The translations under genes were made by a program, and so were the position numbers. From Candidatus Woesearchaeota archaeon (lineage in GTDB: Archaea; Nanobdellota; Nanobdellia; Woesearchaeales; 0-14-0-80-44-23): DNA of 64,000 nt. The stretch covers positions 736,001 to 800,000 of the forward strand of contig JAVZCZ010000001.1 in NCBI GenBank assembly GCA_038874135.1. The letters run 5' to 3'. Under the pieces are notes generated by a model. That model was not told where the DNA came from. It did not search any database and worked only from the letters and a program-made list of their open reading frames with translations. This document shows positions 1 through 64,000 of the stretch, piece after piece (position 1 is the first letter of the stretch; every line of letters begins with the position of its first letter).

Positions 1-554
1 AATATAAATATCATCACAGCAGATACTGCCAGGACTGAGCCCATCTTGATAGTGTTTAAAAAGGAATAAAGCTTCTGTTCCTGAAATCCGAGCACTGAAG
101 ATACAGATATGCCCGATAGGCAGTCTATAACTGCACTTACAGCGCCTATTATTATAACTGCAAGCGCAACATCAAAGCTAGGAATAGCTGTTTTCCTAGA
201 CAAGTAGTATGTTATAATCTGTTTAGAAAAAATTATTGTTAAAATTGTGGCAAAAATTCCTATGGCTAACTGGGCTCTTACAGTAGTTAAAATTGCTGCC
301 TTTATAAGCCCCTTTCTTCCTTGCGCTTTAAACTTTGGTATGAAATGAATTAGCGAGTTGCTAAGACCGAGCTCTCTAACTACTGCAATTATTCCGAGTA
401 GGTCCAAGGTTGCGTAGAAGAGCCCAATCTCAACGATGGGAATGTTTCTATCATATATTATTCTTACGAGATAACTCAAAGGTGCTGAGATAAACATCAT
501 AAGGAAGTGCCAGAAAAATCCTGAAATCGCCCTTTTTTTGTATTCAGCATTCAT
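1..554 (-). CDS. Polysaccharide/oligosaccharide flippase (Wzx/MATE-like), 3' end outside window
   Basis: Manual translation from ATG at 554 (MNAEYKKRAISGFFWHFLMMFISAPLSYLVRIIY...GLFYA...ELGLSNSLIHFIPKF) is open to the window edge; multiple TM helices; divergent from aglB. Confidence 0.75.
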   Translation of the reverse strand, partial: MNAEYKKRAISGFFWHFLMMFISAPLSYLVRIIYDRNIPIVEIGLFYATLDLLGIIAVVRELGLSNSLIHFIPKFKAQGRKGLIKAAILTTVRAQLAIGIFATILTIIFSKQIITYYLSRKTAIPSFDVALAVIIIGAVSAVIDCLSGISVSSVLGFQEQKLYSFLNTIKMGSVLAVSAVMIFI

Positions 555-660
555 ACTTTAAGATGTAAATTATGATCTGTTTTAAAACATTTGTTTTCAA
601 TTGAACCAAATATTGGTAATATTTATAAATTAACTGTTTTATCACATAGCGGGGTGAGTT

Positions 661-3492
661 ATGTCTGAAGAAGAACCCTTTGCAGGAGAAGAAAATTTGC
701 AGGAAGAACCTTCACGAGATTCAGAGGTATTAAAAGAAGACAGCGAAACTGAAAAAGAGGACAAAAAGTCAGAAGGTAAGGAGATTTCTCACAGCAAAAA
801 AAATCACATATCAAAAAAAGAAAGAAAACATCCTTCTGAGGAAAACGATGAGGCTGACACTGAGGAAGTAAAGATTGACTGGCACAGAATCTACTCAACA
901 TTTAAACAGCCTTGGCTTTGGGCGTTTCTAATTCTTATTCCTCTAGTTCTTACAATTGCAATTCGCATTCAGCCAAACAAGTTAGACATAACCAGAGACT
1001 GGGCGCAGAGCACTGTTTATAACTATTATAAGAATATGCTGGCACAGCAGATAGCCCAGCAATTCCCAAACCTTCCCGAAGCAAATAGGGCAGCCTTTGT
1101 GGATCAGCAGTTTCAGTCCTTCCTAAAATCTAATTCTGCACTTATCACCATGCAGGTAGACCAGACTGCAAACTATTTCAAGTCTAAGCTGCAGTATGAT
1201 TCAAACGGCACGCAGTATACCTATCTCGGAGATTTGGACTCTTACTACTTCTTGCGATATGCTGATAACTACCTCGCAAACGGAATGCAGGCAGACGAGA
1301 TAAGAAACGGAACCTACTGGGACAACCACATGTTAGCTCCAATAGGAACGCCGATGACTCCAACGCTCCACCCATATGTTATAGCTTGGCTTTATAAAAT
1401 ACTCAAAATCTTCCAGCCCAAAATGACTACTATGCAGGCATCTTTCTATGTGCCACTAGTTTGCGCCATAATAGCAGCAATAGTAGCTTTCATGATAGGA
1501 AAGCGCCTTTTCGGAAACCTCGCTGGACTAGCAGTTTCAGTCCTCTTAGCTGTAAATCCAATGTTCCTTAGTAGAACAATGGGCTCGGACACTGATGTAT
1601 ACAATGTGATGTTTCCACTACTCATAATCTGGATGATAATAGAAGCCCTGAATGCAGAGCAGAAGTGGCAGAAAATCCTGTTTGCAGTTCTTTCAGGAAT
1701 GTTTGTAGGAATTTTTGCATTGGCCTGGATGGGCTGGTGGTTCATATTTGACTTCCTCACAGCAGCTTTTGGGATCTACATAGCATATTTGCTAATCTTT
1801 GAAGTGAAAAAATCAAAAAAGAAGGCGTTAAGCAGCTTAGCACAAACAGCATTAGTACTCAGCATTTTTATTCTATCCTCATTTACTTTCACATCAATAA
1901 TAATAGGAGCGAAAAACTTTTCAGCAATTATAAAAGGACCTTTTGAAGTTATGGGCCTTAAGAATGTGGCTCATTCCACATACTGGCCAAATGTGTATTT
2001 GACAGTTGCAGAGCTTAACCCCGGAAGCATTGACACAATAGTTGGAGTTATGGGCGGTGCAAGCTTGGGAATCTTATTTGCAATACTTGCAATTTTAGGA
2101 GTTGTGCTCTTCACAATCTTGCACTTTGTTGATATTCCAATATTAAAGGGCTACAAAAAGTCGCACCACAACTTGATACTGCCGATCCTGCTAATAATAT
2201 GGTTTTTCGGAACTGCATACGCAACTTACAAAGGAGTGAGATTTGCACTTCTCTTTGTTCCAGCATTTGCCCTTGCAGCGGGTCTCGGCATAGGAATACT
2301 ATTTGAAATGATACTTCAAGTACTCTCTAATGCAAAGGTGCACAAATTATTCTCTTACTTGATTATAGCTATACTTTTAGTAGGGCTTATGATTCCTCAA
2401 ATAAAGATGGGCTATGCAACTGGAAGGGCCTATGTGCCTTCCATGAATGACGCCTGGTATGACGCACTTTCAAAGATAAAACAGGATTCTGCCCAAAACG
2501 CTATAATAAACTCATGGTGGGACTTCGGACACTGGTTCAAATATGTGGCTGATAGGGCTGTAACCGCTGACGGGGCCTCTCAGAATAGCCCGCAGGCATA
2601 CTGGCTGGGCAGGATACTAGTTACAGACAATGAGGACGAAGCAATTGCTATATTAAAAATGTTAGATTGCGGCTCAAACACTGCGTTTGAGATAATAGAT
2701 AAAAAATATAATGATACCCTAACTTCTATAGCGATACTCCGAAGCGCACTTATGCTTAACAGGAGCGAAGCCAGAAAGTATCTCTCCAACTATTTGGAAT
2801 CAGAAGATGTTGAAAGGGTAATGCAGGCAATGGACTGCACACCCCCAGAAGACTACTTCATAACAAGTGGAGACATGGTAGGCAAAGCAGGAGTTTGGGC
2901 ACATTTTGGACTTTGGGATTTTGAAAAGGCAAAGCTTCTGCTAAATGTTAAAAGCTCAAACTTTTCGTATGTAAATTCTTATCTCAGCAGCAAGAATTAT
3001 AGCGAGTCGCAAATACAACAACTCATTTACAACATCACATCACTTCCAGATACAAGGTATGAAGAATCATGGATATCTCCATGGCCTTCATACATAACTC
3101 AAGGCTACTGCACAAGCCAGAGTGAGAACACAACCTCGTGCAGCTTCAATTTTAACGACCAGCAACTATTATTAGTAATAAACTGGAGCGACACTCCCAA
3201 AACTTTCATATCCACTGGCAAAAATCCAATCACCCCATACTCTCTCGTTTATGTTGAAAATGCATCTTTGAAAGAAGTGAAATACGCCCAGCCAGGATTC
3301 CAATACTCAGTAGTTTACACGCCCGACAATACAGCCGTAATCTGCTCACCTGAGCTTGCCAAAAGCATTTTCACACGCCTGTTCTTTCTCGGCGGAGCAG
3401 GCTTAAACCACTTTAAACTCTTTGACCACGAGAGGGAGCTCACAGGTTCAGAGATATATGTCTGGAAGATTGATTGGGGAGAACACAAATAA
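661..3492 (+). CDS. aglB: Oligosaccharyltransferase AglB (STT3 family)
   Basis: DLDSYY, SRTMGSDTD, TVAEL, WWDFG (WWDYG variant) and DMVGK motifs; many TM helices; GGGGTGA RBS at 651-657. Confidence 0.95.
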   Translation: MSEEEPFAGEENLQEEPSRDSEVLKEDSETEKEDKKSEGKEISHSKKNHISKKERKHPSEENDEADTEEVKIDWHRIYSTFKQPWLWAFLILIPLVLTIAIRIQPNKLDITRDWAQSTVYNYYKNMLAQQIAQQFPNLPEANRAAFVDQQFQSFLKSNSALITMQVDQTANYFKSKLQYDSNGTQYTYLGDLDSYYFLRYADNYLANGMQADEIRNGTYWDNHMLAPIGTPMTPTLHPYVIAWLYKILKIFQPKMTTMQASFYVPLVCAIIAAIVAFMIGKRLFGNLAGLAVSVLLAVNPMFLSRTMGSDTDVYNVMFPLLIIWMIIEALNAEQKWQKILFAVLSGMFVGIFALAWMGWWFIFDFLTAAFGIYIAYLLIFEVKKSKKKALSSLAQTALVLSIFILSSFTFTSIIIGAKNFSAIIKGPFEVMGLKNVAHSTYWPNVYLTVAELNPGSIDTIVGVMGGASLGILFAILAILGVVLFTILHFVDIPILKGYKKSHHNLILPILLIIWFFGTAYATYKGVRFALLFVPAFALAAGLGIGILFEMILQVLSNAKVHKLFSYLIIAILLVGLMIPQIKMGYATGRAYVPSMNDAWYDALSKIKQDSAQNAIINSWWDFGHWFKYVADRAVTADGASQNSPQAYWLGRILVTDNEDEAIAILKMLDCGSNTAFEIIDKKYNDTLTSIAILRSALMLNRSEARKYLSNYLESEDVERVMQAMDCTPPEDYFITSGDMVGKAGVWAHFGLWDFEKAKLLLNVKSSNFSYVNSYLSSKNYSESQIQQLIYNITSLPDTRYEESWISPWPSYITQGYCTSQSENTTSCSFNFNDQQLLLVINWSDTPKTFISTGKNPITPYSLVYVENASLKEVKYAQPGFQYSVVYTPDNTAVICSPELAKSIFTRLFFLGGAGLNHFKLFDHERELTGSEIYVWKIDWGEHK

Positions 3493-3507
3493 GTTCCTCA
3501 GTTTATC

Positions 3508-4215
3508 ATGAAGACGGCAGACCTAAAAAGGAACTTGAAATCCAGAGTAGCGATAGTAGTTCCAGCATATAATGAGGAGAAGGCAATAGGAAATGTGCTT
3601 TCTTCTTTAAAGAGGGCGGGCTACAAGCAAATACTCGTAGTAGATGACGGAAGTACTGATAGCACATCTGTCATTGCAGAAAAACACGGAGCAATCCTCC
3701 TTAGGCATTTAATAAACAGAGGATTGGGAGGAGCTCTCGCTACGGGAATAAAAGGCGCTTTAAAACTTACAGACGCTTCTGTCATAGTAACATTTGATGC
3801 AGACGGCCAGCACGCTGTGGAAGACATTGAGCGCCTTGTAAAGCCAATATTCAATGGAGATGCAGATGTAGTTATAGGCTCCCGCCTTATTAATCCTAAA
3901 GGAATGCCCCTCCTTCGCAGAATTGGAAACTGGGAATTGAATGTGCTCACCTTCCTGCTCTTCGGCAGGATGGTTACCGATTCACAATCCGGCTTAAGAG
4001 CATTTTCTAGAAAGGCAGCAGCCCAGCTTGAAATAACCTCAAACAGGATGGAGGTAAGCTCGGAAATAATAGGAAGGATAACTGAAAAGAAACTCAGATT
4101 AAAGGAGGTTCCAATAAGGGCAATTTATACTGATTACTCGCTCAGTAAGGGGCAGAGCATATTCAACGGATTCAGAATAATATTCAAGCTGCTTATAAAG
4201 TGGATAACCAGCTAA
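3508..4215 (+). CDS. GT2 glycosyltransferase, dolichol-phosphate mannose synthase-like
   Basis: VPAYNEE, VVDDGSTD, NRGLGGAL, TFDADGQH, VIGSR, DSQSGLRA motifs. Confidence 0.9.
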   Translation: MKTADLKRNLKSRVAIVVPAYNEEKAIGNVLSSLKRAGYKQILVVDDGSTDSTSVIAEKHGAILLRHLINRGLGGALATGIKGALKLTDASVIVTFDADGQHAVEDIERLVKPIFNGDADVVIGSRLINPKGMPLLRRIGNWELNVLTFLLFGRMVTDSQSGLRAFSRKAAAQLEITSNRMEVSSEIIGRITEKKLRLKEVPIRAIYTDYSLSKGQSIFNGFRIIFKLLIKWITS

Positions 4216-4235
4216 CCCGATTGGAGGTGTAAAAA

Positions 4236-4577
4236 ATGTGGCTCTTGTACGTTTTGGTCAGCATATTCGTATTATTTGCCTGGAGCAGGGCGCTACACAG
4301 GTTCAGAGAGCGAAAAATACAGCTAAACCAGTTCATATTCTGGACGATAATCTGGACGGGAATACTCTGCGCAGTATTCTTCCAAGGCTGGACAGTCTGG
4401 CTTTCTTCTCTCCTGGGAATTGGAAGGGGCTCTGACCTCATCGTTTATGTAAGCGTGGTGCTACTATTCTACCTACTCTTCCGCTTATATGTTAAGACAG
4501 AAAAAATAGAACAAGAAATAACAAAGATAACAAGCTATCTTGCTATTGAAAGAGCAAAAATTTCAAAGAAAAAATAA
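4236..4577 (+). CDS. DUF2304-like small membrane protein (usual GT2 partner)
   Basis: Three TM segments, LGIGRGSDL motif, C-terminal IEQEITKIT coil; directly after GT2; GGAGGTG RBS. Confidence 0.75.
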   Translation: MWLLYVLVSIFVLFAWSRALHRFRERKIQLNQFIFWTIIWTGILCAVFFQGWTVWLSSLLGIGRGSDLIVYVSVVLLFYLLFRLYVKTEKIEQEITKITSYLAIERAKISKKK

Positions 4578-4581
4578 AGAT

Positions 4582-5682
4582 TTATTTTTCATAATTCTTC
4601 TCATAATCTTTACTGATTATACTGATTATCTTCTTAGCAGCATTTCCATCTCCAAGGGGATTCTTCCAGTTCCTATTGCGAGCCAGCATCTCTAATGCGG
4701 CATTCAGGATGCCTTCAGGATTCGTGCCCCCTATCATGTTAGCCCCAGCTTCAACAGTCTCAGGCCTTTCTGTTGAGGTGCGCATTGTCACGCAAGGCAC
4801 TCTCAATATGCAAGCCTCTTCCTGGACTCCTCCCGAATCAGTAAGTATGAGCCGTGCGTTTTTTTCAAGAGCCAAAAAGTCCAAAAAGCCAACAGGCTCT
4901 ATAACCTTCACTCCTTCAGGAATCTTAAGTTGAAACTCTTCAATCTTTCTCTTGGTTCTAGGATGGATTGGAAACACAACTGGCAAACCAATGTGCTTCT
5001 GAACAGCGTCAACCCCTTCCAGCATTCCCTTTAAGATGTCTCTGAATTCTACACTCTCTTGCCTGTGCATCGTGACAAGCAGGTACGCGCCAGGTTCAAG
5101 CCCTAAATCTTTAAGAATACTCTCATCTGCAAGCTCAACATTCTGAAGAACAGAATCTACGATGGTGTTTCCAGTAACGAAAATCCGCTCCCTAGGAATT
5201 CCCTCACGCCTCAGAAGTTTTTTTTCCAAGATGTTAGGTGCAAACAAGTATGTTGAACAGTGATCAGCTAAAACCCTGTTAAGCTCCTCAGGCATCCTCT
5301 CATCATAATTTCTTAATCCAGCTTCAACATGTCCAACCTTTATGTTAAGCTTCCTGGCAGCAATTGCCCCCGCAGCAACAGTGTTGGTGTCACCCTGAAC
5401 TAATACAACATCAGGCCTTTCAGATTCAAAGATTGGGCCTACCTTTTCCATAATCTTAGCAGTCTGCGCATACCCTGGCAGAGATCCAACTTCAAGATTA
5501 TAATTAGCATCCGGAAGCTCCAGCTGTTCAAAGAATAGCCTATCCATATTATAAGAGTAATGCTGCCCTGAGTGCACTACAAAATAATCAATACCTCTTC
5601 TTATGCACTCCCTTATGACTGGAGCCATCTTTATAATTTCAGGCCTAGTTCCAAGAACGATGCACACTTTCATTTTTGACAA
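4582..5682 (-). CDS. wecB: UDP-N-acetylglucosamine 2-epimerase (non-hydrolysing)
   Basis: GTRPEIIKMAP, SGQHY, QGDTNT, HVEAGLR, PEELNR, TDSGGVQEEA, TERPE motifs; true start probably ATG at 5673. Confidence 0.95.
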   Translation of the reverse strand: MSKMKVCIVLGTRPEIIKMAPVIRECIRRGIDYFVVHSGQHYSYNMDRLFFEQLELPDANYNLEVGSLPGYAQTAKIMEKVGPIFESERPDVVLVQGDTNTVAAGAIAARKLNIKVGHVEAGLRNYDERMPEELNRVLADHCSTYLFAPNILEKKLLRREGIPRERIFVTGNTIVDSVLQNVELADESILKDLGLEPGAYLLVTMHRQESVEFRDILKGMLEGVDAVQKHIGLPVVFPIHPRTKRKIEEFQLKIPEGVKVIEPVGFLDFLALEKNARLILTDSGGVQEEACILRVPCVTMRTSTERPETVEAGANMIGGTNPEGILNAALEMLARNRNWKNPLGDGNAAKKIISIISKDYEKNYEK

Positions 5683-5697
5683 AAAGTTCGGTGCGTG

Positions 5698-6810
5698 TTA
5701 TAAAGCTTTTGATTTCGTAAAAAGCCTTCTTGCAAATTTTAGGAGCTTAGGCTCTCGGAGCAAGGCGCTAAATCCTAATGCAAGCATGGAATCCCTGCTT
5801 TTCATTTTAAAAAGCTTTCTAAGTTTTTTACCTTCCAGCATTCCAAAAAGCTCATCCAGTTCAGCATTGCTACAATTATCCATTATCCTTCTTACAATCA
5901 GAGAAGCATACAAATCCGGAAAAACTCTTGCAAGATACCTGGCAGTATAGCCGTAAGGATTATAAAAGTCCATAAAGGATTTTGAAAGCTCCTCAGCACT
6001 TCTGAGCCCAGGTATTATTCCGCCAAGCGTAGTCGCCTTAACCTGAAGTGCAGCATCTCCAACCAGGAAGACCCTTCCCCTCTGAACCGGCTGTAGCGGA
6101 CTGAACTTCGGAATTAGAGACGCCTTAAGCCCGCGCACCTGTCTCCTTCCAAGCATCTTCTTACAGAAAGCTTTAAACTTGTGTTTAGCATTTTCCTCAA
6201 AAGCCACACCCAATAAAACTCTTTCCTCATTTAAAGGCACAATCCAGGATAGCCCTCCCTGCTCAGGCCAGAAGAGTATTTCATTCTCATTCTTTAGCTT
6301 AGCTTCAACCTGTATTCCCGTATAAAACTTTCTACTTCCATAAATTCCAGCAAGCTTGGCAACTTCTGAGAAGGGCCCATCTGCACCAATCACGTAGTCA
6401 GCCCTAAAGGTAAATTTCTTTCCCTGAAAGCTGCGCATCCTAAGCAGGAAACTCCTCCCAGCCAGGTTCCAGCCATCAAACCTTGTGCCAAGATAATACT
6501 CTGCTCCTGCAAGTGCTGCCCTCTCAGAAAGCCACAGGTCAAATTCAACCCTGTCAAGCACAAAATTCTTTGCAAGAGAAATCTTAAACTCTCTTCCTGA
6601 AGGAGAGAAAATTCTTGTGCCTTCAATCCGGTTGATAATAAGCCGTTTGGGCACATCCAATATGTTTTTTATATCTTCAGATACGAGGCCAGTGCACTCC
6701 AGCTTTCCAATTCTCTTCTTCTCTTCAAAAACTTGAACCTTAAAACCGTTCTTTGCCAGCAGGTATGCTAAATGGCTACCCGAGGGTCCAGCGCCTATTA
6801 TGGCTATCAT
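5698..6810 (-). CDS. Geranylgeranyl reductase-family FAD oxidoreductase
   Basis: GAGPSG Rossmann motif, DRVEFD, GADGPFS, WIVP, LVGDAA..VKATTLGGI. Confidence 0.85.
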   Translation of the reverse strand: MIAIIGAGPSGSHLAYLLAKNGFKVQVFEEKKRIGKLECTGLVSEDIKNILDVPKRLIINRIEGTRIFSPSGREFKISLAKNFVLDRVEFDLWLSERAALAGAEYYLGTRFDGWNLAGRSFLLRMRSFQGKKFTFRADYVIGADGPFSEVAKLAGIYGSRKFYTGIQVEAKLKNENEILFWPEQGGLSWIVPLNEERVLLGVAFEENAKHKFKAFCKKMLGRRQVRGLKASLIPKFSPLQPVQRGRVFLVGDAALQVKATTLGGIIPGLRSAEELSKSFMDFYNPYGYTARYLARVFPDLYASLIVRRIMDNCSNAELDELFGMLEGKKLRKLFKMKSRDSMLALGFSALLREPKLLKFARRLFTKSKAL

Positions 6811-6890
6811 GTTTTTTCTGTTTATCCGCCGTTTTTATATTTTTTCCCATTCTCTCCATCAGGTTTCGGATGTTCTTCAAAAGCAAAAGG

Positions 6891-6904
6891 GAAAGATTTA
6901 TATA
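6891..6904 (+). promoter_or_regulatory. Putative BRE/TATA promoter (GAAAGATTTATATA)
   Basis: Archaeal purine-rich BRE plus TTTATATA upstream of ORF 6964; the same 14-mer occurs at 10374-10387. Confidence 0.6.
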
Positions 6905-6963
6905 CAAGACATATTTTTTTTATTAAAGAGTAGTAACAAAAGTTACCATTTGGGGGTGTCAGA

Positions 6964-7992
6964 ATGAATATTGCAAAACTCTTACAAAAACTATCAAAAA
7001 ATAAATCAGAAACTGTGCCAGAAATAAAATTAACACCTACCGAGAAGATAAAAAAATACCTCATACTACACCCTAAAGTTGCTAAATCCATAGCTATCGC
7101 CACAGCTGCCGCAATTCTTGCAGGAGGCACCATAACCGGATTCTACCTTGGCAGAAAAACAAGCACAAGCCAACCGACAAATAACACAAATATAGAACAA
7201 AATATGAGCAAAAAACCAACCTCAACAATTGAAGAGCTTATAGGATTTAATGAAGGATACTCCACCAAAATAAACAGCCAAGAAGAGGACTCATTCTCAA
7301 GATACTCACCAATATTCCAAAGCTTCCTATCCCCCGATTATGCAAAAAAGATAACTTCTGAAATAAAAGGGCTTGAACACTTAGCAATACTTTACGATGG
7401 TAAACTTGAAAATGGCGAAGTAAAAGAAGTACTATTTGTAAATGACGGAAGACCTTACAACCTCGTATACAAGATATCAGACAAAAATGGAAAAATATCT
7501 TATGGATTTGAAGAGATAGGCAAAGCAGAAGCGGACAAGCTGGAAAGCATAATAAAAAAAGATGCTGAGGATAAGGTTGAAAAACTCTTTAGCAAGGATA
7601 CAATATACTTCAATGCAGACTTCCTAAAGGCGGTAATCAATGGTGAGGGTGGTGAAGGAAGGCTCCAGTCAAGATTAACAGTGTTCACACACGCACTTGC
7701 CCACAGCCCAGTAAACAGCGAAAAGCTCTATAAAATCTCAGACCAGCTCAGACAATGGGCAGACTCCAACATTCTAGACGGAGAAATAAGCTATGCAAAA
7801 CTTGAAAGAAAAAAAGACGGCACCGGCACATTCTACCTCGGCATAACTGACCCTGATGGAATTACAACTGAGATAAAGACCCCCTATGATAACAAGGACT
7901 ACTTCAACGACTTGTACAGAGTACTCAAGATAGTTGCCAAAGACTACCAGTTTAGACATCCAAACGAAAACATAGAAAACTATCAAAGGTGA
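6964..7992 (+). CDS. Hypothetical protein with single N-proximal TM anchor
   Basis: 342 aa ORF, hydrophobic stretch SIAIATAAAILAGGTITGFYLG, GGGGGTG RBS; family not recognised. Confidence 0.7.
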   Translation: MNIAKLLQKLSKNKSETVPEIKLTPTEKIKKYLILHPKVAKSIAIATAAAILAGGTITGFYLGRKTSTSQPTNNTNIEQNMSKKPTSTIEELIGFNEGYSTKINSQEEDSFSRYSPIFQSFLSPDYAKKITSEIKGLEHLAILYDGKLENGEVKEVLFVNDGRPYNLVYKISDKNGKISYGFEEIGKAEADKLESIIKKDAEDKVEKLFSKDTIYFNADFLKAVINGEGGEGRLQSRLTVFTHALAHSPVNSEKLYKISDQLRQWADSNILDGEISYAKLERKKDGTGTFYLGITDPDGITTEIKTPYDNKDYFNDLYRVLKIVAKDYQFRHPNENIENYQR

Positions 7993-7999
7993 TTGAAAA

Positions 8000-10330
8000 A
8001 TGAAAAGGTACCTTTCACTGCTCATCTTTTCAATAATAATACTTTCAATGTACTTAGTATTTTCATCTAAACCCGTCTCAGCAGCCAGTTCCACTTGTGG
8101 TAATGGTGTTGTTGATTCTGGTGAGCAGTGTGAGTTGCCGGGTAGTGTGAATAATTTTTATTGTTTGCAGTCTACTGGTGTTTGTTCTGGTAGGCTTTTT
8201 GGTGTTAGGGATTCTTATGGGGATTGTAATGCTAGTTGTGGTTGTGTTTTTGATTCTTTTAGTTTTTCTTGTAGTGTTGGTCATTGTGGGGCTGAGTGTG
8301 CTAGGGATTCTGATTGTGATGATGGTAATTCTTTTACTGTGGATAGGTGTGATTTGAGTAATTGTAGTTGTGTGCATTCTGCTGTTGGCTGTTCCGGTTC
8401 TAATTCTTCTCTGTTGAGTAGGTTTGTTCCTTCTAGTTGTGTGAACGCTTCTGGTAGTTTTAGTAGTTATTGTTCTGGGAATAGTGTTGTTTTGTTTGGT
8501 TGTAATTTTGGTAGTGGTAAGTGTGTTAGTGTTTCTTATGATTGTAGTTCTTATAATATGACTTGTGCTGGTGGTTATTGTAGTGCTTGTTTGCCTGGTT
8601 ACGAGTGGGTGGATGCTTCTGATCACAGGAAGGGTTGTAAGCCGGTTTCATCTTGTGGTAATGGTGTTGTTGATTCTGGTGAGCAGTGTGAGTTGCCGGG
8701 TAGTGTGAATAATTTTTATTGTTTGCAGTCTACTGGTGTTTGTTCTGGTAGGCTTTTTGGTGTTAGGGATTCTTATGGGGATTGTAATGCTAGTTGTGGT
8801 TGTGTTTTTGATTCTTTTAGTTTTTCTTGTAGTGTTGGTCATTGTGGGGCTGAGTGTGATTCTTCTCATCCCTGCGCTGCTACTGAGTGTGATTATTTGG
8901 ATGGTTGTGTTGGTTCTACTTATAGGGATTATCATGATGTTGCTAATTTTTGTGGTGGGGATTGTGTGTGTAGTCGTAATTCTTGTACTTCTTTTACTGA
9001 TTATCCTAATGATTCTAGGTGTGTTTCTCAGTGTAGGGTTGATTCTGATTGTGATTGGTTGGATCGTTCTTTTTGTGTGGGTGATTCTGTTTATCGTGTG
9101 GATGGTAGGTGTGTTGGTGGTGTTTGTGTGAATGGGAGTGCTGTTTTGGTTAGTGATTGTAATGGTTTGGATAGGACTTTTTGTGTTGGTTCTGTTTTGA
9201 AGAGGGAGGATGGTTTTTGTGTTGGTGGTGTTTGTAGGTCTAATGTTAGTGTTGTTCGTGATTGTGATGATGGTTTGTTTTGTAATGGTGTGGAGTCTTG
9301 TGTGGGTGGTGTTTGTGTTTCTGGTGTGGCTGTTAATTGTTCTGTTTTTGATGTGCCTGGTGTGGCTAGTTGTTTTAATGTTCCTGATGGTAATCCTTTG
9401 ACTTGGGATTTTAGGGCTGCTTTTGTGAGTGTTTGTGATGAGGCTTCTCGTTCCTGTACGAGAGGCTCGCTTAATATTACTTCAACTTGTGACAAGGAGA
9501 GGTGTGGCGCCAGCTGTGTTTTAGGAGAAGTTCAGAATGAGAGCTGCGGAATTGGTGGTTATAGAGTTAGGAGCTGTACTGCATCCTGCACCTGGGGCAA
9601 CTGGAGTGACTGCCAGGATCAAAAGGAGTGCATACCCGGAACTGTTGAAAGTAAACCTTGCGGATATTGCGGAACTTCTAAGAGAAGTTGTAACTTAAAC
9701 TATACCTGGACTCCTTGGGGAGAATGTTTAGGGCAGGGAGTTTGTGCTCCGGGCTCAGTACAGCAACAGAGATGCGGCTTTATGCTGACCGGCATTCAGA
9801 TTAGAAACTGCACTTCTTCCTGCGTTTGGACGAGCTGGGGAGAATGCACTGGAGAAGGAGAATGTTACCCTGGAATTAAAGAAGAAAGGGAATGCACTGT
9901 TAACGGCTACTCCGGAGTTCAGTATAGAAATTGTATGTCCAACTTCAAGTGGAGCTCATGGAGTGGCTGCAAACTTCCTAATGAGGATATAACCGTTGAG
10001 TCCCTGCGAATAATAAATGGGGATTGCATAGAACCCGGGCATTCTCTAATCGCGTCTCTAGACATAGATTACAGCAGTTACCGAGAAGGAAGCATAACAA
10101 TAACAGCAGTAATACAAGAGCTGGGCGTAATATCCAGAGTAGGACCTATCGATGTGAGAGAGAAAGACAAACTTTCAAAGATAATCTTATTAGAAATTCC
10201 CCAAGATGCTATTCCAGGAACCTACTATGTTAGATTTACAATTAACAATGACTACAGAAGGGTGAGATATAGGGAAATCACGGTAAGCAGAGCTTGCGGA
10301 GTGTGCCCTGATTACTGCACAGGCAAATAA
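8000..10330 (+). CDS. Secreted cysteine-rich repeat protein (CGNG..D.GEQC repeats, CDDG repeats, WxxW-C thrombospondin-like repeats, C-terminal Ig-like domain)
   Basis: Signal peptide; two CGNGVVDSGEQCE units; CDDGNSFTVDRC and CDDGLFCNGVESC; four W(G/T/S)xW..C units. Confidence 0.8.
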   Translation: MKRYLSLLIFSIIILSMYLVFSSKPVSAASSTCGNGVVDSGEQCELPGSVNNFYCLQSTGVCSGRLFGVRDSYGDCNASCGCVFDSFSFSCSVGHCGAECARDSDCDDGNSFTVDRCDLSNCSCVHSAVGCSGSNSSLLSRFVPSSCVNASGSFSSYCSGNSVVLFGCNFGSGKCVSVSYDCSSYNMTCAGGYCSACLPGYEWVDASDHRKGCKPVSSCGNGVVDSGEQCELPGSVNNFYCLQSTGVCSGRLFGVRDSYGDCNASCGCVFDSFSFSCSVGHCGAECDSSHPCAATECDYLDGCVGSTYRDYHDVANFCGGDCVCSRNSCTSFTDYPNDSRCVSQCRVDSDCDWLDRSFCVGDSVYRVDGRCVGGVCVNGSAVLVSDCNGLDRTFCVGSVLKREDGFCVGGVCRSNVSVVRDCDDGLFCNGVESCVGGVCVSGVAVNCSVFDVPGVASCFNVPDGNPLTWDFRAAFVSVCDEASRSCTRGSLNITSTCDKERCGASCVLGEVQNESCGIGGYRVRSCTASCTWGNWSDCQDQKECIPGTVESKPCGYCGTSKRSCNLNYTWTPWGECLGQGVCAPGSVQQQRCGFMLTGIQIRNCTSSCVWTSWGECTGEGECYPGIKEERECTVNGYSGVQYRNCMSNFKWSSWSGCKLPNEDITVESLRIINGDCIEPGHSLIASLDIDYSSYREGSITITAVIQELGVISRVGPIDVREKDKLSKIILLEIPQDAIPGTYYVRFTINNDYRRVRYREITVSRACGVCPDYCTGK
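8094..8300 (+). repeat. 207 bp direct repeat, copy 1 (partner 8652-8858), G/T-rich
   Basis: Base-by-base match from cttgtggtaatggtg to gctgagtgtg, offset 558. Confidence 0.93.
8652..8858 (+). repeat. 207 bp direct repeat, copy 2
   Basis: Matches 8094-8300; the antisense ORF translations also share the same peptide. Confidence 0.93.
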
Positions 10331-10373
10331 AAAATAAACAGGAATGTAACCACTCCATCATAACAAAAAAATA

Positions 10374-10387
10374 GAAAGATTTATATA
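10374..10387 (+). promoter_or_regulatory. Putative BRE/TATA promoter (GAAAGATTTATATA)
   Basis: Identical to 6891-6904; upstream of ORF 10431, which has a GGGGGT RBS. Confidence 0.6.
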
Positions 10388-10430
10388 TTGGAAATGGTTT
10401 GAAAAAATAAAATAAATGGGGGTATGAAAC

Positions 10431-11690
10431 ATGAAAAACTACCTTTGGATCGTGCTTGTTGGATTATTGCTCTCAACAGCACTGGCATGGGCACTGCCCG
10501 AAGTTACACAGGTAAAAATAAATGGAGATGTATATGAATCAGGAGATTCTCTAGTGGTTGAAAGAGGTACAACCCTTAACATAAGAGTTAAGCTGCAAGC
10601 AGAAAATGAGGAAAACAACATACAAGTTGCAGCAGCCATATTAGGCTATGAATATTCAGACTATGAATCTCTAAGCGATTCAACCTCAGTTTTTGATATG
10701 GACGCTGGCGACACGACATACAAAGATTTGGTTGTCAGAGTACCAGACAAGGTTGAACGCGACTATTATGACCTAAGAGTTGTTGTAGGTACAAGAACAG
10801 GCCCAGCCTTTGAAGGGCTTTATAGGCTTCACATAGTTGAACCTAGGCATAGCATAATAATCAGCGATTTGGTGCTTAGTCCGGGAAGCCCAATCCAAGC
10901 TGGTAAGGCGCTGCTTGTGATACCACGCATAAAGAACATGGGCTCCAAGGATGAACATGACATAAAACTTACTGTCACAATTCCTGAATTGGGTGTTTCA
11001 GGTTCAGAATATATTGATGATTTAGAAGCAGGAAAGTCAAAATCTACAGAAGAGATATACTTGAAAATTCCAGCCTGCACAAAGCCGGGAACATACACTA
11101 TGAATGTCCAGCTTAGCTACTTTGACGGATACAAAGAGGATTCTTACACCAAAGAAATAAAAATTACAGCAGGGGATGTCTGCGAGGCTCCATCTGAAAA
11201 ACCAGAGCAGCCGGAAGCAAAAAGCACAATAGTAGTTGGAAGCTACAGCCAAACAATGTGCAGGCCTGGGCCAGGAGTTGCATATCCGCTTATGATTCAG
11301 AATGACGGCTCTTCAGCACAGACATACACAATAACTGTGAGCAATGTTGAGGACTGGGCAACTGCACAGATATCCCCATCCAGCGTGCTAATACTTGCAC
11401 CGGGAGAGGCGCAGACAGTATATGTATATGTGGTTCCTAAGAGCACTGCTGCAGAGGGACAGCATACATTTAACATAAATGTGAATGTAGCTGGAAAGAC
11501 AAAGCAGATCCCAGTTTCAGCAGTTGTTTCAGGAAAGCCAGGATTCTCATGGACAAATGCTAAGCAGTGGCTGCTTATCGGAGTTGCAGTGTTGGTAGTG
11601 GTGCTAATAGTGCTTGGAATAATCCTGGCAGTAAAGAAGAGTGGTAAGAGCGAGTCTGAAAAGGAAGAAGAGAGCCAGAGCTACTATTAA
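10431..11690 (+). CDS. Secreted multi-Ig/CARDB-like surface protein with C-terminal TM anchor (S-layer-associated-like)
   Basis: Signal peptide, three beta-sandwich segments (KNMGSKDE, IPACTKPGTY, IQNDGSSAQTY), C-terminal TM plus acidic tail ending YY. Confidence 0.75.
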   Translation: MKNYLWIVLVGLLLSTALAWALPEVTQVKINGDVYESGDSLVVERGTTLNIRVKLQAENEENNIQVAAAILGYEYSDYESLSDSTSVFDMDAGDTTYKDLVVRVPDKVERDYYDLRVVVGTRTGPAFEGLYRLHIVEPRHSIIISDLVLSPGSPIQAGKALLVIPRIKNMGSKDEHDIKLTVTIPELGVSGSEYIDDLEAGKSKSTEEIYLKIPACTKPGTYTMNVQLSYFDGYKEDSYTKEIKITAGDVCEAPSEKPEQPEAKSTIVVGSYSQTMCRPGPGVAYPLMIQNDGSSAQTYTITVSNVEDWATAQISPSSVLILAPGEAQTVYVYVVPKSTAAEGQHTFNINVNVAGKTKQIPVSAVVSGKPGFSWTNAKQWLLIGVAVLVVVLIVLGIILAVKKSGKSESEKEEESQSYY

Positions 11691-11736
11691 GAGCCCTCTC
11701 TTCCATTTTTAACTTTTCAGGGTGGGGTAGAGCTTC

Positions 11737-13152
11737 ATGAAACTTTCAGAAAGCATCAGATTTTTATTATCTTTTATACTCTTATTATTCTTCTCAGTTT
11801 CTGCAAGTGCTCAGATTACAGGCTTTACTGCATATTCAGATTATTCTACAATTCAGATGTCCGCTTGCACTTTATACTATGATGTGATTAACATTACAAA
11901 TCTTGAAAACTCAGCACTCACATTTAGAGTTACACTTTCAGGAAGTGCAGCCTCATTTTCTACCCTATCCAAATCCAACTTCATGATACTTCCCGGTCGC
12001 TCCGAGTCGTTGTTAATCATTCTAAGTCCAGACTGTTCAAAATCTGGAAAATACTATCTTAATGTGTATTTTGAAACTTTGGAAGAAGAAAAGATTTTGA
12101 GGCAGACAATAGAAGTGCTTCCATACTACAATCTCGCTCTTATTCCCAAATATGAAAATTTTTCTAGCACTATATGCAGCAATTCTTCAGCTGAATTTGA
12201 TTTTACAATAGCCAACACTGGCGCTTTTCCAGAGAGGTACTACATACATTTTAGAAATATTTCTGGAAGAACAAAGATTTCCGATACTAGTTTTTATCTT
12301 AATCCGAATGAAACAAGAAATGTTAGGATTTCATACTTAGGCCTTAATCCGGGTAATTATAAATCTTTTATAAGAGTGGATACTGAGAAGTCCCGCTTGA
12401 CTTCCAAGTTTGATTTTTCCTTTTATGTTTCAAGCTGTCTTCCTCCTAAGGAGCCACTATATCTAAGAGTGAAGGCATTCGTGCTGGCAAACCTGAAAAT
12501 AATTAAGATAATCCTGTTAGTACTTCTAATTATTTTACTTATTTTGATTCTGATTTTTGTTTTAAAGAAGAATTGGGAAAGACTAAAGAGTTTTGTTGTC
12601 AGGAAGAAACACCAGTTGCATGTTTATATTGAAAAAAAGAAGGCGTTGAAGGAGTTGAGCAAAAAACCGTATTACAAGCAGGTTATAGTTGAGAAAAAGC
12701 AGTTATCTACCTCTAAAAGTAAAAAGCACACACAGGTAGAATCTTCCAATAAGTTTATGATATTCTTATTAATACTATGTTGCATATTACTCTTAGGCAT
12801 AATTCTCTTTTTGGTTTTCACAACATTTCCTTCCATAGGAAAAACATTTTTACAATTTTTTTCAAACCTAAAAGATAAAATCACTCTCTTGATTTCTAAA
12901 CTTGGGTCTCAGCTTAAGTCTTACTCTAATCAGAGCAATAATTCTTATTCCACAAAAATACCTTCCAAAAATGCTTCTCAGAAAAACATAAACACGCAAG
13001 CTGTTAGTAGGAGCGTAAATACAACTCGCGTTGGCGAAAGTAAAAATTTCCAATCATTCATATCTTTATACAAGAACTACATTCTCTTAGGGATTGGACT
13101 TGCAGCGATACTCATTATTTTTTCTATATTCTTTTTTTCAAAAAAATATTAA
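11737..13152 (+). CDS. Membrane protein with extracellular Ig-like domains and several TM helices
   Basis: Signal peptide, two Ig-like segments (IANTGAFPERY), three further TM stretches. Confidence 0.7.
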   Translation: MKLSESIRFLLSFILLLFFSVSASAQITGFTAYSDYSTIQMSACTLYYDVINITNLENSALTFRVTLSGSAASFSTLSKSNFMILPGRSESLLIILSPDCSKSGKYYLNVYFETLEEEKILRQTIEVLPYYNLALIPKYENFSSTICSNSSAEFDFTIANTGAFPERYYIHFRNISGRTKISDTSFYLNPNETRNVRISYLGLNPGNYKSFIRVDTEKSRLTSKFDFSFYVSSCLPPKEPLYLRVKAFVLANLKIIKIILLVLLIILLILILIFVLKKNWERLKSFVVRKKHQLHVYIEKKKALKELSKKPYYKQVIVEKKQLSTSKSKKHTQVESSNKFMIFLLILCCILLLGIILFLVFTTFPSIGKTFLQFFSNLKDKITLLISKLGSQLKSYSNQSNNSYSTKIPSKNASQKNINTQAVSRSVNTTRVGESKNFQSFISLYKNYILLGIGLAAILIIFSIFFFSKKY

Positions 13153-13207
13153 ATTTTATTATTTTCCTATTTAATAATGAGTGGACGATTAATATATTTA
13201 TTTTATT

Positions 13208-14404
13208 CTAATGAATGTTTAATATTCCGAATTCTAGCGCGATCTCATAAGCAGTTCCAAGGGTGAAGAGAAATATTAAAAGAGCGAGCCATGCCTTATT
13301 TATTTTAATTGAATATTCAGGCTCTCTTTCTGATTTTTTCCTAGCCATGATATAAACGAGTATTAAAGTAGTTGAAATTATTCCGCCAGCAACTGCGCCG
13401 GTTATTGAGAGAACTGCTATAAAATTCTTAACGAATAAGAAAAACAATATCGGTACAAAGCATGTTGCAAACCAGGCGAATAAGCTATCTTTGTTGTAGT
13501 CATAGACATATATGTCCCGCAAGGCTATGCCAAGAGATAAGAACGCAGTAGCCATAACCAGCACTGCAAAAGCTGCAGCAAACCTGCCAACTTGATCTCC
13601 AAAGTAGAACCAGATTGATTGAATTGAAGCTTCGCTAGTATTCAAACCTGATATTCCAACTACACTTACTGCAAAAATTACATACAGTAGTGCTGGAGTT
13701 ATTGAGCCAAGTATTATTGCCTTCTTTATGTCTCTTTCATTCCCTGCAAGTTCTTTCCTAACCTCAGGTACAAGATGCATTCCTATCATTGCAAAAAGTA
13801 CTACCCCATATGGTAAGAAAAGCATTTCAGGCTGAAAAGTTAAAAGGTTTTCAACACGGATTCTGGGAATGGCAAAGAAGAATATTATAAATATGAAAAT
13901 AATAGATAAAACAACCATACCTACTTTTAGATCCCTAATCCTCTTAGGCCCAAGGTATATTAGAAAGGCTATTATAGAGAAGAATATTACGCTGTAATTA
14001 AACGAGTTTCCACCTAGTAGCATTGACAAGAGCTCTCCACTTTTTATAATGTATGCCAGCATTGCTCCGTATATCATGAATAGTGTAGACCCCATTACGA
14101 TATGCTTAGCATTTTTACCTAAGAATCTCTCAGCATACGCGGTGAGCTGGTGTCTTTCCCCATTAGTTCTAAGCGCTATTTCACCTATGAATAGGTTTAG
14201 GAGCGTAATCATTATTAAGGTTAGTCCGATGCAAGCAAGTCCTGTTAGGAAACCTGCCTTTGCAAAAACATAGGGTATTCCCAGAATTCCCGCGCCCACA
14301 GTTCCTCCTATTAGAGTTGCAGATGTTTTTATCCATCTAATTTCCATGCGTTTTTTTCTTTGTTTAGAATTTATAATTCTTTTGCTTTTAAAAATGGATT
14401 CCAC
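13208..14404 (-). CDS. Amino-acid permease (aromatic amino acid/HAAAP-like)
   Basis: TLIGGTVGAGILGIPY motif, LPYGVVLFA, about 11 TM helices; start may be ATG at 14347. Confidence 0.85.
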   Translation of the reverse strand: MESIFKSKRIINSKQRKKRMEIRWIKTSATLIGGTVGAGILGIPYVFAKAGFLTGLACIGLTLIMITLLNLFIGEIALRTNGERHQLTAYAERFLGKNAKHIVMGSTLFMIYGAMLAYIIKSGELLSMLLGGNSFNYSVIFFSIIAFLIYLGPKRIRDLKVGMVVLSIIFIFIIFFFAIPRIRVENLLTFQPEMLFLPYGVVLFAMIGMHLVPEVRKELAGNERDIKKAIILGSITPALLYVIFAVSVVGISGLNTSEASIQSIWFYFGDQVGRFAAAFAVLVMATAFLSLGIALRDIYVYDYNKDSLFAWFATCFVPILFFLFVKNFIAVLSITGAVAGGIISTTLILVYIMARKKSEREPEYSIKINKAWLALLIFLFTLGTAYEIALEFGILNIH

Positions 14405-14546
14405 ATATCATAAATAATACATAAATTAACATTTGTCATACATTTTTAATTATCCCATTTGATTTTATTAGAAAAATTTAAAAAGTTTAATTTTTTTGTC
14501 ATACAAAAATAAACAATACGCATACATTGCTTAACGGGCTATTCAG

Positions 14547-14723
14547 ATGGGAAGGCAGCAGAATAAGGAAACCAAAGTTCTCAATATCCGCTTTTCGCCA
14601 GAAATAATCAGATGGCTGGATTCTCTTGTTGAAAAGAAGATATACTCTTCCCGATCAGAAGCCATAAGGGACTTTCTCCGCGAATTTGTTCTTAAAGCAG
14701 GAGGTGAAGAAGCTGAGCAATAG
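14547..14723 (+). CDS. Ribbon-helix-helix (CopG/Arc/MetJ) protein, 58 aa, absent from ORF track
   Basis: Manual translation MGRQQNKETKVLNIRFSPEIIRWLDSLVEKKIYSSRSEAIRDFLREFV...; classic YSSRSEAIR motif. Confidence 0.85.
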   Translation: MGRQQNKETKVLNIRFSPEIIRWLDSLVEKKIYSSRSEAIRDFLREFVLKAGGEEAEQ

Positions 14724-14925
14724 CATAGTGAGTGTTAGAATTCCTCTATCATTAGCTCAGCAGCTTGAACGCCTCTCAAAAAAAGGTCACTATCTTAACC
14801 TGAGTGAGGAAGTAAAAAGTATAGTGCGAAAGAGATGGCTGGAGCATCTGAATTCTGAATCGCGTCTTTCCGAAATAAAAAATGAGCTTAAGGCAGAGCT
14901 TGCCTTGGAGTTGAAGAAAAAATGA
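14704..14925 (+). CDS. Ribbon-helix-helix protein
   Basis: IVSVRIPLSLAQQLERLSKKGHYLNLSEEVKSIVR fits the RHH pattern; overlaps both neighbours; start uncertain. Confidence 0.75.
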   Translation: MKKLSNSIVSVRIPLSLAQQLERLSKKGHYLNLSEEVKSIVRKRWLEHLNSESRLSEIKNELKAELALELKKK

Positions 14926-17900
14926 AGAAGGCAGCTCTGCTTTGGATTATGGGATTAATAATATTTTTTGCTTTAGCCCAGTATGCGCTCTCAGAAGTAA
15001 GTCCAGTTAGTATATCTATAAATCAGCCGGTAGAAGGAGATTCTTTGTACTCAAGCTCCTTGTACGTGCAGTTTTCAATAAATGAGAGCGGAAACTATAA
15101 CTGCACCTTAACTCTTTACTGCGGCGACCTTGGAGGAAATGTTAGTACTTCTTTAATACTCCCTGCTCAGAACTATACAGCATTATCTCCATTAACCGTT
15201 AATCTTGATGCGCCTTCCTGCTCATACTCTTCTAACTACTTGGAAGTGCAGTGCTCAGATGAGCAAGCCTATGGCAATGCCTCTACATATTTTTACATAT
15301 TTGAACTTCCATCCGTGAATACTTACGAACCGAACGATTCTGCAATAATAAACTCTTCCTCATTCCAATTTGAATATGAAATTCTGCCAGAATCGTCAGC
15401 ATACTTAGTTAAAAACTGCGCCCTTATATTAGATGGAACTTCCTGTAACTCTACTGATTTACCTCACAATGGAACAAACAGCATAAGCTGCCCGTTCAGT
15501 GAAGGATCTCACACTTGGAAGGTGCTCTGCACACTCATAGGCTCAGGCCAGGAAACTATTGAAAGTCAAGAAAGAGGATTCTTTGCAGATTATAGTCCTC
15601 CAAATATAAACCTAATTAATCCAAACCAGCCCGCTTACAATTCAGATGTTCCCATTGAATTTAACATTACAGACTCTGCCTCTTCATCATTCAATTGCAC
15701 AATATCCGGCATTCCAGCACCATTCAATCTCAGCTCACTTGTTTCCTACTCTTCTAAGCTTAACCTTCCAGTAGGAAAATATAATCTAACGATTTCCTGC
15801 TCAGATGCTGCTGGAAATTCTGCATATACTTGGCAAGAATTTGAACGAATAAATCTTTCAGTTTCAACTGACAAAAAATATTATATTCCTATGGAAAATG
15901 TGTTTATAACGCTGAACGCTCCTCCTTCCCAAACAAATATCTCAGTTTCAAAAGGCAATTTCACACTGTCCAAAACAACAACTCCACCATATCCAATAGT
16001 CTACATCTTCACATCCTCAAACGAGCCTGGAGATTACCTGGTGCAGGCATTTACAACATATAACAACATAACATTCACTGCCAACACCTCATTCTCAGTC
16101 AATATAACTAGAAACCTTACACTTTCAATATCAGCTAACACCACAACAGCTGAGCCCGGAGTAAGAATCCTATTCTATTCTAATGTTTCAGGAAACCTCA
16201 CTCCTGTTACATACTTGTGGGACTTTAATAATGATAACCTTCCCGAAAGCAGCCTTCCAAATACCGAATACTCTTTCTCACAGCCTGGAAGATACCTCGT
16301 AACTTTAAAAGTGAACGACTCATATTCCTCCGCCTCAGCTTCAATAAATATAACAGTGCTCTCCAGAGCAAATTTGAGCATTACAGTTCTTAACAGGCTT
16401 GGAGAACCTCTCGCTGGAGCAAACATCACGCTAGGCAACACATCTGCCATAACCAACTCCTCTGGAGCAGCAGTCATGCAGAATCTGCTTCAAGGCACAT
16501 ACCCTATAAATGTAACAGCCACAAATTACAATTCGTATTTCAACACAGTGGACATTTCCTCTAACAAAAACATAACAATATATCTACAAGAGCTCACAGA
16601 AGAGCCGGAAATCCTAATAACAGAACCAACAGATGGTGCTACAATAACATCCCTTCCAATTACAATAAGGTTCAAAGCAAATTTATCATATCCTACAAAC
16701 TGCACACTATACAAAAATGAACAACAATCCTGGTGGGAACAGCTTTCTCAGATGGCTGTTACAAACAACACTGAAAATACCTTGTCAGTAGCCAATCTCA
16801 CGGACGGGCAAGTTCTTCTAAGAATCGTATGCACAGATGTATTCGGAAACAGTGGCACCCAACAGATTTCCCTTAACATCAGCACACTACCAAAAGAGCC
16901 GCAATATCCAGAACTAGACCAGGCAGAAGAAGAGCTCTACACAAAACAGGAATACTACAACAGCATAGGACCAGCACAGCTTGAAGCAGCTCAACTATTA
17001 GGTATACCTGATATGCTCTCAGATGCTCAGAACCGATTAACACTCGCCAGGAGGGATCTCTCAGACCTCTCATATTCAAAAAAGAGCCCGGAGGAAAAAG
17101 AAGCAAGAAAGAGTGAAATAATATCTGACGCCGTTTCACGAATCAATGCAATTCCAGATTCAATACAGGTGCTATCTTCTTATGAACAGATACACTATCC
17201 AACTCAGCAAGAGCTGGAAAAGGTGGCAGCTCCCTTCATCTCAGCTAATTCTCTGAAGATAGACCAGCGGACATTCCTAAGAGCAAACTCTCCACTTATT
17301 GAGCTAATAACAATAAATACAAAAGCGTTTTCAATAGTGCTAAATTATAACGGGGAGAGCCGAGAAGTGTCTGTAATAAAGCACTCTGTACAGCTCAGCC
17401 AACAGCTTAACGAATCAGCAATCTCAAACCTGATGTTAATACTCAATATTCCAAAACAGATAGCTGACTCAGCAGCAGGAATCACATTTATGGACAGGTA
17501 TGGACAAAAAGTAGTCAAAGATGATCCAATCTTTTCACTTCCTGTTACAAGCGAAATAGTTTACCAAATAAACAAGAGCATTGATGCAAATTCTGCTTCT
17601 GAGATATCACTCCTCTTAGTAAGCAAGAGTGCTTCAGTTTCAATACCAGGCATATCGGGACTGGCAGTTTCACAGACAAGGTATTCCATCTGGCCTTTCA
17701 ATCTCATTGGAGGAAAAATTGGCTCCAGTTTAGCTATTCAAATAGTAATACTTGTAGTGCTTCTTACCATATACTTAGTATACACCCTTCAGCCGGAAAT
17801 AATAAGCAGATCAGCAGATGCACTAGGAAATCATATCAAAAATCTCAGACCTCGCTCGGAAAATAGGATGAAGCAAATAGTCCATGCTGAGAAGTCAATT

Positions 17901-18440
17901 CCCACAACACTACAGAACAATTTAGCTAGCATGCCGCAGCAACAAACATACTCACCCATTCAACAACAAGTAGTTCCCATAGGGCCTGGAATGCAGCATT
18001 CTTACATTGCTTACAGAATGCAACGGGCTCTTCAGTTGGCAGAGCAGAACAACTATGAGGAAGCTTCAGCCGCATATTATGAATTAAAATTCCTTTATAA
18101 CACGCTCAGCTCTCACGAAAAATCCCTACTTTATCCGCAATTATTAAACCTGGGACACAAGCTTAACATTTCCTATATCAGACAGTTAGTTTCAGAAGCA
18201 AAGTTAAAGGTTAATTCAGACTACCAAGAAGCCCTTGAACTTTATGATAAGATCTCCAAGGCATACTCACTGCTCCCTACAGAGTTCAAGTATGCAGTGT
18301 TCTCTGAATGTCTTGAGCTTCTAAACATTCTTGAAAGGGCAAGAAAAAACCAGAACAACTCTGAAAATCAAGCAGTAACCTTCAAAAAGAAAAAAAAGAG
18401 GTGCAGGTCAAAATCACACGCCAAGGCGAGAAGGGCATAA
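14922..18440 (+). CDS. Large surface protein: Ig repeats, PKD domain, carboxypeptidase-regulatory-like domain, coiled coil, TM, helical (TPR-like) cytoplasmic tail
   Basis: Signal peptide; YLWDFNND..FSQPGRYLVTLKVND (PKD); PLAGANITL..TNSSG; TM LAIQIVILVVLLTIYLV; repeated YEEA..Y helices. Confidence 0.8.
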   Translation: MKKAALLWIMGLIIFFALAQYALSEVSPVSISINQPVEGDSLYSSSLYVQFSINESGNYNCTLTLYCGDLGGNVSTSLILPAQNYTALSPLTVNLDAPSCSYSSNYLEVQCSDEQAYGNASTYFYIFELPSVNTYEPNDSAIINSSSFQFEYEILPESSAYLVKNCALILDGTSCNSTDLPHNGTNSISCPFSEGSHTWKVLCTLIGSGQETIESQERGFFADYSPPNINLINPNQPAYNSDVPIEFNITDSASSSFNCTISGIPAPFNLSSLVSYSSKLNLPVGKYNLTISCSDAAGNSAYTWQEFERINLSVSTDKKYYIPMENVFITLNAPPSQTNISVSKGNFTLSKTTTPPYPIVYIFTSSNEPGDYLVQAFTTYNNITFTANTSFSVNITRNLTLSISANTTTAEPGVRILFYSNVSGNLTPVTYLWDFNNDNLPESSLPNTEYSFSQPGRYLVTLKVNDSYSSASASINITVLSRANLSITVLNRLGEPLAGANITLGNTSAITNSSGAAVMQNLLQGTYPINVTATNYNSYFNTVDISSNKNITIYLQELTEEPEILITEPTDGATITSLPITIRFKANLSYPTNCTLYKNEQQSWWEQLSQMAVTNNTENTLSVANLTDGQVLLRIVCTDVFGNSGTQQISLNISTLPKEPQYPELDQAEEELYTKQEYYNSIGPAQLEAAQLLGIPDMLSDAQNRLTLARRDLSDLSYSKKSPEEKEARKSEIISDAVSRINAIPDSIQVLSSYEQIHYPTQQELEKVAAPFISANSLKIDQRTFLRANSPLIELITINTKAFSIVLNYNGESREVSVIKHSVQLSQQLNESAISNLMLILNIPKQIADSAAGITFMDRYGQKVVKDDPIFSLPVTSEIVYQINKSIDANSASEISLLLVSKSASVSIPGISGLAVSQTRYSIWPFNLIGGKIGSSLAIQIVILVVLLTIYLVYTLQPEIISRSADALGNHIKNLRPRSENRMKQIVHAEKSIPTTLQNNLASMPQQQTYSPIQQQVVPIGPGMQHSYIAYRMQRALQLAEQNNYEEASAAYYELKFLYNTLSSHEKSLLYPQLLNLGHKLNISYIRQLVSEAKLKVNSDYQEALELYDKISKAYSLLPTEFKYAVFSECLELLNILERARKNQNNSENQAVTFKKKKKRCRSKSHAKARRA

Positions 18441-20782
18441 TTTGTGCTCTGCTTTTAGGAATTGTAACTATAATCTTAGGTAGTTATGCCTGCGCTTTGG
18501 AATTTTCACCATCTTCAATTAACGAAGTGCTTTCTATTAACAAGTTTGTTCAGAAAAACATAACTTTGAAGAATGAACTCTCCTATCCGGTAAGGATTGC
18601 TCTGGTGCCCTCTTCTAACATTAGCGATTTATTAGACATCACTCCAAATTCTATTGAAATCGGGGCAAGAGAGTCAAAGAATGTTCTGGTTACAATATAC
18701 GGAAATGTTGATCCTATAAAATTTATTAATCGCTCGTATTACATCTTTAATGGCTTCATAAAGCTTGAAGGAGCTAACGCTCAAATACCTACGGACTTGA
18801 TGGTCACTAATGGAACAATAAACCTGCCCAGCAGCATGGTGCTTTCAGCATCGGCAGGTAAGGATTATTTCACTAAATCAGAAAATCTCTCTTTTATAAT
18901 TGTTGTAACGAATCTTATGACAGGCTCAAAACCAAATGTTACTCTTTTCTATTATTTCCTAATTGATAAAAACTCAGAAATTCCCGTTGGGAACGATTCC
19001 TTCATAATTACTACTTCAAAATCAGTTGTAAAGGAATTCATACCAATGTCTTCAATACCTGATGGCACCTATACTTTCAGGGTTGTAATGTCTTATGCAG
19101 ATAAGAAGAGTGTTGCTGATGTGCCCTTCAGGATATCAACCCCATTTATATTCAGAACATTCTTAGGTATAGCTGTATGGCAGTATATACTCGGAGTGAT
19201 TGCCTTAATAATAATTGGCTTGTTAGTATACTGGCGAAGGAAGCGTGTTTTGGCTTCTCGTCGTTATGGTGTGAGTGTGGATTTGCGTAGTTTTCCTTCT
19301 TCTGGTAGGCTTGTGCGTTTGGGTAAGTTGGCGGAGTATGGGCGTGATTTTTGGTTTGATTTGGATGGTTTGACTACGCATTGTATTGTGGCTGGTGCTA
19401 CTGGTGGTGGTAAGACTGTTGCTGCTCAGGTTTTGGTGGAGGAGGCTTTGAAGGCTGGTGTGGCTGTGGTTGTTTTTGATCCTACGGCTCAGTGGAGTGG
19501 TTTTTTGAGGCCTTGTTCTGATAAGGGTATGTTGTCTTTGTATTCGGGTTTTGGGTTGCGTCGTTCTGATGCTCGGGGTTTTCCGGGTAATGTGAGGCAG
19601 GTGTTGGATGCTCGTGAGGTTTTTGATGTTAGGCGTTTTATGCGTCCTGGTGAGATTGAGATTTTGAGTTTGAATAGGTTGAGGCCTGAGGAGATTGATG
19701 TTTTTGTGGCTAATACTGTTAGGAGCGTGTTTGATGCGGGTTTGGATGAGTGTCGTGAGTTGAGGTTGTTGTTGGTTTATGATGAGGTGCATAGGTTGTT
19801 GCCGCGTTTTGGCGGTTCTGGTGAGGGTTTTGTGCAGATTGAGAGGGCTTGTCGTGAGTTTAGGAAGTGGGGTGTTGGTGTTGTTTTGATTAGTCAGGTT
19901 TTGTCTGATTTTGTTGGTGAGATTAAGGCTAATATTAATACTGAGGTTCAGATGAGGACTCGTGATGAGGGCGATTTGGAGCGTATTCGTGTTAAGTATG
20001 GTGATGCTTATCTTAGGGGTCTTGTGAGGGCTAGTGTGGGTACTGGTATGTTTGAGAATCCCGGTTATAATGGTGGTCGTCCTTTTTTTGTTAGTTTTAG
20101 GCCTTTGTTGCATAGTGTGGTTCGTTTGTCTGATGCCGAGTTGGGTGAGTATAATAGGTTGAATGGGGTGTTGGATGATTTGGAGTTTTGGATTGGCGAG
20201 TTGGAGCGTTTGGGTGTGGACGTGTTTGATTTGAGGTTGGAGTTGAAGTTGGCTTGGGATAAGTTGAGGGTTGGGGGGTTTGGGATGGTGGATGTTTATG
20301 TTGAGGGTTTGAGGCCTCGCGTGTTGGGCGAGTTTGAGCGTTTGGGGAGGCCTGTTCCTAAGCGTGAGGTTAAACGCCTTTCAGATGAGGAGCTTGCAAA
20401 GCAGAGGAAGCTGGCTGAGCAGAGCCGTGCAGAGTTTATAAAAAAGATGGGCATTAAAGAGCAGCAGTCCAAGCAGGAGGAAAAGAAGGAAGAACACATC
20501 GTGCAGCCTTACACTTTTGATAATGGTGCAATGGTTTCGGAGCTTAAGGAGTTGAAAGACGCTATAGAACCTATGAGTGCTGACATCCTCAGAAGCGCGT
20601 TGAGTGGAAACAATAAGCTTTCTGATTGGATAAAGAATGAGCTTAAGAATGAGCAGCTTGCCTCTGAAATTGAGAAGGCGAAGACGAAAAAGGAGATTCT
20701 TGATGCAATAACTGCTGAACTTGATAAAGCAGAAAAGAGCAGTGAGAAATCTGGAACTGATAAAGGCCAAAAGTCTAAGTAG
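18401..20782 (+). CDS. Membrane-anchored HerA/FtsK-superfamily (DUF87-like) ATPase with extracellular Ig-like domains and C-terminal DUF5752-like domain
   Basis: Walker A GATGGGKT, VVFDPT, Walker B LLVYDEVH, REFRKWGVGVVLISQ; TM before the ATPase domain; start uncertain. Confidence 0.85.
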   Translation: MQVKITRQGEKGIICALLLGIVTIILGSYACALEFSPSSINEVLSINKFVQKNITLKNELSYPVRIALVPSSNISDLLDITPNSIEIGARESKNVLVTIYGNVDPIKFINRSYYIFNGFIKLEGANAQIPTDLMVTNGTINLPSSMVLSASAGKDYFTKSENLSFIIVVTNLMTGSKPNVTLFYYFLIDKNSEIPVGNDSFIITTSKSVVKEFIPMSSIPDGTYTFRVVMSYADKKSVADVPFRISTPFIFRTFLGIAVWQYILGVIALIIIGLLVYWRRKRVLASRRYGVSVDLRSFPSSGRLVRLGKLAEYGRDFWFDLDGLTTHCIVAGATGGGKTVAAQVLVEEALKAGVAVVVFDPTAQWSGFLRPCSDKGMLSLYSGFGLRRSDARGFPGNVRQVLDAREVFDVRRFMRPGEIEILSLNRLRPEEIDVFVANTVRSVFDAGLDECRELRLLLVYDEVHRLLPRFGGSGEGFVQIERACREFRKWGVGVVLISQVLSDFVGEIKANINTEVQMRTRDEGDLERIRVKYGDAYLRGLVRASVGTGMFENPGYNGGRPFFVSFRPLLHSVVRLSDAELGEYNRLNGVLDDLEFWIGELERLGVDVFDLRLELKLAWDKLRVGGFGMVDVYVEGLRPRVLGEFERLGRPVPKREVKRLSDEELAKQRKLAEQSRAEFIKKMGIKEQQSKQEEKKEEHIVQPYTFDNGAMVSELKELKDAIEPMSADILRSALSGNNKLSDWIKNELKNEQLASEIEKAKTKKEILDAITAELDKAEKSSEKSGTDKGQKSK
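19239..20394 (+). repeat. 1156 bp direct repeat, copy 1 (partner 23419-24574), G/T-rich, encodes the ATPase domain
   Basis: Sense translations and the overlapping antisense ORFs are identical; offset 4180; boundaries read from sequence. Confidence 0.95.
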
Positions 20783-20890
20783 ATTTCTTATACCTTAACC
20801 AACAATGTGGTATTTATAAACTTAGATTACTTAGTATGCATTTATACACATACACTATTTGTGTCACATTTAAAAATTAGTATATAAAAT

Positions 20891-20906
20891 GAAAATATTT
20901 ATATAT
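20891..20906 (+). promoter_or_regulatory. Putative BRE/TATA promoter for the second RHH pair operon
   Basis: GAAAATATTTATATAT, nearly identical to 42544-42558. Confidence 0.55.
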
Positions 20907-20970
20907 CAATATACATATTTAGTATGAGTTTGTATTCAAAGACCTTGAAAAGGCTTTTTTGGGACCCGAA

Positions 20971-21159
20971 ATGCGCAGTACGCCTGAGAAGCATGGCTCA
21001 AAGAGAATAACCATAACCATAAGCAAGGACCTTTTAGACTTCTTAGATTTAGCTGTGGAGAACAGGCTGTTCGCAAGCAGAAGTCATGCACTTGAAGTCT
21101 TAGTAAGGCGCAGGATGGAGTTTGAGAATGAAGCAAAGAATTACAATTACATTGGATAG
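20971..21159 (+). CDS. Ribbon-helix-helix protein
   Basis: KRITITISKDLLDFLDLAVENRLFASRSHALEVLV; ATG at 20971 is in frame with track ORF 20959. Confidence 0.85.
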   Translation: MRSTPEKHGSKRITITISKDLLDFLDLAVENRLFASRSHALEVLVRRRMEFENEAKNYNYIG

Positions 21160-21319
21160 TGAATGCCTGGCATGGGTTGATGAAAAGGTAAAGAATAGAA
21201 GCTTTGCTAATCGGAGCCACGGCTTTGAATTTTTAATAGCGCGATTCAAGGAGCGCCAAGAACTTCAGAATCTTCTCAACTCGCGAAATTCAAAGGAGGA
21301 AGACTTAAAACATGAATAA
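21128..21319 (+). CDS. Ribbon-helix-helix protein, paralog of the preceding gene
   Basis: MKQRITITLDSECLAWVDEKVKNRSFANRSHGFEFLI. Confidence 0.85.
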   Translation: MKQRITITLDSECLAWVDEKVKNRSFANRSHGFEFLIARFKERQELQNLLNSRNSKEEDLKHE

Positions 21320-24300
21320 AAATCCTACCTTCAGGATACTGGAACGGGACAGGCAGCTGGAAAGGAGAAGACAGCAGCTGTACATCCTATTAGGCATCTT
21401 AGGAGTTTTACTAGCAGTTGGTGTTATACTTCTGATAAGAATGTTCATAGGATACGCAGTTCTGGAAAGCAGGGCTGGCACAATAACACAACTTAATATA
21501 CAGCTCAGATACTCAACACACATATGGGCTGGATTTTACGGATTGGCATTCCGCGTTCCCGGATACACTGAGCAGCAGTCTGCAGTTGCAGTCGGCGGCA
21601 CAGTCTTCTTGCAGCACTTAGTATTTGACTGCTTAAAAACTACAGACGGCAACATTCCTGAGGTATATGCCAGTACTTCAAGAAACATTGACTGGAATTC
21701 ACTCCAGCCAGCAACTCCAGACTTGATTGACAGCTACCTACAAGTAGATCCTTCAGATATAACCTCTGCTTCAAACACATTTACAGAAACAATGTCAATA
21801 CTCTTAGGAGACAGAGAAATCACAAATATTGCTGCAACGCACACCAAAAAGTTCGGAGTTCCGGACAGCACGGACTTTGATATAGGCTTCTTAAAAGATT
21901 CGTTGGGAAATCTCGTATTTGTAACCCATGTAACTCCAACTTATACCAAAGGATTTAACAACCAAACTATAAACTACCAAATGCTCCTTCCAGTACAAGC
22001 AGGAACAGCTCCAGTATACTACTTCTTCTCAGACCCATATGACGAGTGCCAAGCAGGGCTTGAAGCTCTCAAAAATGCTACCATATTCGGAAGAGCCATA
22101 GACAATGCAACAGGCCTTCCACTTGAAAATGTTACAGTTAATCTTCATACTGCTACAGTTCTTACCAACTCTACAGGAGACTATTACATAGCAATATTTA
22201 ACGGCACCTACACCCTAGTAGCTTTCAAGCCGGGATATTACACCTTTGTTGCAACAAACATCACTCTCCCAGCTGACAATCTGTCTACACCTCAATCTGA
22301 AAATATTGTCGAATTTAATATATCCCTCATTCCCAACCCTGGAAACCCAACTGGACTCGGAAACCTAACTGGCACTGTAACTGATAAAGACTTCGGAATA
22401 CCCCTCTATAATGTAACAGTGTATGTAAACGGCAGAATCGCTAAGACAAACATTACAGGCCAATACCTACTTGAACTGCCAGCAGGAAATCATTCTCTTA
22501 TAGCAATGAAGGAAAACTACAGAACATACTACACTCCAAATGTAACTATACTGCCTGGAAACACCACTGAATTTAATTTCAGTATGGAATATGCAGAGCC
22601 AGAAATAAAAGAAACTCCTGGATATCCGCTAAATACCTTCGTTTCCAACCTACTCAAACAGGCAGTGCAGAGGCCTCAAATAATACTCACTCATAAGATT
22701 GATACAAAAGAGATATTTGAAACATTAAAAGTTGGCTCATATGTCCAGCGCTCATTCAATATAACGAGTTACAGGCCTGCCGAGTCCAAAGTTGAGTTTG
22801 AAGTCATAGGAAGTGCTGCACAGCTGGTAAAGGTTGACAAGAGCAGCTCAATAATACCTCCAAGGGGTGCAGAAAACTTCACCCTTACAATTCTAGCCAA
22901 TGTGCCTCCAGGCATATATACCGGAACATTCCTAATCAAAGGAGACCTTGAAGACAGAATCCCGATAAAGATAGTTGTTTATGAGAAGGATAGACTTCCA
23001 ATAGAGGCTCTTCTCCTAGAAGTAGTGCCAATAAAAAAGATAATCAGCCCAGGAGAACTATTTGAATATAAGGTCAGCATGACAAACCTGCTGAGGGACA
23101 CCCCATACAACATCACCCTTTCATACAATATCACCTCGCGCTCTTCAAATCTTACTATTCCCGTTGAAGAAGAGACGAGACTCTTGGAAACTCAGCTTTC
23201 CTACCTTAAGTATTACAAGCTTCCCAAAGACCTGCCAGAAGGAGAATACTTCCTTGAAACTAGAGCGGAATTCTTAGAACTATCAACAAACACAAAATCG
23301 CTATTCATAGTTAAGAAGCCAATTTACATGTATGCATTATTCGGAATACTTCCCCTCTGGCAGCTTTTCATAATAATAGTTTTCACCTCCCTCATGACCT
23401 TCGCAGGATTAATGTATCGGAAGCGTGTTTTGGCTTCTCGTCGTTATGGTGTGAGTGTGGATTTGCGTAGTTTTCCTTCTTCTGGTAGGCTTGTGCGTTT
23501 GGGTAAGTTGGCGGAGTATGGGCGTGATTTTTGGTTTGATTTGGATGGTTTGACTACGCATTGTATTGTGGCTGGTGCTACTGGTGGTGGTAAGACTGTT
23601 GCTGCTCAGGTTTTGGTGGAGGAGGCTTTGAAGGCTGGTGTGGCTGTGGTTGTTTTTGATCCTACGGCTCAGTGGAGTGGTTTTTTGAGGCCTTGTTCTG
23701 ATAAGGGTATGTTGTCTTTGTATTCGGGTTTTGGGTTGCGTCGTTCTGATGCTCGGGGTTTTCCGGGTAATGTGAGGCAGGTGTTGGATGCTCGTGAGGT
23801 TTTTGATGTTAGGCGTTTTATGCGTCCTGGTGAGATTGAGATTTTGAGTTTGAATAGGTTGAGGCCTGAGGAGATTGATGTTTTTGTGGCTAATACTGTT
23901 AGGAGCGTGTTTGATGCGGGTTTGGATGAGTGTCGTGAGTTGAGGTTGTTGTTGGTTTATGATGAGGTGCATAGGTTGTTGCCGCGTTTTGGCGGTTCTG
24001 GTGAGGGTTTTGTGCAGATTGAGAGGGCTTGTCGTGAGTTTAGGAAGTGGGGTGTTGGTGTTGTTTTGATTAGTCAGGTTTTGTCTGATTTTGTTGGTGA
24101 GATTAAGGCTAATATTAATACTGAGGTTCAGATGAGGACTCGTGATGAGGGCGATTTGGAGCGTATTCGTGTTAAGTATGGTGATGCTTATCTTAGGGGT
24201 CTTGTGAGGGCTAGTGTGGGTACTGGTATGTTTGAGAATCCCGGTTATAATGGTGGTCGTCCTTTTTTTGTTAGTTTTAGGCCTTTGTTGCATAGTGTGG

Positions 24301-24854
24301 TTCGTTTGTCTGATGCCGAGTTGGGTGAGTATAATAGGTTGAATGGGGTGTTGGATGATTTGGAGTTTTGGATTGGCGAGTTGGAGCGTTTGGGTGTGGA
24401 CGTGTTTGATTTGAGGTTGGAGTTGAAGTTGGCTTGGGATAAGTTGAGGGTTGGGGGGTTTGGGATGGTGGATGTTTATGTTGAGGGTTTGAGGCCTCGC
24501 GTGTTGGGCGAGTTTGAGCGTTTGGGGAGGCCTGTTCCTAAGCGTGAGGTTAAACGCCTTTCAGATGAGGAGCTGCAGAAGGAAAAGGAGATTGCTATGC
24601 AGGAACATGAGAAAGCAAAACAGCAGGAAGCAGGACAAACTTCACAAAATTCAGATTCCAAGACAGAAACTTCCCAAATTCAAAACACAAAAGTTGAAGA
24701 GCAGCCCAGCCAAAATGAAAAGGCCGAGAACCAAGAGAATGCAAAATCCTCAAATGAAAATAAAATTAAAAGAGTAAGGGAGGGTAAAAAGCAGAGGATG
24801 AGGAAATCAGCAAGTTCGGAAAAAAATAATAAAAAAAGAGGTGCTAAAAAATGA
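21312..24854 (+). CDS. Membrane-anchored HerA/FtsK-superfamily ATPase with N-terminal family-A (WxGxYG) domain, two carboxypeptidase-regulatory-like domains and Ig-like domains
   Basis: N-terminal TM; AGTITQL..WAGFYG..YQMLLP..YYFF domain; DNATGLPLENVTV and DKDFGIPLYNVTV repeats; second TM; ATPase domain identical to that of 18401-20782. Confidence 0.85.
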   Translation: MNKNPTFRILERDRQLERRRQQLYILLGILGVLLAVGVILLIRMFIGYAVLESRAGTITQLNIQLRYSTHIWAGFYGLAFRVPGYTEQQSAVAVGGTVFLQHLVFDCLKTTDGNIPEVYASTSRNIDWNSLQPATPDLIDSYLQVDPSDITSASNTFTETMSILLGDREITNIAATHTKKFGVPDSTDFDIGFLKDSLGNLVFVTHVTPTYTKGFNNQTINYQMLLPVQAGTAPVYYFFSDPYDECQAGLEALKNATIFGRAIDNATGLPLENVTVNLHTATVLTNSTGDYYIAIFNGTYTLVAFKPGYYTFVATNITLPADNLSTPQSENIVEFNISLIPNPGNPTGLGNLTGTVTDKDFGIPLYNVTVYVNGRIAKTNITGQYLLELPAGNHSLIAMKENYRTYYTPNVTILPGNTTEFNFSMEYAEPEIKETPGYPLNTFVSNLLKQAVQRPQIILTHKIDTKEIFETLKVGSYVQRSFNITSYRPAESKVEFEVIGSAAQLVKVDKSSSIIPPRGAENFTLTILANVPPGIYTGTFLIKGDLEDRIPIKIVVYEKDRLPIEALLLEVVPIKKIISPGELFEYKVSMTNLLRDTPYNITLSYNITSRSSNLTIPVEEETRLLETQLSYLKYYKLPKDLPEGEYFLETRAEFLELSTNTKSLFIVKKPIYMYALFGILPLWQLFIIIVFTSLMTFAGLMYRKRVLASRRYGVSVDLRSFPSSGRLVRLGKLAEYGRDFWFDLDGLTTHCIVAGATGGGKTVAAQVLVEEALKAGVAVVVFDPTAQWSGFLRPCSDKGMLSLYSGFGLRRSDARGFPGNVRQVLDAREVFDVRRFMRPGEIEILSLNRLRPEEIDVFVANTVRSVFDAGLDECRELRLLLVYDEVHRLLPRFGGSGEGFVQIERACREFRKWGVGVVLISQVLSDFVGEIKANINTEVQMRTRDEGDLERIRVKYGDAYLRGLVRASVGTGMFENPGYNGGRPFFVSFRPLLHSVVRLSDAELGEYNRLNGVLDDLEFWIGELERLGVDVFDLRLELKLAWDKLRVGGFGMVDVYVEGLRPRVLGEFERLGRPVPKREVKRLSDEELQKEKEIAMQEHEKAKQQEAGQTSQNSDSKTETSQIQNTKVEEQPSQNEKAENQENAKSSNENKIKRVREGKKQRMRKSASSEKNNKKRGAKK
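23419..24574 (+). repeat. 1156 bp direct repeat, copy 2
   Basis: Matches 19239-20394. Confidence 0.95.
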
Positions 24855-25675
24855 AGTCAAAAAAATCAGTTAAGTATAGAGCGAGAGTTCACAATAAGGC
24901 TAACTCAAGCAAGAAAGATTTGAGAAAAAAGAAGGTTCGCATTGAGAGAAAAAATAGCACTAAAACAATTAGTAAAGAAACATCACCTAAAAAATCCAAA
25001 GCTTACTTAAAAAAGCGATTTGGCAAGATTGATAACAGAGTTATTAAAAATAAAAATAATAAAGTAAAACCAGGAGCTTTAAAGCACAGAAAAAAAGAGA
25101 AGAAGCAGAATGTTCAAAAAAGAAGAAAAGCAATGCAAAAAAAGCCAGCGCCTGAAAACGCAGCCGCAGCAACCAACCAAGTACAGACAAATACGACTTC
25201 AACAGCTCAGCAGGCAAATTCTCAAATTGAAACACATTCAGATGTGGAAGCGCTTCAAAAAGAATACTCAGATATCAACAGCTATCTGGTTCAGCGAAGA
25301 AAAGCGGGAGTTGACACCTTCATACAGGAACTGAAACTTTTTTCAATACCGTCAAAAATTCAGCTTTTAAAGGCAGAATACTCAAAAGATTATGCTGACA
25401 AGATTAGAGTTCAACTTAATGAGATTAGAGAAGAGTTAGAAAAAGCAGAACCTCAACCGACCCCCCTTGACCTTCCTAAAGTTCAGCCGAACCAGCCGAA
25501 TCCATTCTCAGAGCAACAGCTCACAAGTCAGAATAATAATCATCCCTTAACGCAGGATGCAGAAAACTATTCAAAAGAACTAGCTGAGAAGCGCCTTTCA
25601 AATAAAATAAAAAATTCTCTGAGAAATGCTTCCAAAAAAGTTATGTCCATATTCAAAAAAGGAGGTGGAAATTAG
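24851..25675 (+). CDS. Hypothetical cytoplasmic protein, Lys-rich N-terminus plus helical domain
   Basis: 274 aa, ATG overlaps upstream stop; no TM or signal peptide. Confidence 0.7.
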   Translation: MKSKKSVKYRARVHNKANSSKKDLRKKKVRIERKNSTKTISKETSPKKSKAYLKKRFGKIDNRVIKNKNNKVKPGALKHRKKEKKQNVQKRRKAMQKKPAPENAAAATNQVQTNTTSTAQQANSQIETHSDVEALQKEYSDINSYLVQRRKAGVDTFIQELKLFSIPSKIQLLKAEYSKDYADKIRVQLNEIREELEKAEPQPTPLDLPKVQPNQPNPFSEQQLTSQNNNHPLTQDAENYSKELAEKRLSNKIKNSLRNASKKVMSIFKKGGGN

Positions 25676-26833
25676 ATGTTCAACCTTTTCAAACGGAAAA
25701 ACTCTGAAGAAGTTCCCAATCAACAATCAGCTAACGAAGATCTGACAGCTCCAGCACAAACCCAGCAAACTGCTACTACGCAAGGACAGGAAAACCTCGC
25801 TGCAGAATTAATGAAGATTAAGGCAGAAGTGGAAGCATTTTCAGATGTAAGAAAAGCCACAAATGAGAAACTTACAAGACTAAGCGAGCAGATTGGAGAG
25901 CTAAGAGCAATGATTGCAGACAGAGACAAGGTGATGAATCAGATAGAGGTTAAAGCTACAAAGGCAGCAGATCTCGTAGCCACAGTTAAGCCTGAAGAGC
26001 AGATGGTAGAAATAAAGCGTCAGGATGCAAAACTTGAAGCGTTTAAAGCATCTCTGGAGAGCAATGAACTTTTGATGAAGAGAGTTTTAGACGAACTTAA
26101 AGAGATGAGAACAAAGATAGCTTCCTTCCGCGGAATTGAGGAACTAATCAACCTTAACAATGAAGTAAAATCTGAAATAATTGAAATAAAAAAGGTTGAA
26201 GCAAACATACAAAAGCATGCAGACAAGGTAGAAACGATATTTGCAGAGGTTCAGAAAAGATTCGTTGACTTTACAAAAATTGATGATAGGATAGCATCCA
26301 ACACGAAGCAAATAGCAGAGCTATCAAAGAACTTGGACGGAGTGAAGGCAACTGCCTCGGCAGCAGCCACAAAAAAGAGTGTAGATGAACTAACTTCCAA
26401 ATTCTTAGAAATGAAAGACCAACTCTCAGAACTGGTTTCAACAATAAACAAGCGCCTCTCCTTAGTGGAGAAGAACAATTCTGCAGCATTTGAAGCTTTT
26501 GAAAAAGCGATAATGCACAAGTTTAAACTTTCAAAAGAGGAAGTAGCTGTATTTAAAGAGCAAGTACAGCAGAATCAGCAAGCCCAGCCAACTCAGCAAA
26601 TATCCCAGCCGCAGGATGTCTCTCAAAAGAGCAATACTCAAGAGCAAAATCTTCAGACCAGTGAAGCACCCGAAGCTCTACCACAGCCGCAAGCCTCTCA
26701 GCAGGTTCAGCAGCCGCAGAGTGAGCCAAATGAGCAAGACTCAAAAAAGCCTGACAGCAGCATTCAGAAAGAGATAAGAGAAGCAGCCAAGTTTGCTAAA
26801 AGGATAAAAAGCAAAAAAAGAAAGAAGAAATGA
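25676..26833 (+). CDS. Long coiled-coil cytoplasmic protein
   Basis: Heptad-rich (EKLTRLSEQIGELRAMIADRD...), Gln-rich tail, GGAGGTG RBS, translationally coupled. Confidence 0.75.
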   Translation: MFNLFKRKNSEEVPNQQSANEDLTAPAQTQQTATTQGQENLAAELMKIKAEVEAFSDVRKATNEKLTRLSEQIGELRAMIADRDKVMNQIEVKATKAADLVATVKPEEQMVEIKRQDAKLEAFKASLESNELLMKRVLDELKEMRTKIASFRGIEELINLNNEVKSEIIEIKKVEANIQKHADKVETIFAEVQKRFVDFTKIDDRIASNTKQIAELSKNLDGVKATASAAATKKSVDELTSKFLEMKDQLSELVSTINKRLSLVEKNNSAAFEAFEKAIMHKFKLSKEEVAVFKEQVQQNQQAQPTQQISQPQDVSQKSNTQEQNLQTSEAPEALPQPQASQQVQQPQSEPNEQDSKKPDSSIQKEIREAAKFAKRIKSKKRKKK

Positions 26834-29800
26834 ATAGCTCCAAATTTTTCAAACTAATAATTTTAGGGTTTATAATAGTGGTAGGTCTCCTAAGCCAGTC
26901 AAAAGCAGACAGCATCCAAGCAGTATATGGCAATACTCAACTCATACTCACAGACAAGCCGCAGTACACTTTGGGAGAAAGTGTAAAGATAAACATACTA
27001 ATCCCAACACAACTGCTTTCAGGAATGAATGTTGAAATAGATACCCCTGCTAGCAGATACCAACTTCTTGATTCAAATCTTTCAGAAGTATACTTCACTC
27101 CACAGCAAGAGGGAAACTATACTATTAAAATATCTTCAGCAGCTGGGAATTTAATATCATCAACTTCTTTTTTAGTACTAAGAAAATCTGAAGTTGAAAT
27201 TCCCTCATCAGATAGCACCAGCCCCAAATTGTCTGCAAAAAACTGGAAGGGAAATTATCAAAAAATACTAAGACAGGAATACCTACCTGCCAACAAGAAG
27301 CTTTCAATAGAATTCTCAGAACTTTCAATACAGAAGATTGATTTTTACAATGTTTCAAATCCGAATGGAGAACTGAAAATAGAAGATGTGCCTCTATCTT
27401 ATGTTGAAAACTTTTCAGGAAGAGCAGCGCGCTCATTTGCAATAGACCCAACTTTATTAGAATTTACTTATGCTGAAATTTACTTTACTGCAACTGCCAA
27501 CGAGCTGTGGAAGTGCCGCGAATACGACTTCTCAACTAGAAGCTGCGCGGGAAGATATGTAAAAATAATGGACACCATTCCGGGCAGGCAGTATATCTTA
27601 CACCTCACCAAAGAGGATCCTCTCTACACAGAAGTATGGAACAATATAACCTGCACCTGCCAGAATACAGGCCCAAATAACGGCTGGGCATACTGCGAGG
27701 TATTCTGTCCGGTCAACATTCCAATACCAACAGACGCTTTAGATGGATTCATTCAGATACTAGGCTATAATGTCACCATCACTACATCCTACCCGGCAGG
27801 CGGGTACATCACGCCTAATTCTGGAATGCACTACGGCTTCTTTGATAGGGACCAGCTGAAAAGCAACGGAAACGAATCCCTAATAGGCTATGTGGCTTAT
27901 GATGGCCCCGGAACAACCACTCAGCTCATATACAACACCAGCATGGCACCGTCTGGAGCATATGCATTTAACAGGGCAAACTGCCCGACTTGGACCTCAG
28001 GATACTGCACCTGGTATGTATTTCTCAACTCAACTGCAAAGAGCAGCAAGGTTAAAAGGCCTGTGACTGTTAATATAACTCTTAATAGCATAAACTGGAC
28101 TTGGAATTATACAACCCCTGCGCCTTCAAACATTACAATAAACCTTACAAGTCCAGCAGACAATACTGCCCTCGGATTTAGAAATGTGAATTTTTCCTAT
28201 ATTCCCATTTCAAGTTCTCCAGTTTCAAACTGCAGCCTTTTTATAAACATTACAGGTAGTTGGAATGCAGTTGCCACAAGCTACTCAATACAAAATAATT
28301 CTGTCAACAGTATAAATTATACTCTTTCTAACGATGGCGAATACCTCTGGAATATCAGGTGTTATGCTGGAGACATCAGCAGTTTTGCACTATACAACAG
28401 AACTCTAATAGTTGATACCGCACCCCCTTCAGTCACACTTCTTTCTCCTAACAATAACTCATTTTCTAACACATCTATAATCTCTTTCATTTACAATGTG
28501 AGTGACAACTTTAACATTGCTAACTGCTCATTAATACTGGACAATGTTCTAGTTGCAACTTCATACGCAGTTACTAAATATGTCCCGCAGAATATTACCT
28601 ACGCGTTATCTAATGGCGTCCACAACTGGAGCATAACTTGTTTTGACTTTGCAGGCAATTTTAACATTTCCGAAAGTAGGATCATAAATATATCCGCAGT
28701 ACCTACCATCTGGGACAGAAGGTGGTATGAAACTTCAACATCAGATTATACCTCTACAGCAAACATTTCTCTCGCAAATTTAAGGGACTCAACAGAAAAT
28801 TCCATATCCGTTTCAGTTCCAGTTTCAACATCTTACACCCTTGTAGATGCGATTTCTCCATACATTGGAAGCAACGGGGCATTCGTTCCCAAAGGCACAA
28901 ATGTATCTTTCAGCGGAGAATTCTCTACCAGCCCAAATGCAAAGGGAGTTATAAGCTGGTTCTTATACCAGACTGAGGGTTCAACAAAAAACCTTCTCTG
29001 TAATTACGGAAATGGCGGCTCGCTAGGCGCACCCATCTCATCAACAACAACTGCAAGCTGCACTATACAAAATGACACTCTAATGCTCCCAACAAATAGA
29101 TTACAACTTATTATAATCTACTATAACAATTTCAAAAATTTAGTGTCTGTAACCCACTATTGGGATGGCACTAGGCTCTCGTTCGTTGAATTTTCAAACT
29201 TTACTACCTTAGGAACATTAAGCGTTGACCTCTCCTATCCAGACACGGATATAACAGTGGGCCAGAACGAACTGTTCAATATGAGCTGCACAGTTAACTG
29301 CTCAGGAGGAAGCTGTCTTAACACACTCGTCTATGCACAGTATAACACGAGCTCAACGGCATTCACCAACATAGGAAGCTCCGGAAATCTCATTCTTAAC
29401 ACTGGAGAGACAAATCCCCATTCTCTCGGGAATATCAACCAGAGCTACACTACAACATTCTTAATAAAAGGAAACCTTGCATCAACAAACAACATAAGAT
29501 GCGTAGCAGTTTCAAACTATTCAAACGCTACAGGCCAGATTATAAGAAGGGTAGTTGTGGGGGACACTACGCCTCCAACAGTAAGTCTTGGAAATCCAGC
29601 AAACTTTTCTTGGCTGAAGAGTAAAACAGTAACAATCTATTACACGCCCTCAGACAACAGCGGAATTACTAACTGTTCAATATACTTGAATGATATTTTG
29701 AATTATACTCTTAATTCAGTTCCGAACGGGATTGAGCAGAACTTCACATTCCATAATCTTTCAGACGGACTTTACAATTGGACTGTAGCATGTACTGACA

Positions 29801-32800
29801 ATTCGGCACTAACTACCAGGGCAGCTGAAAAATGGTTCTATATAGACACACAGAATCCCTCAGTAGAATTGCACCAGCCGGAAAACTTCATAGTTCTAGG
29901 AAGCAGCCTTGTGTTGTTCAACTTCACTGCATATGACGAAATGGCTTTCAACCTATCATGTAACCTGACAGCTGATAATATAATCAGAATTTCCGGCATA
30001 AACTCTCTAAACAGTACACCTACAATAGTTAATTACACCCTTTCTATGGGGCAGCACTACTGGAATGTCACCTGTAGAGACCTTGCAGGAAACATTAACA
30101 CGAGCGAGACTAGAACATTTAATATAACAAACACTCCTCCTGAAGTTACCCTCATCTCCCCTCCTAACAACTACTGGGATAGAATAGGCAACATAACATT
30201 CATATTTAATGCCACAGACACAGGCCTAATTTCAAACTGCTCACTAATAATAAATGGCCAGCTGAACCAGACTAAAAATTCAACTTTCTTAACTAACGGC
30301 ATAAACAACTTTACTATTCTAAATATGGAATCGGGAGTTTATCTTTGGGAAGTAAACTGTACTGATGAGGGAAACCTGAGCACAATAGCAGGACCTTTCA
30401 CGCTAAATGTTGATAAGAGCGTACCTTCTGTTCAGCTCGTATTCCCATCAAACTACTACAACTCCTCAGCTTCCTCTATTGTTCTGCAATTCATAACTAC
30501 AGATGCTCATTCAGCAAACCTCTCCTGCAACTTAACAATTGATGGCATTCTAAATTCAACAGACATAATAGCCCAAAATAATAGTTTAGTCTCACAGCCC
30601 ATAACCTTCTATGATGGAATTCACAATTGGAGTGTCTCCTGCTCTGATCTTGCTGGAAACCTGAATTCTACAAACACCTGGTATTTCAACATTTCAGAAA
30701 AACCTTCAGTATCGCTAAGCAGTCCTGCACCTAACGCCTGGACTAATGGTAATGTCACTTTCACATTTACAGCGTCTGACAATGACGGGCTTTACAACTG
30801 CTCTTTATTAATAAATGGAGCAGTCTATCAAACAAAGAATTCATCGCAACTTACAAATGGCGGACAGAACAACTTCACTGTAACAAATTTGCTTGAAGGA
30901 ATAAACCAGCAGTGGACAGTAATCTGCTTTGATTTGGGAATATACAAGAACTTCTACTCACCATCTACAAGAATATTCCATGTGGATAAAACGCCTCCAG
31001 CAATAACTCTTAACTACCCTGCTGATTCAGCTCAGATAAAACAGAAGAATGTCAGCTTTAATTTCAGCGCCTCAGATAACTTCGCTTCTAACCTCTATTG
31101 CAACCTGTCCATAAACGGCCAGATTAACACTTCTGAAATAGCTGTTCAGTCAGGAAGTTCAGTTATCGTGAATGTTTCAGGATTTCCTAACGGTTTATAC
31201 TACTGGAATGTCTCCTGTAGGGATTATGCTTACAATGTGAACTGGAGCGAGACAAATTCTTTTAATGTTTCAGTTCCTCCAGAGGTGTTTTTAGAATACC
31301 CCCTTGAAGGGCAGTGGGACAATTCTGAGAATGTAACATTTTATTACTTAGTAACATCAAATGCAGAGTTACAGTCATGTTCTCTCATAATTAACGGGCA
31401 GTTAAATCAGACTGACAATTCTCCAGTTAGTTCAGCATACAACAATTTTACCATTTTCCTAATGCCTGAAGGCTATTACACTTGGATGGTAAACTGCACT
31501 GATTCATATTGGCTAACCGGTTCTTCAAATTTGAGGAACCTCACCATTGACAGACAAGCTCCTTGGATAGTGCTAAATTCTCCTTCTAATTCTTCAATTG
31601 TTGACTCTAACTATGTAACATTTAACTGGACTGCTTTTGACATGATGGCAGATAATATAAGCTGTGACCTATACGTAGATGATTATTTAAGAGAATCAGA
31701 AATATATTCTAAAAATGGAACACCTACCACTAGAACATACATATACTCTGACGGCACCTACTATTGGAATGTTTCATGTCGCGACCCTGCCTATAACATT
31801 AATTGGAGCCAAACTTATAATTTCACTGTTGAGGCACCTCCAAATGTCACTCTCATAAGTCCTTCTAACTATAACTGGAGCACCGCTTATAGTATAACTT
31901 TTGCTTACTTACCTCAAGACCCAATAGGGATAAGACAATGCACACTCTACTTTGATGGAAGCCCTAATCAGACTGATTACGACATAGAAGCTAACCAGCT
32001 GAATTATTTCACTATAAATCCTATAAGTGAGGGAGTTCATACTTGGAGTGTTAACTGCACTGATTCAGATTGGAATACTTACATGCCGCCAGCCTTTACT
32101 CTTTATATTGACCGCACCCCGCCAACAATTGTTATAGAATCTCCTGTCAACCTGTCTGTTTTTTCAATTCCAGATGTAACCTTCAACTTTACTGCGATTG
32201 ACATGTTATCAGATAATATTTCGTGCAAAATAACTATAAATGGTAATTTGAACAGAACTATAACAGTACAGAATGATACTCCTTACAATTTCACGATTGT
32301 AAAAATGTCAGATAATATCTATTATTGGAATGTGTCCTGCTCAGATTTAGCCGGAAATGCAAATGCTAGCAACACCATGCAGTTTACTGTAAGCGCTATT
32401 CCTTCAATAATTCCCATATCGCCTGCCAACTTAAGTTGGAGTGAAGTATCACAGATAACATTTTACTTTAATGCAACCGACAACGATGGGCTTTCTAATT
32501 GCACTTTACTAATTAATGGTGTAGCAAATCAGACAAAATCTTCAGGTTTAATAAATGGTGGCATAAACAATATCACTTCTACTCTTACTGAAGGAGAATA
32601 TGATTGGAGTATCGCTTGTACAGATTCGGGCATATTCTATAATCTCAACTTGTCCGCTCCTCAAAAGATTTTTGTTGATCTAAATTCCCCGCTGATTGTT
32701 CTTTACGCCCCTCTCAGCGGTAGCATTACTGAAAATAATTCTCCAGTTCTAAATTTTACTGCTTCAGACACGATGTACCCAATTATGTATTGCAACATTA

Positions 32801-33870
32801 CTCTTGACGGAAAATTGAAACAATCTTATATTGAATTATATAACAACACACCTTATGCAGAAGCTACCTATAATTTATCTGCAGGAACTCATTACTGGAA
32901 TGTTAGCTGCTGGGACTATGTAAACCATACGGGCTTTAGCGAAACCTGGAACTTTACAGTTCCACTGCCAGACATCACAGTTTCAGCAATTGAATTCATT
33001 TATAATACCACAAACCCAGAAGAAGGCAAACAGCTGATGATAAATGCAACTGTAGAAAATTTAGGGAAGTCCAATGCAAACAATTTCTTAGTGCAATTCT
33101 TTGACGGAAATCCCGAAGATGGGGGAATTCAGATTGGAAACAATATAACAATGAGTTTACAGCCGCTATCTGCTTCATACGCAATTATGAATTGGACTGC
33201 CTCCTTGGGAACTCACAATATATTCGTGCTAGTAGATCCTCCAATAGCAACCAATGGAACGGTACAAGAAGAAAATGAGAGTAACAACATAGCTAATAAA
33301 ACAATACTCATACAAAGTTGGCATTTCATCTACGGTAACCTTAGCGGAGAATTAGGACTTAGCAGCCAGCTCTATTCGCTGTTATTCCTCTGGAATGTTA
33401 GCGACGCCAACAATAGTAATATATTTGCAGTTGACTCTGACAGCAATATTGATTGGGGAAGTCTAAAACCATTAGGATTGGATGTGAATAATCAAGCATC
33501 TCCCTACGACTTTTCAGTTCTAGACCAAAAACTAGGTATGTCAAATTATGAAGATTCAATAAACTCAACTTACACCGAGGGAGAATCTCCCAAAATGACA
33601 GAAACATTTACAATATACGGAAAGCAGATAGAAAATGTTCCGGTAGCATATTCAATTAACAGCTCCAATTTTAAAACAGGAATACTGTGGGACACTTCCG
33701 ATGGGAACACATACTTTAACGGAACTCAGGATGTAGTTTTTGTAACTAAAACCAATATGAACGCACAGGGCAGTTTTGATCAGACAGACTACGAAATGCG
33801 CATCCCATCTAACTTGAAAAATTATATTGGCTCAAATCCAACAGTAGCATTATACTTAGAGATAAGATGA
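26830..33870 (+). CDS. Giant secreted Ig-repeat surface protein/adhesin (2346 aa) with CARDB-like and C-terminal family-A domain
   Basis: Signal peptide; more than 10 units of ~95 aa with P.N..F..D..NCSL.I.G..W.V.C.D..GN; PDITV..N.G..VDP..EENESNN; very many NxS/T sequons; no C-terminal TM. Confidence 0.85.
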   Translation: MNSSKFFKLIILGFIIVVGLLSQSKADSIQAVYGNTQLILTDKPQYTLGESVKINILIPTQLLSGMNVEIDTPASRYQLLDSNLSEVYFTPQQEGNYTIKISSAAGNLISSTSFLVLRKSEVEIPSSDSTSPKLSAKNWKGNYQKILRQEYLPANKKLSIEFSELSIQKIDFYNVSNPNGELKIEDVPLSYVENFSGRAARSFAIDPTLLEFTYAEIYFTATANELWKCREYDFSTRSCAGRYVKIMDTIPGRQYILHLTKEDPLYTEVWNNITCTCQNTGPNNGWAYCEVFCPVNIPIPTDALDGFIQILGYNVTITTSYPAGGYITPNSGMHYGFFDRDQLKSNGNESLIGYVAYDGPGTTTQLIYNTSMAPSGAYAFNRANCPTWTSGYCTWYVFLNSTAKSSKVKRPVTVNITLNSINWTWNYTTPAPSNITINLTSPADNTALGFRNVNFSYIPISSSPVSNCSLFINITGSWNAVATSYSIQNNSVNSINYTLSNDGEYLWNIRCYAGDISSFALYNRTLIVDTAPPSVTLLSPNNNSFSNTSIISFIYNVSDNFNIANCSLILDNVLVATSYAVTKYVPQNITYALSNGVHNWSITCFDFAGNFNISESRIINISAVPTIWDRRWYETSTSDYTSTANISLANLRDSTENSISVSVPVSTSYTLVDAISPYIGSNGAFVPKGTNVSFSGEFSTSPNAKGVISWFLYQTEGSTKNLLCNYGNGGSLGAPISSTTTASCTIQNDTLMLPTNRLQLIIIYYNNFKNLVSVTHYWDGTRLSFVEFSNFTTLGTLSVDLSYPDTDITVGQNELFNMSCTVNCSGGSCLNTLVYAQYNTSSTAFTNIGSSGNLILNTGETNPHSLGNINQSYTTTFLIKGNLASTNNIRCVAVSNYSNATGQIIRRVVVGDTTPPTVSLGNPANFSWLKSKTVTIYYTPSDNSGITNCSIYLNDILNYTLNSVPNGIEQNFTFHNLSDGLYNWTVACTDNSALTTRAAEKWFYIDTQNPSVELHQPENFIVLGSSLVLFNFTAYDEMAFNLSCNLTADNIIRISGINSLNSTPTIVNYTLSMGQHYWNVTCRDLAGNINTSETRTFNITNTPPEVTLISPPNNYWDRIGNITFIFNATDTGLISNCSLIINGQLNQTKNSTFLTNGINNFTILNMESGVYLWEVNCTDEGNLSTIAGPFTLNVDKSVPSVQLVFPSNYYNSSASSIVLQFITTDAHSANLSCNLTIDGILNSTDIIAQNNSLVSQPITFYDGIHNWSVSCSDLAGNLNSTNTWYFNISEKPSVSLSSPAPNAWTNGNVTFTFTASDNDGLYNCSLLINGAVYQTKNSSQLTNGGQNNFTVTNLLEGINQQWTVICFDLGIYKNFYSPSTRIFHVDKTPPAITLNYPADSAQIKQKNVSFNFSASDNFASNLYCNLSINGQINTSEIAVQSGSSVIVNVSGFPNGLYYWNVSCRDYAYNVNWSETNSFNVSVPPEVFLEYPLEGQWDNSENVTFYYLVTSNAELQSCSLIINGQLNQTDNSPVSSAYNNFTIFLMPEGYYTWMVNCTDSYWLTGSSNLRNLTIDRQAPWIVLNSPSNSSIVDSNYVTFNWTAFDMMADNISCDLYVDDYLRESEIYSKNGTPTTRTYIYSDGTYYWNVSCRDPAYNINWSQTYNFTVEAPPNVTLISPSNYNWSTAYSITFAYLPQDPIGIRQCTLYFDGSPNQTDYDIEANQLNYFTINPISEGVHTWSVNCTDSDWNTYMPPAFTLYIDRTPPTIVIESPVNLSVFSIPDVTFNFTAIDMLSDNISCKITINGNLNRTITVQNDTPYNFTIVKMSDNIYYWNVSCSDLAGNANASNTMQFTVSAIPSIIPISPANLSWSEVSQITFYFNATDNDGLSNCTLLINGVANQTKSSGLINGGINNITSTLTEGEYDWSIACTDSGIFYNLNLSAPQKIFVDLNSPLIVLYAPLSGSITENNSPVLNFTASDTMYPIMYCNITLDGKLKQSYIELYNNTPYAEATYNLSAGTHYWNVSCWDYVNHTGFSETWNFTVPLPDITVSAIEFIYNTTNPEEGKQLMINATVENLGKSNANNFLVQFFDGNPEDGGIQIGNNITMSLQPLSASYAIMNWTASLGTHNIFVLVDPPIATNGTVQEENESNNIANKTILIQSWHFIYGNLSGELGLSSQLYSLLFLWNVSDANNSNIFAVDSDSNIDWGSLKPLGLDVNNQASPYDFSVLDQKLGMSNYEDSINSTYTEGESPKMTETFTIYGKQIENVPVAYSINSSNFKTGILWDTSDGNTYFNGTQDVVFVTKTNMNAQGSFDQTDYEMRIPSNLKNYIGSNPTVALYLEIR

Positions 33871-36800
33871 AACGCAGCATAACTTTTGGAATAATTTTTC
33901 TACTTTTAATAGCATTATCTCTAAAAATTTCCAGTGCGAGCTGTCCGGAAATAATACTTTCATCCAACACCACTATAAAAGATGTAGATATAAAAATAAA
34001 AGTTTCAGGGCAGACACAAGAGTCAGAATTAGTGATAAGAACGCCTTCAGGTCCGTATCGTCTTTTAGGAGATATTCCTTCCCTTACAAGCTTTACTCCA
34101 AAAGATGTAGGTAACTACTCTGTTGAAGTTTGGCAGGACAAAGTGCTGTGTGACATAAAAAATTTTACCGCACTACCTCACAATAACTCGACACTATTCC
34201 TTCCGCCAATACTTTCCACAGATAAAAAAGAATACCACTTAGGTGAAGCTGTTAGAATTTCACTCTCACCAGAATATTACGGTTACTCAATTGAAGGTTT
34301 AAATTTAAAACTGTTGACAGGACAGCAATCCTACTCTCTCTTAGGGGAAATATCTGAGGATATAGAATTCCGACCTGTTTTTGAGGGTAACTATACAATT
34401 CTCTTATTAGACTCCATTGGAAATACTCTTGCTTCTGAAAGCTTTTCCGTCTACGCTTTGAATAGTTACTTTGTTAATAACTTATCTATTAAAAAACGAT
34501 TTTCGGACAAATTTGAATACAACATCAGCACTAATTCAGAAGACATGATTGTTGAATTCTCAAACTCCTTCATTAAAAGACTAAACCTAAAGAAACTATC
34601 TTCAAGTAATCTGGCGATAGTTAGGATTTCAGAGTTACTGCCGGAAGAGAGGAGCCGTCTGAATATTCCTACAATTGGAGGTGAAATTAAAGAATCTTTT
34701 GAATTAGATCCTTCCGCCCTAAACTTTTCAGAAGGTGAACTAACAATTGTCCCTTCAGGAAATGAGCTGTGGAAGTGCACTGATTGGAATTATGATGCTC
34801 AGTATTGTGTCGGAAGTTGGATCAAGCAGCAGAATCTTGTTCCCGGTGTTGAAAATGTAATTAAGTTTAACCTTTCCGATCCAGGATATGCTATTGTTGC
34901 AACTGCTAACATAACTTCAATAGCAGCAGCAACCCTCTCTGAAAACTCTTTTGTAGTAGCATATTGCGATGATACAAATGATAGAACTGCTTTCAAGGTT
35001 TTCTGGGCTAATGGGAGTGTAAGAACTAATGAGGTGATAGTTGATTCAACTACTGGAAATTGTGGTTACACCTCAGTTTCTGTTTCAGCACTTACCAACA
35101 ACTCTTTTGTTATCGGATGGATTGATACTGCCAGCAGTTATGCCAGCTTCGCTGTTTATGATGCCTCTGGAAATGTTATTACTCCAAGGGTGGATGTGGA
35201 TACTACTGCTGGTACTTCCCGTTCTGTGAGTGTGTCTGCTTTTAATAGTTCTGCTTTTGTTTTTGGTTGGTATGATCAGGCTTCTGCTTATGCTTCTTTT
35301 AGGACTTTTAGTTCTTCTGGTGTGGCTATTTCTTCTGTTGTTAATGTGGATACTACTGCTGGTACTTGTAATGCTGTTTCTGTTTCTGCGGTTAATTCTT
35401 CTGCTTTTGTTTTTGGCTGGTATGATCAGGCTTCTTCTGATATGACTTTTCGTACTTATACTTCTTCTGGCGTTGCGATTTCTGCCGTGACTGATGTGAA
35501 TACTAAGGTGGGTACTGGTTCTTTTTCTGTTTCTGTTGCTGCTTATAATTCTAGTGCTTTTGTTATTGTTTGGTATGATCAGAGGCTGGGTTATGTTAGT
35601 TTTCGTCAGTATTCTGTTGCTGGTGTTCAGATTGGGAGTCAGGTTAATCCGGATACTGCTGTTGGGACTACTGCTTCTGGTGTTTTTGTTTCTTCTGTTG
35701 GTGTGAATTCTAGTGTTTTTGCTGTGGGTTGGAATGATTTGACTACTGATGTTGTTAGTTCTGTGAGGACTTATAGTGGTGCTGGTGCTGCTGTTTCTTC
35801 TGAGGTGGTTGTGCAGGCTAATGCTTTGAAGTATAATGCTCTTGCCGGCTACTACCCTGCTACAGGCATAGGTTTCTGCAATGGAAACTTTGTAGCAATA
35901 ATTGTTAATACTTCTTCGCAGGCATTTTTTAAAGCATACATGCCTAATGGAAGCGAATGGGACGGAAACTGTCCTGATGTTATACCGCCTCAAGTTGTTC
36001 TGAATAGTCCTCAGCAAGCCGCTGTCTTCTATAGTGATACTGTGGATTTTAATTTTACAGTAACCGACAATGTAGATTTAGTAATTCCAAACTGTACCCT
36101 TTGGATAAACACTTCATCAACATTCTCTCCAAACATAACAATTTACAATATAACCTCTAATAAGATGAACAACATAACTCTATCTCAAATTCCAGACAAC
36201 AAATACATTTGGAATGTCAGGTGTTATGACAATGCAGGCAACTCAGCATTTGCTTCTTCAAATTTTTCATTATTTATCAACAAGAATCCACCTCAAATCT
36301 TGAACCCCCTCCTGAATGAAAGTACAGTAAATCAGAGCCATTCAGTAAAGTTTAATGTCTCAATAACCGATTCATATGGTATAGACTCTGCATATATAAC
36401 TATGATGTACCCAAACGGTTCATCAAATAATTATTATCTTAATAGAAGTGGGAATGAATTTTACTTCATAATTAATAATACAATCCAGATAGGAACATAT
36501 TCTGTGATATATGTGTGGGCTAATGATACCCTCGGACAAAACTCTTCTCTAACCCTTTCAGATCTCCAGTTTAATGTCACGCCTTCACCACCTGCTCAAT
36601 TCAACCTTTTAAGTCCCCCGAATGCAACAGAGTCAACAAACCTGCGACCAAACTTGACTTGGGAGACATCTTACGATGAGACATTCCTTAATTATACTAT
36701 TCAGATTTCTCAGGATGAAAACTTCGCAACAGTACTCTTTACATATTATAATCCGGGTGTTTATAATACTTCAAGAGTGCTGGATTATGCCCTAGAAGCG

Positions 36801-39800
36801 AATAAGAAATATTACTGGCAAGTTATTGCATACGACACCTTTGGCAATTATAAATATTCAACAAATTACTTCTCATACATAACTGACACTTTGGCACCTT
36901 CCATCGTGCTAAATATGCCGGGAAATCTTTCATTCATAAATTCTACACAAGTCAACTTTACATTTACACCTTCAGATGCTAACACGATATCAAGATGTAC
37001 TCTCTACCTAAATGTCACAGGAGCATTCCTCCCTAACACAAGTATAACTCAAGTTGTTAAAGACACTCCAAATTTAATACAAGCTGAAATTAAAGATGAG
37101 GGCGCCCACTTGTGGAATATCCTGTGTAATGATAGCGCAGGAAATTCTGCGTTTGCTCCTCAGAACTTCACCTTTATTTCAGATCTTAACCCGCCCTCAA
37201 TACAACTATTAAGTCCTCCCAACGGCAGTACATACAACATTTCCAATTTTGTAAATTTCACTATAAATGCATCTGATAGGATATCCGCAGTATACCGCTG
37301 CACACTCATAATAAATGGACAGCCCGTTCTTACTTCTTATTCTGTGCAGGACGGAGTGCCATACACATTTCAGTATTTCTTGCTGAATGGAAATTACTCC
37401 TGGCAGGCAGAATGTTACGACTTAAACGGTCATTCAAACCTTTCTTATTCCTACAACATTTCAGTTTTAGTTATTGATTCAGTACCTCCAATCGTAACCT
37501 TAACTAGCCCCGCACAGGACCAATACCTTTCCAGTAAAACAGTACTATTCAATTATACTCCGCAAGACGCTACTGGAATAAAGAACTGCACCCTATTTAT
37601 TGATGGCAATGAAAACGAAACTGACTTTTCTGTTAGGAACTTGGAACCAAACTACTTCTTATTAGAATACTTAGAGGACGGGGTTCATAACTGGACTGTG
37701 CTCTGCTTTGACAATAGCAGCCAGCAGAACAGCTACGCACCCACCCCTGTAAGGTTCTCAATAGATACAACTCCGCCATCAGTAATTCTTATCTCTCCAG
37801 AAGATGGAGTTCTTACTAATAATTCTCTAGTCACCTTTGTATACGCACCATCAGATGCAAATCTTGAAAATTGCTCCCTCTACACTAATTCTTCTAGCGA
37901 GTGGATGATGGAATCAACAGACTTCTACCCAATTAATAATCAGCAGAATGTTTTTCAAAAATCAGTTGCGGATGGAGTTCTCGTTTGGAATGTTGTTTGT
38001 TATGATAAGGGCGGGCTCTCCAGCTTTGCTGACTTTAACCGAACATTGAATGTTGATACAACTCCGCCGCGATACGCCAATATAACTCTGATCCCGACAA
38101 GCCCAACTGAATATTCACCTTATGGGGAGTATTACTTTAATATAACATGGATTGATGATTTTAATTTGTCATCTGTATATTTTGAGAGCAACTTTTCAGG
38201 AACCTTTGAGAATGAGAGTCCCAACCACTTTGAAAACATTTACTATGTTCACAAGACAGGTCTTAACTCAGGAACATACCAGATTAGGTGGTACGCTACT
38301 GATTCGGCAAAAAATCAGAACGAAACCCCGGCAATTCAGTATGATATAACTAAAGCAGAGCCTAACCTTACTTTAAAAATAAACAATTATTCTTATAATT
38401 TGACTGTTGAGGAAGATAGCATAGTTAATATCTCAGCAGAGCTCTTAGAGCCACCCGGAGCATACCTCTCTATTTATATTAACAATAATCTCATTACTAA
38501 CGGAACTTCTCCTATTTATACTACTTACAACTTTACAGAGCCTGGATCTTATAATGTTACTGCGAGCTTTGAAGGAAGCCAAAACTACCTTTCAGCATTC
38601 AGAACAATAATTGTAAATGTCTCAGACACTACACCCCCAATTATAGTTCCCATCTTCCCGCAGAATAACTCATTCATAGGGGAAAATCACATTGTATTTT
38701 CTTACAATGTAACTGACAGCAGCCAAATTGCCAACTGTTCTTTATTCATAAATAGAACATTAAACCAGAGCAATACCAGCATACAGAATGGAATAAACTA
38801 CTTTGAAGTTGACTTTCAAGATGGCAACTACTCCTGGCACCTCTCCTGTTATGACGAGTTTTCAAACTATGCTGAAAGCCCGGAGATATACTTCACTTCA
38901 ATAAGGTCAGATAAAATAATTGCTTCAGCACATCCTCAACAGCCGCAGTACCAAAAGGGTGAAACGGCAATACTTATAGGAAATACTACGAGCATCTTCG
39001 GAACACCATTAGATACAAATATTTATGCTAATGTAATAAGAGGCAATACTACGATAGAATGGTGGAACACTTCATTCAAATACAGAAGGCCTATATTTAT
39101 AAATAACTCAATGAACGCTTCAACATACTTGCAGGCGCTAATCAACATTTCAAACCTTAGCGCTTCAATTTCTAACTGTTCTGAACTCAGAATTGTAATG
39201 AACAACTCTTTTGAGCACACCCTAATCCCCTCAGAAGTACTCTTAGAAGAGGGAAATGCTTCGTGCCTGCTAAGATTTAATGCGAATGCTTCTGCACTCG
39301 CCACGAATGAGAACAACTACTATGTATATTACGGAAACTCAGGAGCAGGAGCCCAGCAGCAGCTTCCAGAACTTGCAGGCATATCAGTACAGCGTAAGTC
39401 TGTTGTGGGAACTACAACTTCAATCACTGATACGATGAGTGAGGTGAATACTTCAAGAGCGTTCCTGCTTTTCAGCGCCAATGTCGCCAGCTCAACTCCT
39501 GCAGTTTGGGAAATAACGGGAAGAATATTATCCTCAACGCAGGTAGTGTTTGAAAGATACTCGGGAACCACATCTGCAAATATATCCTGGCAGGTTATAG
39601 AAGGCTCAGAGATTAATGTGCAGAGGGGAACCGCATCATTTGGAGCTACACAATCAAATACTACAATACTTATAGATAGTGTTAATCTAAACGAGTCTTT
39701 CATAATAATAACCGGAAGGACCAGCAGCACCACAGCAGGGAATGCAAACATGGGCTTCTTTAGGGCAATGTTCCTTAACTCTACTGCAATTTATATTGAA

Positions 39801-41705
39801 AGGGCTACAACTGGAAGCACTGCTGTTGCAGAATGGCAGGTAGTTTCGTGGAGTGGTGCGAGAGTGCAGAGTGGAAACATCTCTTTCATAACAGCTTCGC
39901 AGAGCGTCCCCATAGAAGAGGTTAATCTTTCCAGGAGCATGCTGATATTCAGCACTGCTGTAACTGGCAACACCAGGATAGGAGCTAACATGATTTTTGG
40001 CAACTTTACCAATTCCACAACAGCATACTTCTCAAGAACGAATGCTGCAGGAACAGCATATGTTTCCTGGTTTGCAGTTGAGCTTCCCCAATACTACTCA
40101 GTACAAGCCGGAACAGTTTCAATCACAGCAGATACCAATGTTCAAATATACCCCGTGCGCACTGAGAAGACATTTCATCTGCACTCAGCTTCAGCAGTAG
40201 GAGCAACCAGCACTACCTACTCTGATGCCCTAATAAGAGCCGAGCTAACAAATAGCTCAAATCTTATGCTGGATAAGGTGTCTGGCACAAATACCAACTA
40301 TGTTGCCTGGTTTGTAGTAGAAGAAAAATATCTTTCAGCTAATTCGGGAATGGAAGAAGCTTTAATGGCATACAACTACAACTCCACATTGACAGGGCTT
40401 TACACTCTAAGTTGGGTTTCCGGAAAGAGCCCGGTGGGCAACTACACCTTTGTATACTCTGCAACAAAAACTAATTACTCATCTGCAAGGGCATACTCCA
40501 CATTTGAGATAATTCCAGACACAACTCCGCCCAATGTTACGCTTGTAAGCCCACTTCAACTTGAAAAGAGGGGCGTCGGAAATATAATCTTTTCCTACAT
40601 ACCTTATGACTTGAACCTTCTAAACTGCACACTCTACCTTGGAAAGGACGGAACTTTTTCTCCGAACATTACGAGCACGAGTCCAATAAATAATGCAGTA
40701 AACAATCTTTCAGTATACTTAGACATCGGATTATACACTTGGAATGTGCTTTGTAGGGACAGTGAAGGAAACTCTGCATTTGCTCTGCAGAACAGGACAC
40801 TTAACATAACAGGCCCAGACCTATACCCTGTTGCTGTTTGGTTTAGCAACACGCCCAGGATTGAGACCGTTAACACAACCATCTTTGTTAACATTTCTAA
40901 TAAGGGGCTTTCTGATTGTACTAAAAACTTCACTGTTGAGTTCAGGAGAAGTGGGCTGCTCATAGGCAATCTGAGTGTGCAGGGGCTGCTGATTGGCGAA
41001 GTTAAAAGCTTGAACTCTTCATTCCTGTTAGGTCCCGGCATTAATAATTTAAGTATTAGCATAGATCCTGATAACAGGATTAACGAGTCGGACGAGTCAA
41101 ACAACAATGCTTATGAGGTTATTGCTGTTGAGTTTTATCAGTACTATTACGGAAATCTTAGCTTTTTACAGGTTTTGAGCAAGTCCTCAAACGAGTCTGT
41201 ATTCACTTGGGAAAATTCAAATCCTGAAGATGGGGTTATTTTAGTTGCTGATATTGATTCAAAATTTGAGATTGGAAACTTAAGAGCCCTGACTCGGAAT
41301 GCAAATGGGGATCCAGTTATAAATGATCTTTCAGAATTGGATGAGGCTTTTAATTCTTCAAATCTTAACGATTCTATTAAGAATGTGTGGGGAAACGGCA
41401 CTGACATTCCAATAATGACTGCCAACTTTACGATAGGACAGTTTAATATTTCTAACGTTCCGGTAGCATATTCCAGAAATTCCACTTCTTCAATTACGGG
41501 AATACTCTGGGACTCTGCAGATGATTTAAGCCACAACCTTCAGTATGACAGCTCTGATAGGGAAGATATAGTTCTAATCACAAAGATTCACCCGTTAGCA
41601 GACTGTTCTTTTGGTAGCTGCAATTATGAGATAAGAATTCCAGCAGCTCTACGCTCTTACAAGCCTAACACCGACCTCGTAGTTTTTTACACCATGCTAA
41701 ACTGA
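33867..41705 (+). CDS. Giant secreted Ig-repeat surface protein/adhesin (2612 aa) with propeller-like repeats, DUF2341-like segment, lectin-like repeats, CARDB-like and C-terminal family-A domain
   Basis: Signal peptide; 50-aa SVSVSA.NSSAFV.GWYD repeats; WWNTSFKYRRPI..YYVYYGN; V(N/D)..R(A/S)F..W.V(I/V)E repeats; IDPDNRINESDESNN. Confidence 0.85.
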   Translation: MKRSITFGIIFLLLIALSLKISSASCPEIILSSNTTIKDVDIKIKVSGQTQESELVIRTPSGPYRLLGDIPSLTSFTPKDVGNYSVEVWQDKVLCDIKNFTALPHNNSTLFLPPILSTDKKEYHLGEAVRISLSPEYYGYSIEGLNLKLLTGQQSYSLLGEISEDIEFRPVFEGNYTILLLDSIGNTLASESFSVYALNSYFVNNLSIKKRFSDKFEYNISTNSEDMIVEFSNSFIKRLNLKKLSSSNLAIVRISELLPEERSRLNIPTIGGEIKESFELDPSALNFSEGELTIVPSGNELWKCTDWNYDAQYCVGSWIKQQNLVPGVENVIKFNLSDPGYAIVATANITSIAAATLSENSFVVAYCDDTNDRTAFKVFWANGSVRTNEVIVDSTTGNCGYTSVSVSALTNNSFVIGWIDTASSYASFAVYDASGNVITPRVDVDTTAGTSRSVSVSAFNSSAFVFGWYDQASAYASFRTFSSSGVAISSVVNVDTTAGTCNAVSVSAVNSSAFVFGWYDQASSDMTFRTYTSSGVAISAVTDVNTKVGTGSFSVSVAAYNSSAFVIVWYDQRLGYVSFRQYSVAGVQIGSQVNPDTAVGTTASGVFVSSVGVNSSVFAVGWNDLTTDVVSSVRTYSGAGAAVSSEVVVQANALKYNALAGYYPATGIGFCNGNFVAIIVNTSSQAFFKAYMPNGSEWDGNCPDVIPPQVVLNSPQQAAVFYSDTVDFNFTVTDNVDLVIPNCTLWINTSSTFSPNITIYNITSNKMNNITLSQIPDNKYIWNVRCYDNAGNSAFASSNFSLFINKNPPQILNPLLNESTVNQSHSVKFNVSITDSYGIDSAYITMMYPNGSSNNYYLNRSGNEFYFIINNTIQIGTYSVIYVWANDTLGQNSSLTLSDLQFNVTPSPPAQFNLLSPPNATESTNLRPNLTWETSYDETFLNYTIQISQDENFATVLFTYYNPGVYNTSRVLDYALEANKKYYWQVIAYDTFGNYKYSTNYFSYITDTLAPSIVLNMPGNLSFINSTQVNFTFTPSDANTISRCTLYLNVTGAFLPNTSITQVVKDTPNLIQAEIKDEGAHLWNILCNDSAGNSAFAPQNFTFISDLNPPSIQLLSPPNGSTYNISNFVNFTINASDRISAVYRCTLIINGQPVLTSYSVQDGVPYTFQYFLLNGNYSWQAECYDLNGHSNLSYSYNISVLVIDSVPPIVTLTSPAQDQYLSSKTVLFNYTPQDATGIKNCTLFIDGNENETDFSVRNLEPNYFLLEYLEDGVHNWTVLCFDNSSQQNSYAPTPVRFSIDTTPPSVILISPEDGVLTNNSLVTFVYAPSDANLENCSLYTNSSSEWMMESTDFYPINNQQNVFQKSVADGVLVWNVVCYDKGGLSSFADFNRTLNVDTTPPRYANITLIPTSPTEYSPYGEYYFNITWIDDFNLSSVYFESNFSGTFENESPNHFENIYYVHKTGLNSGTYQIRWYATDSAKNQNETPAIQYDITKAEPNLTLKINNYSYNLTVEEDSIVNISAELLEPPGAYLSIYINNNLITNGTSPIYTTYNFTEPGSYNVTASFEGSQNYLSAFRTIIVNVSDTTPPIIVPIFPQNNSFIGENHIVFSYNVTDSSQIANCSLFINRTLNQSNTSIQNGINYFEVDFQDGNYSWHLSCYDEFSNYAESPEIYFTSIRSDKIIASAHPQQPQYQKGETAILIGNTTSIFGTPLDTNIYANVIRGNTTIEWWNTSFKYRRPIFINNSMNASTYLQALINISNLSASISNCSELRIVMNNSFEHTLIPSEVLLEEGNASCLLRFNANASALATNENNYYVYYGNSGAGAQQQLPELAGISVQRKSVVGTTTSITDTMSEVNTSRAFLLFSANVASSTPAVWEITGRILSSTQVVFERYSGTTSANISWQVIEGSEINVQRGTASFGATQSNTTILIDSVNLNESFIIITGRTSSTTAGNANMGFFRAMFLNSTAIYIERATTGSTAVAEWQVVSWSGARVQSGNISFITASQSVPIEEVNLSRSMLIFSTAVTGNTRIGANMIFGNFTNSTTAYFSRTNAAGTAYVSWFAVELPQYYSVQAGTVSITADTNVQIYPVRTEKTFHLHSASAVGATSTTYSDALIRAELTNSSNLMLDKVSGTNTNYVAWFVVEEKYLSANSGMEEALMAYNYNSTLTGLYTLSWVSGKSPVGNYTFVYSATKTNYSSARAYSTFEIIPDTTPPNVTLVSPLQLEKRGVGNIIFSYIPYDLNLLNCTLYLGKDGTFSPNITSTSPINNAVNNLSVYLDIGLYTWNVLCRDSEGNSAFALQNRTLNITGPDLYPVAVWFSNTPRIETVNTTIFVNISNKGLSDCTKNFTVEFRRSGLLIGNLSVQGLLIGEVKSLNSSFLLGPGINNLSISIDPDNRINESDESNNNAYEVIAVEFYQYYYGNLSFLQVLSKSSNESVFTWENSNPEDGVILVADIDSKFEIGNLRALTRNANGDPVINDLSELDEAFNSSNLNDSIKNVWGNGTDIPIMTANFTIGQFNISNVPVAYSRNSTSSITGILWDSADDLSHNLQYDSSDREDIVLITKIHPLADCSFGSCNYEIRIPAALRSYKPNTDLVVFYTMLN
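35187..35842 (+). repeat. 656 bp direct repeat, copy 1 (partner 45768-46423), G/T-rich, contains internal ~150 bp units
   Basis: Sense and antisense translations identical over the tract; offset 10581. Confidence 0.95.
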
Positions 41706-41873
41706 GTTCAAATGTTTCTTTACATTTAGTTATCTAGTTTATCTATTAATATATTTAATATAATAAATTAATTATTTTAATTTATTAAGTTAAATATTTT
41801 TTTAATTAATTTATTATTTTAATAACTTAATCAGCAAGTTTTAAAACCCCTATTAACTTATTAAAAATCTAAG

Positions 41874-42368
41874 ATGCCAATTTTAAAGAAAGAGCAACCA
41901 ACTGCATTTCAGGAGCCACCTAAAGAAGTGCCGCCCTTGGCGCGGGAGATAATTGAAAGGAGCAAGATAGCTGGGCATACCGAACTTCCTCAGGAACTTC
42001 CACGAATTGCCGAATTGGTTGAAAGCCCAAAACAGGAATATCCAATACCACAAGAGTCAGCTCACGCTTCCGACGACATAAAAGAAGTGAAAGAACGCCT
42101 TGAACGAATAGAATCCTTGCTCAGAACTGCTGTTCCGGGAAAATATCTCATACTGAGAGATGGGAAAGTACTTAAGAACATTGCCGATTTGAGAAGCGCT
42201 TTAGCCACGATGAGTTCGGAAACATTCAATTTGCATGTCAACTTTGAGAGGAATGACTTTGCAAATTGGGTTAGGAATGTCTTCTTGGAAAAAGAGCTTG
42301 CTGATAAGTTGGATGGAGCCACGAGCAGGGCTCAGATGATTAGAATTTTAAACGAATATTTTGACTGA
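41874..42368 (+). CDS. Small cytoplasmic protein with DUF5752-like domain
   Basis: LRDGKVLKNIADLRSALATMSSETFNLHVNFERNDFANWVRNVF..ELADKL. Confidence 0.7.
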   Translation: MPILKKEQPTAFQEPPKEVPPLAREIIERSKIAGHTELPQELPRIAELVESPKQEYPIPQESAHASDDIKEVKERLERIESLLRTAVPGKYLILRDGKVLKNIADLRSALATMSSETFNLHVNFERNDFANWVRNVFLEKELADKLDGATSRAQMIRILNEYFD

Positions 42369-42543
42369 GAAATTCTTAAGTTTTCTTCTCGTGAAGACAA
42401 AGTTTATTTTTAAACGAAATCCCATTTGAACATTTTTAAGTTATATAATTCTTTATTTTTAATAAAAAAGAATTTTAATCCGTTATAATTAAAAAATAAG
42501 CATTTTAATGGTTTTTTTTATAGATTTTTTATGATTTTTTTTA

Positions 42544-42558
42544 GAAATATTTATATAT
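42544..42558 (+). promoter_or_regulatory. Putative BRE/TATA promoter of the subunit operon
   Basis: GAAATATTTATATAT in an AT-rich intergenic region upstream of 42672. Confidence 0.55.
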
Positions 42559-42595
42559 TAGTATACCTTTTTGTAGTTTAAATTAATAAAAAAGT

Positions 42596-42632
42596 TATTG
42601 GTATACTGCAATGATTAAAAAGTATACCAATA
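42596..42632. promoter_or_regulatory. 12 bp perfect inverted repeat (TATTGGTATACT-N13-AGTATACCAATA), putative operator or 5'UTR hairpin
   Basis: Arms 42596-42607 and 42621-42632; a third GTATAC at 42561 abuts the TATA box. Confidence 0.6.
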
Positions 42633-42671
42633 GCTTATTTACAAGCTTAAAGCAAGCAAGAGGGTGTCAAC

Positions 42672-43442
42672 ATGAAAAGGCGAATCAAAAACTTAGGAGC
42701 AATAGCCTCCTTCCTGGCTTTGTTGCTAGCAGCAGCAGTTCTGGCAGAACCTCAACAGGAGCCAATAGGTCCTGACAGCATAAACCAGTTAGGCTCCAGC
42801 AGGCATACCCCCGCAGCTATTCCATCACGCCCAGCATATGCAGGAAACGTAACTGAACTTTCAGTCTATACTCAGACCACAACACTCGGCTGGCAAGGTT
42901 ACTATGGAAATGTAACGGGTACAATAGTTCTTGATGATGCTAATAATCACACAATGTATGACTGGGCAATTGCACATCCAGAAGGAGAAATCTATGCAGT
43001 AATCCAACCAGTAGCTGATTGGGACCAGGTTTCATGTGCAACTCCAGCTCAGATAAGTACGATAGAAAACAACACTTACAAGTTTAACACTTATCCGAAC
43101 GGAACACTAAAGCCCTCATTAGATGCAGACAGCATTACAAACACATTTGCAGCAAACTTTGATGGAGACTTTTATGTCGGCTCAACACGAATAAATGCTA
43201 CATCCGGGTGTAAGGCAGCATACCTCTATGTCAATGATGCTCCAGACCCGTCAAAGAAGTTTACTGAGACATTGCTATACGACCAGGTGAATGCTAATCT
43301 CATCTTCACAGCAATCCTGGTAGAGAATACGGCAACAGGATTTGACGGGCTGCCTCACGACTTTCAGATGATAGTAGCAGAGAACGGTCACAATGGAGAT
43401 GAAACCACAACAACATACTACTTTTATGTAGAACTGCAATAA
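42672..43442 (+). CDS. Secreted family-A protein (putative filament subunit)
   Basis: Signal peptide; AGNVTEL..WQGYYGNVTG..GEIYA..W..V.C..GFDG..DFQMIV..YYFYVEL. Confidence 0.8.
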   Translation: MKRRIKNLGAIASFLALLLAAAVLAEPQQEPIGPDSINQLGSSRHTPAAIPSRPAYAGNVTELSVYTQTTTLGWQGYYGNVTGTIVLDDANNHTMYDWAIAHPEGEIYAVIQPVADWDQVSCATPAQISTIENNTYKFNTYPNGTLKPSLDADSITNTFAANFDGDFYVGSTRINATSGCKAAYLYVNDAPDPSKKFTETLLYDQVNANLIFTAILVENTATGFDGLPHDFQMIVAENGHNGDETTTTYYFYVELQ

Positions 43443-43512
43443 GGGAAAGCCATACTTGCTTTCTCTTATTAATTTTCACCTCCAGGCGAGGCGAGCAAGC
43501 GAGTGATGAAAA

Positions 43513-43716
43513 ATGGAACGCATCCCAGCACTAAATCCCAGATACACAAAAGTGGTCTGGCAGGAAACCCCTCAATCTGTAAGGGTTATACAGGGTATCT
43601 ATTCTGAAGATGGAGACTTCATAAGAGTTAAAGGCGACTATAAAGAGGTTCTAATCAGAAAGGATAAGGTGATCTCCATAGAGCACAAGCAGGCTGCGCG
43701 GGGTGATATAAAATGA
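43513..43716 (+). CDS. Small beta-rich protein, possibly Sm/LSm-like fold
   Basis: 67 aa, coupled to the next gene; DGDFIRV..EVLIRKDKVISIE pattern. Confidence 0.6.
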   Translation: MERIPALNPRYTKVVWQETPQSVRVIQGIYSEDGDFIRVKGDYKEVLIRKDKVISIEHKQAARGDIK

Positions 43717-44405
43717 AAAAAGTATTCATACTAATCTTGCTGGCAGCATTTCTCGCATTCTCAGTCCGCGCAGTTCCGACTGGCCCTGTTATAATGAGCA
43801 ACAGTACAGACTACGGTCCATCTAATGCTGGCACACTGGTCAGCACTGCTGGAGGAACGATTACAACATATCTATTAAATGCTACTCAGCAGAACCTTAG
43901 ATGGAAGGCATATGTCGGAAATGTGACTGGAAGGTATGTGCTTCAGGACTCTGCCAACTACTCCATCTACGACTGGAGCTTCACAATAAACTCGGGAGAG
44001 GTATATGCCACGAGAGCGTCCTCAGTCAACTGGGCAAATGTGAACTGCGCAAGCCCCGCACAGATAAGTTCAGAAGAATCAGCACTGAATCAGAACTCAG
44101 CCAATCCCGATACCATCTCAAAGACATTCAACACAAAATTTCACAACGCCTTTTCAGTAGGAACTGTCCCAATAAGTGCCAACTCTTGCAACTCCACAGC
44201 AACTAATGTTAACGGAGCCCCTCAAAGCACCTACTTTCAAGAAGTGCTCTTACATGATCAAGCGAGCGCTTTCATATACGCAACTCTTTTGAGCATTGGA
44301 CAGACTGGTTATAATAATCAGCATTTTGATTTTCAAATGATAGTGCCTGAAGACGAGATTACTCCGGGAAACACTCAGTACTACCTGTATGTAGAGCTCA
44401 TATGA
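43713..44405 (+). CDS. Secreted family-A protein (putative filament subunit), paralog of 42672
   Basis: Signal peptide; AGGTITT..WKAYVGNVTG..GEVYA..WANVNC..GYNN..DFQMIV..YYLYVEL. Confidence 0.8.
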   Translation: MKKVFILILLAAFLAFSVRAVPTGPVIMSNSTDYGPSNAGTLVSTAGGTITTYLLNATQQNLRWKAYVGNVTGRYVLQDSANYSIYDWSFTINSGEVYATRASSVNWANVNCASPAQISSEESALNQNSANPDTISKTFNTKFHNAFSVGTVPISANSCNSTATNVNGAPQSTYFQEVLLHDQASAFIYATLLSIGQTGYNNQHFDFQMIVPEDEITPGNTQYYLYVELI

Positions 44406-44412
44406 GCCAGAG

Positions 44413-45330
44413 GTGATTAAATTGAAAATCAAGCAAGCCATTCAAGCATTGGCAGTGGGACTTCCTCTGGCATTCCTGCTCTACTTTTGGACTGCCTCAC
44501 TAATATTATTTGCAGGCAAGGCTGAAGCAGTTTCATCCTGGAATGTTAATGCTACAGTCAATGTAACAAACGCTCCGCCAACAGTTGTGAGCGTGCTTTT
44601 AGACGACAATGTAACATCGCCTGCTGACACAATTGACCTAGTAGCAGGGGGCACTCAGCTAGTTTACTGCAACGCTACCGTGAATGATACTAACGGGTAC
44701 TTAGACATAACTAGCGCTAGGGCTGTGCTCTACCACTCTTCCTCAACCCCCAATGCAGCTGATAACAACGAGACGCACTACACTAACAACTCATGCACAC
44801 TACTCGCCGGCTCAGGCATATCCAGACCTGTTTCCTGCGCATTCAATATGCTTTACTACGCAACTAACGGCACTTGGACTTGTAATGTAACTGCTTTTGA
44901 CTCAGATAATGCCAACGGCACCGGCATAGATACTGCAAATGTGAGCATACTTGTAGCACTTAACATCTCTACACAGGTTCTAAACTATGGAAACCTTGCT
45001 CCACTGCAGGAATCCAGCCCGGTTACAGAAACAATAACAAACCACGGCAATGTGCAGATTGACCTCGTGCTGAATGGAACAGACATGCCCTGCACTTCAG
45101 TAGGAATAATAACTCCAAACGCACAGCATTATAATGTTACAGGAACAGGAACGACTTATGCCACAATGACTCCCCTGCAGTACAATCCCGTGACCGAAAC
45201 CTCATTTAACCTTGCGAAGAGGACTGACGCTGCTGAGAGCACAAGGGCAACCTACTGGAAAATCATACCTCCAGTAGGAACCAAGGGGATATGCACAGGA
45301 AATGTAACAATAGCAGCAGTAGTGGGATAA
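44413..45330 (+). CDS. Secreted family-B protein (two beta-sandwich domains, pilin/WxL-like C-terminus)
   Basis: N-terminal hydrophobic leader; LLDD..IDL.AG..CN.T..D.NG..YYA.NGTWTCNVT; YG..AP..ITN.GN..ID; YW..P.G.KG.C.G. Confidence 0.75.
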   Translation: MIKLKIKQAIQALAVGLPLAFLLYFWTASLILFAGKAEAVSSWNVNATVNVTNAPPTVVSVLLDDNVTSPADTIDLVAGGTQLVYCNATVNDTNGYLDITSARAVLYHSSSTPNAADNNETHYTNNSCTLLAGSGISRPVSCAFNMLYYATNGTWTCNVTAFDSDNANGTGIDTANVSILVALNISTQVLNYGNLAPLQESSPVTETITNHGNVQIDLVLNGTDMPCTSVGIITPNAQHYNVTGTGTTYATMTPLQYNPVTETSFNLAKRTDAAESTRATYWKIIPPVGTKGICTGNVTIAAVVG

Positions 45331-45377
45331 ACTTTTTTTATAAAACTTTTTAAATATATTCTCATTTTAAATGGCTA

Positions 45378-53409: not shown

Positions 53410-55146
53410 TTAGTAAGCGTATTCTTCTTTCTTCTTCCTTCTCTTAAAGAAGGCTATCACTATCAACACTATCAGTACCGCTATTGCAATGGGAAGCCCA
53501 TAGGTTGTAGCATAATACACATAATCAAATCCTGCTTCTTTCATTGGGAACTTGGCTGTCTTAAACTTCACTAGAGCATCTTGCCGCTCTCCGTAGTAAG
53601 CATTAACTGTTATCTGAGAATTTTCATTTATGTCACCTTCAGTAAGCTTCTCAGGTGCGTAAACCTCTATCTTTCTCTTTTCTCCAGGCAGCAGTGCAAA
53701 GGCGCCTTTTGAGGAGATCGTAGTGGGTATTCCATTAATTATTACATCCGGAAGCTCTACACTCACATAAGCCTTAACCCTTCCAATGTTCTCTATCTCA
53801 ACCAGGAATGCACCCGTTCGCGCATTATACTCTAAGTTGGTTATGTTGATATCTGAGTTGTCCATAACTTCAATTACTGATATTACAACTGTTGCCTGAA
53901 GCACTTTTTCCAATGACTTTTTAGACTCGCCATACAGCGTGTAAAGGCTAGCACTTATATTTCCCTGCAATCTTTCAGAAACTGGATATGTCACTGTCTT
54001 CTTTGAATTCCCATCTATAAAGACAGCTTCAGAATCTCCAACACTAACCCTATTGCCATTTTCGTCACTTAGGATGATAGTTCCCTTAAAGTAAGCTGCT
54101 TGGGGTTTTGGATTTGAGTATGTGACCTCTAACCTCTGAGTTGCTCTATTGTAAGTTATCTGAAATAGTTCAAGCTGCAGCTCATATTTGGGAAGATAAA
54201 AGAGATCCAGCCCTTCTACCTGTGCTATTGCGCCCTGAGGATTTCTAGCTCCTTGAGCAAACTTTACAAACACGCTCAGCCCAAGGTTTCTTCTAAGCGT
54301 AGTTGCAGTTCCAACCAGCTCATTTCCTATGAGGACTGCAAACTTTATACCGCTCTTCTTTACAAACTCGCTTACAACATCTGGAACATTGTTTGAACCT
54401 ATGAATATTACCGGCTCAACCCCGCTCATTATCTCTTTTTCTATGAACTCTCCATTTGTGAATATGACCTGCTTTTTGTCAGATATTGCAAGATATCTCT
54501 TTTGTATTTCTATGTTGTTCTCAAAGCGGTCGCCTTCCTTGTTTATCACTTCAGGATTGTATTTCTGGAAGGTGGAAAGCACGCTCCTATCCACATTTCC
54601 ATAAATTATTATCTTATCAACTCTTCGCGAGGATAGAAGAGCATCTACTCTGCCCACATTTCTGCTGTTCACAAATAAGACATACCAGCCGTCCAAAACA
54701 GCATATGGTGCCACAGATATGGCATTATAGCCATACGAATCATCTATTATTATAAACTTGGTAATCTGCGGGAGGTTGTTTTTTAGCAAATCTAAGTTTA
54801 CATCCGAATATGAAAGCTCTTCTGCATTGAAACCACGCGCCTCAACAATAGCCCTATACCCAACAACATATGGAACTTTTGAGGAGCTGATTATCTGAAT
54901 GTTCTTCTTATTTGGATCTATCGTATTCAAAAGAAGAGGGCCCGCCTTGCTGCTTACTAAAAAGCCGTTATCAGCTTTTATCAGGTTGGCGTATAAAAGC
55001 GTTGAATAAACATCTCGCCAGTCCTGCGAATTGGCTATTACATAATCCGGAGTAAGCGCTTGAACCCCCCTTGCTATGAGTATTCCAGCAATAATGAGAA
55101 TTATTCCAAAAGCCAACCTGCTCCTCTTCATAAGTTTCCACCCCAA
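53410..55146 (-). CDS. Secreted, C-terminally anchored surface protein with cell-wall-binding-repeat-2-like alpha/beta units and Ig domains
   Basis: Signal peptide; AISVAPYA..VLFV, IIIYG, GDRFENNIEI; C-terminal TM plus KRRKKK. Confidence 0.7.
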   Translation of the reverse strand: MGWKLMKRSRLAFGIILIIAGILIARGVQALTPDYVIANSQDWRDVYSTLLYANLIKADNGFLVSSKAGPLLLNTIDPNKKNIQIISSSKVPYVVGYRAIVEARGFNAEELSYSDVNLDLLKNNLPQITKFIIIDDSYGYNAISVAPYAVLDGWYVLFVNSRNVGRVDALLSSRRVDKIIIYGNVDRSVLSTFQKYNPEVINKEGDRFENNIEIQKRYLAISDKKQVIFTNGEFIEKEIMSGVEPVIFIGSNNVPDVVSEFVKKSGIKFAVLIGNELVGTATTLRRNLGLSVFVKFAQGARNPQGAIAQVEGLDLFYLPKYELQLELFQITYNRATQRLEVTYSNPKPQAAYFKGTIILSDENGNRVSVGDSEAVFIDGNSKKTVTYPVSERLQGNISASLYTLYGESKKSLEKVLQATVVISVIEVMDNSDINITNLEYNARTGAFLVEIENIGRVKAYVSVELPDVIINGIPTTISSKGAFALLPGEKRKIEVYAPEKLTEGDINENSQITVNAYYGERQDALVKFKTAKFPMKEAGFDYVYYATTYGLPIAIAVLIVLIVIAFFKRRKKKEEYAY

Positions 55147-55181
55147 AATGAATACTTTTAAGTATTAATGCGGAGCTTTTT

Positions 55182-56330
55182 TTAAATCTTTTGCCCTATT
55201 ACCCTCTTGTTTTCAGGCAAGTCCTCTGAGCAGTAGTAGTCAGCCAGCTGGAATAATGCCTTAAAAATAAATAGGACAGCTAATATGTTGAAAAGCACAA
55301 TTAATGCTAATGGAATCTGCATGCTGGCAAGGTCAGCGTTTGAGATGTAGATTGAAATTGCTAGTGCTGCAATGCCTAAATTCTTTACTAAAACACCATC
55401 TGAAAGCAGCAATAGTGCTGATAATAACAGGGGAAACAGCACTCCACCAAGGCGAACTAGCAGGTAAGCAGAGCTGCTGTTGCATGTAACTTTTGTAAAG
55501 AAGTGCTCATTTGCGTCTGAACTAAATATTACTGACTCACAAGAGCAGTTAAGAGCTAAGCCGACCAATCCGTGTCCCAGCTCATGAACTGCTATCGTGC
55601 TTGCAAAAAGAAATGTTAACATTGAAATCATAAAAAAGAGGTAGTGTACGAATCTAAGAGAATTTTTACTAAGTCCCTCTTCAAATTTTTTTCCTTCACT
55701 TCTTTCAGCATCCTTAAACTCAACTAATCCTCCAGAATTTCTAATTAGAACCATGAGTGCAGCGCATAGAAAAATCAAGGGAGCAAACCAGAATTTTCCT
55801 ACTAAAATTCTTAGTGAAGAAAACAAAGATATTACGCTGCCCAGCAGCCCGTACAAAGCAATTAAAAGCCAAGCCTCTGAAATCGCCTTATGCGAGCTAG
55901 TGTATTTTGGATTATGAGCAATTCTGAGCATCACTCCCAAGAGCATGAGCAGGAGAAAAGATAGCAGGTTTAGTATGAATAAGAATGATCCGGGAATTAT
56001 AGCCATTCCAACAGCGGCCATGCTGAAAATCGTCATAAACAAAATTATCCGCTTGTCTCCAGCAAGCAGGTAAGCTATATAGGATAAGAGTGCTGCTAGG
56101 GGAGTGATAAAAGCAGAGCCTGCTAGGATGAGTTCCAGCTCAGAAGGTTTGACATGGCTGAAAGCCCAGAAAATGTTTAGAACGCCGGAAGCAAGGTAGA
56201 ATCCTGAGAGAAAGATAAAACTCCAAACGAGCCTTCTCCCCTCTTCTTTGTTTATCCTTGCAGTGAGAATCCAGCAGAGCAGGGTAGCTAAAAAAAAGAA
56301 CACCGCATTTACAATAAGTATTTCTTCCAT
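55182..56330 (-). CDS. Polytopic membrane protein with C-terminal HExxH (M50-like metallopeptidase) region
   Basis: Many TM helices; TIAVHELGHG, LGG..P and ADL motifs; ATG at 56330 preferred over the track start at 56405. Confidence 0.65.
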   Translation of the reverse strand: MEEILIVNAVFFFLATLLCWILTARINKEEGRRLVWSFIFLSGFYLASGVLNIFWAFSHVKPSELELILAGSAFITPLAALLSYIAYLLAGDKRIILFMTIFSMAAVGMAIIPGSFLFILNLLSFLLLMLLGVMLRIAHNPKYTSSHKAISEAWLLIALYGLLGSVISLFSSLRILVGKFWFAPLIFLCAALMVLIRNSGGLVEFKDAERSEGKKFEEGLSKNSLRFVHYLFFMISMLTFLFASTIAVHELGHGLVGLALNCSCESVIFSSDANEHFFTKVTCNSSSAYLLVRLGGVLFPLLLSALLLLSDGVLVKNLGIAALAISIYISNADLASMQIPLALIVLFNILAVLFIFKALFQLADYYCSEDLPENKRVIGQKI

Positions 56331-56422
56331 AAAATGTATTTGGCACTTGCACTTTATAAAATTGCGCCTCTCAATTTGTTTTAACCTAAAAATATAAAAG
56401 AGCACAACTATTTACTTAGTTT

Positions 56423-57481
56423 ATGAAGAGCAGAGAAGGAGCCTGCTTTATGCGAGCCGAAGTTAGTATAGAAGATCCGGAATTCTACATAAAGCAGGCG
56501 TTTTTAAACGCTCGCAAAGCCCTCTCTCAGAAGGAAAAGAAAAGGAAAAAGTCTAAATCAGGATTCTTCTCAGCTAAGCGGAGATATGCAGATAGGATAA
56601 CTTTGTTTCAGCAGTTTTTCAAAGAGCGCTTCTCAGAGATTATAGGAGCATTTCCGGAGTTGTGGCGGCTTTCTCCATTTTATAGAGAGCTTACTAATAT
56701 AACATTTGGGGTTGACGAGTTCAAAAACGCGCTCGGCTCGCTCTCCTGGACAATCTCTAAGATTAACGGGCTTTCAAGTCAGTATAGGATTAAGATTTTA
56801 TCTGCGGACAACTTAGAAGAAGCTCGCAATTTGATGAGGGAGTATGAAGGGAGAATCTCCTCGCTGCTGAGGGAGTTAAGCCCAGCTCTGAACTTCTTGA
56901 GAACTGCTAAGGAAGAAATAAGGAATTATCCAATAGTTAGGCAGGACACCTTCACTGTTGCAATAGCTGGCTTTCCAAATGTTGGCAAGTCCACACTTCT
57001 CTCAAAACTAACAAAATCGCGCCCGGACATAGCGCCATACCCATTCACTACTAAATCTCTTCTATTAGGGTATGCCAGCGCCTTTGACTTTGCAAGCTCA
57101 GACATTCAGATAATAGACACGCCGGGAACTTTGGACAGGCCTGAGAAGATGAACAGCATAGAAAAGCAGGCATATTCTGCAATGAGAAACCTTGCTAATC
57201 TGATAGTTTATGTTTTTGACCCAACGCTCCAATACCCTTTACAACTTCAAGAACAGCTCCTTTCAGAGATAACCACCTTCGGAAAGCCGGTGATAATTTA
57301 CATAAGTAAGACTGACATTCAAAGTGAGGAAGTAGTGAGAACTGTTGAAGAAATAAAAAACAAGCACAATTCTTTTACAAATTCAGAAGAGCTGGCTTCA
57401 GAACTTAGAAGGATTGCTAGAGAGTATTACGCTAAGCTTAAGGCTCAAAAGTTTGGAAACAAAAATAAAGGCTCAAACTAA
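56423..57481 (+). CDS. NOG1-family (Obg-like) GTPase
   Basis: LSPFYREL, GRISS, AGFPNVGKST, PYPFTTK, IIDTPGTLDR, SKTD. Confidence 0.9.
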   Translation: MKSREGACFMRAEVSIEDPEFYIKQAFLNARKALSQKEKKRKKSKSGFFSAKRRYADRITLFQQFFKERFSEIIGAFPELWRLSPFYRELTNITFGVDEFKNALGSLSWTISKINGLSSQYRIKILSADNLEEARNLMREYEGRISSLLRELSPALNFLRTAKEEIRNYPIVRQDTFTVAIAGFPNVGKSTLLSKLTKSRPDIAPYPFTTKSLLLGYASAFDFASSDIQIIDTPGTLDRPEKMNSIEKQAYSAMRNLANLIVYVFDPTLQYPLQLQEQLLSEITTFGKPVIIYISKTDIQSEEVVRTVEEIKNKHNSFTNSEELASELRRIAREYYAKLKAQKFGNKNKGSN

Positions 57482-57497
57482 TATCTTTTTATAAGGT

Positions 57498-57803
57498 TTA
57501 CTCATATGCGGTTAACTTCTTGTTCTTCGCCCTTCTAAGCTTTTCTCTTATTAGGTCAATCTTCTGGCTGCAAGTTGGGCATAGCATTATTATGTTTGAG
57601 AACTCATCTTTTCCCCCGCTGGCAATAGGAATTAGATGAAAGAAGTGGCACTCCTTCAGCCTTACGGGAGTTTTGCAGTTCGCGCATCTTAAGGTTATTT
57701 TCTGCTCGTGTCCACACTCAGAACATCTTATAATACTATTCTCCAGAAACTCTAAGATTACTGAGCGCTTCACCTGCTTGCTCATACTTAGATATACTTG
57801 CAC
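57498..57803 (-). CDS. Small zinc-ribbon/HNH endonuclease-like protein
   Basis: CSEC, CANC, HLIPIASGGKDEFSNIIMLCPTC. Confidence 0.7.
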   Translation of the reverse strand: MQVYLSMSKQVKRSVILEFLENSIIRCSECGHEQKITLRCANCKTPVRLKECHFFHLIPIASGGKDEFSNIIMLCPTCSQKIDLIREKLRRAKNKKLTAYE

Positions 57804-57809
57804 GCCTGT

Positions 57810-59984
57810 TTAAATCTTTTTCTCCCCAATAAGCTTTGAACTCTCTTTAGTCCCATTATCTTTTTCATAATATTCCTGCTTAGAAGGGCATTCGGGATTC
57901 AGGCAGAACTTCCAAGGCCTCTTCCCCTTGTTAATTATTAGAACAATTGGCCAGGAGCACTTTTCACACTTCTCTTCGGATGGCTTAACCATTCCCTTCT
58001 GCGGAATGCTGAAAGTTGTCTTGCACTCAGGATAGCGGTCGCAGGCGATAAACCTCTTCCCCGACTTCTTTGAGAATAGTATTTTGAGGTTTCCCTCATT
58101 ACAGGATGGACACTTTCCAACAGTGTTCTGACTGTGAATAGTTTTTTCATTCGCATCTTTAAGCTCAGCTCCCATCTCCTTCTCCTGTTTCTTGAACTTC
58201 AAAAGCACCTTAGTCAGGAGCTCTCGCGCTTCTTGAAGGACTTCTTCCCTCTTCTTTTTTCCTTCCATGACAAGGTCTGCTTCGTCTTCAAAATGCCTCG
58301 TAAGCTCTACATCCACTATCTCCGGACAGTATCTTTCAAGAGTTTTTTCAGTGGTTATGCCAAGCTGAGTTGCCCTTATTGCCTGCCCTTCAATGTAGCC
58401 CCTCTTATAAAGCGTTTCAACAACAGTTGCCCTAGTTGCTTTAGTCCCCAGGTTCTTTGCAGAGAGCTCGCTAACCAGGGAAGCTGGGGAATACCTCTTA
58501 GGCGGCTGGGTCTCCTTCTCCTCAATCCTAATTGAAAGAACCTTAACCTGCTGACCCATCTCCATTTTTGGAAGCTGCGCCTCCTTGATATTAGCGTAAG
58601 GAGCATACAATTCCATCCAGCCCCTCTCACGAATTGAGAGGCCCTCGCATACAAAAGTTTCAGGACCAGATACAATTTCAGCTTTTACCCTCTCTAAAAC
58701 TGCAGGATTTCCAAATGTTGCCAGAAATCTCTTAACAATCAGGTCATAAATCTTTTCAGATTCGGAGTCCAGCTTCTTAGGTGCATTTCCCGTGGGATAA
58801 ATTGCAGGGTGCGCTGGATCGGTCTTCTTTCCATTGTTGGGAGTCAGCTTTGCACTTCTTAAATCTTGGAATCCGCGCATTCCAGTAAGCTTCTCAATCA
58901 GCACAGCATAATCTCTCTGCTTTTGCAGGGATGACATTATTTCGTTGAATCCAATACTGAGAGGAAGCTGCTGAGAAGAAGTTCTTGGGTAAGATATAAG
59001 CCCCTCAGTGTATAGCGCCTGTGCAATGTCCAGACACCTTTTAGGATTAATGCCGAAGCACCTATAAGCTTCTACCTGCAGTGTAGTCAGGTCAAATGGG
59101 AAAGGTGGGCTCTTAAAAACTTCGGAACTTTCAACCCTTGCTACAGAGCACTTGCTCCCAGAAGCGTTCTTTAGAGCAAGCTCAGCCTCTTCCTTATTCC
59201 AGAACCTATCATGCTTGTGCACAGCTTCAAAATTTTCACTTCCGACCCTGCCGTTGAGTATAACCTGCCAATATTTTTTTGGAACGAAACTACTTATCTG
59301 CTCCTCCCTGTCTACAACTATCTTAAGCGCTGGGCCCTGCACCCTTCCTGAGCTCATCACTTTAAATGTGCCAACACTCTTTATTGCAGATGTGAGAGCT
59401 CTTGAAATGTTTATGCCGTAATAGTAATCCAACTCGTGTCTCAACAGTCCCGCTTCTGCCTGGCCCCAGTCAATTGTTGGGCTCTTGTTCTCATAGGCAC
59501 GCACCAGATCCTTCTGAGTAAGTGCAGAGAACTTCATCCTGCAGCCGTCCTTCTGCTTGCAGATGAACCTTAGAACATTTAATCCAATTACTTCACCCTC
59601 TATATCGTAATCAGTGGCAACAGTGAAAAAGCTTGACTTCGCGCTTGCAGCTTCCAAAGCTTTTATGTATTTCTTAGTGTGAGCGCTTTCCTTCTTAATC
59701 TTATAAGCAGGAGCCCACTCCACTTCAAAAACAGGATACTTCCACTTGTTACCTCCTTTTTCCATAAGCCCAAAGAGGTGGCCCACAGCGCATCCGACTA
59801 ATATTTTCCTGCCGCCCCTCTCAATCTCATAATATGGAACGCCTCCCTCAGAAATCCTCTTTACAGTGCCTTCTGCCAGCGCATTAGCTATCCTGGCAGC
59901 AACTTTCGGCTTCTCAGTTATTATCAACTCGTAACCTTCGCCTAAAGCTTTTTCTCCTTCCGATTTTGAAGCCCTTCTAGCCAT
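57810..59984 (-). CDS. topA: Type IA DNA topoisomerase (archaeal TopA/TopoIII) with C-terminal zinc fingers
   Basis: ITEKP, VGHL, ATDYDIEGE, SSGRVQ, ISYPRT (catalytic Tyr), AHPAIYPT, LGTKATR. Confidence 0.95.
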   Translation of the reverse strand: MARRASKSEGEKALGEGYELIITEKPKVAARIANALAEGTVKRISEGGVPYYEIERGGRKILVGCAVGHLFGLMEKGGNKWKYPVFEVEWAPAYKIKKESAHTKKYIKALEAASAKSSFFTVATDYDIEGEVIGLNVLRFICKQKDGCRMKFSALTQKDLVRAYENKSPTIDWGQAEAGLLRHELDYYYGINISRALTSAIKSVGTFKVMSSGRVQGPALKIVVDREEQISSFVPKKYWQVILNGRVGSENFEAVHKHDRFWNKEEAELALKNASGSKCSVARVESSEVFKSPPFPFDLTTLQVEAYRCFGINPKRCLDIAQALYTEGLISYPRTSSQQLPLSIGFNEIMSSLQKQRDYAVLIEKLTGMRGFQDLRSAKLTPNNGKKTDPAHPAIYPTGNAPKKLDSESEKIYDLIVKRFLATFGNPAVLERVKAEIVSGPETFVCEGLSIRERGWMELYAPYANIKEAQLPKMEMGQQVKVLSIRIEEKETQPPKRYSPASLVSELSAKNLGTKATRATVVETLYKRGYIEGQAIRATQLGITTEKTLERYCPEIVDVELTRHFEDEADLVMEGKKKREEVLQEARELLTKVLLKFKKQEKEMGAELKDANEKTIHSQNTVGKCPSCNEGNLKILFSKKSGKRFIACDRYPECKTTFSIPQKGMVKPSEEKCEKCSWPIVLIINKGKRPWKFCLNPECPSKQEYYEKDNGTKESSKLIGEKKI

Positions 59985-60123
59985 ACTAAAACAAACCCTT
60001 ACAAATTTAAACCACAGCAGGAAGCATATAAAAAGCTTGCGAAAGAAAATTTACGCCGAATCATAATAACATGACAACATCCTTTGCGAAAGCTTTAAAA
60101 ATGAATGGGGGCTTCCCACCTGT

Positions 60124-60648
60124 ATGGCGAAGCTAAGAAAGGGAAGGGCTTACAGGAAGCTGAAGAGGCCTTACACCAGAATTTCCAAGTTCAGGAACAA
60201 GTCGTTCGTAAGAATGGACCCTCACATCAAAGTGATAAGGTTTGTTATGGGGGATCCTAACAAGAAGTTTGAATACACCTTAAACTTGATTGCTAAGTCC
60301 TCTCTTCAGATAAGACAGGAGGCAATTGAAGCTGCAAGGCAGATTGCTAACAGGATTCTTGAAGGAAAACTTGGCAAGACCGGCTTCTTTTTCAGGATAA
60401 GAGCTTATCCTCATCAGGTGTTAAGGGAGAAGCCGATGGCAACCGGGGCAGGTGCAGATAGAACCAGTACGGGAATGGCAGCCCCATTTGGAAAGCCTAT
60501 AGGTGTTGCAGCGCGCGTCTTAAAGGGCTCTACGGTCTTTGAAGTCCAAGTGAATGAATCTGATTTGGACATAGCCAAGCACGCTCTCAAAGAGGCTTCT
60601 TACAAGTTGCCATTGTCATATCAGATAACTGTTCAGAAAAATAATTAA
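60124..60648 (+). CDS. rpl10e: 50S ribosomal protein L10e/uL16
   Basis: QIRQEAIEAAR, YPHQVLRE, GAGADR..GM..PFGKP.G, YKLP. Confidence 0.95.
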   Translation: MAKLRKGRAYRKLKRPYTRISKFRNKSFVRMDPHIKVIRFVMGDPNKKFEYTLNLIAKSSLQIRQEAIEAARQIANRILEGKLGKTGFFFRIRAYPHQVLREKPMATGAGADRTSTGMAAPFGKPIGVAARVLKGSTVFEVQVNESDLDIAKHALKEASYKLPLSYQITVQKNN

Positions 60649-60692
60649 AGTTATTCTTTTTTTACACTTCAACATTTTTTAGATGAGGCTTT

Positions 60693-62546
60693 ATGAAGAG
60701 AACAAGGATTTTTTCAATATTCTCACTGGCAATTTTTGTATTTGCTATGCTCTCAGTTACAACTTACGCTTCAAAAACAAATCTTCTGGCAGTTTCTGAA
60801 ACTGAGCACGGCCATGTTGGAAGCGTTGTGCCTCTTAACCTGGAAGTGCTTCCGGGAAGTGGGCGAATACTGATAAATACAGCCCCTCTCACAAGGCCGG
60901 ATACTCAGATTTCTTTTAGAATAGCCACGCAGATAGCCTGCGAGGAGGCAAATGTGGATTGTTCAACTCTAGACTTCATATACACTCTTGATTCCTCCTC
61001 GCCACTTGTTAGCGGGCCCAGTGCAGGTGCTGCAATTTCAGCCCTGGCATATTCTGAACTTAAGGGCTATCATATTAATGAGAATTATGCAATGACTGGC
61101 ACCATAAATGCTGGCGGCATAATTGGGCCTGTGGATGGAATTCGTGAGAAGGTGAGTGCGGCTTCCAGGGCAAATATAAGCCTTGTTCTAGTTCCTCAGA
61201 TAGAGTTCAGTTCTAGCTTAAACTTGAATAAGAGTCTAACTGAGAATTTAAGCAGTGAAAATTCGGATAATGAAAATATTGAAGAGTTTGGCGCTTCTAT
61301 AGGTGTTAGGGTTGTTAGGGTTTCTACACTATATGAGGCGCTTAGCTATCTAACCTCAGAATTTAAGTATGAGACGCCAGAAATCCTGAGGAATGCTGCA
61401 TATTCTGCAATAATGAAGAATATTTCTGAAGAGCTATGCGCTGAAACTTTGCAGCTTCTGAACACTTCAAGAGTTTATAATCTGTCTCAAGATTACCTCT
61501 TAGCTCTTAACCTTTCTCAGAAGGCAATGCTTGACTATTCAAAAGGCAGTTATTATTCTAGTGCGAGCAGGTGCTTCGGGGCTAATTTGAAGCTGAGAGG
61601 GCTTATCGCTTCTTCAGAGGCACCATATAGTGCTGAAGAAGTCTTGATAAGGTTTGATTCTGTTCTGTCAGCAATTCGGTCTGAGAGGCAGTCTCTTCCT
61701 AAGAGTTATGAAAGTTTGGAAGAACTTCAAGCATTTATGGTTACCTCTTCCCGACTGGAAGAAGCCTCTAAGTATTTAGACGATGCGAGGATTAACATAG
61801 TGGAGAAAAATTATACTGGTGCAATGCTTTCAATAACCTCTGCAGAGGAACGCCTTAAAAGCGCCATCTTATGGAAGAAGCTTTTTAACCTGCCCGGAAA
61901 AAAATTGAGCTTGTCAGAGCAGAAGCTTAAAAATGCGTGTATTGCCAAGATTGTGGAGGCTCAAGAGAGCTACCAATACGCCAACTTCATCCTTCCTGAC
62001 TATCTGAATTCTACTCGTGAAAAGATAATTTCTGCTCTTTCAAGCTTGAACAGCTCATACTATGCTGATTGCTTCTATCAGGCAGCTCTCGGTAAGTCTG
62101 AAGCCGATTCGGTTATTTTGCTTTCCAGTATGGAAGGTGAGAACCTGACCCCCTTCCTGGCTGCTCGGCTCAATGCATCAGAAAGGGAGATTTCTATTCA
62201 ACAGAAGGAGGGAATATTTCCGCTCATCAGTTTTAGTTATTATGATTATTCTTTATCTCTGAAGGAAGACTCCCCATCTGCGTCTATGTTATATGCAGGA
62301 TATGCCTTGGAGCTCTCCAAGCTTTCTCAATATTTCTTGTCTGATAAGAAAGTTCCTAGACAAATAATCCATTCTCTCTTATTAGTTATTTTGATATTTA
62401 TCGCAGGCGTTTCCTCGGGACTTCTGCTCTTTCTGGCATTTTCATCATTTAGAAGACGCAGGTTTAGAAAAGCACTGCAATTTAGCAAGGGTGAAGCTTT
62501 TAAAAAAACACCTAAGCATAAGGGTAAATTTCTTAGAATTAGGTGA
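60693..62546 (+). CDS. Secreted/anchored S16 (Lon-like) serine protease without AAA domain
   Basis: Signal peptide; PGSGR, SGPSAG (Ser), MTGTI..G.IGPV.G..EK (Lys); helical region; C-terminal TM. Confidence 0.85.
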   Translation: MKRTRIFSIFSLAIFVFAMLSVTTYASKTNLLAVSETEHGHVGSVVPLNLEVLPGSGRILINTAPLTRPDTQISFRIATQIACEEANVDCSTLDFIYTLDSSSPLVSGPSAGAAISALAYSELKGYHINENYAMTGTINAGGIIGPVDGIREKVSAASRANISLVLVPQIEFSSSLNLNKSLTENLSSENSDNENIEEFGASIGVRVVRVSTLYEALSYLTSEFKYETPEILRNAAYSAIMKNISEELCAETLQLLNTSRVYNLSQDYLLALNLSQKAMLDYSKGSYYSSASRCFGANLKLRGLIASSEAPYSAEEVLIRFDSVLSAIRSERQSLPKSYESLEELQAFMVTSSRLEEASKYLDDARINIVEKNYTGAMLSITSAEERLKSAILWKKLFNLPGKKLSLSEQKLKNACIAKIVEAQESYQYANFILPDYLNSTREKIISALSSLNSSYYADCFYQAALGKSEADSVILLSSMEGENLTPFLAARLNASEREISIQQKEGIFPLISFSYYDYSLSLKEDSPSASMLYAGYALELSKLSQYFLSDKKVPRQIIHSLLLVILIFIAGVSSGLLLFLAFSSFRRRRFRKALQFSKGEAFKKTPKHKGKFLRIR

Positions 62547-62583
62547 TTTTGATAAGAAAATATTTTTTCTTATATGTTGAAAA

Positions 62584-62617
62584 CCCATGCAAGCAACCCG
62601 AAGGTTGCTTGCCTGGG
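62584..62617 (-). other. Stable hairpin with C(UUCG)G tetraloop on the minus strand, followed by a short U-tract
   Basis: CCCA-T-GCAAGCAACC-CGAA-GGTTGCTTGC-C-TGGG on the plus strand; minus strand reads cUUCGg in the loop. Confidence 0.65.
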
Positions 62618-62771
62618 AAAAAGAGGTGATAGATCGTGATTTTTTCTACTATGTAGTGAAACTATCTAATATTTAAAACTTTCTGTTTTTTTCTATATTT
62701 TAGTAGTAACAAAATGGGGACGAATCTTTAAATAATTGTTAATTAAAGGTTTTTGAAGGAACAATAAAAAA

Positions 62772-63428
62772 ATGAGAATCGCTATTTGTGAAAGCTGCAG
62801 AGAGCATCCTGCACAAGTCTCATTTAAATATTCACGAAGCTTGTGCTATAGCTGCTTCTCAGCACTGTTGGAAAGGAGATGCAGAATTGACTTAAGAAGG
62901 CACGAGTGTCTTGAACCCCTATTGAGGGCTGAGAGAGTTTTACTAATTGAGCAAACTGCTCTGGAAGGAATGGCAGCAGAGCAGTTTCTCCACAAGCTTA
63001 ACCCCAAATTAACAGTGTTTAGAACGCCCACTAAAAATTTTTCTCCTAATCAAATACTAAGCATTGCTAATGAAAAAAAAGCAAAGTTAATCGCGCTAGC
63101 GTGGAGCATTGAACGCGAATGTTCTCTTTTTTTAAAAGAATATTTAACAACACGAACTCAAAAGACAATATCTCAGCCATGCTTAAAATCTTCAGGAAGG
63201 CTGATTTTTAAGGTTTTTAGAAATGCAAGGATTGAAGAACTTAAGGCATACTTAAAATGTGAAAAAGTAAAAATCCCAGAATTTGAAGTGCCATCTTCTG
63301 ATAAGCCAATCTACAGAATGCTTTCACGAATGGAAAGGCAATATCCAGAAATAAAGTTTTCCCTACTCTCCTCAGCTGATAAACTTGTTAAGATCCGGAA
63401 AACTTTCGGAAAAGGAAAGAACATCTAA
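62772..63428 (+). CDS. Hypothetical protein with N-terminal CxxC..CxxC zinc finger (degenerate TtuA/Ncs6-like)
   Basis: CESC..LCYSCF; late IYRMLSRMERQYPEIKFSLL resembles the TtcA/TtuA C-terminal helix; no PP-loop. Confidence 0.55.
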   Translation: MRIAICESCREHPAQVSFKYSRSLCYSCFSALLERRCRIDLRRHECLEPLLRAERVLLIEQTALEGMAAEQFLHKLNPKLTVFRTPTKNFSPNQILSIANEKKAKLIALAWSIERECSLFLKEYLTTRTQKTISQPCLKSSGRLIFKVFRNARIEELKAYLKCEKVKIPEFEVPSSDKPIYRMLSRMERQYPEIKFSLLSSADKLVKIRKTFGKGKNI

Positions 63429-63457
63429 ATTAATCCAATTTTTTCTATGAACAAGGT

Positions 63458-64000
63458 ATGCGCAGGATTCCGACAATTATCCTCTTATGCATCACTATAC
63501 TAACTGTAAATTTTTTTAAAAAATTCTCATATGCAAACTTTTTTGAAATAGTTGGCAGTGCAGTCCGGGATGAGGGAAGCATTAGTGTTTATTTCTGCCC
63601 AAGACAAGACTGTCTGGAGATATTTTTAAATATACTCTCAAGTGCTCAATCGGTAGAGTGTGCCCTCTACACCGTGTCACCTGAAGTTATAACAGCTATC
63701 CAACAAGTTCCACAACACACAATCTTGATTGACTACAAAACCTATCAGAGGCTTTCAGAAAAAGTGACAGACATAATTCCAGTTTATTCCGAAGGAATAA
63801 TGCACAACAAGTTCTGCATTATTAATAAAAGTATTTTAATTACAGGATCCTGGAATCCGACTCTAGCGGACTCTTTCAAAAACAATAATAACATGCTAAT
63901 CATTCATTCACAAAAAATCTCTAACAATTATGAAGAGAAGTTTAAGCAGCTTCTATTGAGGAACACACAGAGATATTCCCCTAAGATTAAACATAAAATT
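63458..64000 (+). CDS. Phospholipase D-superfamily (HKD) protein, 3' end outside window
   Basis: Manual translation from ATG 63458: N-terminal hydrophobic segment, VYFCP..C, MHNKFCIIN..ITGSWNPT..NNNN. Confidence 0.8.
   Translation, partial: MRRIPTIILLCITILTVNFFKKFSYANFFEIVGSAVRDEGSISVYFCPRQDCLEIFLNILSSAQSVECALYTVSPEVITAIQQVPQHTILIDYKTYQRLSEKVTDIIPVYSEGIMHNKFCIINKSILITGSWNPTLADSFKNNNNMLIIHSQKISNNYEEKFKQLLLRNTQRYSPKIKHKI

Follow-up and report, generated by a model that had tools for sequence, protein, structure and literature searches.

Why should two neighbouring genes of a tiny, symbiotic-type archaeon share one domain letter for letter when the sequences on either side of it diverge? The question is raised by a 64,000-nt stretch (the window) from a Candidatus Woesearchaeota archaeon whose genome, labelled G000 here, is a single 909,956-bp contig with overlapping ends. 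Two genes on the plus strand, A1 (18401..20782, ORF1; 793 aa, the short or S form) and A2 (21312..24854, ORF2; 1180 aa, the long or L form), encode paralogous, predicted membrane-anchored ATPases of the HerA clade. A scripted comparison identified an exact direct repeat of 1156 nt on the same strand, with 19239..20394 matching 23419..24574 at an offset of 4180 and 100% identity, an exactness that is assembly-based, as short-read assemblers can merge copies about 99% alike. Each copy comprises 384 codons, covering the whole ATPase core and a helical extension, and in both genes the tract starts one codon-group past the transmembrane (TM) helix. Its edges are sharp: the 5' flanks drop at once to about 25% identity, and the 3' flanks to 53% and then about 30%. 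Two is also the copy number of this cassette in the whole genome. The shared motor is thus a confirmed observation, and the first-pass annotation was right that the identity is limited to the motor.

Both proteins run from a signal or anchor through an ectodomain and a TM helix to the ATPase, and both contain AGATGGGKT, LLLVYDEVH and REFRKWGVGVVLISQ. Each has two hydrophobic segments, the second of which, the TM helix (A1 residues 253-278, 19157..19234; A2 residues 673-700, 23328..23411), is directly followed by RRKR in A1 and RKR in A2. N-x-S/T sequons number 7 and 21 in the respective ectodomains, and there are none in 995 cytoplasmic residues. Together, these features bear out the receptor-like topology proposed earlier and argue for a glycosylated Ig-like stalk outside the cell, one membrane-crossing helix and a cytoplasmic ATPase. 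The A1 ectodomain (18500..19156) is predicted to form two tandem Ig/FnIII-like beta-sandwiches; its AF2 model (mb9d3f178a620) has a pLDDT of 90, and its Foldseek matches are tandem Ig-like/FnIII proteins. In A2, an N-terminal anchor is followed by a head of about 400 aa with two CarboxypepD_reg domains, the stalk, the TM helix, the motor and a Q/E/K-rich tail. Because A1 residues 39-224 align with A2 residues 467-646 (25% identity, E 5e-8), A2 can be read as an A1-like stalk to which this head has been added. The claim that the ectodomains differ therefore stands as far as their low identity and the extra head are concerned, but they are not unrelated, since the stalks are homologous. The tails differ as described and cannot be aligned. 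The DUF5752 match of the A1-specific tail (20395..20782) is sub-threshold: the DUF5752/DUF7118-like domain of about 65 aa at ~20510-20710 scores 15 bits (E 0.016), short of the 23-bit cut-off. The same domain is also found at the C terminus of a 164-aa ORF (41874-42368) and of an 844-aa ORF on the minus strand (50553-53087).

The pair sits in a conserved operon of surface proteins, all encoded on the plus strand. Upstream lies a 1172-aa bitopic surface protein (14922..18440; Pfam, hydropathy and sequons) with a signal, PKD and CarboxypepD_reg domains, 40 sequons, a TM helix at 935-953 and a cytoplasmic tail of about 220 aa; a homologue precedes the ATPase in 51 loci. The spacer between A1 and A2 (20783..21311) holds no Rfam family, nor does any Rfam family match elsewhere in the window. 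Downstream follow two cytoplasmic proteins without TM helices, namely a 274-aa basic, low-complexity/coiled-coil protein conserved only in the nearest relatives (24851..25675) and a 385-aa coiled-coil protein (25676..26833), a conserved partner of the ATPase pair with homologues in 56 loci and weak matches to SMC/Sec10 coiled coils. A secreted, adhesin-like protein of 2346 aa with Big_7, Big_13 and CARDB domains and 132 sequons (26830..33870) is a conserved operon member in 47 loci. Across the family, protein lengths are bimodal, with a short and a long class, the S and L genes form a conserved adjacent pair, and each ectodomain type, S or L, is found again at other loci.

To which branch of the HerA/FtsK superfamily does the motor belong? 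Membership in the superfamily was borne out, with HerA as the top match by both profile and fold. Against the PDB, the motor profile matched HerA 4d2i at E 7.8e-12 and other HerA proteins at 1e-10 to 7e-8, compared with 0.007 for FtsK and 0.009 for DotL; in Foldseek, the motor model (a monomer, pLDDT 89.7) retrieved HerA at ranks 1-3, followed by TcpA and FtsK. The kinship is distant: sequence identity to HerA is 13-15%, Pfam DUF87 and HerA_C score above cut-off but across the P-loop stretch only, and the NCBIfam models HerA_Thermprot (34.6 bits, cut-off 800) and helicase_HerA (25.3, cut-off 970) are far from satisfied. Like archaeal HerA (PDB 4d2i, 9x1l) and the anti-phage SIR2-HerA and DUF4297-HerA, the motor has a RecA-like core with Walker A/B motifs and a sensor/arginine region. 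Canonical HerA, however, is soluble with a HAS-barrel N-domain, whereas the A1/A2 core lacks the barrel and follows a TM helix, with only about 35 residues between helix and core in the model. Canonical HerA, which works with NurA as an end-resection helicase, also has NurA (with Mre11/Rad50) as its operon partner; the A1/A2 operon has no NurA, SIR2 or DUF4297. The earlier statement that NurA is absent is correct for the neighbours of the locus but not for the genome, whose sole NurA match lies about 100 kb away (G000 656501-657073). A defence system was rejected, as the PADLOC matches to HerA/mad8 are at superfamily level only. VirD4/TrwB/TcpA, FtsK and the Ced ATPases share with A1/A2 an N-terminal membrane anchor and a cytoplasmic FtsK/HerA-superfamily motor but lack a large ectodomain. 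T4SS-type profiles touch the P-loop only (TrwB_AAD_bind 18.7 against 20.5 bits, T4SS-DNA_transf 16.3 against 20.1), TraD/TraC reach 27-30 bits against cut-offs of 366-567, PF03135 (the VirB4 N-domain) finds no match in A1 or A2, and no T4SS families or Ced partners occur among their neighbours.

A close parallel in overall design is SPEARE of the Nanohaloarchaeota, which likewise combines a big glycosylated or adhesin-like outside part, a single TM helix near the C terminus and a cytoplasmic P-loop ATPase. SPEARE relatives occur in Woesearchaeota, Aenigm-, Micr- and Altiarchaeota, and versions of 655-717 aa are also listed (Hamm et al. 2019, PMC6642349); in a re-annotation, the giant SPEARE gene has a further, smaller ATPase gene as its neighbour (Reva et al. 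2023, PMC10266531). The A1/A2-type motor is spread over the phyla reported in Hamm 2019, and among the 150 relatives listed it always closes the protein at the C terminus, preceded by anything from 250 to over 5600 residues. Motors 55-57% identical to it occur in proteins of 2.1-2.9 kaa labelled Nanohaloarchaea/Nanohalarchaeota (P0157, P0146). SPEARE giants differ in exceeding 3000 aa and in carrying laminin-G, protease-like and toxin-like parts, whereas A1 and A2, at 793 and 1180 aa, show no such Pfam domains. Among solved structures, the A1/A2 motor is closest to HerA rather than to VirB4/TraG or a restriction enzyme, and the SPEARE papers (Hamm 2019, Reva 2023) make no mention of identical motors or of a tract confined to G/T-ending codons. 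From sequence, then, A1 and A2 appear to represent an old and conserved kind of gene pair, a short and a long member side by side, encoding HerA-clade, membrane-anchored putative ring ATPases, and their motor appears to be the SPEARE-type cytoplasmic motor of DPANN archaea, a link made via the labelled Nanohaloarchaeal giants. Our best guess for its task is that it uses ATP to translocate a polymer at the contact surface of the cell.

How, then, did the two motors become identical? Stalks that are homologous yet 25% identical argue for gene conversion and against a recent duplication. The earlier suggestion to look for homogenised pairs in related genomes proved fruitful: the orthologous, syntenic pair of L032 has its own identical core (1240 nt at 100%), as does L115 (355 codons at 100%, with diverging edges). 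Tract length thus varies by lineage (1156, 1240 and ~1065 nt), while the motors of different lineages are 13-27% apart in amino acids (orthologous pairs 87% and 73% identical). In the motor tree, S and L pair by genome in eight cases (G000, g115, g032, G036, G033, g050, G029 and G038; SH-aLRT 93-100). In four other genomes (G026, g052, g040 and g075) they fall into separate, well supported clades at ~62% identity, so the pair can persist without identical motors. The 1156-nt tract is therefore best read as a gene-conversion tract: the motor alone seems to have been copied repeatedly between two direct-repeat genes, which would let the pair evolve in concert while stalks and tails diverge, and conversion has apparently continued while at least three lineages separated.

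Two other readings draw on the same assemblies. The copies could be merely similar, at 97-99% for instance, and have been collapsed into a single consensus during assembly: a repeat of 1.2 kb is longer than short-read inserts, and two related assemblies (L031 and L116) show a single chimeric gene, as expected of an assembler short-cut through the repeat. Three independent assemblies, however, place both copies with an identical core on one contig (G000, closed at 910 kb; L032, 492 kb; and L115), and L115 resolves diverging edges beside its core. Even a merged 99% pair would need conversion, given the 13-27% divergence between lineages, and we regard such an artefact as highly improbable. Alternatively, the direct repeats could serve as sites of programmed recombination that deletes or swaps heads and tails, for example joining S stalk, motor and L tail to vary the surface. 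L116, 99.9% identical to L032 on both flanks, lacks exactly the 4455-nt inter-repeat interval, and the L031 chimera joins an S ectodomain (91% to that of L032_A1) to the L032_A2 tail. Yet an assembler short-cut would give the same pattern, a deletion would be irreversible without a replicating circle, and no recombinase or reverse transcriptase lies near A1/A2. Programmed rearrangement is in our judgement unlikely. A diversity-generating retroelement target was also rejected, as the copies are identical at adenines too and the genome has no RVT_1.

Gene conversion accounts for the identity, but what about the composition of the tract? The cassette has 97% G or T at third codon positions and 75% G+T overall, and this skew begins at the first identical codon and is coextensive with the identity. 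On the G+T-rich strand, here the coding strand, nearly every A or C that selection can do without has been replaced by G or T. The bias reaches the protein, with arginine up 2.1-fold and valine 1.9-fold and lysine and isoleucine down to 0.34 and 0.33. Non-synonymous sites show no ongoing excess of A/C to G/T changes (11, against 15 in reverse). The L031 and L032 cassettes have 100% G/T-ending codons, compared with fractions of 0.2-0.75 in ~100 other homologues. A mirror ORF of 296 aa runs along the minus strand (19223..20113, with a twin at 23409-24293), and matching antisense ORFs exist in L032 and L031. It is a codon-aligned by-product: sense codons ending in A are absent, hence TTA, CTA and TCA are too, and the mirror frame meets no stops. 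We rejected a genuine antisense gene as the force shaping the codons, because the mirror ORF is automatic and C-ending codons are depleted as well. A transcription-linked bias, always on the coding strand, was rejected in view of four giant ORFs in which the coding strand of the skewed repeat modules is rich in A and C.

Could the cassette simply be foreign, its motor module acquired from a donor whose codons end in G or T (another Woesearchaeote, a plasmid or a virus) and recently recombined into both genes? Its GC content of 47%, where the window has 40%, and its alien codon usage invite this reading, and in multi-gene regions of some Woesearchaeales 85-92% of codons do end in G or T. Codon usage is ordinary, however, in the closest outgroup motors (61-63% aa identity), and viral contigs gave no match, for which reason a viral or mobile origin was rejected. 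Moreover, the skew is held at 97-100% in lineages 13-27% apart in amino acids, whose third positions are almost saturated with G<->T exchanges (93 such changes between the G000 and L032 motors). Such values point to a skew that is maintained in place rather than passively inherited, and we consider a foreign cassette very unlikely.

The skew is not confined to the motor. Strongly skewed windows make up 1.03% of the genome and hold 75.6% of its repeat bases, and the other skewed repeats encode unrelated surface modules. Their polarity flips between the genome halves that cdc6 and the GC-skew minimum delimit, a rule drawn from 6 independent repeat families and from an origin located solely through cdc6 and the GC-skew maximum. 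If the origin adjoins cdc6, the G+T-rich coding strand of the cassette is the leading strand. The polarity rule comes from G000; in four other genomes (G037, G034, G049 and G040), cdc6 lies on contigs other than those of the islands examined. Repeats are not a prerequisite, as G037, another member of the Woesearchaeales, has skew islands in single-copy housekeeping genes. These islands, together with older homogenisation events in the motor family that have no skew left, reduce the causal tie of conversion to skew to an association, one to which a single genome contributes most; other loci of relatives offer 3 intra-locus repeats, too few to check it independently.

This genome-wide pattern also bears on whether function keeps the motors alike. 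The first-pass annotation had suggested that identical motors would permit mixed hexamers with two ectodomains on display, so that binding outside might be coupled to translocation or filament assembly. On this view, S and L would co-assemble in one ring, and selection would keep the motor interfaces matching. The adjacency of the genes, the conservation of the pair across the family, homogenisation in several separate lineages and the hexameric state of solved HerA homologues (from the titles of the structure matches) all speak for such a ring. As stated, though, the proposal is unsupported, because S and L motors have remained apart in the four genomes named above and the tract is an island of a generic repeat type, whose identity and skew most other repeats of the genome share while encoding unrelated surface modules. 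Since the tract coincides with such an island, recombination mechanics alone can explain the identity; mixed hexamers are compatible with the data but not demanded by them, and we find selection for them doubtful.

Taken as a whole, we consider it likely that the locus combines a conserved SPEARE-type, HerA-clade pair, gene conversion of the motor and a strand-skew island, for which we would propose deamination of single-stranded DNA. No known process explains the strand bias, and a literature search for G+T-skewed genes in DPANN archaea found nothing usable. A possible route starts with recombination at replication forks, which would expose one repeat strand as single-stranded DNA. Deamination would turn C and A on this strand into U and hypoxanthine, and this in a cell whose genome yielded neither a uracil-DNA glycosylase (UDG) nor an endonuclease V, and conversion would carry the outcome into both copies. 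Recombinase prefers GT-rich DNA, and single strands rich in G+T may themselves be better substrates for recombination; for such a preference of RadA, a literature search found nothing usable. In general form, we propose tentatively that in Woesearchaeales, and perhaps in other hot-spring archaea, a recombination-coupled, strand-specific process drives repeats to G/T saturation of the leading strand and keeps the copies identical.

For the SPEARE-type motor of DPANN archaea, the analysis gives a firmer identity, as a member of the HerA clade that always follows a membrane helix and is commonly encoded by a short-plus-long gene pair within a conserved surface-protein operon. The pair is a concrete target for asking how host-dependent DPANN cells exchange material at contact sites. 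In its identical motor, nature provides a very clean example of concerted evolution restricted to one domain, tied to an extreme strand bias of 97-100% G/T-ending codons over about 390 codons. If repeats are indeed rewritten by a single-strand process, one strong enough to alter the amino acids of an essential-looking motor (Lys to Arg, Ile to Val), then codon usage, horizontal-transfer calls and evolutionary rates need rereading, and these islands would offer a natural system for archaeal recombination intermediates.

Finally, we would place this behaviour beside known cases of concerted evolution and strand-specific mutation. The tufA and tufB genes of Salmonella are paralogues that evolve in concert by gene conversion; as there, copies within one genome stay identical, over ~1.2 kb here, while orthologues diverge. 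Unlike tufA/tufB, conversion here is limited to one domain of multi-domain genes and coincides with G/T saturation of one strand. Strand-coordinated deamination of single-stranded DNA underlies the heavy/light-strand asymmetry of vertebrate mtDNA and the mutation clusters of break-induced replication; these share with our islands C>T and A>G changes on one strand and a polarity tied to replication or recombination. The islands differ from them in their size of ~0.2-1.5 kb, their codon-sharp edges and their extent, with 97-100% of silent positions affected and three quarters of the genome's repeat DNA marked. The process proposed here would parallel fungal repeat-induced point mutation or break-induced 'kataegis', but in a form that homogenises the copies.

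Two neighbouring genes, the short ATPase A1 (18401-20782, + strand, an ORF of 793 aa) and its long paralogue A2 (21312-24854, + strand, an ORF of 1180 aa), share an exact 1156-nt repeat (19239-20394 = 23419-24574), delimited by a script extending the initially found repeat. The identical motor tract reported in the first-pass annotation is thereby confirmed. Immediately 5' of this cassette, identity drops at once to the chance level of ~25%; on its 3' side lies a short Glu/Lys-rich stretch, diverged yet recognisably homologous. AGATGGGKT, LLLVYDEVH and REFRKWGVGVVLISQ are present in both proteins. The source genome, G000, is a single contig of 909,956 bp, 99.4% complete, whose ends share a 141-nt overlap, and it contains two copies of the cassette only.

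Both proteins start with a hydrophobic anchor and have, further on, a second hydrophobic helix (residues 253-278 in A1 and 673-700 in A2), followed immediately by RRKR and RKR, respectively. Between the helices there are 7 N-x-S/T sequons in A1 and 21 in A2, versus none in the 995 residues past the second helix of A1 and A2; together, helices, basic motifs and sequons show extracellular ectodomains and a cytoplasmic ATPase, the topology first proposed. Modelled with AlphaFold (pLDDT 90), the A1 ectodomain comprises two tandem beta-sandwiches and resembles tandem Ig/FnIII-like proteins by structure match. A2 carries a head of ~400 aa, holding two CarboxypepD_reg domains, and C-terminal to it a stalk that aligns with the A1 ectodomain (25% identity, E 5e-8). 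The ectodomains do differ, as had been claimed, and A2 has the extra head, but their stalks are homologous. No alignment was found between the A1 and A2 tails, and the DUF5752-like character given to the A1 tail is visible only below threshold, as a DUF5752/DUF7118-like domain that recurs at the ends of the ORFs 41874-42368 and 50553-53087(-). This cytoplasmic domain of ~65 aa, of the HVNFERND..W type and weakly DUF5752-like, lies at 20510-20710, 42190-42368 and 50553-50800(-) of the window and so ends three different proteins: A1 itself, a soluble protein of 164 aa and a bitopic receptor of 844 aa. It matches 58 related loci, mostly as an ATPase tail.

How did two such different proteins come to carry the same motor? 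A1-type and A2-type ectodomains both recur across genomes, which, together with stalks only 25% identical, indicates that the pair is ancient; the identity of the motors must therefore stem from copying between the genes. Related genomes contain homogenised pairs as well: the locus L032, from a Kamchatka Woesearchaeota MAG (73% aa to A1/A2), has a syntenic pair with its own 1240-nt tract at 100%, and in the pair of locus L115 (87% aa) 355 codons are 100% identical, with edges that diverge progressively. The cassettes of these three lineages differ by 13-27% aa. Between the G000 and L032 cassettes there are 93 third-position G<->T changes, while none separates the copies within a genome. Assembly collapse, which would make cassette copies look identical, is a small residual risk. 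In a tree of 29 motors (quick IQ-TREE search), the short (S) and long (L) motors of one genome group together in eight genomes (SH-aLRT 93-100), which requires the S/L label to change at least 8 times, whereas four genomes (G026, g052, g040, g075) have separate S and L clades; elsewhere in the family, same-genome motor pairs are 61-79% identical. Homogenisation is thus recurrent in the motor family, perfect in the G000 sublineage and absent in another. The motor has evolved in concert, and the identity of A1 and A2 is the product of gene conversion, sustained over speciation. The suggestion that identical motors assemble into mixed hexamers is compatible with the data, which do not need it.

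Two other close relatives have a single chimeric gene. L116 and L032 are assemblies of almost the same strain, 99.9% identical on both flanks. Positions 10836-12081 of L116 correspond to both L032 cassette copies (9948-11193 and 14403-15648), and precisely the 4455-nt interval that separates these copies is absent from L116. L031 likewise has one gene made of S-stalk, motor and L-tail. Such a chimera could be genuine, the direct repeats having recombined and lost the interval, or it could come from an assembler short-cut.

The truly odd feature of the converted tract is its G/T-only, strand-skewed spelling. At third codon positions it has 97% G/T (G 41%, T 56%, C 2.6%, A 0.5%), and its overall G+T is 75%; the flanks of the two genes have ~40-50%. 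The skew starts at the very codon where identity starts and fades toward the 3' end, the 12 non-G/T codons all lying within codons 162-381 (10 end in C); it is coextensive with the converted tract. Among ~100 homologous motors, the skew is limited to the nearest relatives, with G/T third positions at 100% in L031 and L032 and at 0.19-0.75 in the others; the L115 and L116 cassettes are saturated too. Third positions vary between lineages, yet almost solely by G<->T, so the skew is actively maintained rather than a relic of import. Compared with other homologues, the cassette is altered in amino acids (R x2.1, V x1.9, G x1.5, K x0.34, I x0.33), with K>R and I>V replacements at columns otherwise conserved. 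Such a shift points to mutation pressure, with A>G and C>T confined to one strand, rather than to translational selection.

Skew and repetition are linked throughout G000. In a genome self-comparison almost all long repeats were skewed: windows with G+T of at least 0.72 or at most 0.28 account for 1.03% of the genome, yet for 75.6% of repeat bases. A keto-rich (G+T-rich) strand that is always the coding strand was ruled out by four giant surface-protein ORFs (G000 342616-351834(+), 670128-677072(-), 677619-681026(-) and 291666-293636(+)): in their repeat modules, 81-90% of third positions are A/C. One A/C-spelled module forms an inverted pair across the genome halves (343762-344046 / 672293-672009, 97.9%). 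Polarity follows the genome half: the + strand is keto-rich in all strong skew islands at 671-782 kb and the - strand in the islands at 165-347 kb, a rule kept by 7/7 repeat segments from 6 independent families, and by 11/14 families once weak non-repeat islands are included. The single orc1/cdc6 gene (588647-588907) coincides with the maximum of cumulative GC skew rather than with its minimum, which is near 75 kb; an origin next to cdc6 would make the keto-rich strand the leading one.

The window holds further examples. At 8000-10330 (G000 743997-746327) lies the gene of a secreted, Cys-rich protein of 776 aa that matches no Pfam family; its codons 15-515 are almost exclusively G/T-ending (T3 0.79), and its internal 219-nt repeat (8083-8300 / 8640-8858, 98.6% identity) is one 68-aa Cys-rich module encoded twice. 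An 815-nt module (35060-35870 and 45641-46451, 94.5% identity), saturated in G/T-ending codons (A3 0.00, C3 0.02), is common to a 2612-aa ORF (33867-41705) and a 752-aa ORF (45378-47636).

Of 151 sampled Woesearchaeales genomes, 61 contain runs of 55 codons that all end in G/T, a count that includes some acidic low-complexity false positives and the unpublished genome G134, on which no claim depends. In genome G037, skewed tracts span single-copy housekeeping genes (rpe, phosphoglycerate mutase, sugar epimerases), so repeats are not required for skew. Across its loci L110 (G037:C2:72600-76000) and L111 (G037:C3:60800-63900), 85-92% of codons end in G/T over several kb; the single-copy genes skewed there include ribulose-phosphate epimerase, phosphoglycerate mutase, helicase, NAD-epimerases and a glycosyltransferase, and the giant ATPase gene of this genome has 32%. 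At a contig start in G034 (G034:C2:1-480, L112), a type IV pilin-like gene fragment runs through 83 consecutive G/T-ending codons; judging by the contig break, this fragment may be another repeat.

We infer a mechanism in which recombination at replication forks would expose one strand of the repeats in single-stranded form; deamination of its C and A, if not repaired, would yield T and G, and conversion would then fix the deaminated sequence in both copies. RecA, Rad51 and RadA favour GT-rich single strands, a preference that could close a feedback loop. In the 99.4%-complete closed G000 genome, neither UDG (PF03167) nor endonuclease V (PF04493) gave a match, two HhH-GPD glycosylases are encoded (491548, 384321), and no reverse transcriptase was found.

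Finally, we would like to place the motor among known ATPases. Pfam recognises the P-loop stretch only, as DUF87 and HerA_C, and no NCBIfam or PADLOC model came near its own cut-off on A1/A2. A profile built from 68 motors matched HerA of Saccharolobus best (4d2i, E 7.8e-12), along with further HerA structures, with FtsK and DotL marginal; the motor model (pLDDT 89.7) ranked HerA folds (4d2i, 9x1m) first, then TcpA and FtsK. HerA, however, has a HAS barrel and a NurA partner, and the A1/A2 motor has neither. The reported absence of NurA holds for the locus but not for the genome, which encodes NurA and two further DUF87 proteins elsewhere. The motor family comprises 419 clusters (E<=1e-30) among 1.84 billion representatives, and in all 150 relatives listed the motor is C-terminal, after 250 to >5600 residues. 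Protein lengths near the query are bimodal (~760-860 and ~1135-1380 aa); longer motor proteins reach 3.9 kaa in Woese-, Pace-, Nanohalo-, Aenigm-, Micr- and Altiarchaeota, and relatives contain open frames of 5-11 kaa.

The surrounding surface-protein operon is conserved: across ~110 fetched loci, relatives of the upstream 1172-aa PKD protein occur in 51, of a 385-aa coiled-coil protein in 56 and of a 2346-aa adhesin-like protein in 47. Upstream of it, a glycosylation cluster (661-6810) encodes AglB/STT3 oligosaccharyltransferase (661-3492), a GT2 glycosyltransferase, UDP-GlcNAc 2-epimerase and a geranylgeranyl-reductase-like FAD oxidoreductase. Our best guess, by analogy with HerA, FtsK and coupling proteins, is that the motor would energise polymer translocation, or remodelling of the operon-encoded surface apparatus, at cell-cell contacts. 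A1 and A2 belong to a kind already described, with a putative function: from architecture and phylum distribution, both matching published descriptions (Hamm 2019, PMC6642349), they are probably SPEARE proteins, surface proteins of DPANN archaea with a cytoplasmic ATPase. The cytoplasmic part of SPEARE proteins has been re-annotated as a VirB4/TraG-like ATPase, next to whose gene lies that of a second ATPase (Reva et al. 2023, PMC10266531), whereas the motor described here is nearer HerA by profile and fold.

What the first reader, a model, noticed from the sequence alone, without database searches (positions are those of the whole stretch)
19239..46423. Identical intragenic repeats are recoded to G/T, with the composition switch at the identity boundaries
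Seen: in 19239-20394/23419-24574 the first 60 codons I read all end in G or T. The in-register antisense ORF (~290 aa) has no F/Y/C/W and only four G/A residues inside the tract, so C- and A-ending codons are nearly absent. The same holds for 35187-35842/45768-46423. For that pair, protein homology continues on both sides (SFV.AYCD..CGYTSV.VSA upstream; LAGYYPATGI..C...FV..I.NTS.QAFF..Y..NG..W.G.C downstream), but those flanks are diverged at silent sites and of ordinary A/C-rich composition. So an old duplication has a core that is both homogenised and keto-skewed. Inference: recurrent gene conversion or copying through a long-lived single-stranded or RNA intermediate imposes A>G/C>T-like (deamination-type) or A-depleting pressure only on sequences that have an identical partner. 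That would be a repeat-restricted mutational regime I do not recognise from prokaryotes.
Basis: partly seen in the sequence, partly recalled or inferred. Interest (0 to 1): 0.9.

Follow-up and report, generated by a model that had tools for sequence, protein, structure and literature searches.

The report
GRINS skewed repeats in DPANN archaeon
The G/T-recoded identical repeats are real and match 'GRINS', strand-skewed gene-conversion repeats described in bacteria in 2021 whose cause is unknown; here they occur in a tiny archaeon, their strand polarity flips at the likely replication origin, and they track the repair enzyme NucS, which gives a testable mechanism.

Summary
Window 19239-20394 equals 23419-24574 (1156 nt) and 35187-35842 equals 45768-46423 (656 nt). 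Both are 72-75% G+T, and about 98% of codon third positions are G or T. Independent contigs from two runs carry the sequence at double depth.

This is not an unknown regime. It meets the length, identity and skew thresholds of GRINS (Nivina et al. 2021, PMC8256042), which that paper reports in bacteria and eukaryotic PKS genes; it does not mention archaea.

- Four-fold sites are T>>G.
- A>T changes dominate against a same-genus ortholog.
- I found no reverse transcriptase.

The "repeats only" claim also fails. A 1.36-kb tract at 8093-9451 is mostly single copy.

New here:
- Two related lineages keep the same ATPase pair 99.8-100% identical and fully skewed, although their synonymous sites are saturated between lineages. 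So gene conversion and the bias are ongoing.
- Polarity follows the side of orc1/cdc6, not transcription, in this genome and a second one (21 of 23 loci).
- Across 301 genomes of the order, heavy tract load goes with NucS/EndoMS (22 of 119 against 2 of 182). NucS is blind to exactly the A/C, A/A and C/C mismatches.

Earlier scan notes had flagged similar skewed tracts, and GRINS itself, in other genomes.

The parts
19239..20394 (+). GRINS copy 1. It covers the cytoplasmic HerA/FtsK-like ATPase domain of the 793-aa membrane protein (gene 18401-20782). Third positions are 98% G/T over 19238-20371.
   Evidence: separate double-depth unitig
23419..24574 (+). GRINS copy 2. It is identical to copy 1 and covers the ATPase domain of the 1180-aa paralog (gene 21312-24854).
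35187..35842 (+). GRINS pair 2, copy 1. It contains ~50-aa (150-nt) repeat modules inside the 2612-aa surface protein (gene 33867-41705). The flanks are homologous to copy 2 but diverged and unskewed.
45768..46423 (+). GRINS pair 2, copy 2. It is identical to copy 1 and lies in the 752-aa protein (gene 45378-47636).
8093..9451 (+). Third keto tract (453 codons, third positions 98% G/T) in a secreted Cys-rich protein (gene 8000-10330). It is mostly single copy and shows that a partner is not required.
8089..8300 (+). Internal direct repeat of the Cys-rich tract. Its partner is 8647-8858 (99% identical).
8647..8858 (+). Second copy of the internal repeat of the Cys-rich tract.

Best explanation
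What it is. [quoted passage not shown] Every weakly constrained site in them is driven to G/T on one strand and A/C on the other.

Proposed mechanism (inferred, not shown). The bias runs along the keto/amino axis because that is the blind spot of the only mismatch-repair enzyme I found in this organism, NucS/EndoMS. NucS cuts G/T, G/G and T/T mismatches but not A/C, A/A or C/C.

The steps would be:
1. DNA of lagging-strand polarity is newly made or switches template. This happens during ordinary lagging-strand synthesis, gap repair, or copy-choice between repeats.
2. Any site where that strand carries A or C opposite a template A or C goes unseen and becomes fixed or is copied to the partner.
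3. The reciprocal keto-keto mismatches are cut and lost.
4. The result is a one-way ratchet. The lagging-polarity strand fills with A/C and the leading-polarity strand fills with G/T.

Repeats run fastest because each conversion event exposes heteroduplex to this filter and also spreads the result, so the identity boundary and the skew boundary coincide.

Still open: what singles out particular single-copy tracts.
For: GRINS membership:
- Length, identity and skew thresholds are met (definition).
- As in GRINS, the skew is strongest at codon position 3 but also shifts amino-acid composition. Positions 1/2/3 are 0.65/0.60/0.95 keto here, against about 0.47/0.46/0.4 in ten orthologs.

Ongoing conversion and bias:
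- In L031 and L032 the same two paralogs are 99.8-100% identical and 98-100% G/T at third positions.
- Five paralog pairs in more distant genomes are 67-82% identical and unskewed.
- Between lineages, four-fold sites inside the tract differ at 0.26-0.38. That is saturation for a T/G-only alphabet. Two-fold sites differ at only 1-3%, while flanks are saturated at 0.44-0.69.

Replication polarity:
- The only orc1/cdc6 gene, at genome position 588.6 kb, sits at the cumulative GC-skew extreme.
- Strong tracts to its left are A/C on the + strand. Those to its right, including all five in the window, are G/T. Both coding orientations occur on each side.
- The same rule holds in an unrelated single-contig genome, G099.
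- Pooled, 21 of 23 loci obey it (p=6.6e-5).

NucS link:
- G000 has a full-length NucS (E 3e-54 to EndoMS, PDB 5GKE) and no match to MutS domain V.
- NucS mismatch specificity and its suppression of homeologous recombination are from PMC4838380 and PMC8228993.
- In 301 genomes of the order, at least 300 pattern hits occur in 22 of 119 NucS+ genomes against 2 of 182 NucS- genomes (p=5e-8). With one genome per family it is 13 of 55 against 0 of 81 (p=3e-6).
- The purine/pyrimidine control pattern shows no such link.
- Wild-type, NucS+ C. glutamicum gains A>G over T>C on the leading strand, 48 against 13. The authors attribute residual transitions to C/A mismatches, which EndoMS cannot cut (PMC6159521). 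That is the same polarity as here.
Against: - The NucS link is a correlation among related genomes.
- NucS is present without heavy skew in most NucS+ genomes, including G029, whose paralogs are diverged and unskewed.
- Two genomes with many hits lack a NucS match (G148 is 85% complete, G154 is 91%).
- Some pattern hits are low-complexity DNA.
- Single-copy tracts are not explained by conversion alone. Examples are 8860-9451 here and 11 of 19 tracts in G099.
- No genome-wide leading-strand keto bias is visible in G000. Something local must therefore raise the rate by orders of magnitude.
- The origin is inferred from orc1 position and skew only, and the background GC skew beside orc1 has opposite signs in G000 and G099.
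- Two loci break the polarity rule (203.5 kb in G000, 544.7 kb in G099).
- The GRINS paper reports both polarities within about 1 kb in Streptomyces, and GRINS in phyla that use MutS/MutL.
Confidence: 0.4

Rival explanations
1. Skew first, conversion second. This is the life-cycle idea of the GRINS authors. Some local strand-biased mutation process, such as error-prone synthesis or tautomer mispairing, creates a skewed tract in one copy without involving NucS. The low-complexity G/T-rich DNA then recombines more easily, so it spreads to paralogs and stays identical.
For: Single-copy skewed tracts exist. The GRINS paper reports them too and proposes this order of events. From my own recall, not checked here, RecA and Rad51 are reported to pair G/T-rich DNA preferentially.
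Against: It does not say why the axis is keto/amino, why polarity flips at orc1, or why tract load tracks NucS. In pair 2 the flanks are only weakly similar, so a first transfer of a ready-made tract with boundaries exact to one codon at both ends is hard to picture.
Confidence: 0.25
2. Selection on the DNA or RNA itself. One example would be selection for strands that cannot fold on themselves or that lack palindromic restriction sites. Another would be selection on codon use or translation speed of these surface proteins.
For: A strand made mostly of G and T has almost no self-complementarity (my reasoning, not computed). The state has been held beyond synonymous saturation, as selection could do.
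Against: Both G/U-rich and A/C-rich mRNAs occur, so an RNA-level or codon-level benefit is unlikely. It would need selection at hundreds of silent sites in a tiny-genome symbiont. It gives no reason for replichore polarity or the NucS link.
Confidence: 0.07
3. One reading: deamination (A>G, C>T) of a long-lived single strand or an RNA/cDNA intermediate, acting only on repeats.
For: The net direction on the keto strand includes A>G and C>T. Two-fold sites are all G or T.
Against: Four-fold sites are T>>G (p<1e-12). A>T and G>T changes dominate against the G001 ortholog. No reverse transcriptase was found. Tracts exist in unique DNA. Polarity ignores the transcribed strand.
Confidence: 0.03
4. 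Assembly or polishing artefact, or foreign DNA imported from a donor with a skewed genome.
For: None positive. Identical kilobase repeats in a metagenome-derived genome are a common source of error.
Against: Independent contigs from two runs carry the tract at twice the flank depth with no differences. Runs from two other studies hold versions about 91% identical. An artefact would not respect codon phase. The tracts sit at orthologous positions in syntenic loci of three lineages.
Confidence: 0.01

Closest known systems
[quoted passage not shown]
   Same: Both are duplicated coding regions of 0.3-1.4 kb with intense GC and TA skews of the same sign. The skew is strongest at third codon positions. 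Gly, Val, Cys and Trp codons are enriched. Both are tied to gene conversion. Single-copy skewed regions are also seen. The mechanism is unknown.
   Different: These are in an archaeon (DPANN, Woesearchaeota), not in bacteria or eukaryotic PKS genes. They lie in membrane ATPase and surface-protein genes, not in polyketide synthases. The genome is AT-rich (40% GC), so T dominates over G. Copies are 100% identical rather than 75-95%. Polarity is uniform within a replichore, whereas Streptomyces GRINS can switch sign within 1 kb.
GC-biased gene conversion of eukaryotes
   Same: A repair bias acting on heteroduplex DNA during gene conversion mimics selection and drives silent sites to a fixed composition.
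   Different: That bias favours G/C on both strands equally. Here the axis is keto against amino, and it is strand-polar.
NucS/EndoMS non-canonical mismatch repair and its residual leading/lagging mutation asymmetry (PMC4838380, PMC6159521)
   Same: The axis is the same: G/T, G/G and T/T are cut, A/C, A/A and C/C are not. The polarity is the same: the leading strand gains G from A in wild-type C. glutamicum.
   Different: The known effect is a weak, genome-wide asymmetry in mutation-accumulation lines. I found no paper in the held library that mentions both GRINS (as genetic repeats) and NucS.
Strand asymmetry of animal mitochondrial DNA (G/T-rich heavy strand)
   Same: A comparable degree of keto skew, which also reshapes amino-acid content.
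   Different: The mitochondrial skew covers the whole genome, is graded, and is attributed to time spent single-stranded. Here the tracts are 0.3-1.4 kb with codon-sharp edges.
Repeat-induced point mutation (RIP) of fungi
   Same: A mutational regime enriched in duplicated DNA.
   Different: RIP makes C>T changes on both strands, destroys genes and makes the copies diverge. Here the genes stay intact and the copies stay identical.

Membership tests
GRINS (Nivina et al. 2021) | Region longer than 500 bp | tested here: met
   1156 nt and 656 nt
GRINS (Nivina et al. 2021) | More than 80% DNA identity to another region of the same gene cluster | tested here: met
   Both pairs are 100% identical. 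Partners lie 4.2 kb and 10.6 kb apart in one surface-protein locus.
GRINS (Nivina et al. 2021) | Mean absolute GC skew and TA skew above 0.15 (150-nt windows, 30-nt step) | tested here: met
   ATPase pair 0.60/0.45, pair 2 0.27/0.55, Cys-rich tract 0.57/0.53, whole window 0.18/0.17
GRINS (Nivina et al. 2021) | GC and TA skews correlated (keto/amino axis), strongest at codon position 3 | tested here: met
   Mean GC and TA skews are both strongly positive in each tract, and position 3 is 0.98 keto. Within a saturated tract the window-to-window r is negative (-0.36, -0.48) in the two repeat pairs, because G and T trade off.
GRINS (Nivina et al. 2021) | Products of gene conversion (paralogs more alike than orthologs) | tested here: met
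   Paralogs are 99.8-100% identical within each of three lineages. Orthologs are 75-87% identical in protein.
GRINS (Nivina et al. 2021) | Located in assembly-line PKS or a biosynthetic cluster (the original setting, not part of the definition) | tested here: not met
   The genes are HerA/FtsK-like membrane ATPases and Ig/CARDB surface proteins. The paper itself reports GRINS in other gene families.
Diversity-generating retroelement (template/variable repeat pair) | Reverse transcriptase gene, and adenine-specific differences between the two repeats | tested here: not met
   No RVT_1 match in the genome. The repeats are identical, and C is depleted as well as A.
Replication-associated strand skew | Polarity switches at the origin, independent of gene orientation | tested here: met
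   8 of 9 loci in G000 and 13 of 14 in G099 follow the side of orc1/cdc6. Both coding orientations occur on each side. The origin position is inferred, not mapped.
Replication-associated strand skew | Gradual and chromosome-wide | tested here: not met
   Tracts are 0.3-1.4 kb with sharp edges. Background third-position keto content is 0.45-0.63 with no clean replichore pattern.

The most novel reading that the evidence does not exclude
GRINS-type tracts are the footprint of NucS/EndoMS-only mismatch repair. NucS cannot see A/C, A/A or C/C mismatches. Heteroduplex or newly made DNA of lagging-strand polarity therefore ratchets to A/C, and the leading-polarity strand ratchets to G/T. The ratchet runs fastest where repeats exchange strands. 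If true, this would explain the unexplained keto/amino axis of GRINS in Streptomyces (also a NucS organism) and in archaea. It would also define a strand-polar 'keto-biased gene conversion', a counterpart of GC-biased gene conversion.
Probability: 0.35. Interest if true: 0.85.

Novelty: new member of a known kind. Interest (0 to 1): 0.66.

Why it matters
GRINS were described in 2021 as elements that recode proteins and speed up their diversification, with no known cause. This case makes three contributions.

First, it extends GRINS to Archaea, to a 0.9-Mb symbiont genome, and to the surface and ATPase genes these cells probably use to contact hosts.

Second, the state is shared by lineages whose silent sites are saturated, so the process must still be running.

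Third, it gives two handles on the mechanism that I did not find in the held literature:
- polarity that flips at the likely replication origin regardless of transcription;
- a strong link, specific to the keto/amino axis, with the mismatch endonuclease NucS.

Both can be tested with existing nucS mutants and public genomes.

On the practical side, such tracts create long spurious antisense ORFs, break short-read assemblies, and inflate DNA identity between distant relatives.

Tried and rejected
- RNA evidence: no RNA holder was listed among the public runs, so expression could not be examined.
- Genome-wide replichore signal: 10-kb and 30-kb skew profiles of G000 are weak and irregular. Polarity was therefore judged against orc1 only.
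- Same-genus copy of the ATPase tract: the G001 contig C8 ends at the start of the tract, and no further copy was found in G001. That tract could not be compared within the genus.
- Polarising changes from the half-recoded tandem unit at genome 672 kb: the unskewed half is too diverged to count as ancestral, so it shows only that T-ending codons face A- or C-ending ones.
- Codon-frame scan: my first scan placed several tracts on the wrong strand, in antisense ORFs. This was corrected.
- Second Orc1-like match in G099: it has 25% identity and lies at 97 kb. It does not behave as a polarity switch.
- NucS in the genomes behind L031 and L032: not checked.
- Paper search on strand asymmetry and GT-rich repeats in archaea: nothing relevant. 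The GRINS lead came from earlier scan notes.
- Structure prediction, complex prediction and RNA-family tools: not used, because they do not bear on the question.
Full report
**1.

The two repeat pairs are exactly as stated. Window 19239-20394 equals 23419-24574 (1156 nt) and 35187-35842 equals 45768-46423 (656 nt). Both are 100% identical, with G+T of 0.753 and 0.715. The genome mean is 0.512, with SD 0.056 in 300-nt windows.

The first pair encodes the cytoplasmic HerA/FtsK-like ATPase domain of two membrane proteins of 793 and 1180 aa. The Walker A motif reads GATGGGKT. The second pair lies in a 2612-aa Ig/CARDB surface protein and a 752-aa protein.

Codon third positions are 98% G/T over 378 and 219 codons.

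In pair 2, paralogous homology continues on both sides but is diverged and of ordinary composition. The switch in composition coincides with the identity boundary within one codon at both ends.

**2. It is not an artefact**

Contigs built independently from two runs of the source hot-spring study carry the ATPase repeat as a separate 1153/1156-nt unitig, at about twice the depth of its flanks and with no differences. Runs from two other studies (2017 and 2025) hold contigs about 91% identical over just this tract. The differences in those contigs across the laid stretch are dominated by G<->T changes.

An artefact would also not respect codon phase.

**3. It is lineage-specific recoding**

Ten orthologous ATPase domains from related genomes (41-56% protein identity) have keto fractions of about 0.47/0.46/0.4 at codon positions 1/2/3. 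Here the values are 0.65/0.60/0.95. Silent sites are saturated, and amino-acid composition has been dragged along too.

**4. It is a known kind: GRINS**

GRINS are defined as follows:
- duplicated regions longer than 500 bp;
- more than 80% identical to another region of the same cluster;
- mean absolute GC and TA skews above 0.15.

The paper also reports that the skews are correlated and strongest at third positions, that Gly, Val, Cys and Trp are enriched, and that the mechanism is unknown.

Both pairs pass these thresholds: 0.60/0.45 and 0.27/0.55, against 0.18/0.17 for the whole window.

The paper covers bacteria and eukaryotic PKS genes, and the word 'archaea' does not occur in it. The four other papers in the held library that mention both 'GRINS' and 'nucleotide skews' all concern PKS or NRPS.

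**5.

(a) The tracts are not restricted to repeats.
- Gene 8000-10330 has a 1.36-kb tract (8093-9451, third positions 0.98 G/T), of which only a 212-nt pair is repeated.
- In G000, 10 of 12 strong tracts have a partner of at least 200 nt.
- In a second genome only 8 of 19 do.
- Repeats are therefore hugely enriched but not required.

(b) The skew does not follow the coding strand. Giant surface-protein genes at genome positions 343-346 kb (+) and 672-680 kb (-) carry the mirror image, A/C-ending codons.

(c) The signature is not deamination.
- Four-fold sites are 74-86% T and 13-22% G. In the mirror tracts they are 71-75% A and 23-25% C.
- The background is half purine, so transitions alone predict about 1:1 (rejected at p<1e-12).
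- Against the same-genus ortholog (G001), synonymous four-fold A sites became T in 16 of 18 cases and G sites became T in 19 of 23. Outside the tract there is no such pattern.

(d) No reverse transcriptase was found in this closed genome, which is 99.4% complete.

**6. Conversion and bias are ongoing**

Two relatives share the same gene order: L031 (ATPase 87% identical in protein) and L032 (75%). In each, the short and long paralogs are 99.8% and 100% identical in DNA over the ATPase domain, with third positions 0.98-1.00 G/T.

Five paralog pairs in more distant genomes are 67-82% identical and unskewed.

Between the three skewed lineages:

| Sites compared | Fraction differing |
|---|---|
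| Four-fold sites inside the tract | 0.26-0.38 |
| Two-fold sites inside the tract | 0.01-0.03 |
| Flanking two-fold sites | 0.44-0.50 |
| Flanking four-fold sites | 0.60-0.69 |

The value of 0.26-0.38 is what saturation gives for an alphabet of about 78% T and 22% G. More than half of all differences inside the tract are G<->T.

So the lineages separated long enough ago to saturate silent sites, yet each kept its two copies identical and keto-only. A single past event would have decayed. The process, or selection, is still acting. This is concerted evolution.

**7. Polarity follows replication**

The genome has one orc1/cdc6 gene, at 588.6 kb, which is where the cumulative GC skew has its extreme.
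- Strong tracts to its left (293 kb, 343-346 kb) are A/C-rich on the + strand.
- Those to its right (672-782 kb, including the window) are G/T-rich.
- Co-directional and head-on genes occur on both sides.
- The exception is a milder tract at 203 kb.

I fetched a second single-contig genome from another family, G099 (1.13 Mb, NucS+). Its orc1 ortholog is at 440 kb.
- All 9 keto tracts lie to the right of it (477-870 kb).
- 9 of 10 amino tracts lie to the left (12-278 kb).
- Both coding orientations again occur on each side.
- One repeat family has an inverted copy on the other side of orc1.

Counting loci rather than copies, 21 of 23 obey the rule (p=6.6e-5). The strand that runs 5'->3' away from orc1, that is leading-strand polarity, is the keto strand. 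The origin itself is inferred, not mapped.

**8. The NucS link**

G000 encodes a full-length NucS/EndoMS (NucS_N plus NucS_C, E 3e-54 to T. kodakarensis EndoMS, PDB 5GKE). It has no match to MutS domain V.

Published properties of the enzyme:
- EndoMS binds and cuts G/T, G/G and T/T mismatches and has little or no effect on A/C, A/A and C/C (PMC4838380). Its blind spot is therefore exactly amino-amino mismatches.
- NucS suppresses recombination between diverged sequences (PMC8228993).

I scanned 301 genomes of the order for 58 in-phase K positions with at most 2 mismatches, and separately for NucS.

| Comparison | NucS+ | NucS- | Test |
|---|---|---|---|
| Median hits per genome | 57 | 12.5 | p=1e-10 |
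| Genomes with at least 300 hits | 22 of 119 | 2 of 182 | p=5e-8 |
| Same, one genome per family | 13 of 55 | 0 of 81 | p=3e-6 |

I ran a purine/pyrimidine control pattern on G000 and its 40 closest relatives. It gives 2 hits in G000, against 1244 for the K/M pattern, and shows no link with NucS.

In wild-type C. glutamicum, A>G exceeds T>C on the leading strand by 48 to 13. The authors attribute residual transitions to C/A mismatches that EndoMS cannot cut (PMC6159521). That is the same polarity as the tracts. None of the papers in the held library that contain both words links GRINS (as genetic repeats) to NucS.

**9. Proposed mechanism (inference)**

When DNA of lagging-strand polarity is newly made or switches template between repeats, two things can happen at a mismatched site:
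- If it carries A or C opposite a template A or C, the mismatch is invisible to NucS and survives or is transmitted.
- If the mismatch is keto-keto, it is cut and lost.

This is a one-way ratchet towards A/C on the lagging-polarity strand and G/T on the leading-polarity strand. It works as a strand-polar analogue of GC-biased gene conversion.

The model accounts for:
- the keto/amino axis;
- the flip at orc1;
- independence from transcription;
- enrichment in converting repeats;
- the coincidence of identity and skew edges;
- persistence of the state.

It may also account for the excess of T over G, because A/G mismatches are cut less well than T/C.

It does not explain why particular single-copy stretches are hit, or why most NucS+ genomes carry few tracts. 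I put it at about 0.35-0.4. The main rival is the GRINS authors' 'skew first, then conversion' idea, at about 0.25.

**10. Verdict**

This is a new member of a known but mechanistically unsolved kind, and within what I could search it is the first from Archaea. The added value is the replication-polarity rule and the NucS association. Both are correlative and need the controls listed under next steps.

Noticed in passing
window 14922-26833; loci L031 and L032: A conserved Woesearchaeota gene block. It runs PKD-domain surface protein, then a short TM-anchored HerA/FtsK-like ATPase, then a long paralog with CarboxypepD_reg domains, then two small genes. Hundreds of relatives exist, and some ATPase domains are fused to proteins of 5,000-11,000 aa.
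   Followed up: partly
genome 293142-293555 (outside the window): A 63-nt tandem repeat in a 657-aa coiled-coil protein. Every third position is A or C (G+T about 0.11 on the + strand). It is the most extreme tract in the genome.
   Followed up: partly
genome 672009-672461 and 343774-344052 (outside the window): A tandem unit of about 98 codons in a 2315-aa surface protein. One half is identical between units and the other half is recoded in only one unit. An inverted 94-98% copy sits in a 3073-aa gene on the other side of orc1.
   Followed up: yes
genome 588647-588907 (outside the window): The single orc1/cdc6 gene sits at the maximum of the cumulative GC skew. An earlier scan note placed the origin at the CRISPR island near 505-520 kb instead.
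   Followed up: partly
genome 909816-909956 and 6-146: The contig ends overlap (141 nt, 97% identical). This is probably leftover redundancy from circular closure.
   Followed up: no
genome 10-50 kb (outside the window): A broad region with strong T>A on the + strand (TA skew up to 0.36) and no matching G>C. It differs in kind from the keto tracts.
   Followed up: no
G099 544651-544950 and 545341-545700: An amino tract and a keto tract lie 400 nt apart. This local sign flip resembles those described for Streptomyces GRINS.
   Followed up: no
G001 contig C8 end (L021) and G034 contig C2 start: Short-read contigs of relatives end or start at or inside skewed tracts. These elements probably fragment assemblies and so may be under-counted in draft genomes.
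   Followed up: no
window 19223-20113, 23409-24293, 35085-36017, 45678-46502 (minus strand): Long antisense ORFs (274-310 aa) are a by-product of the missing A at third positions. They are not genes, but gene callers could mistake them for genes.
   Followed up: yes

Follow-up and report, generated by a model that had tools for sequence, protein, structure and literature searches.

A domain that carries no Pfam or NCBIfam name, here called family A, was found in five proteins of the window (the whole 64,000-nucleotide stretch of DNA that was analysed). It occurred in three forms, as small secreted units, as the C-terminal ends of giant proteins and at the tip of a stalk that is anchored in the membrane, and these subunit, tip and base forms co-recurred across genomes. 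Family A may build a polar strand-exchange connector or fibre that runs from a membrane stalk to a giant adhesin, a reading that we judge about equally likely to hold or to fail.

Homology and distribution of family A

All five family-A segments were verified in frame (Table 1). Single-sequence searches in a database of 32 proteins matched the two stand-alone proteins, S1 and S2, with an E value of 9e-32, the two giant ends with 8e-29 and S2 with the domain of the ATPase protein (the anchor) with 1e-9, but a giant end with a stand-alone protein with only 1e-4 to 0.09. Profile-profile comparison aligned the stand-alone family with the giant-end family over 160 columns (98.8%, E 1.2e-16) and with the anchor domain across 169 columns that took in the AGxxT strand (97.2%, E 3e-11), while the giant-end family matched the anchor domain at 85.7%. 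The anchor model also superposed on the stand-alone clusters with TM scores of 0.64-0.66. Judged by these profiles, which settle the question where the uneven single-sequence scores do not, the five segments are homologous, as the initial annotation had claimed. The motif series that it listed was present, but the first motif was exact in S1 and the anchor alone, and the closing E was D in the anchor and M in giant 2.

Family A comprised approximately 1,700 representatives. Of the 151 relatives that were sampled for this tiny symbiotic archaeon of Woesearchaeota type, 46 contained it. Fold searches with two family-A models named no family and a literature search found no paper describing it. 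Among 658 copies other than anchors, all but one (657) had their C-terminus at most 3 residues from the last motif.

Table 1. Positions of family-A proteins, their parts and neighbouring genes in the window.
Feature	Position	Strand	Remarks
Second membrane ATPase	18401..20782	+	793 aa; identical motor; ectodomain without family A
Anchor protein	21312..24854	+	1180 aa
N-terminal hydrophobic helix of anchor	21378..21446	+	Signal peptide or signal anchor, by hydropathy
AGxxT strand of anchor	21474..21500	+	Residues 55-63; no preceding PxGP segment
Family-A core of anchor	21525..22034	+	Residues 72-241; runs on into stalk
Internal arm-like insert of anchor	21573..21620	+	Residues 88-103
Membrane helix of anchor	23325..23417	+	Between ectodomain and ATPase
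HerA/VirB4/TraG-like ATPase domain	23472..24551	+	Walker A 23574-23597; Walker B 23949-23966
Coiled-coil protein	25676..26833	+	Conserved beside anchor gene and giants
Giant secreted Ig-repeat protein 1	26830..33870	+	2346 aa; no membrane anchor after signal
CARDB domain, giant 1	32968..33315	+	
Armless family-A core, giant 1	33319..33867	+	C-terminus
Giant secreted protein 2	33867..41705	+	2612 aa; Ig repeats and a repeat block common to ORF 45378
CARDB domain, giant 2	40815..41132	+	
Armless family-A core, giant 2	41136..41702	+	C-terminus
Conserved cytoplasmic neighbour	41874..42368	+	Relatives at 35/157 loci
Stand-alone subunit, S1 subtype	42672..43442	+	256 aa; signal peptide, arm 42762-42890, core
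67-aa ORF	43513..43716	+	Overlaps S2 start
Stand-alone subunit, S2 subtype	43713..44405	+	230 aa; signal peptide, arm 43776-43901, core
Family B small secreted protein	44413..45330	+	Frequent neighbour, 76/157 loci
Cargo protein	45378..47636	+	Ends in family-B unit without N-terminal strand
Membrane-anchored surface protein of cluster	53410..55146	-	Conserved, 41/157 loci

Stand-alone subunits and the N-terminal arm

The stand-alone proteins consisted of a single core and an N-terminal arm of approximately 40 residues in three segments, and two further stand-alone copies were found elsewhere in the genome. The AGxxT strand that had been proposed as donor is real, but the donor candidate is now the whole three-segment arm. 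Ahead of this strand the stand-alone copies had an extra PxGP segment that the anchor and the giants did not have. The hydrophobic leader closed with an Ala that was conserved in 75% and stood two residues ahead of Pro22 (96%), which suggests a cleavable signal peptide directly preceding the donor segment. The spacing from G48 to W64 was invariant in 593 of 596 sequences. In the AF2 monomer of S2, arm residues 24-63 were without sheet partners (pLDDT 76-88) and residue 23 bridged to the core. Small stand-alone copies outnumbered anchors, were the most conserved form and came as paired subtypes, with small domain-only proteins present in 2-9 copies. At the position of the 67-aa ORF, relatives usually carried a 170-aa helix-turn-helix protein.

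Armless cores of the giant proteins

In both giants the CARDB domain (Pfam PF07705) passed directly into the first core strand, and the N-terminal strand was missing as first described. Armless cores were found in 35 of the 151 genomes, all of them within the 46 with family A, and a stand-alone copy accompanied them in 34 of the 35. Giant-type copies were C-terminal in 52/52 complete proteins and none had an arm; their top arm score (8.1 bits) did not reach the 5th percentile (9.5) of the stand-alone copies. Approximately 19 large proteins retained the full arm, which contradicts the earlier notion that large cargo proteins must lack the strand.

Membrane-anchored form

The anchor protein begins with a hydrophobic helix, followed by the family-A domain, two carboxypeptidase-regulatory-like domains and further beta domains (an ectodomain of approximately 620 aa); a membrane helix, the HerA/VirB4-like ATPase and a charged tail come next. 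The anchor form was found in 35 genomes with essentially one copy apiece, compared to several stand-alone copies. The ATPase was absent from 13 of 38 complete anchors and was found in only 20 of the 46 family-A genomes, so the initial idea of the ATPase as an essential base was given up; some anchors also had no second membrane helix.

The AGxxT strand of the anchor matched the stand-alone arm at 95.5%. In the AF2 model of the anchor (mean pLDDT 93.6) the arm was unpaired at pLDDT 67-80, while the internal insert formed two extra beta segments (pLDDT 96-98) that were folded into the sheet. Neither of the two confident monomer models, S2 and anchor, paired the AGxxT strand. The insert aligned in register with arm residues 40-55 and, of the sequence that follows the first core strand, gave the best match to the arm in 12 of 43 anchors compared to 58 of 656 controls, although the likeness was weak (hhalign 21%, E 0.001; controls up to 8.6%). 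It is proposed that the insert fills the anchor's own arm site, a placement that is inferred from the secondary-structure strings of the model. A folded-in insert together with an unpaired own arm is the pattern as it would be in a donor-only base. Since the anchor has no PxGP segment, its acceptor would keep one site empty.

Arm-core co-evolution

Co-evolution analysis of 731 sequences, corrected for subtype, placed the arm-core couplings P25-V227, D33-S80 and S44-Q222 at ranks 8, 16 and 22. The AGxxT strand had a single best register out of 2,608, parallel to residues 66-76, and the arm had three separate contact patches. As read from the alignments, these couplings show that the arm binds a core, with its own and a neighbour's core indistinguishable by this signal. 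Tip and base forms had lost complementary surfaces. V227 and L229 of the arm-tip site were hydrophobic in 77% and 100% of the armless giants; in the anchors this hydrophobicity was lost (26% and 15%). The giants had charged residues at 210, bulky residues at 66 and no Y224. These positions lie close to the arm or are weakly coupled to it, and the changes are compatible with the loss of an own-arm site. The PxGP site was retained in the giants despite the absence of PxGP itself, and the anchors had neither the segment nor the site.

The arm could instead belong to its own fold, family A being a self-complete docking or sorting domain that ties small and giant proteins alike to an envelope partner and in which CARDB replaces the arm of the giants. 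The couplings, with their 18-residue offset, and the invariant G48-W64 spacing are also expected of a self-stacked 18-residue coil, residue 23 bridges the core in the S2 monomer, and the paired losses are those predicted in cis (PxGP and its site in anchors; arm, I210 and Y224 in giants). However, the AGxxT strand was unpaired in both models despite the signal in the alignments, the anchor retains a well conserved arm besides its insert, the giants keep a PxGP site with no PxGP of their own and the small domain-only proteins would have nothing to dock. We consider this self-complete domain unlikely.

ATPase motor and SPEARE-like proteins

An ectodomain, a membrane helix and a VirB4/TraG/HerA-like ATPase, in this layout, were found in both ATPase genes of the window. 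Of 8 genomes that lacked family A, 7 had the ATPase on frames of at least 2,000 aa, compared to 2 of 20 that had family A. The same motor was found elsewhere on proteins of 2,059-5,479 aa, and SPEARE-like giants carried it where family A was absent. By architecture, these genes resemble the SPEARE-like giants of Nanohaloarchaeota, which have been proposed as secretion channels, in the Ig-repeat ectodomain, membrane helix, VirB4/TraG-like ATPase and coiled-coil tail as well as in the second ATPase gene alongside (PMC10266531). That giant is one chain (PMC10266531), whereas here the giants are separate genes without an ATPase, the giant ectodomain is not in the ATPase chain and the two would be linked, if at all, by family A.

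The arm could also be exchanged sideways into a ring, tube, cage or lattice, and several anchors on an oligomeric ATPase might then form a conduit or a surface layer that seats the giants. The three contact patches of the arm agree with this, as do the short fixed linker (residues 59-63) that would keep neighbours close, the several subunit paralogues in the cell and the fact that HerA-type ATPases are ring motors. Cannulae are donor-strand tubes (PMC12518558), and the channel proposal for SPEARE-like giants points the same way. However, a polar chain is the better fit for one base form and a cap form, over half of the searched family-A genomes have no ATPase and the patchy presence of family A speaks against a main cell wall, which makes sideways assembly quite unlikely.

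Proposed mechanism

In the polar connector that we favour, the arm of one secreted subunit would dock onto the core of the next. The membrane-tethered copy, one per genome and with its own arm site filled by the insert, would act as donor only and form the base. S1 and S2 would both accept and donate, lengthening the chain, and the large full-arm proteins may serve as cargo-bearing shaft subunits. The armless core behind CARDB would accept only, capping the chain and keeping the giants, which have no membrane anchor, attached to the cell. Where the base carries the HerA/VirB4-like motor, whose work may be linked to the chain, the whole assembly could represent a functionally split version of the one-piece giant-ectodomain, membrane and ATPase proteins of other DPANN archaea. 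Binding in trans, the polarity and length of the chain and a role in adhesion are all putative. The initial reading of family A as subunit, tip and base of a pilus gains partial support from the co-recurrence of the forms, the unpaired arm of two models, the anchor insert and the complementary surface loss. It is very improbable that the anchor arm plugs directly into the armless end of the giant as a two-part clip, with the small proteins as non-polymerising regulators, spacers or decoys, because, although the two ends are complementary and their genes adjoin in this genome, the small copies are more numerous than anchors and better conserved than any other form, occur as paired subtypes and bear both arm and site.

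Comparison with known filaments

Chaperone-usher pili carry FimH or PapG at the tip and have PapH as terminator. Family A shares with them small secreted subunits that are extended at the N-terminus, large proteins that end in an extension-less copy and a candidate for a donor-only base. Their tip trait, a terminal pilin domain without extension, was matched by all 52 armless C-terminal copies, the tip position of which is a proposal. Family A differs in its three-segment 40-residue arm and its cargo of 2,000-7,500 aa. The usher (PF00577) and PapD-type chaperone (PF00345) profiles had no match in this 99% complete single-contig genome, while E. coli controls were matched.

For the Pam pilus, which is reported from CPR bacteria exclusively, PamT has been proposed as a tip that lacks the strand and PamR as a membrane tether that donates one (PMC13278184), an analogy that favours the polar connector. 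A small-genome episymbiont, the proposed tip and tether scheme and several subunit paralogues are common to both systems. Pam pilins, however, are built of two domains joined by an internal linker strand, use membrane chaperones and have no ATPase (PMC13278184), unlike the single-core family A.

Archaeal filaments of the TasA superfamily include AbpA, AbpX, the cannulae CanA/CanX and the Sulfolobus thread, with AbpB proposed as first-strand donor (PMC9245690, PMC12518558). Their subunits are signal-peptide-processed and chaperone-free and have N-terminal donor strands, traits that family A would share, but neither a self-filled anchor nor acceptors at the C-terminus of giant proteins are described for them (PMC9245690, PMC12518558). 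Relationship within the superfamily was tested at the HHsearch level in PMC12518558. The Peptidase_M73/TasA profile (PF12389) matched neither the genome nor any of 150 family-A members.

Significance

Woesearchaeota are abundant archaea of reduced make-up, and almost none of them has been cultured. The cluster was conserved across many families of the Woesearchaeota-type group, and the subunits are small and expressible, which offers a clear test. It is possible, if doubtful, that family A represents an unrecognised kind of appendage in archaea, a fibre or tube that assembles itself by strand exchange, is built from a domain without known relatives and joins a VirB4/HerA-like motor to interchangeable giant adhesins. 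Such an appendage would amount to a modular version, open to extension, of the SPEARE-like host-contact proteins, which are made in one piece, and approximately a third of Woesearchaeota-type archaea would use it to reach and grip their hosts. If the favoured polar connector holds, a new filament family would be named and the retention of anchorless proteins of 2,000-7,500 aa on the cell would be explained. Host specificity would then have to be sought in the N-terminal parts of the giants, and a tie would be drawn between these archaea and the giant surface proteins that bear an ATPase in other DPANN lineages.

Membership and distribution of family A

The surrounding genome is a single contig of 909,956 bases. 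The five window segments assigned to family A were linked unevenly by single-sequence matching. Profile comparison gave 98.8% for the stand-alone form against the giant end and 97.2% for the stand-alone form against the ATPase domain, AGxxT strand included, which upheld the homology claimed in the initial annotation; judged by sequence profiles, the five segments are one family. Family A comprised 1,686 representatives at 50% clustering, its named homologues came from Candidatus Woesearchaeota, Nanoarchaeia and Pacearchaeota, and no name for it was found in Pfam and NCBIfam. The system is real, conserved and undescribed. By shape, the ATPase-domain model matched stand-alone clusters at TM 0.64-0.66, including an ESM Atlas cluster of the same fold (222 aa, 143 members, mostly Microcaldota, TM 0.64). 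On these models, family A may reach Microcaldota, a DPANN lineage with cultured members.

Family A was present in 46 of the 151 genomes of the phylum sample, giant ends in 35 (every one among the 46) and anchors, about one per genome, in 35; the genomes are related and not independent, so these figures are counts and not a statistical test. Besides S1 and S2, two further stand-alone copies sit at other places in the genome. The second S2/S1 pair of the genome (locus L021) had both regulator-like genes and was distant from the giants.

Features discussed in the text (window positions unless another genome or contig is named)
Feature	Position	Remarks
Membrane ATPases	18401, 21312	
Giants	26830, 33867	
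Small secreted proteins	42672 (S1), 43713 (S2)	
Family B	44413, 45378	region 44413-47636
Giant 2, ORF 41874, S1, S2	33867-44405	one common reading frame, stops between
67-aa ORF	43513-43716	before S2
Secreted multi-Ig protein	47664-48854	C-terminal membrane helix
1,156-nt block	19239-20394, 23419-24574	two ATPase genes
656-nt repeat block	35187-35842, 45768-46423	giant 2, ORF 45378
207-nt block	8094-8300, 8652-8858	Cys-rich ORF at 8000
Second S2/S1 pair	C1 866111-868337	same genome
Short family A proteins	G069:C4:43553-44116, G081:C4:62732-63298, G108:C5:35828-36397	relatives

Gene neighbourhood

Recurrent neighbours of the stand-alone genes were a helix-turn-helix protein (112/157 loci), family B (76/157) and an ArsR-like regulator (55/157). 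A stand-alone gene followed within 3 kb in 23 of the 36 giant-end genes within the loci examined, and the family A gene adjacent to the helix-turn-helix gene was S2-type in 85 of 89 cases. In relatives, S2-type genes come after a 170-aa double helix-turn-helix gene; the window has the 67-aa ORF in its place. The common reading frame of giant 2, ORF 41874, S1 and S2 is probably due to chance. The secreted multi-Ig protein had no family match, was near family A in only 4/157 loci and is reminiscent of WxL-associated or pilus chaperone proteins.

Forms of family A

Family A comes in four forms, not three. The stand-alone form has a signal peptide, PxGP segment, AGxxT strand and core. Of the arm, the anchor form has just the AGxxT strand; a hydrophobic helix stands before it, the core contains an insert, and the chain runs on C-terminally of the core. 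The giant end is armless, C-terminal in 52/52 complete proteins and mostly preceded by CARDB (42/46 by motif). In the fourth form, approximately 19 proteins (350-2,359 aa), cargo stands ahead of a full arm and core. The expectation that large proteins lack the donor strand thus held for the giant ends (52/52) and failed for these cargo proteins, therefore strand absence is no rule for large members. In 657 of 658 non-anchor copies the C-terminus lay within three residues of the last motif, a fixed end which suggests a buried terminus. Three proteins of approximately 220 aa matched only from the AGxxT strand onward and are a possible fifth form. A Nup98-type S59 autopeptidase match (best E 3e-7) was located upstream of family A in full-arm cargo proteins P0150, P0210, P0212, P0197 and P0276, whose cargo may be self-cleaved.

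The arm and the complementary surfaces

Residues 24-63 of the S2 model (pLDDT 89) had no secondary structure (pLDDT 76-88). In the anchor model (pLDDT 93.6) the arm was again unpaired and the insert formed two extra strands (pLDDT 96-98). The insert aligned in register, weakly (21%, E 0.001), with arm residues 40-55 and ranked first among internal matches to the arm in 28% of anchors compared to 9% of controls. Its two strands line up with arm positions 41-44 and 50-52, among the co-evolving contacts. Subtype-corrected co-evolution gave the pairs P25-V227, D33-S80, S44-Q222 and G35-Q78, and placed the AGxxT strand beside residues 66-76 in a single best register. Should the insert occupy the arm site of the anchor, the conserved arm of the anchor would have to bind another chain; drawn from secondary-structure strings, this is the strongest argument for strand exchange.

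Hydrophobic positions 227 and 229 were kept in giants and lost in anchors, while 210 and 224 were kept in anchors and lost in giants. A polar chain predicts such complementary loss, in which each end retains just the face in contact with an adjoining subunit. A self-complete docking domain, which we consider unlikely, also accounts for most of this pattern by a self-closed fold but leaves the site kept in giants unexplained.

ATPase motor

The anchor ATPase is HerA/VirB4/TraG-like with intact Walker motifs. Of 38 complete anchors, 25 carried it as a fusion and 13 lacked it; the proposed ATPase-fused membrane base thus stands in part, as the motor is not needed for defining the base. The ATPase occurred in 20 of the 46 family A genomes and in eight others. 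In seven of those eight the motor ended a frame of 2,059-9,416 aa, and four of the seven frames were examined and had a membrane helix ahead of the motor and no family A. SPEARE-like giants have been described with this architecture: giant ectodomain, membrane helix, ATPase (PMC10266531). Only 2/20 ATPase-bearing family A genomes had such a frame. We infer that family A often takes the place of a covalent link between giant ectodomain and membrane.

T/G-biased duplicates

The 1,156-nt block is identical in the two ATPase genes, with nearly all third codon positions being T or G (T206, G146, C8, A0). In relative G077 both ATPase copies were identical (1059/1059), T/G-only and 80% identical to those of the window; the bias was absent from unrelated giants bearing the same motor. 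The identical ATPase blocks look like biased gene conversion. The 656-nt and 207-nt blocks were also T/G-biased exact duplicates, and a genome scan located such blocks in six ORFs, five inside the window.

Family B

Family B repeats the logic of family A: small copies have an N-terminal strand, and larger proteins of up to 4,152 aa end in a copy without it. It was found in 23/151 genomes, 19 of them also with family A, and had no sequence match in Pfam or PDB. Nineteen columns were alike between family B and the family A arm (83%).

Proposed assembly

The initially proposed subunit, tip and base arrangement remains the best available reading at the level of a proposal, with complementary surfaces kept by the two ends and the motor optional to the base. 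A polar strand-exchange connector or fibre is favoured with moderate confidence: the anchor would be the base, the small subunits the shaft and the giant the cap, with the arm of one chain docking on the core of the next. Sideways exchange of arms into a tube, ring or lattice is somewhat less probable than the docking domain, and a direct clip of anchor to giant is improbable. Woesearchaeota-type archaea lead a host-dependent life, and this together with the Ig-repeat giants suggests a role of the system in adhesion.
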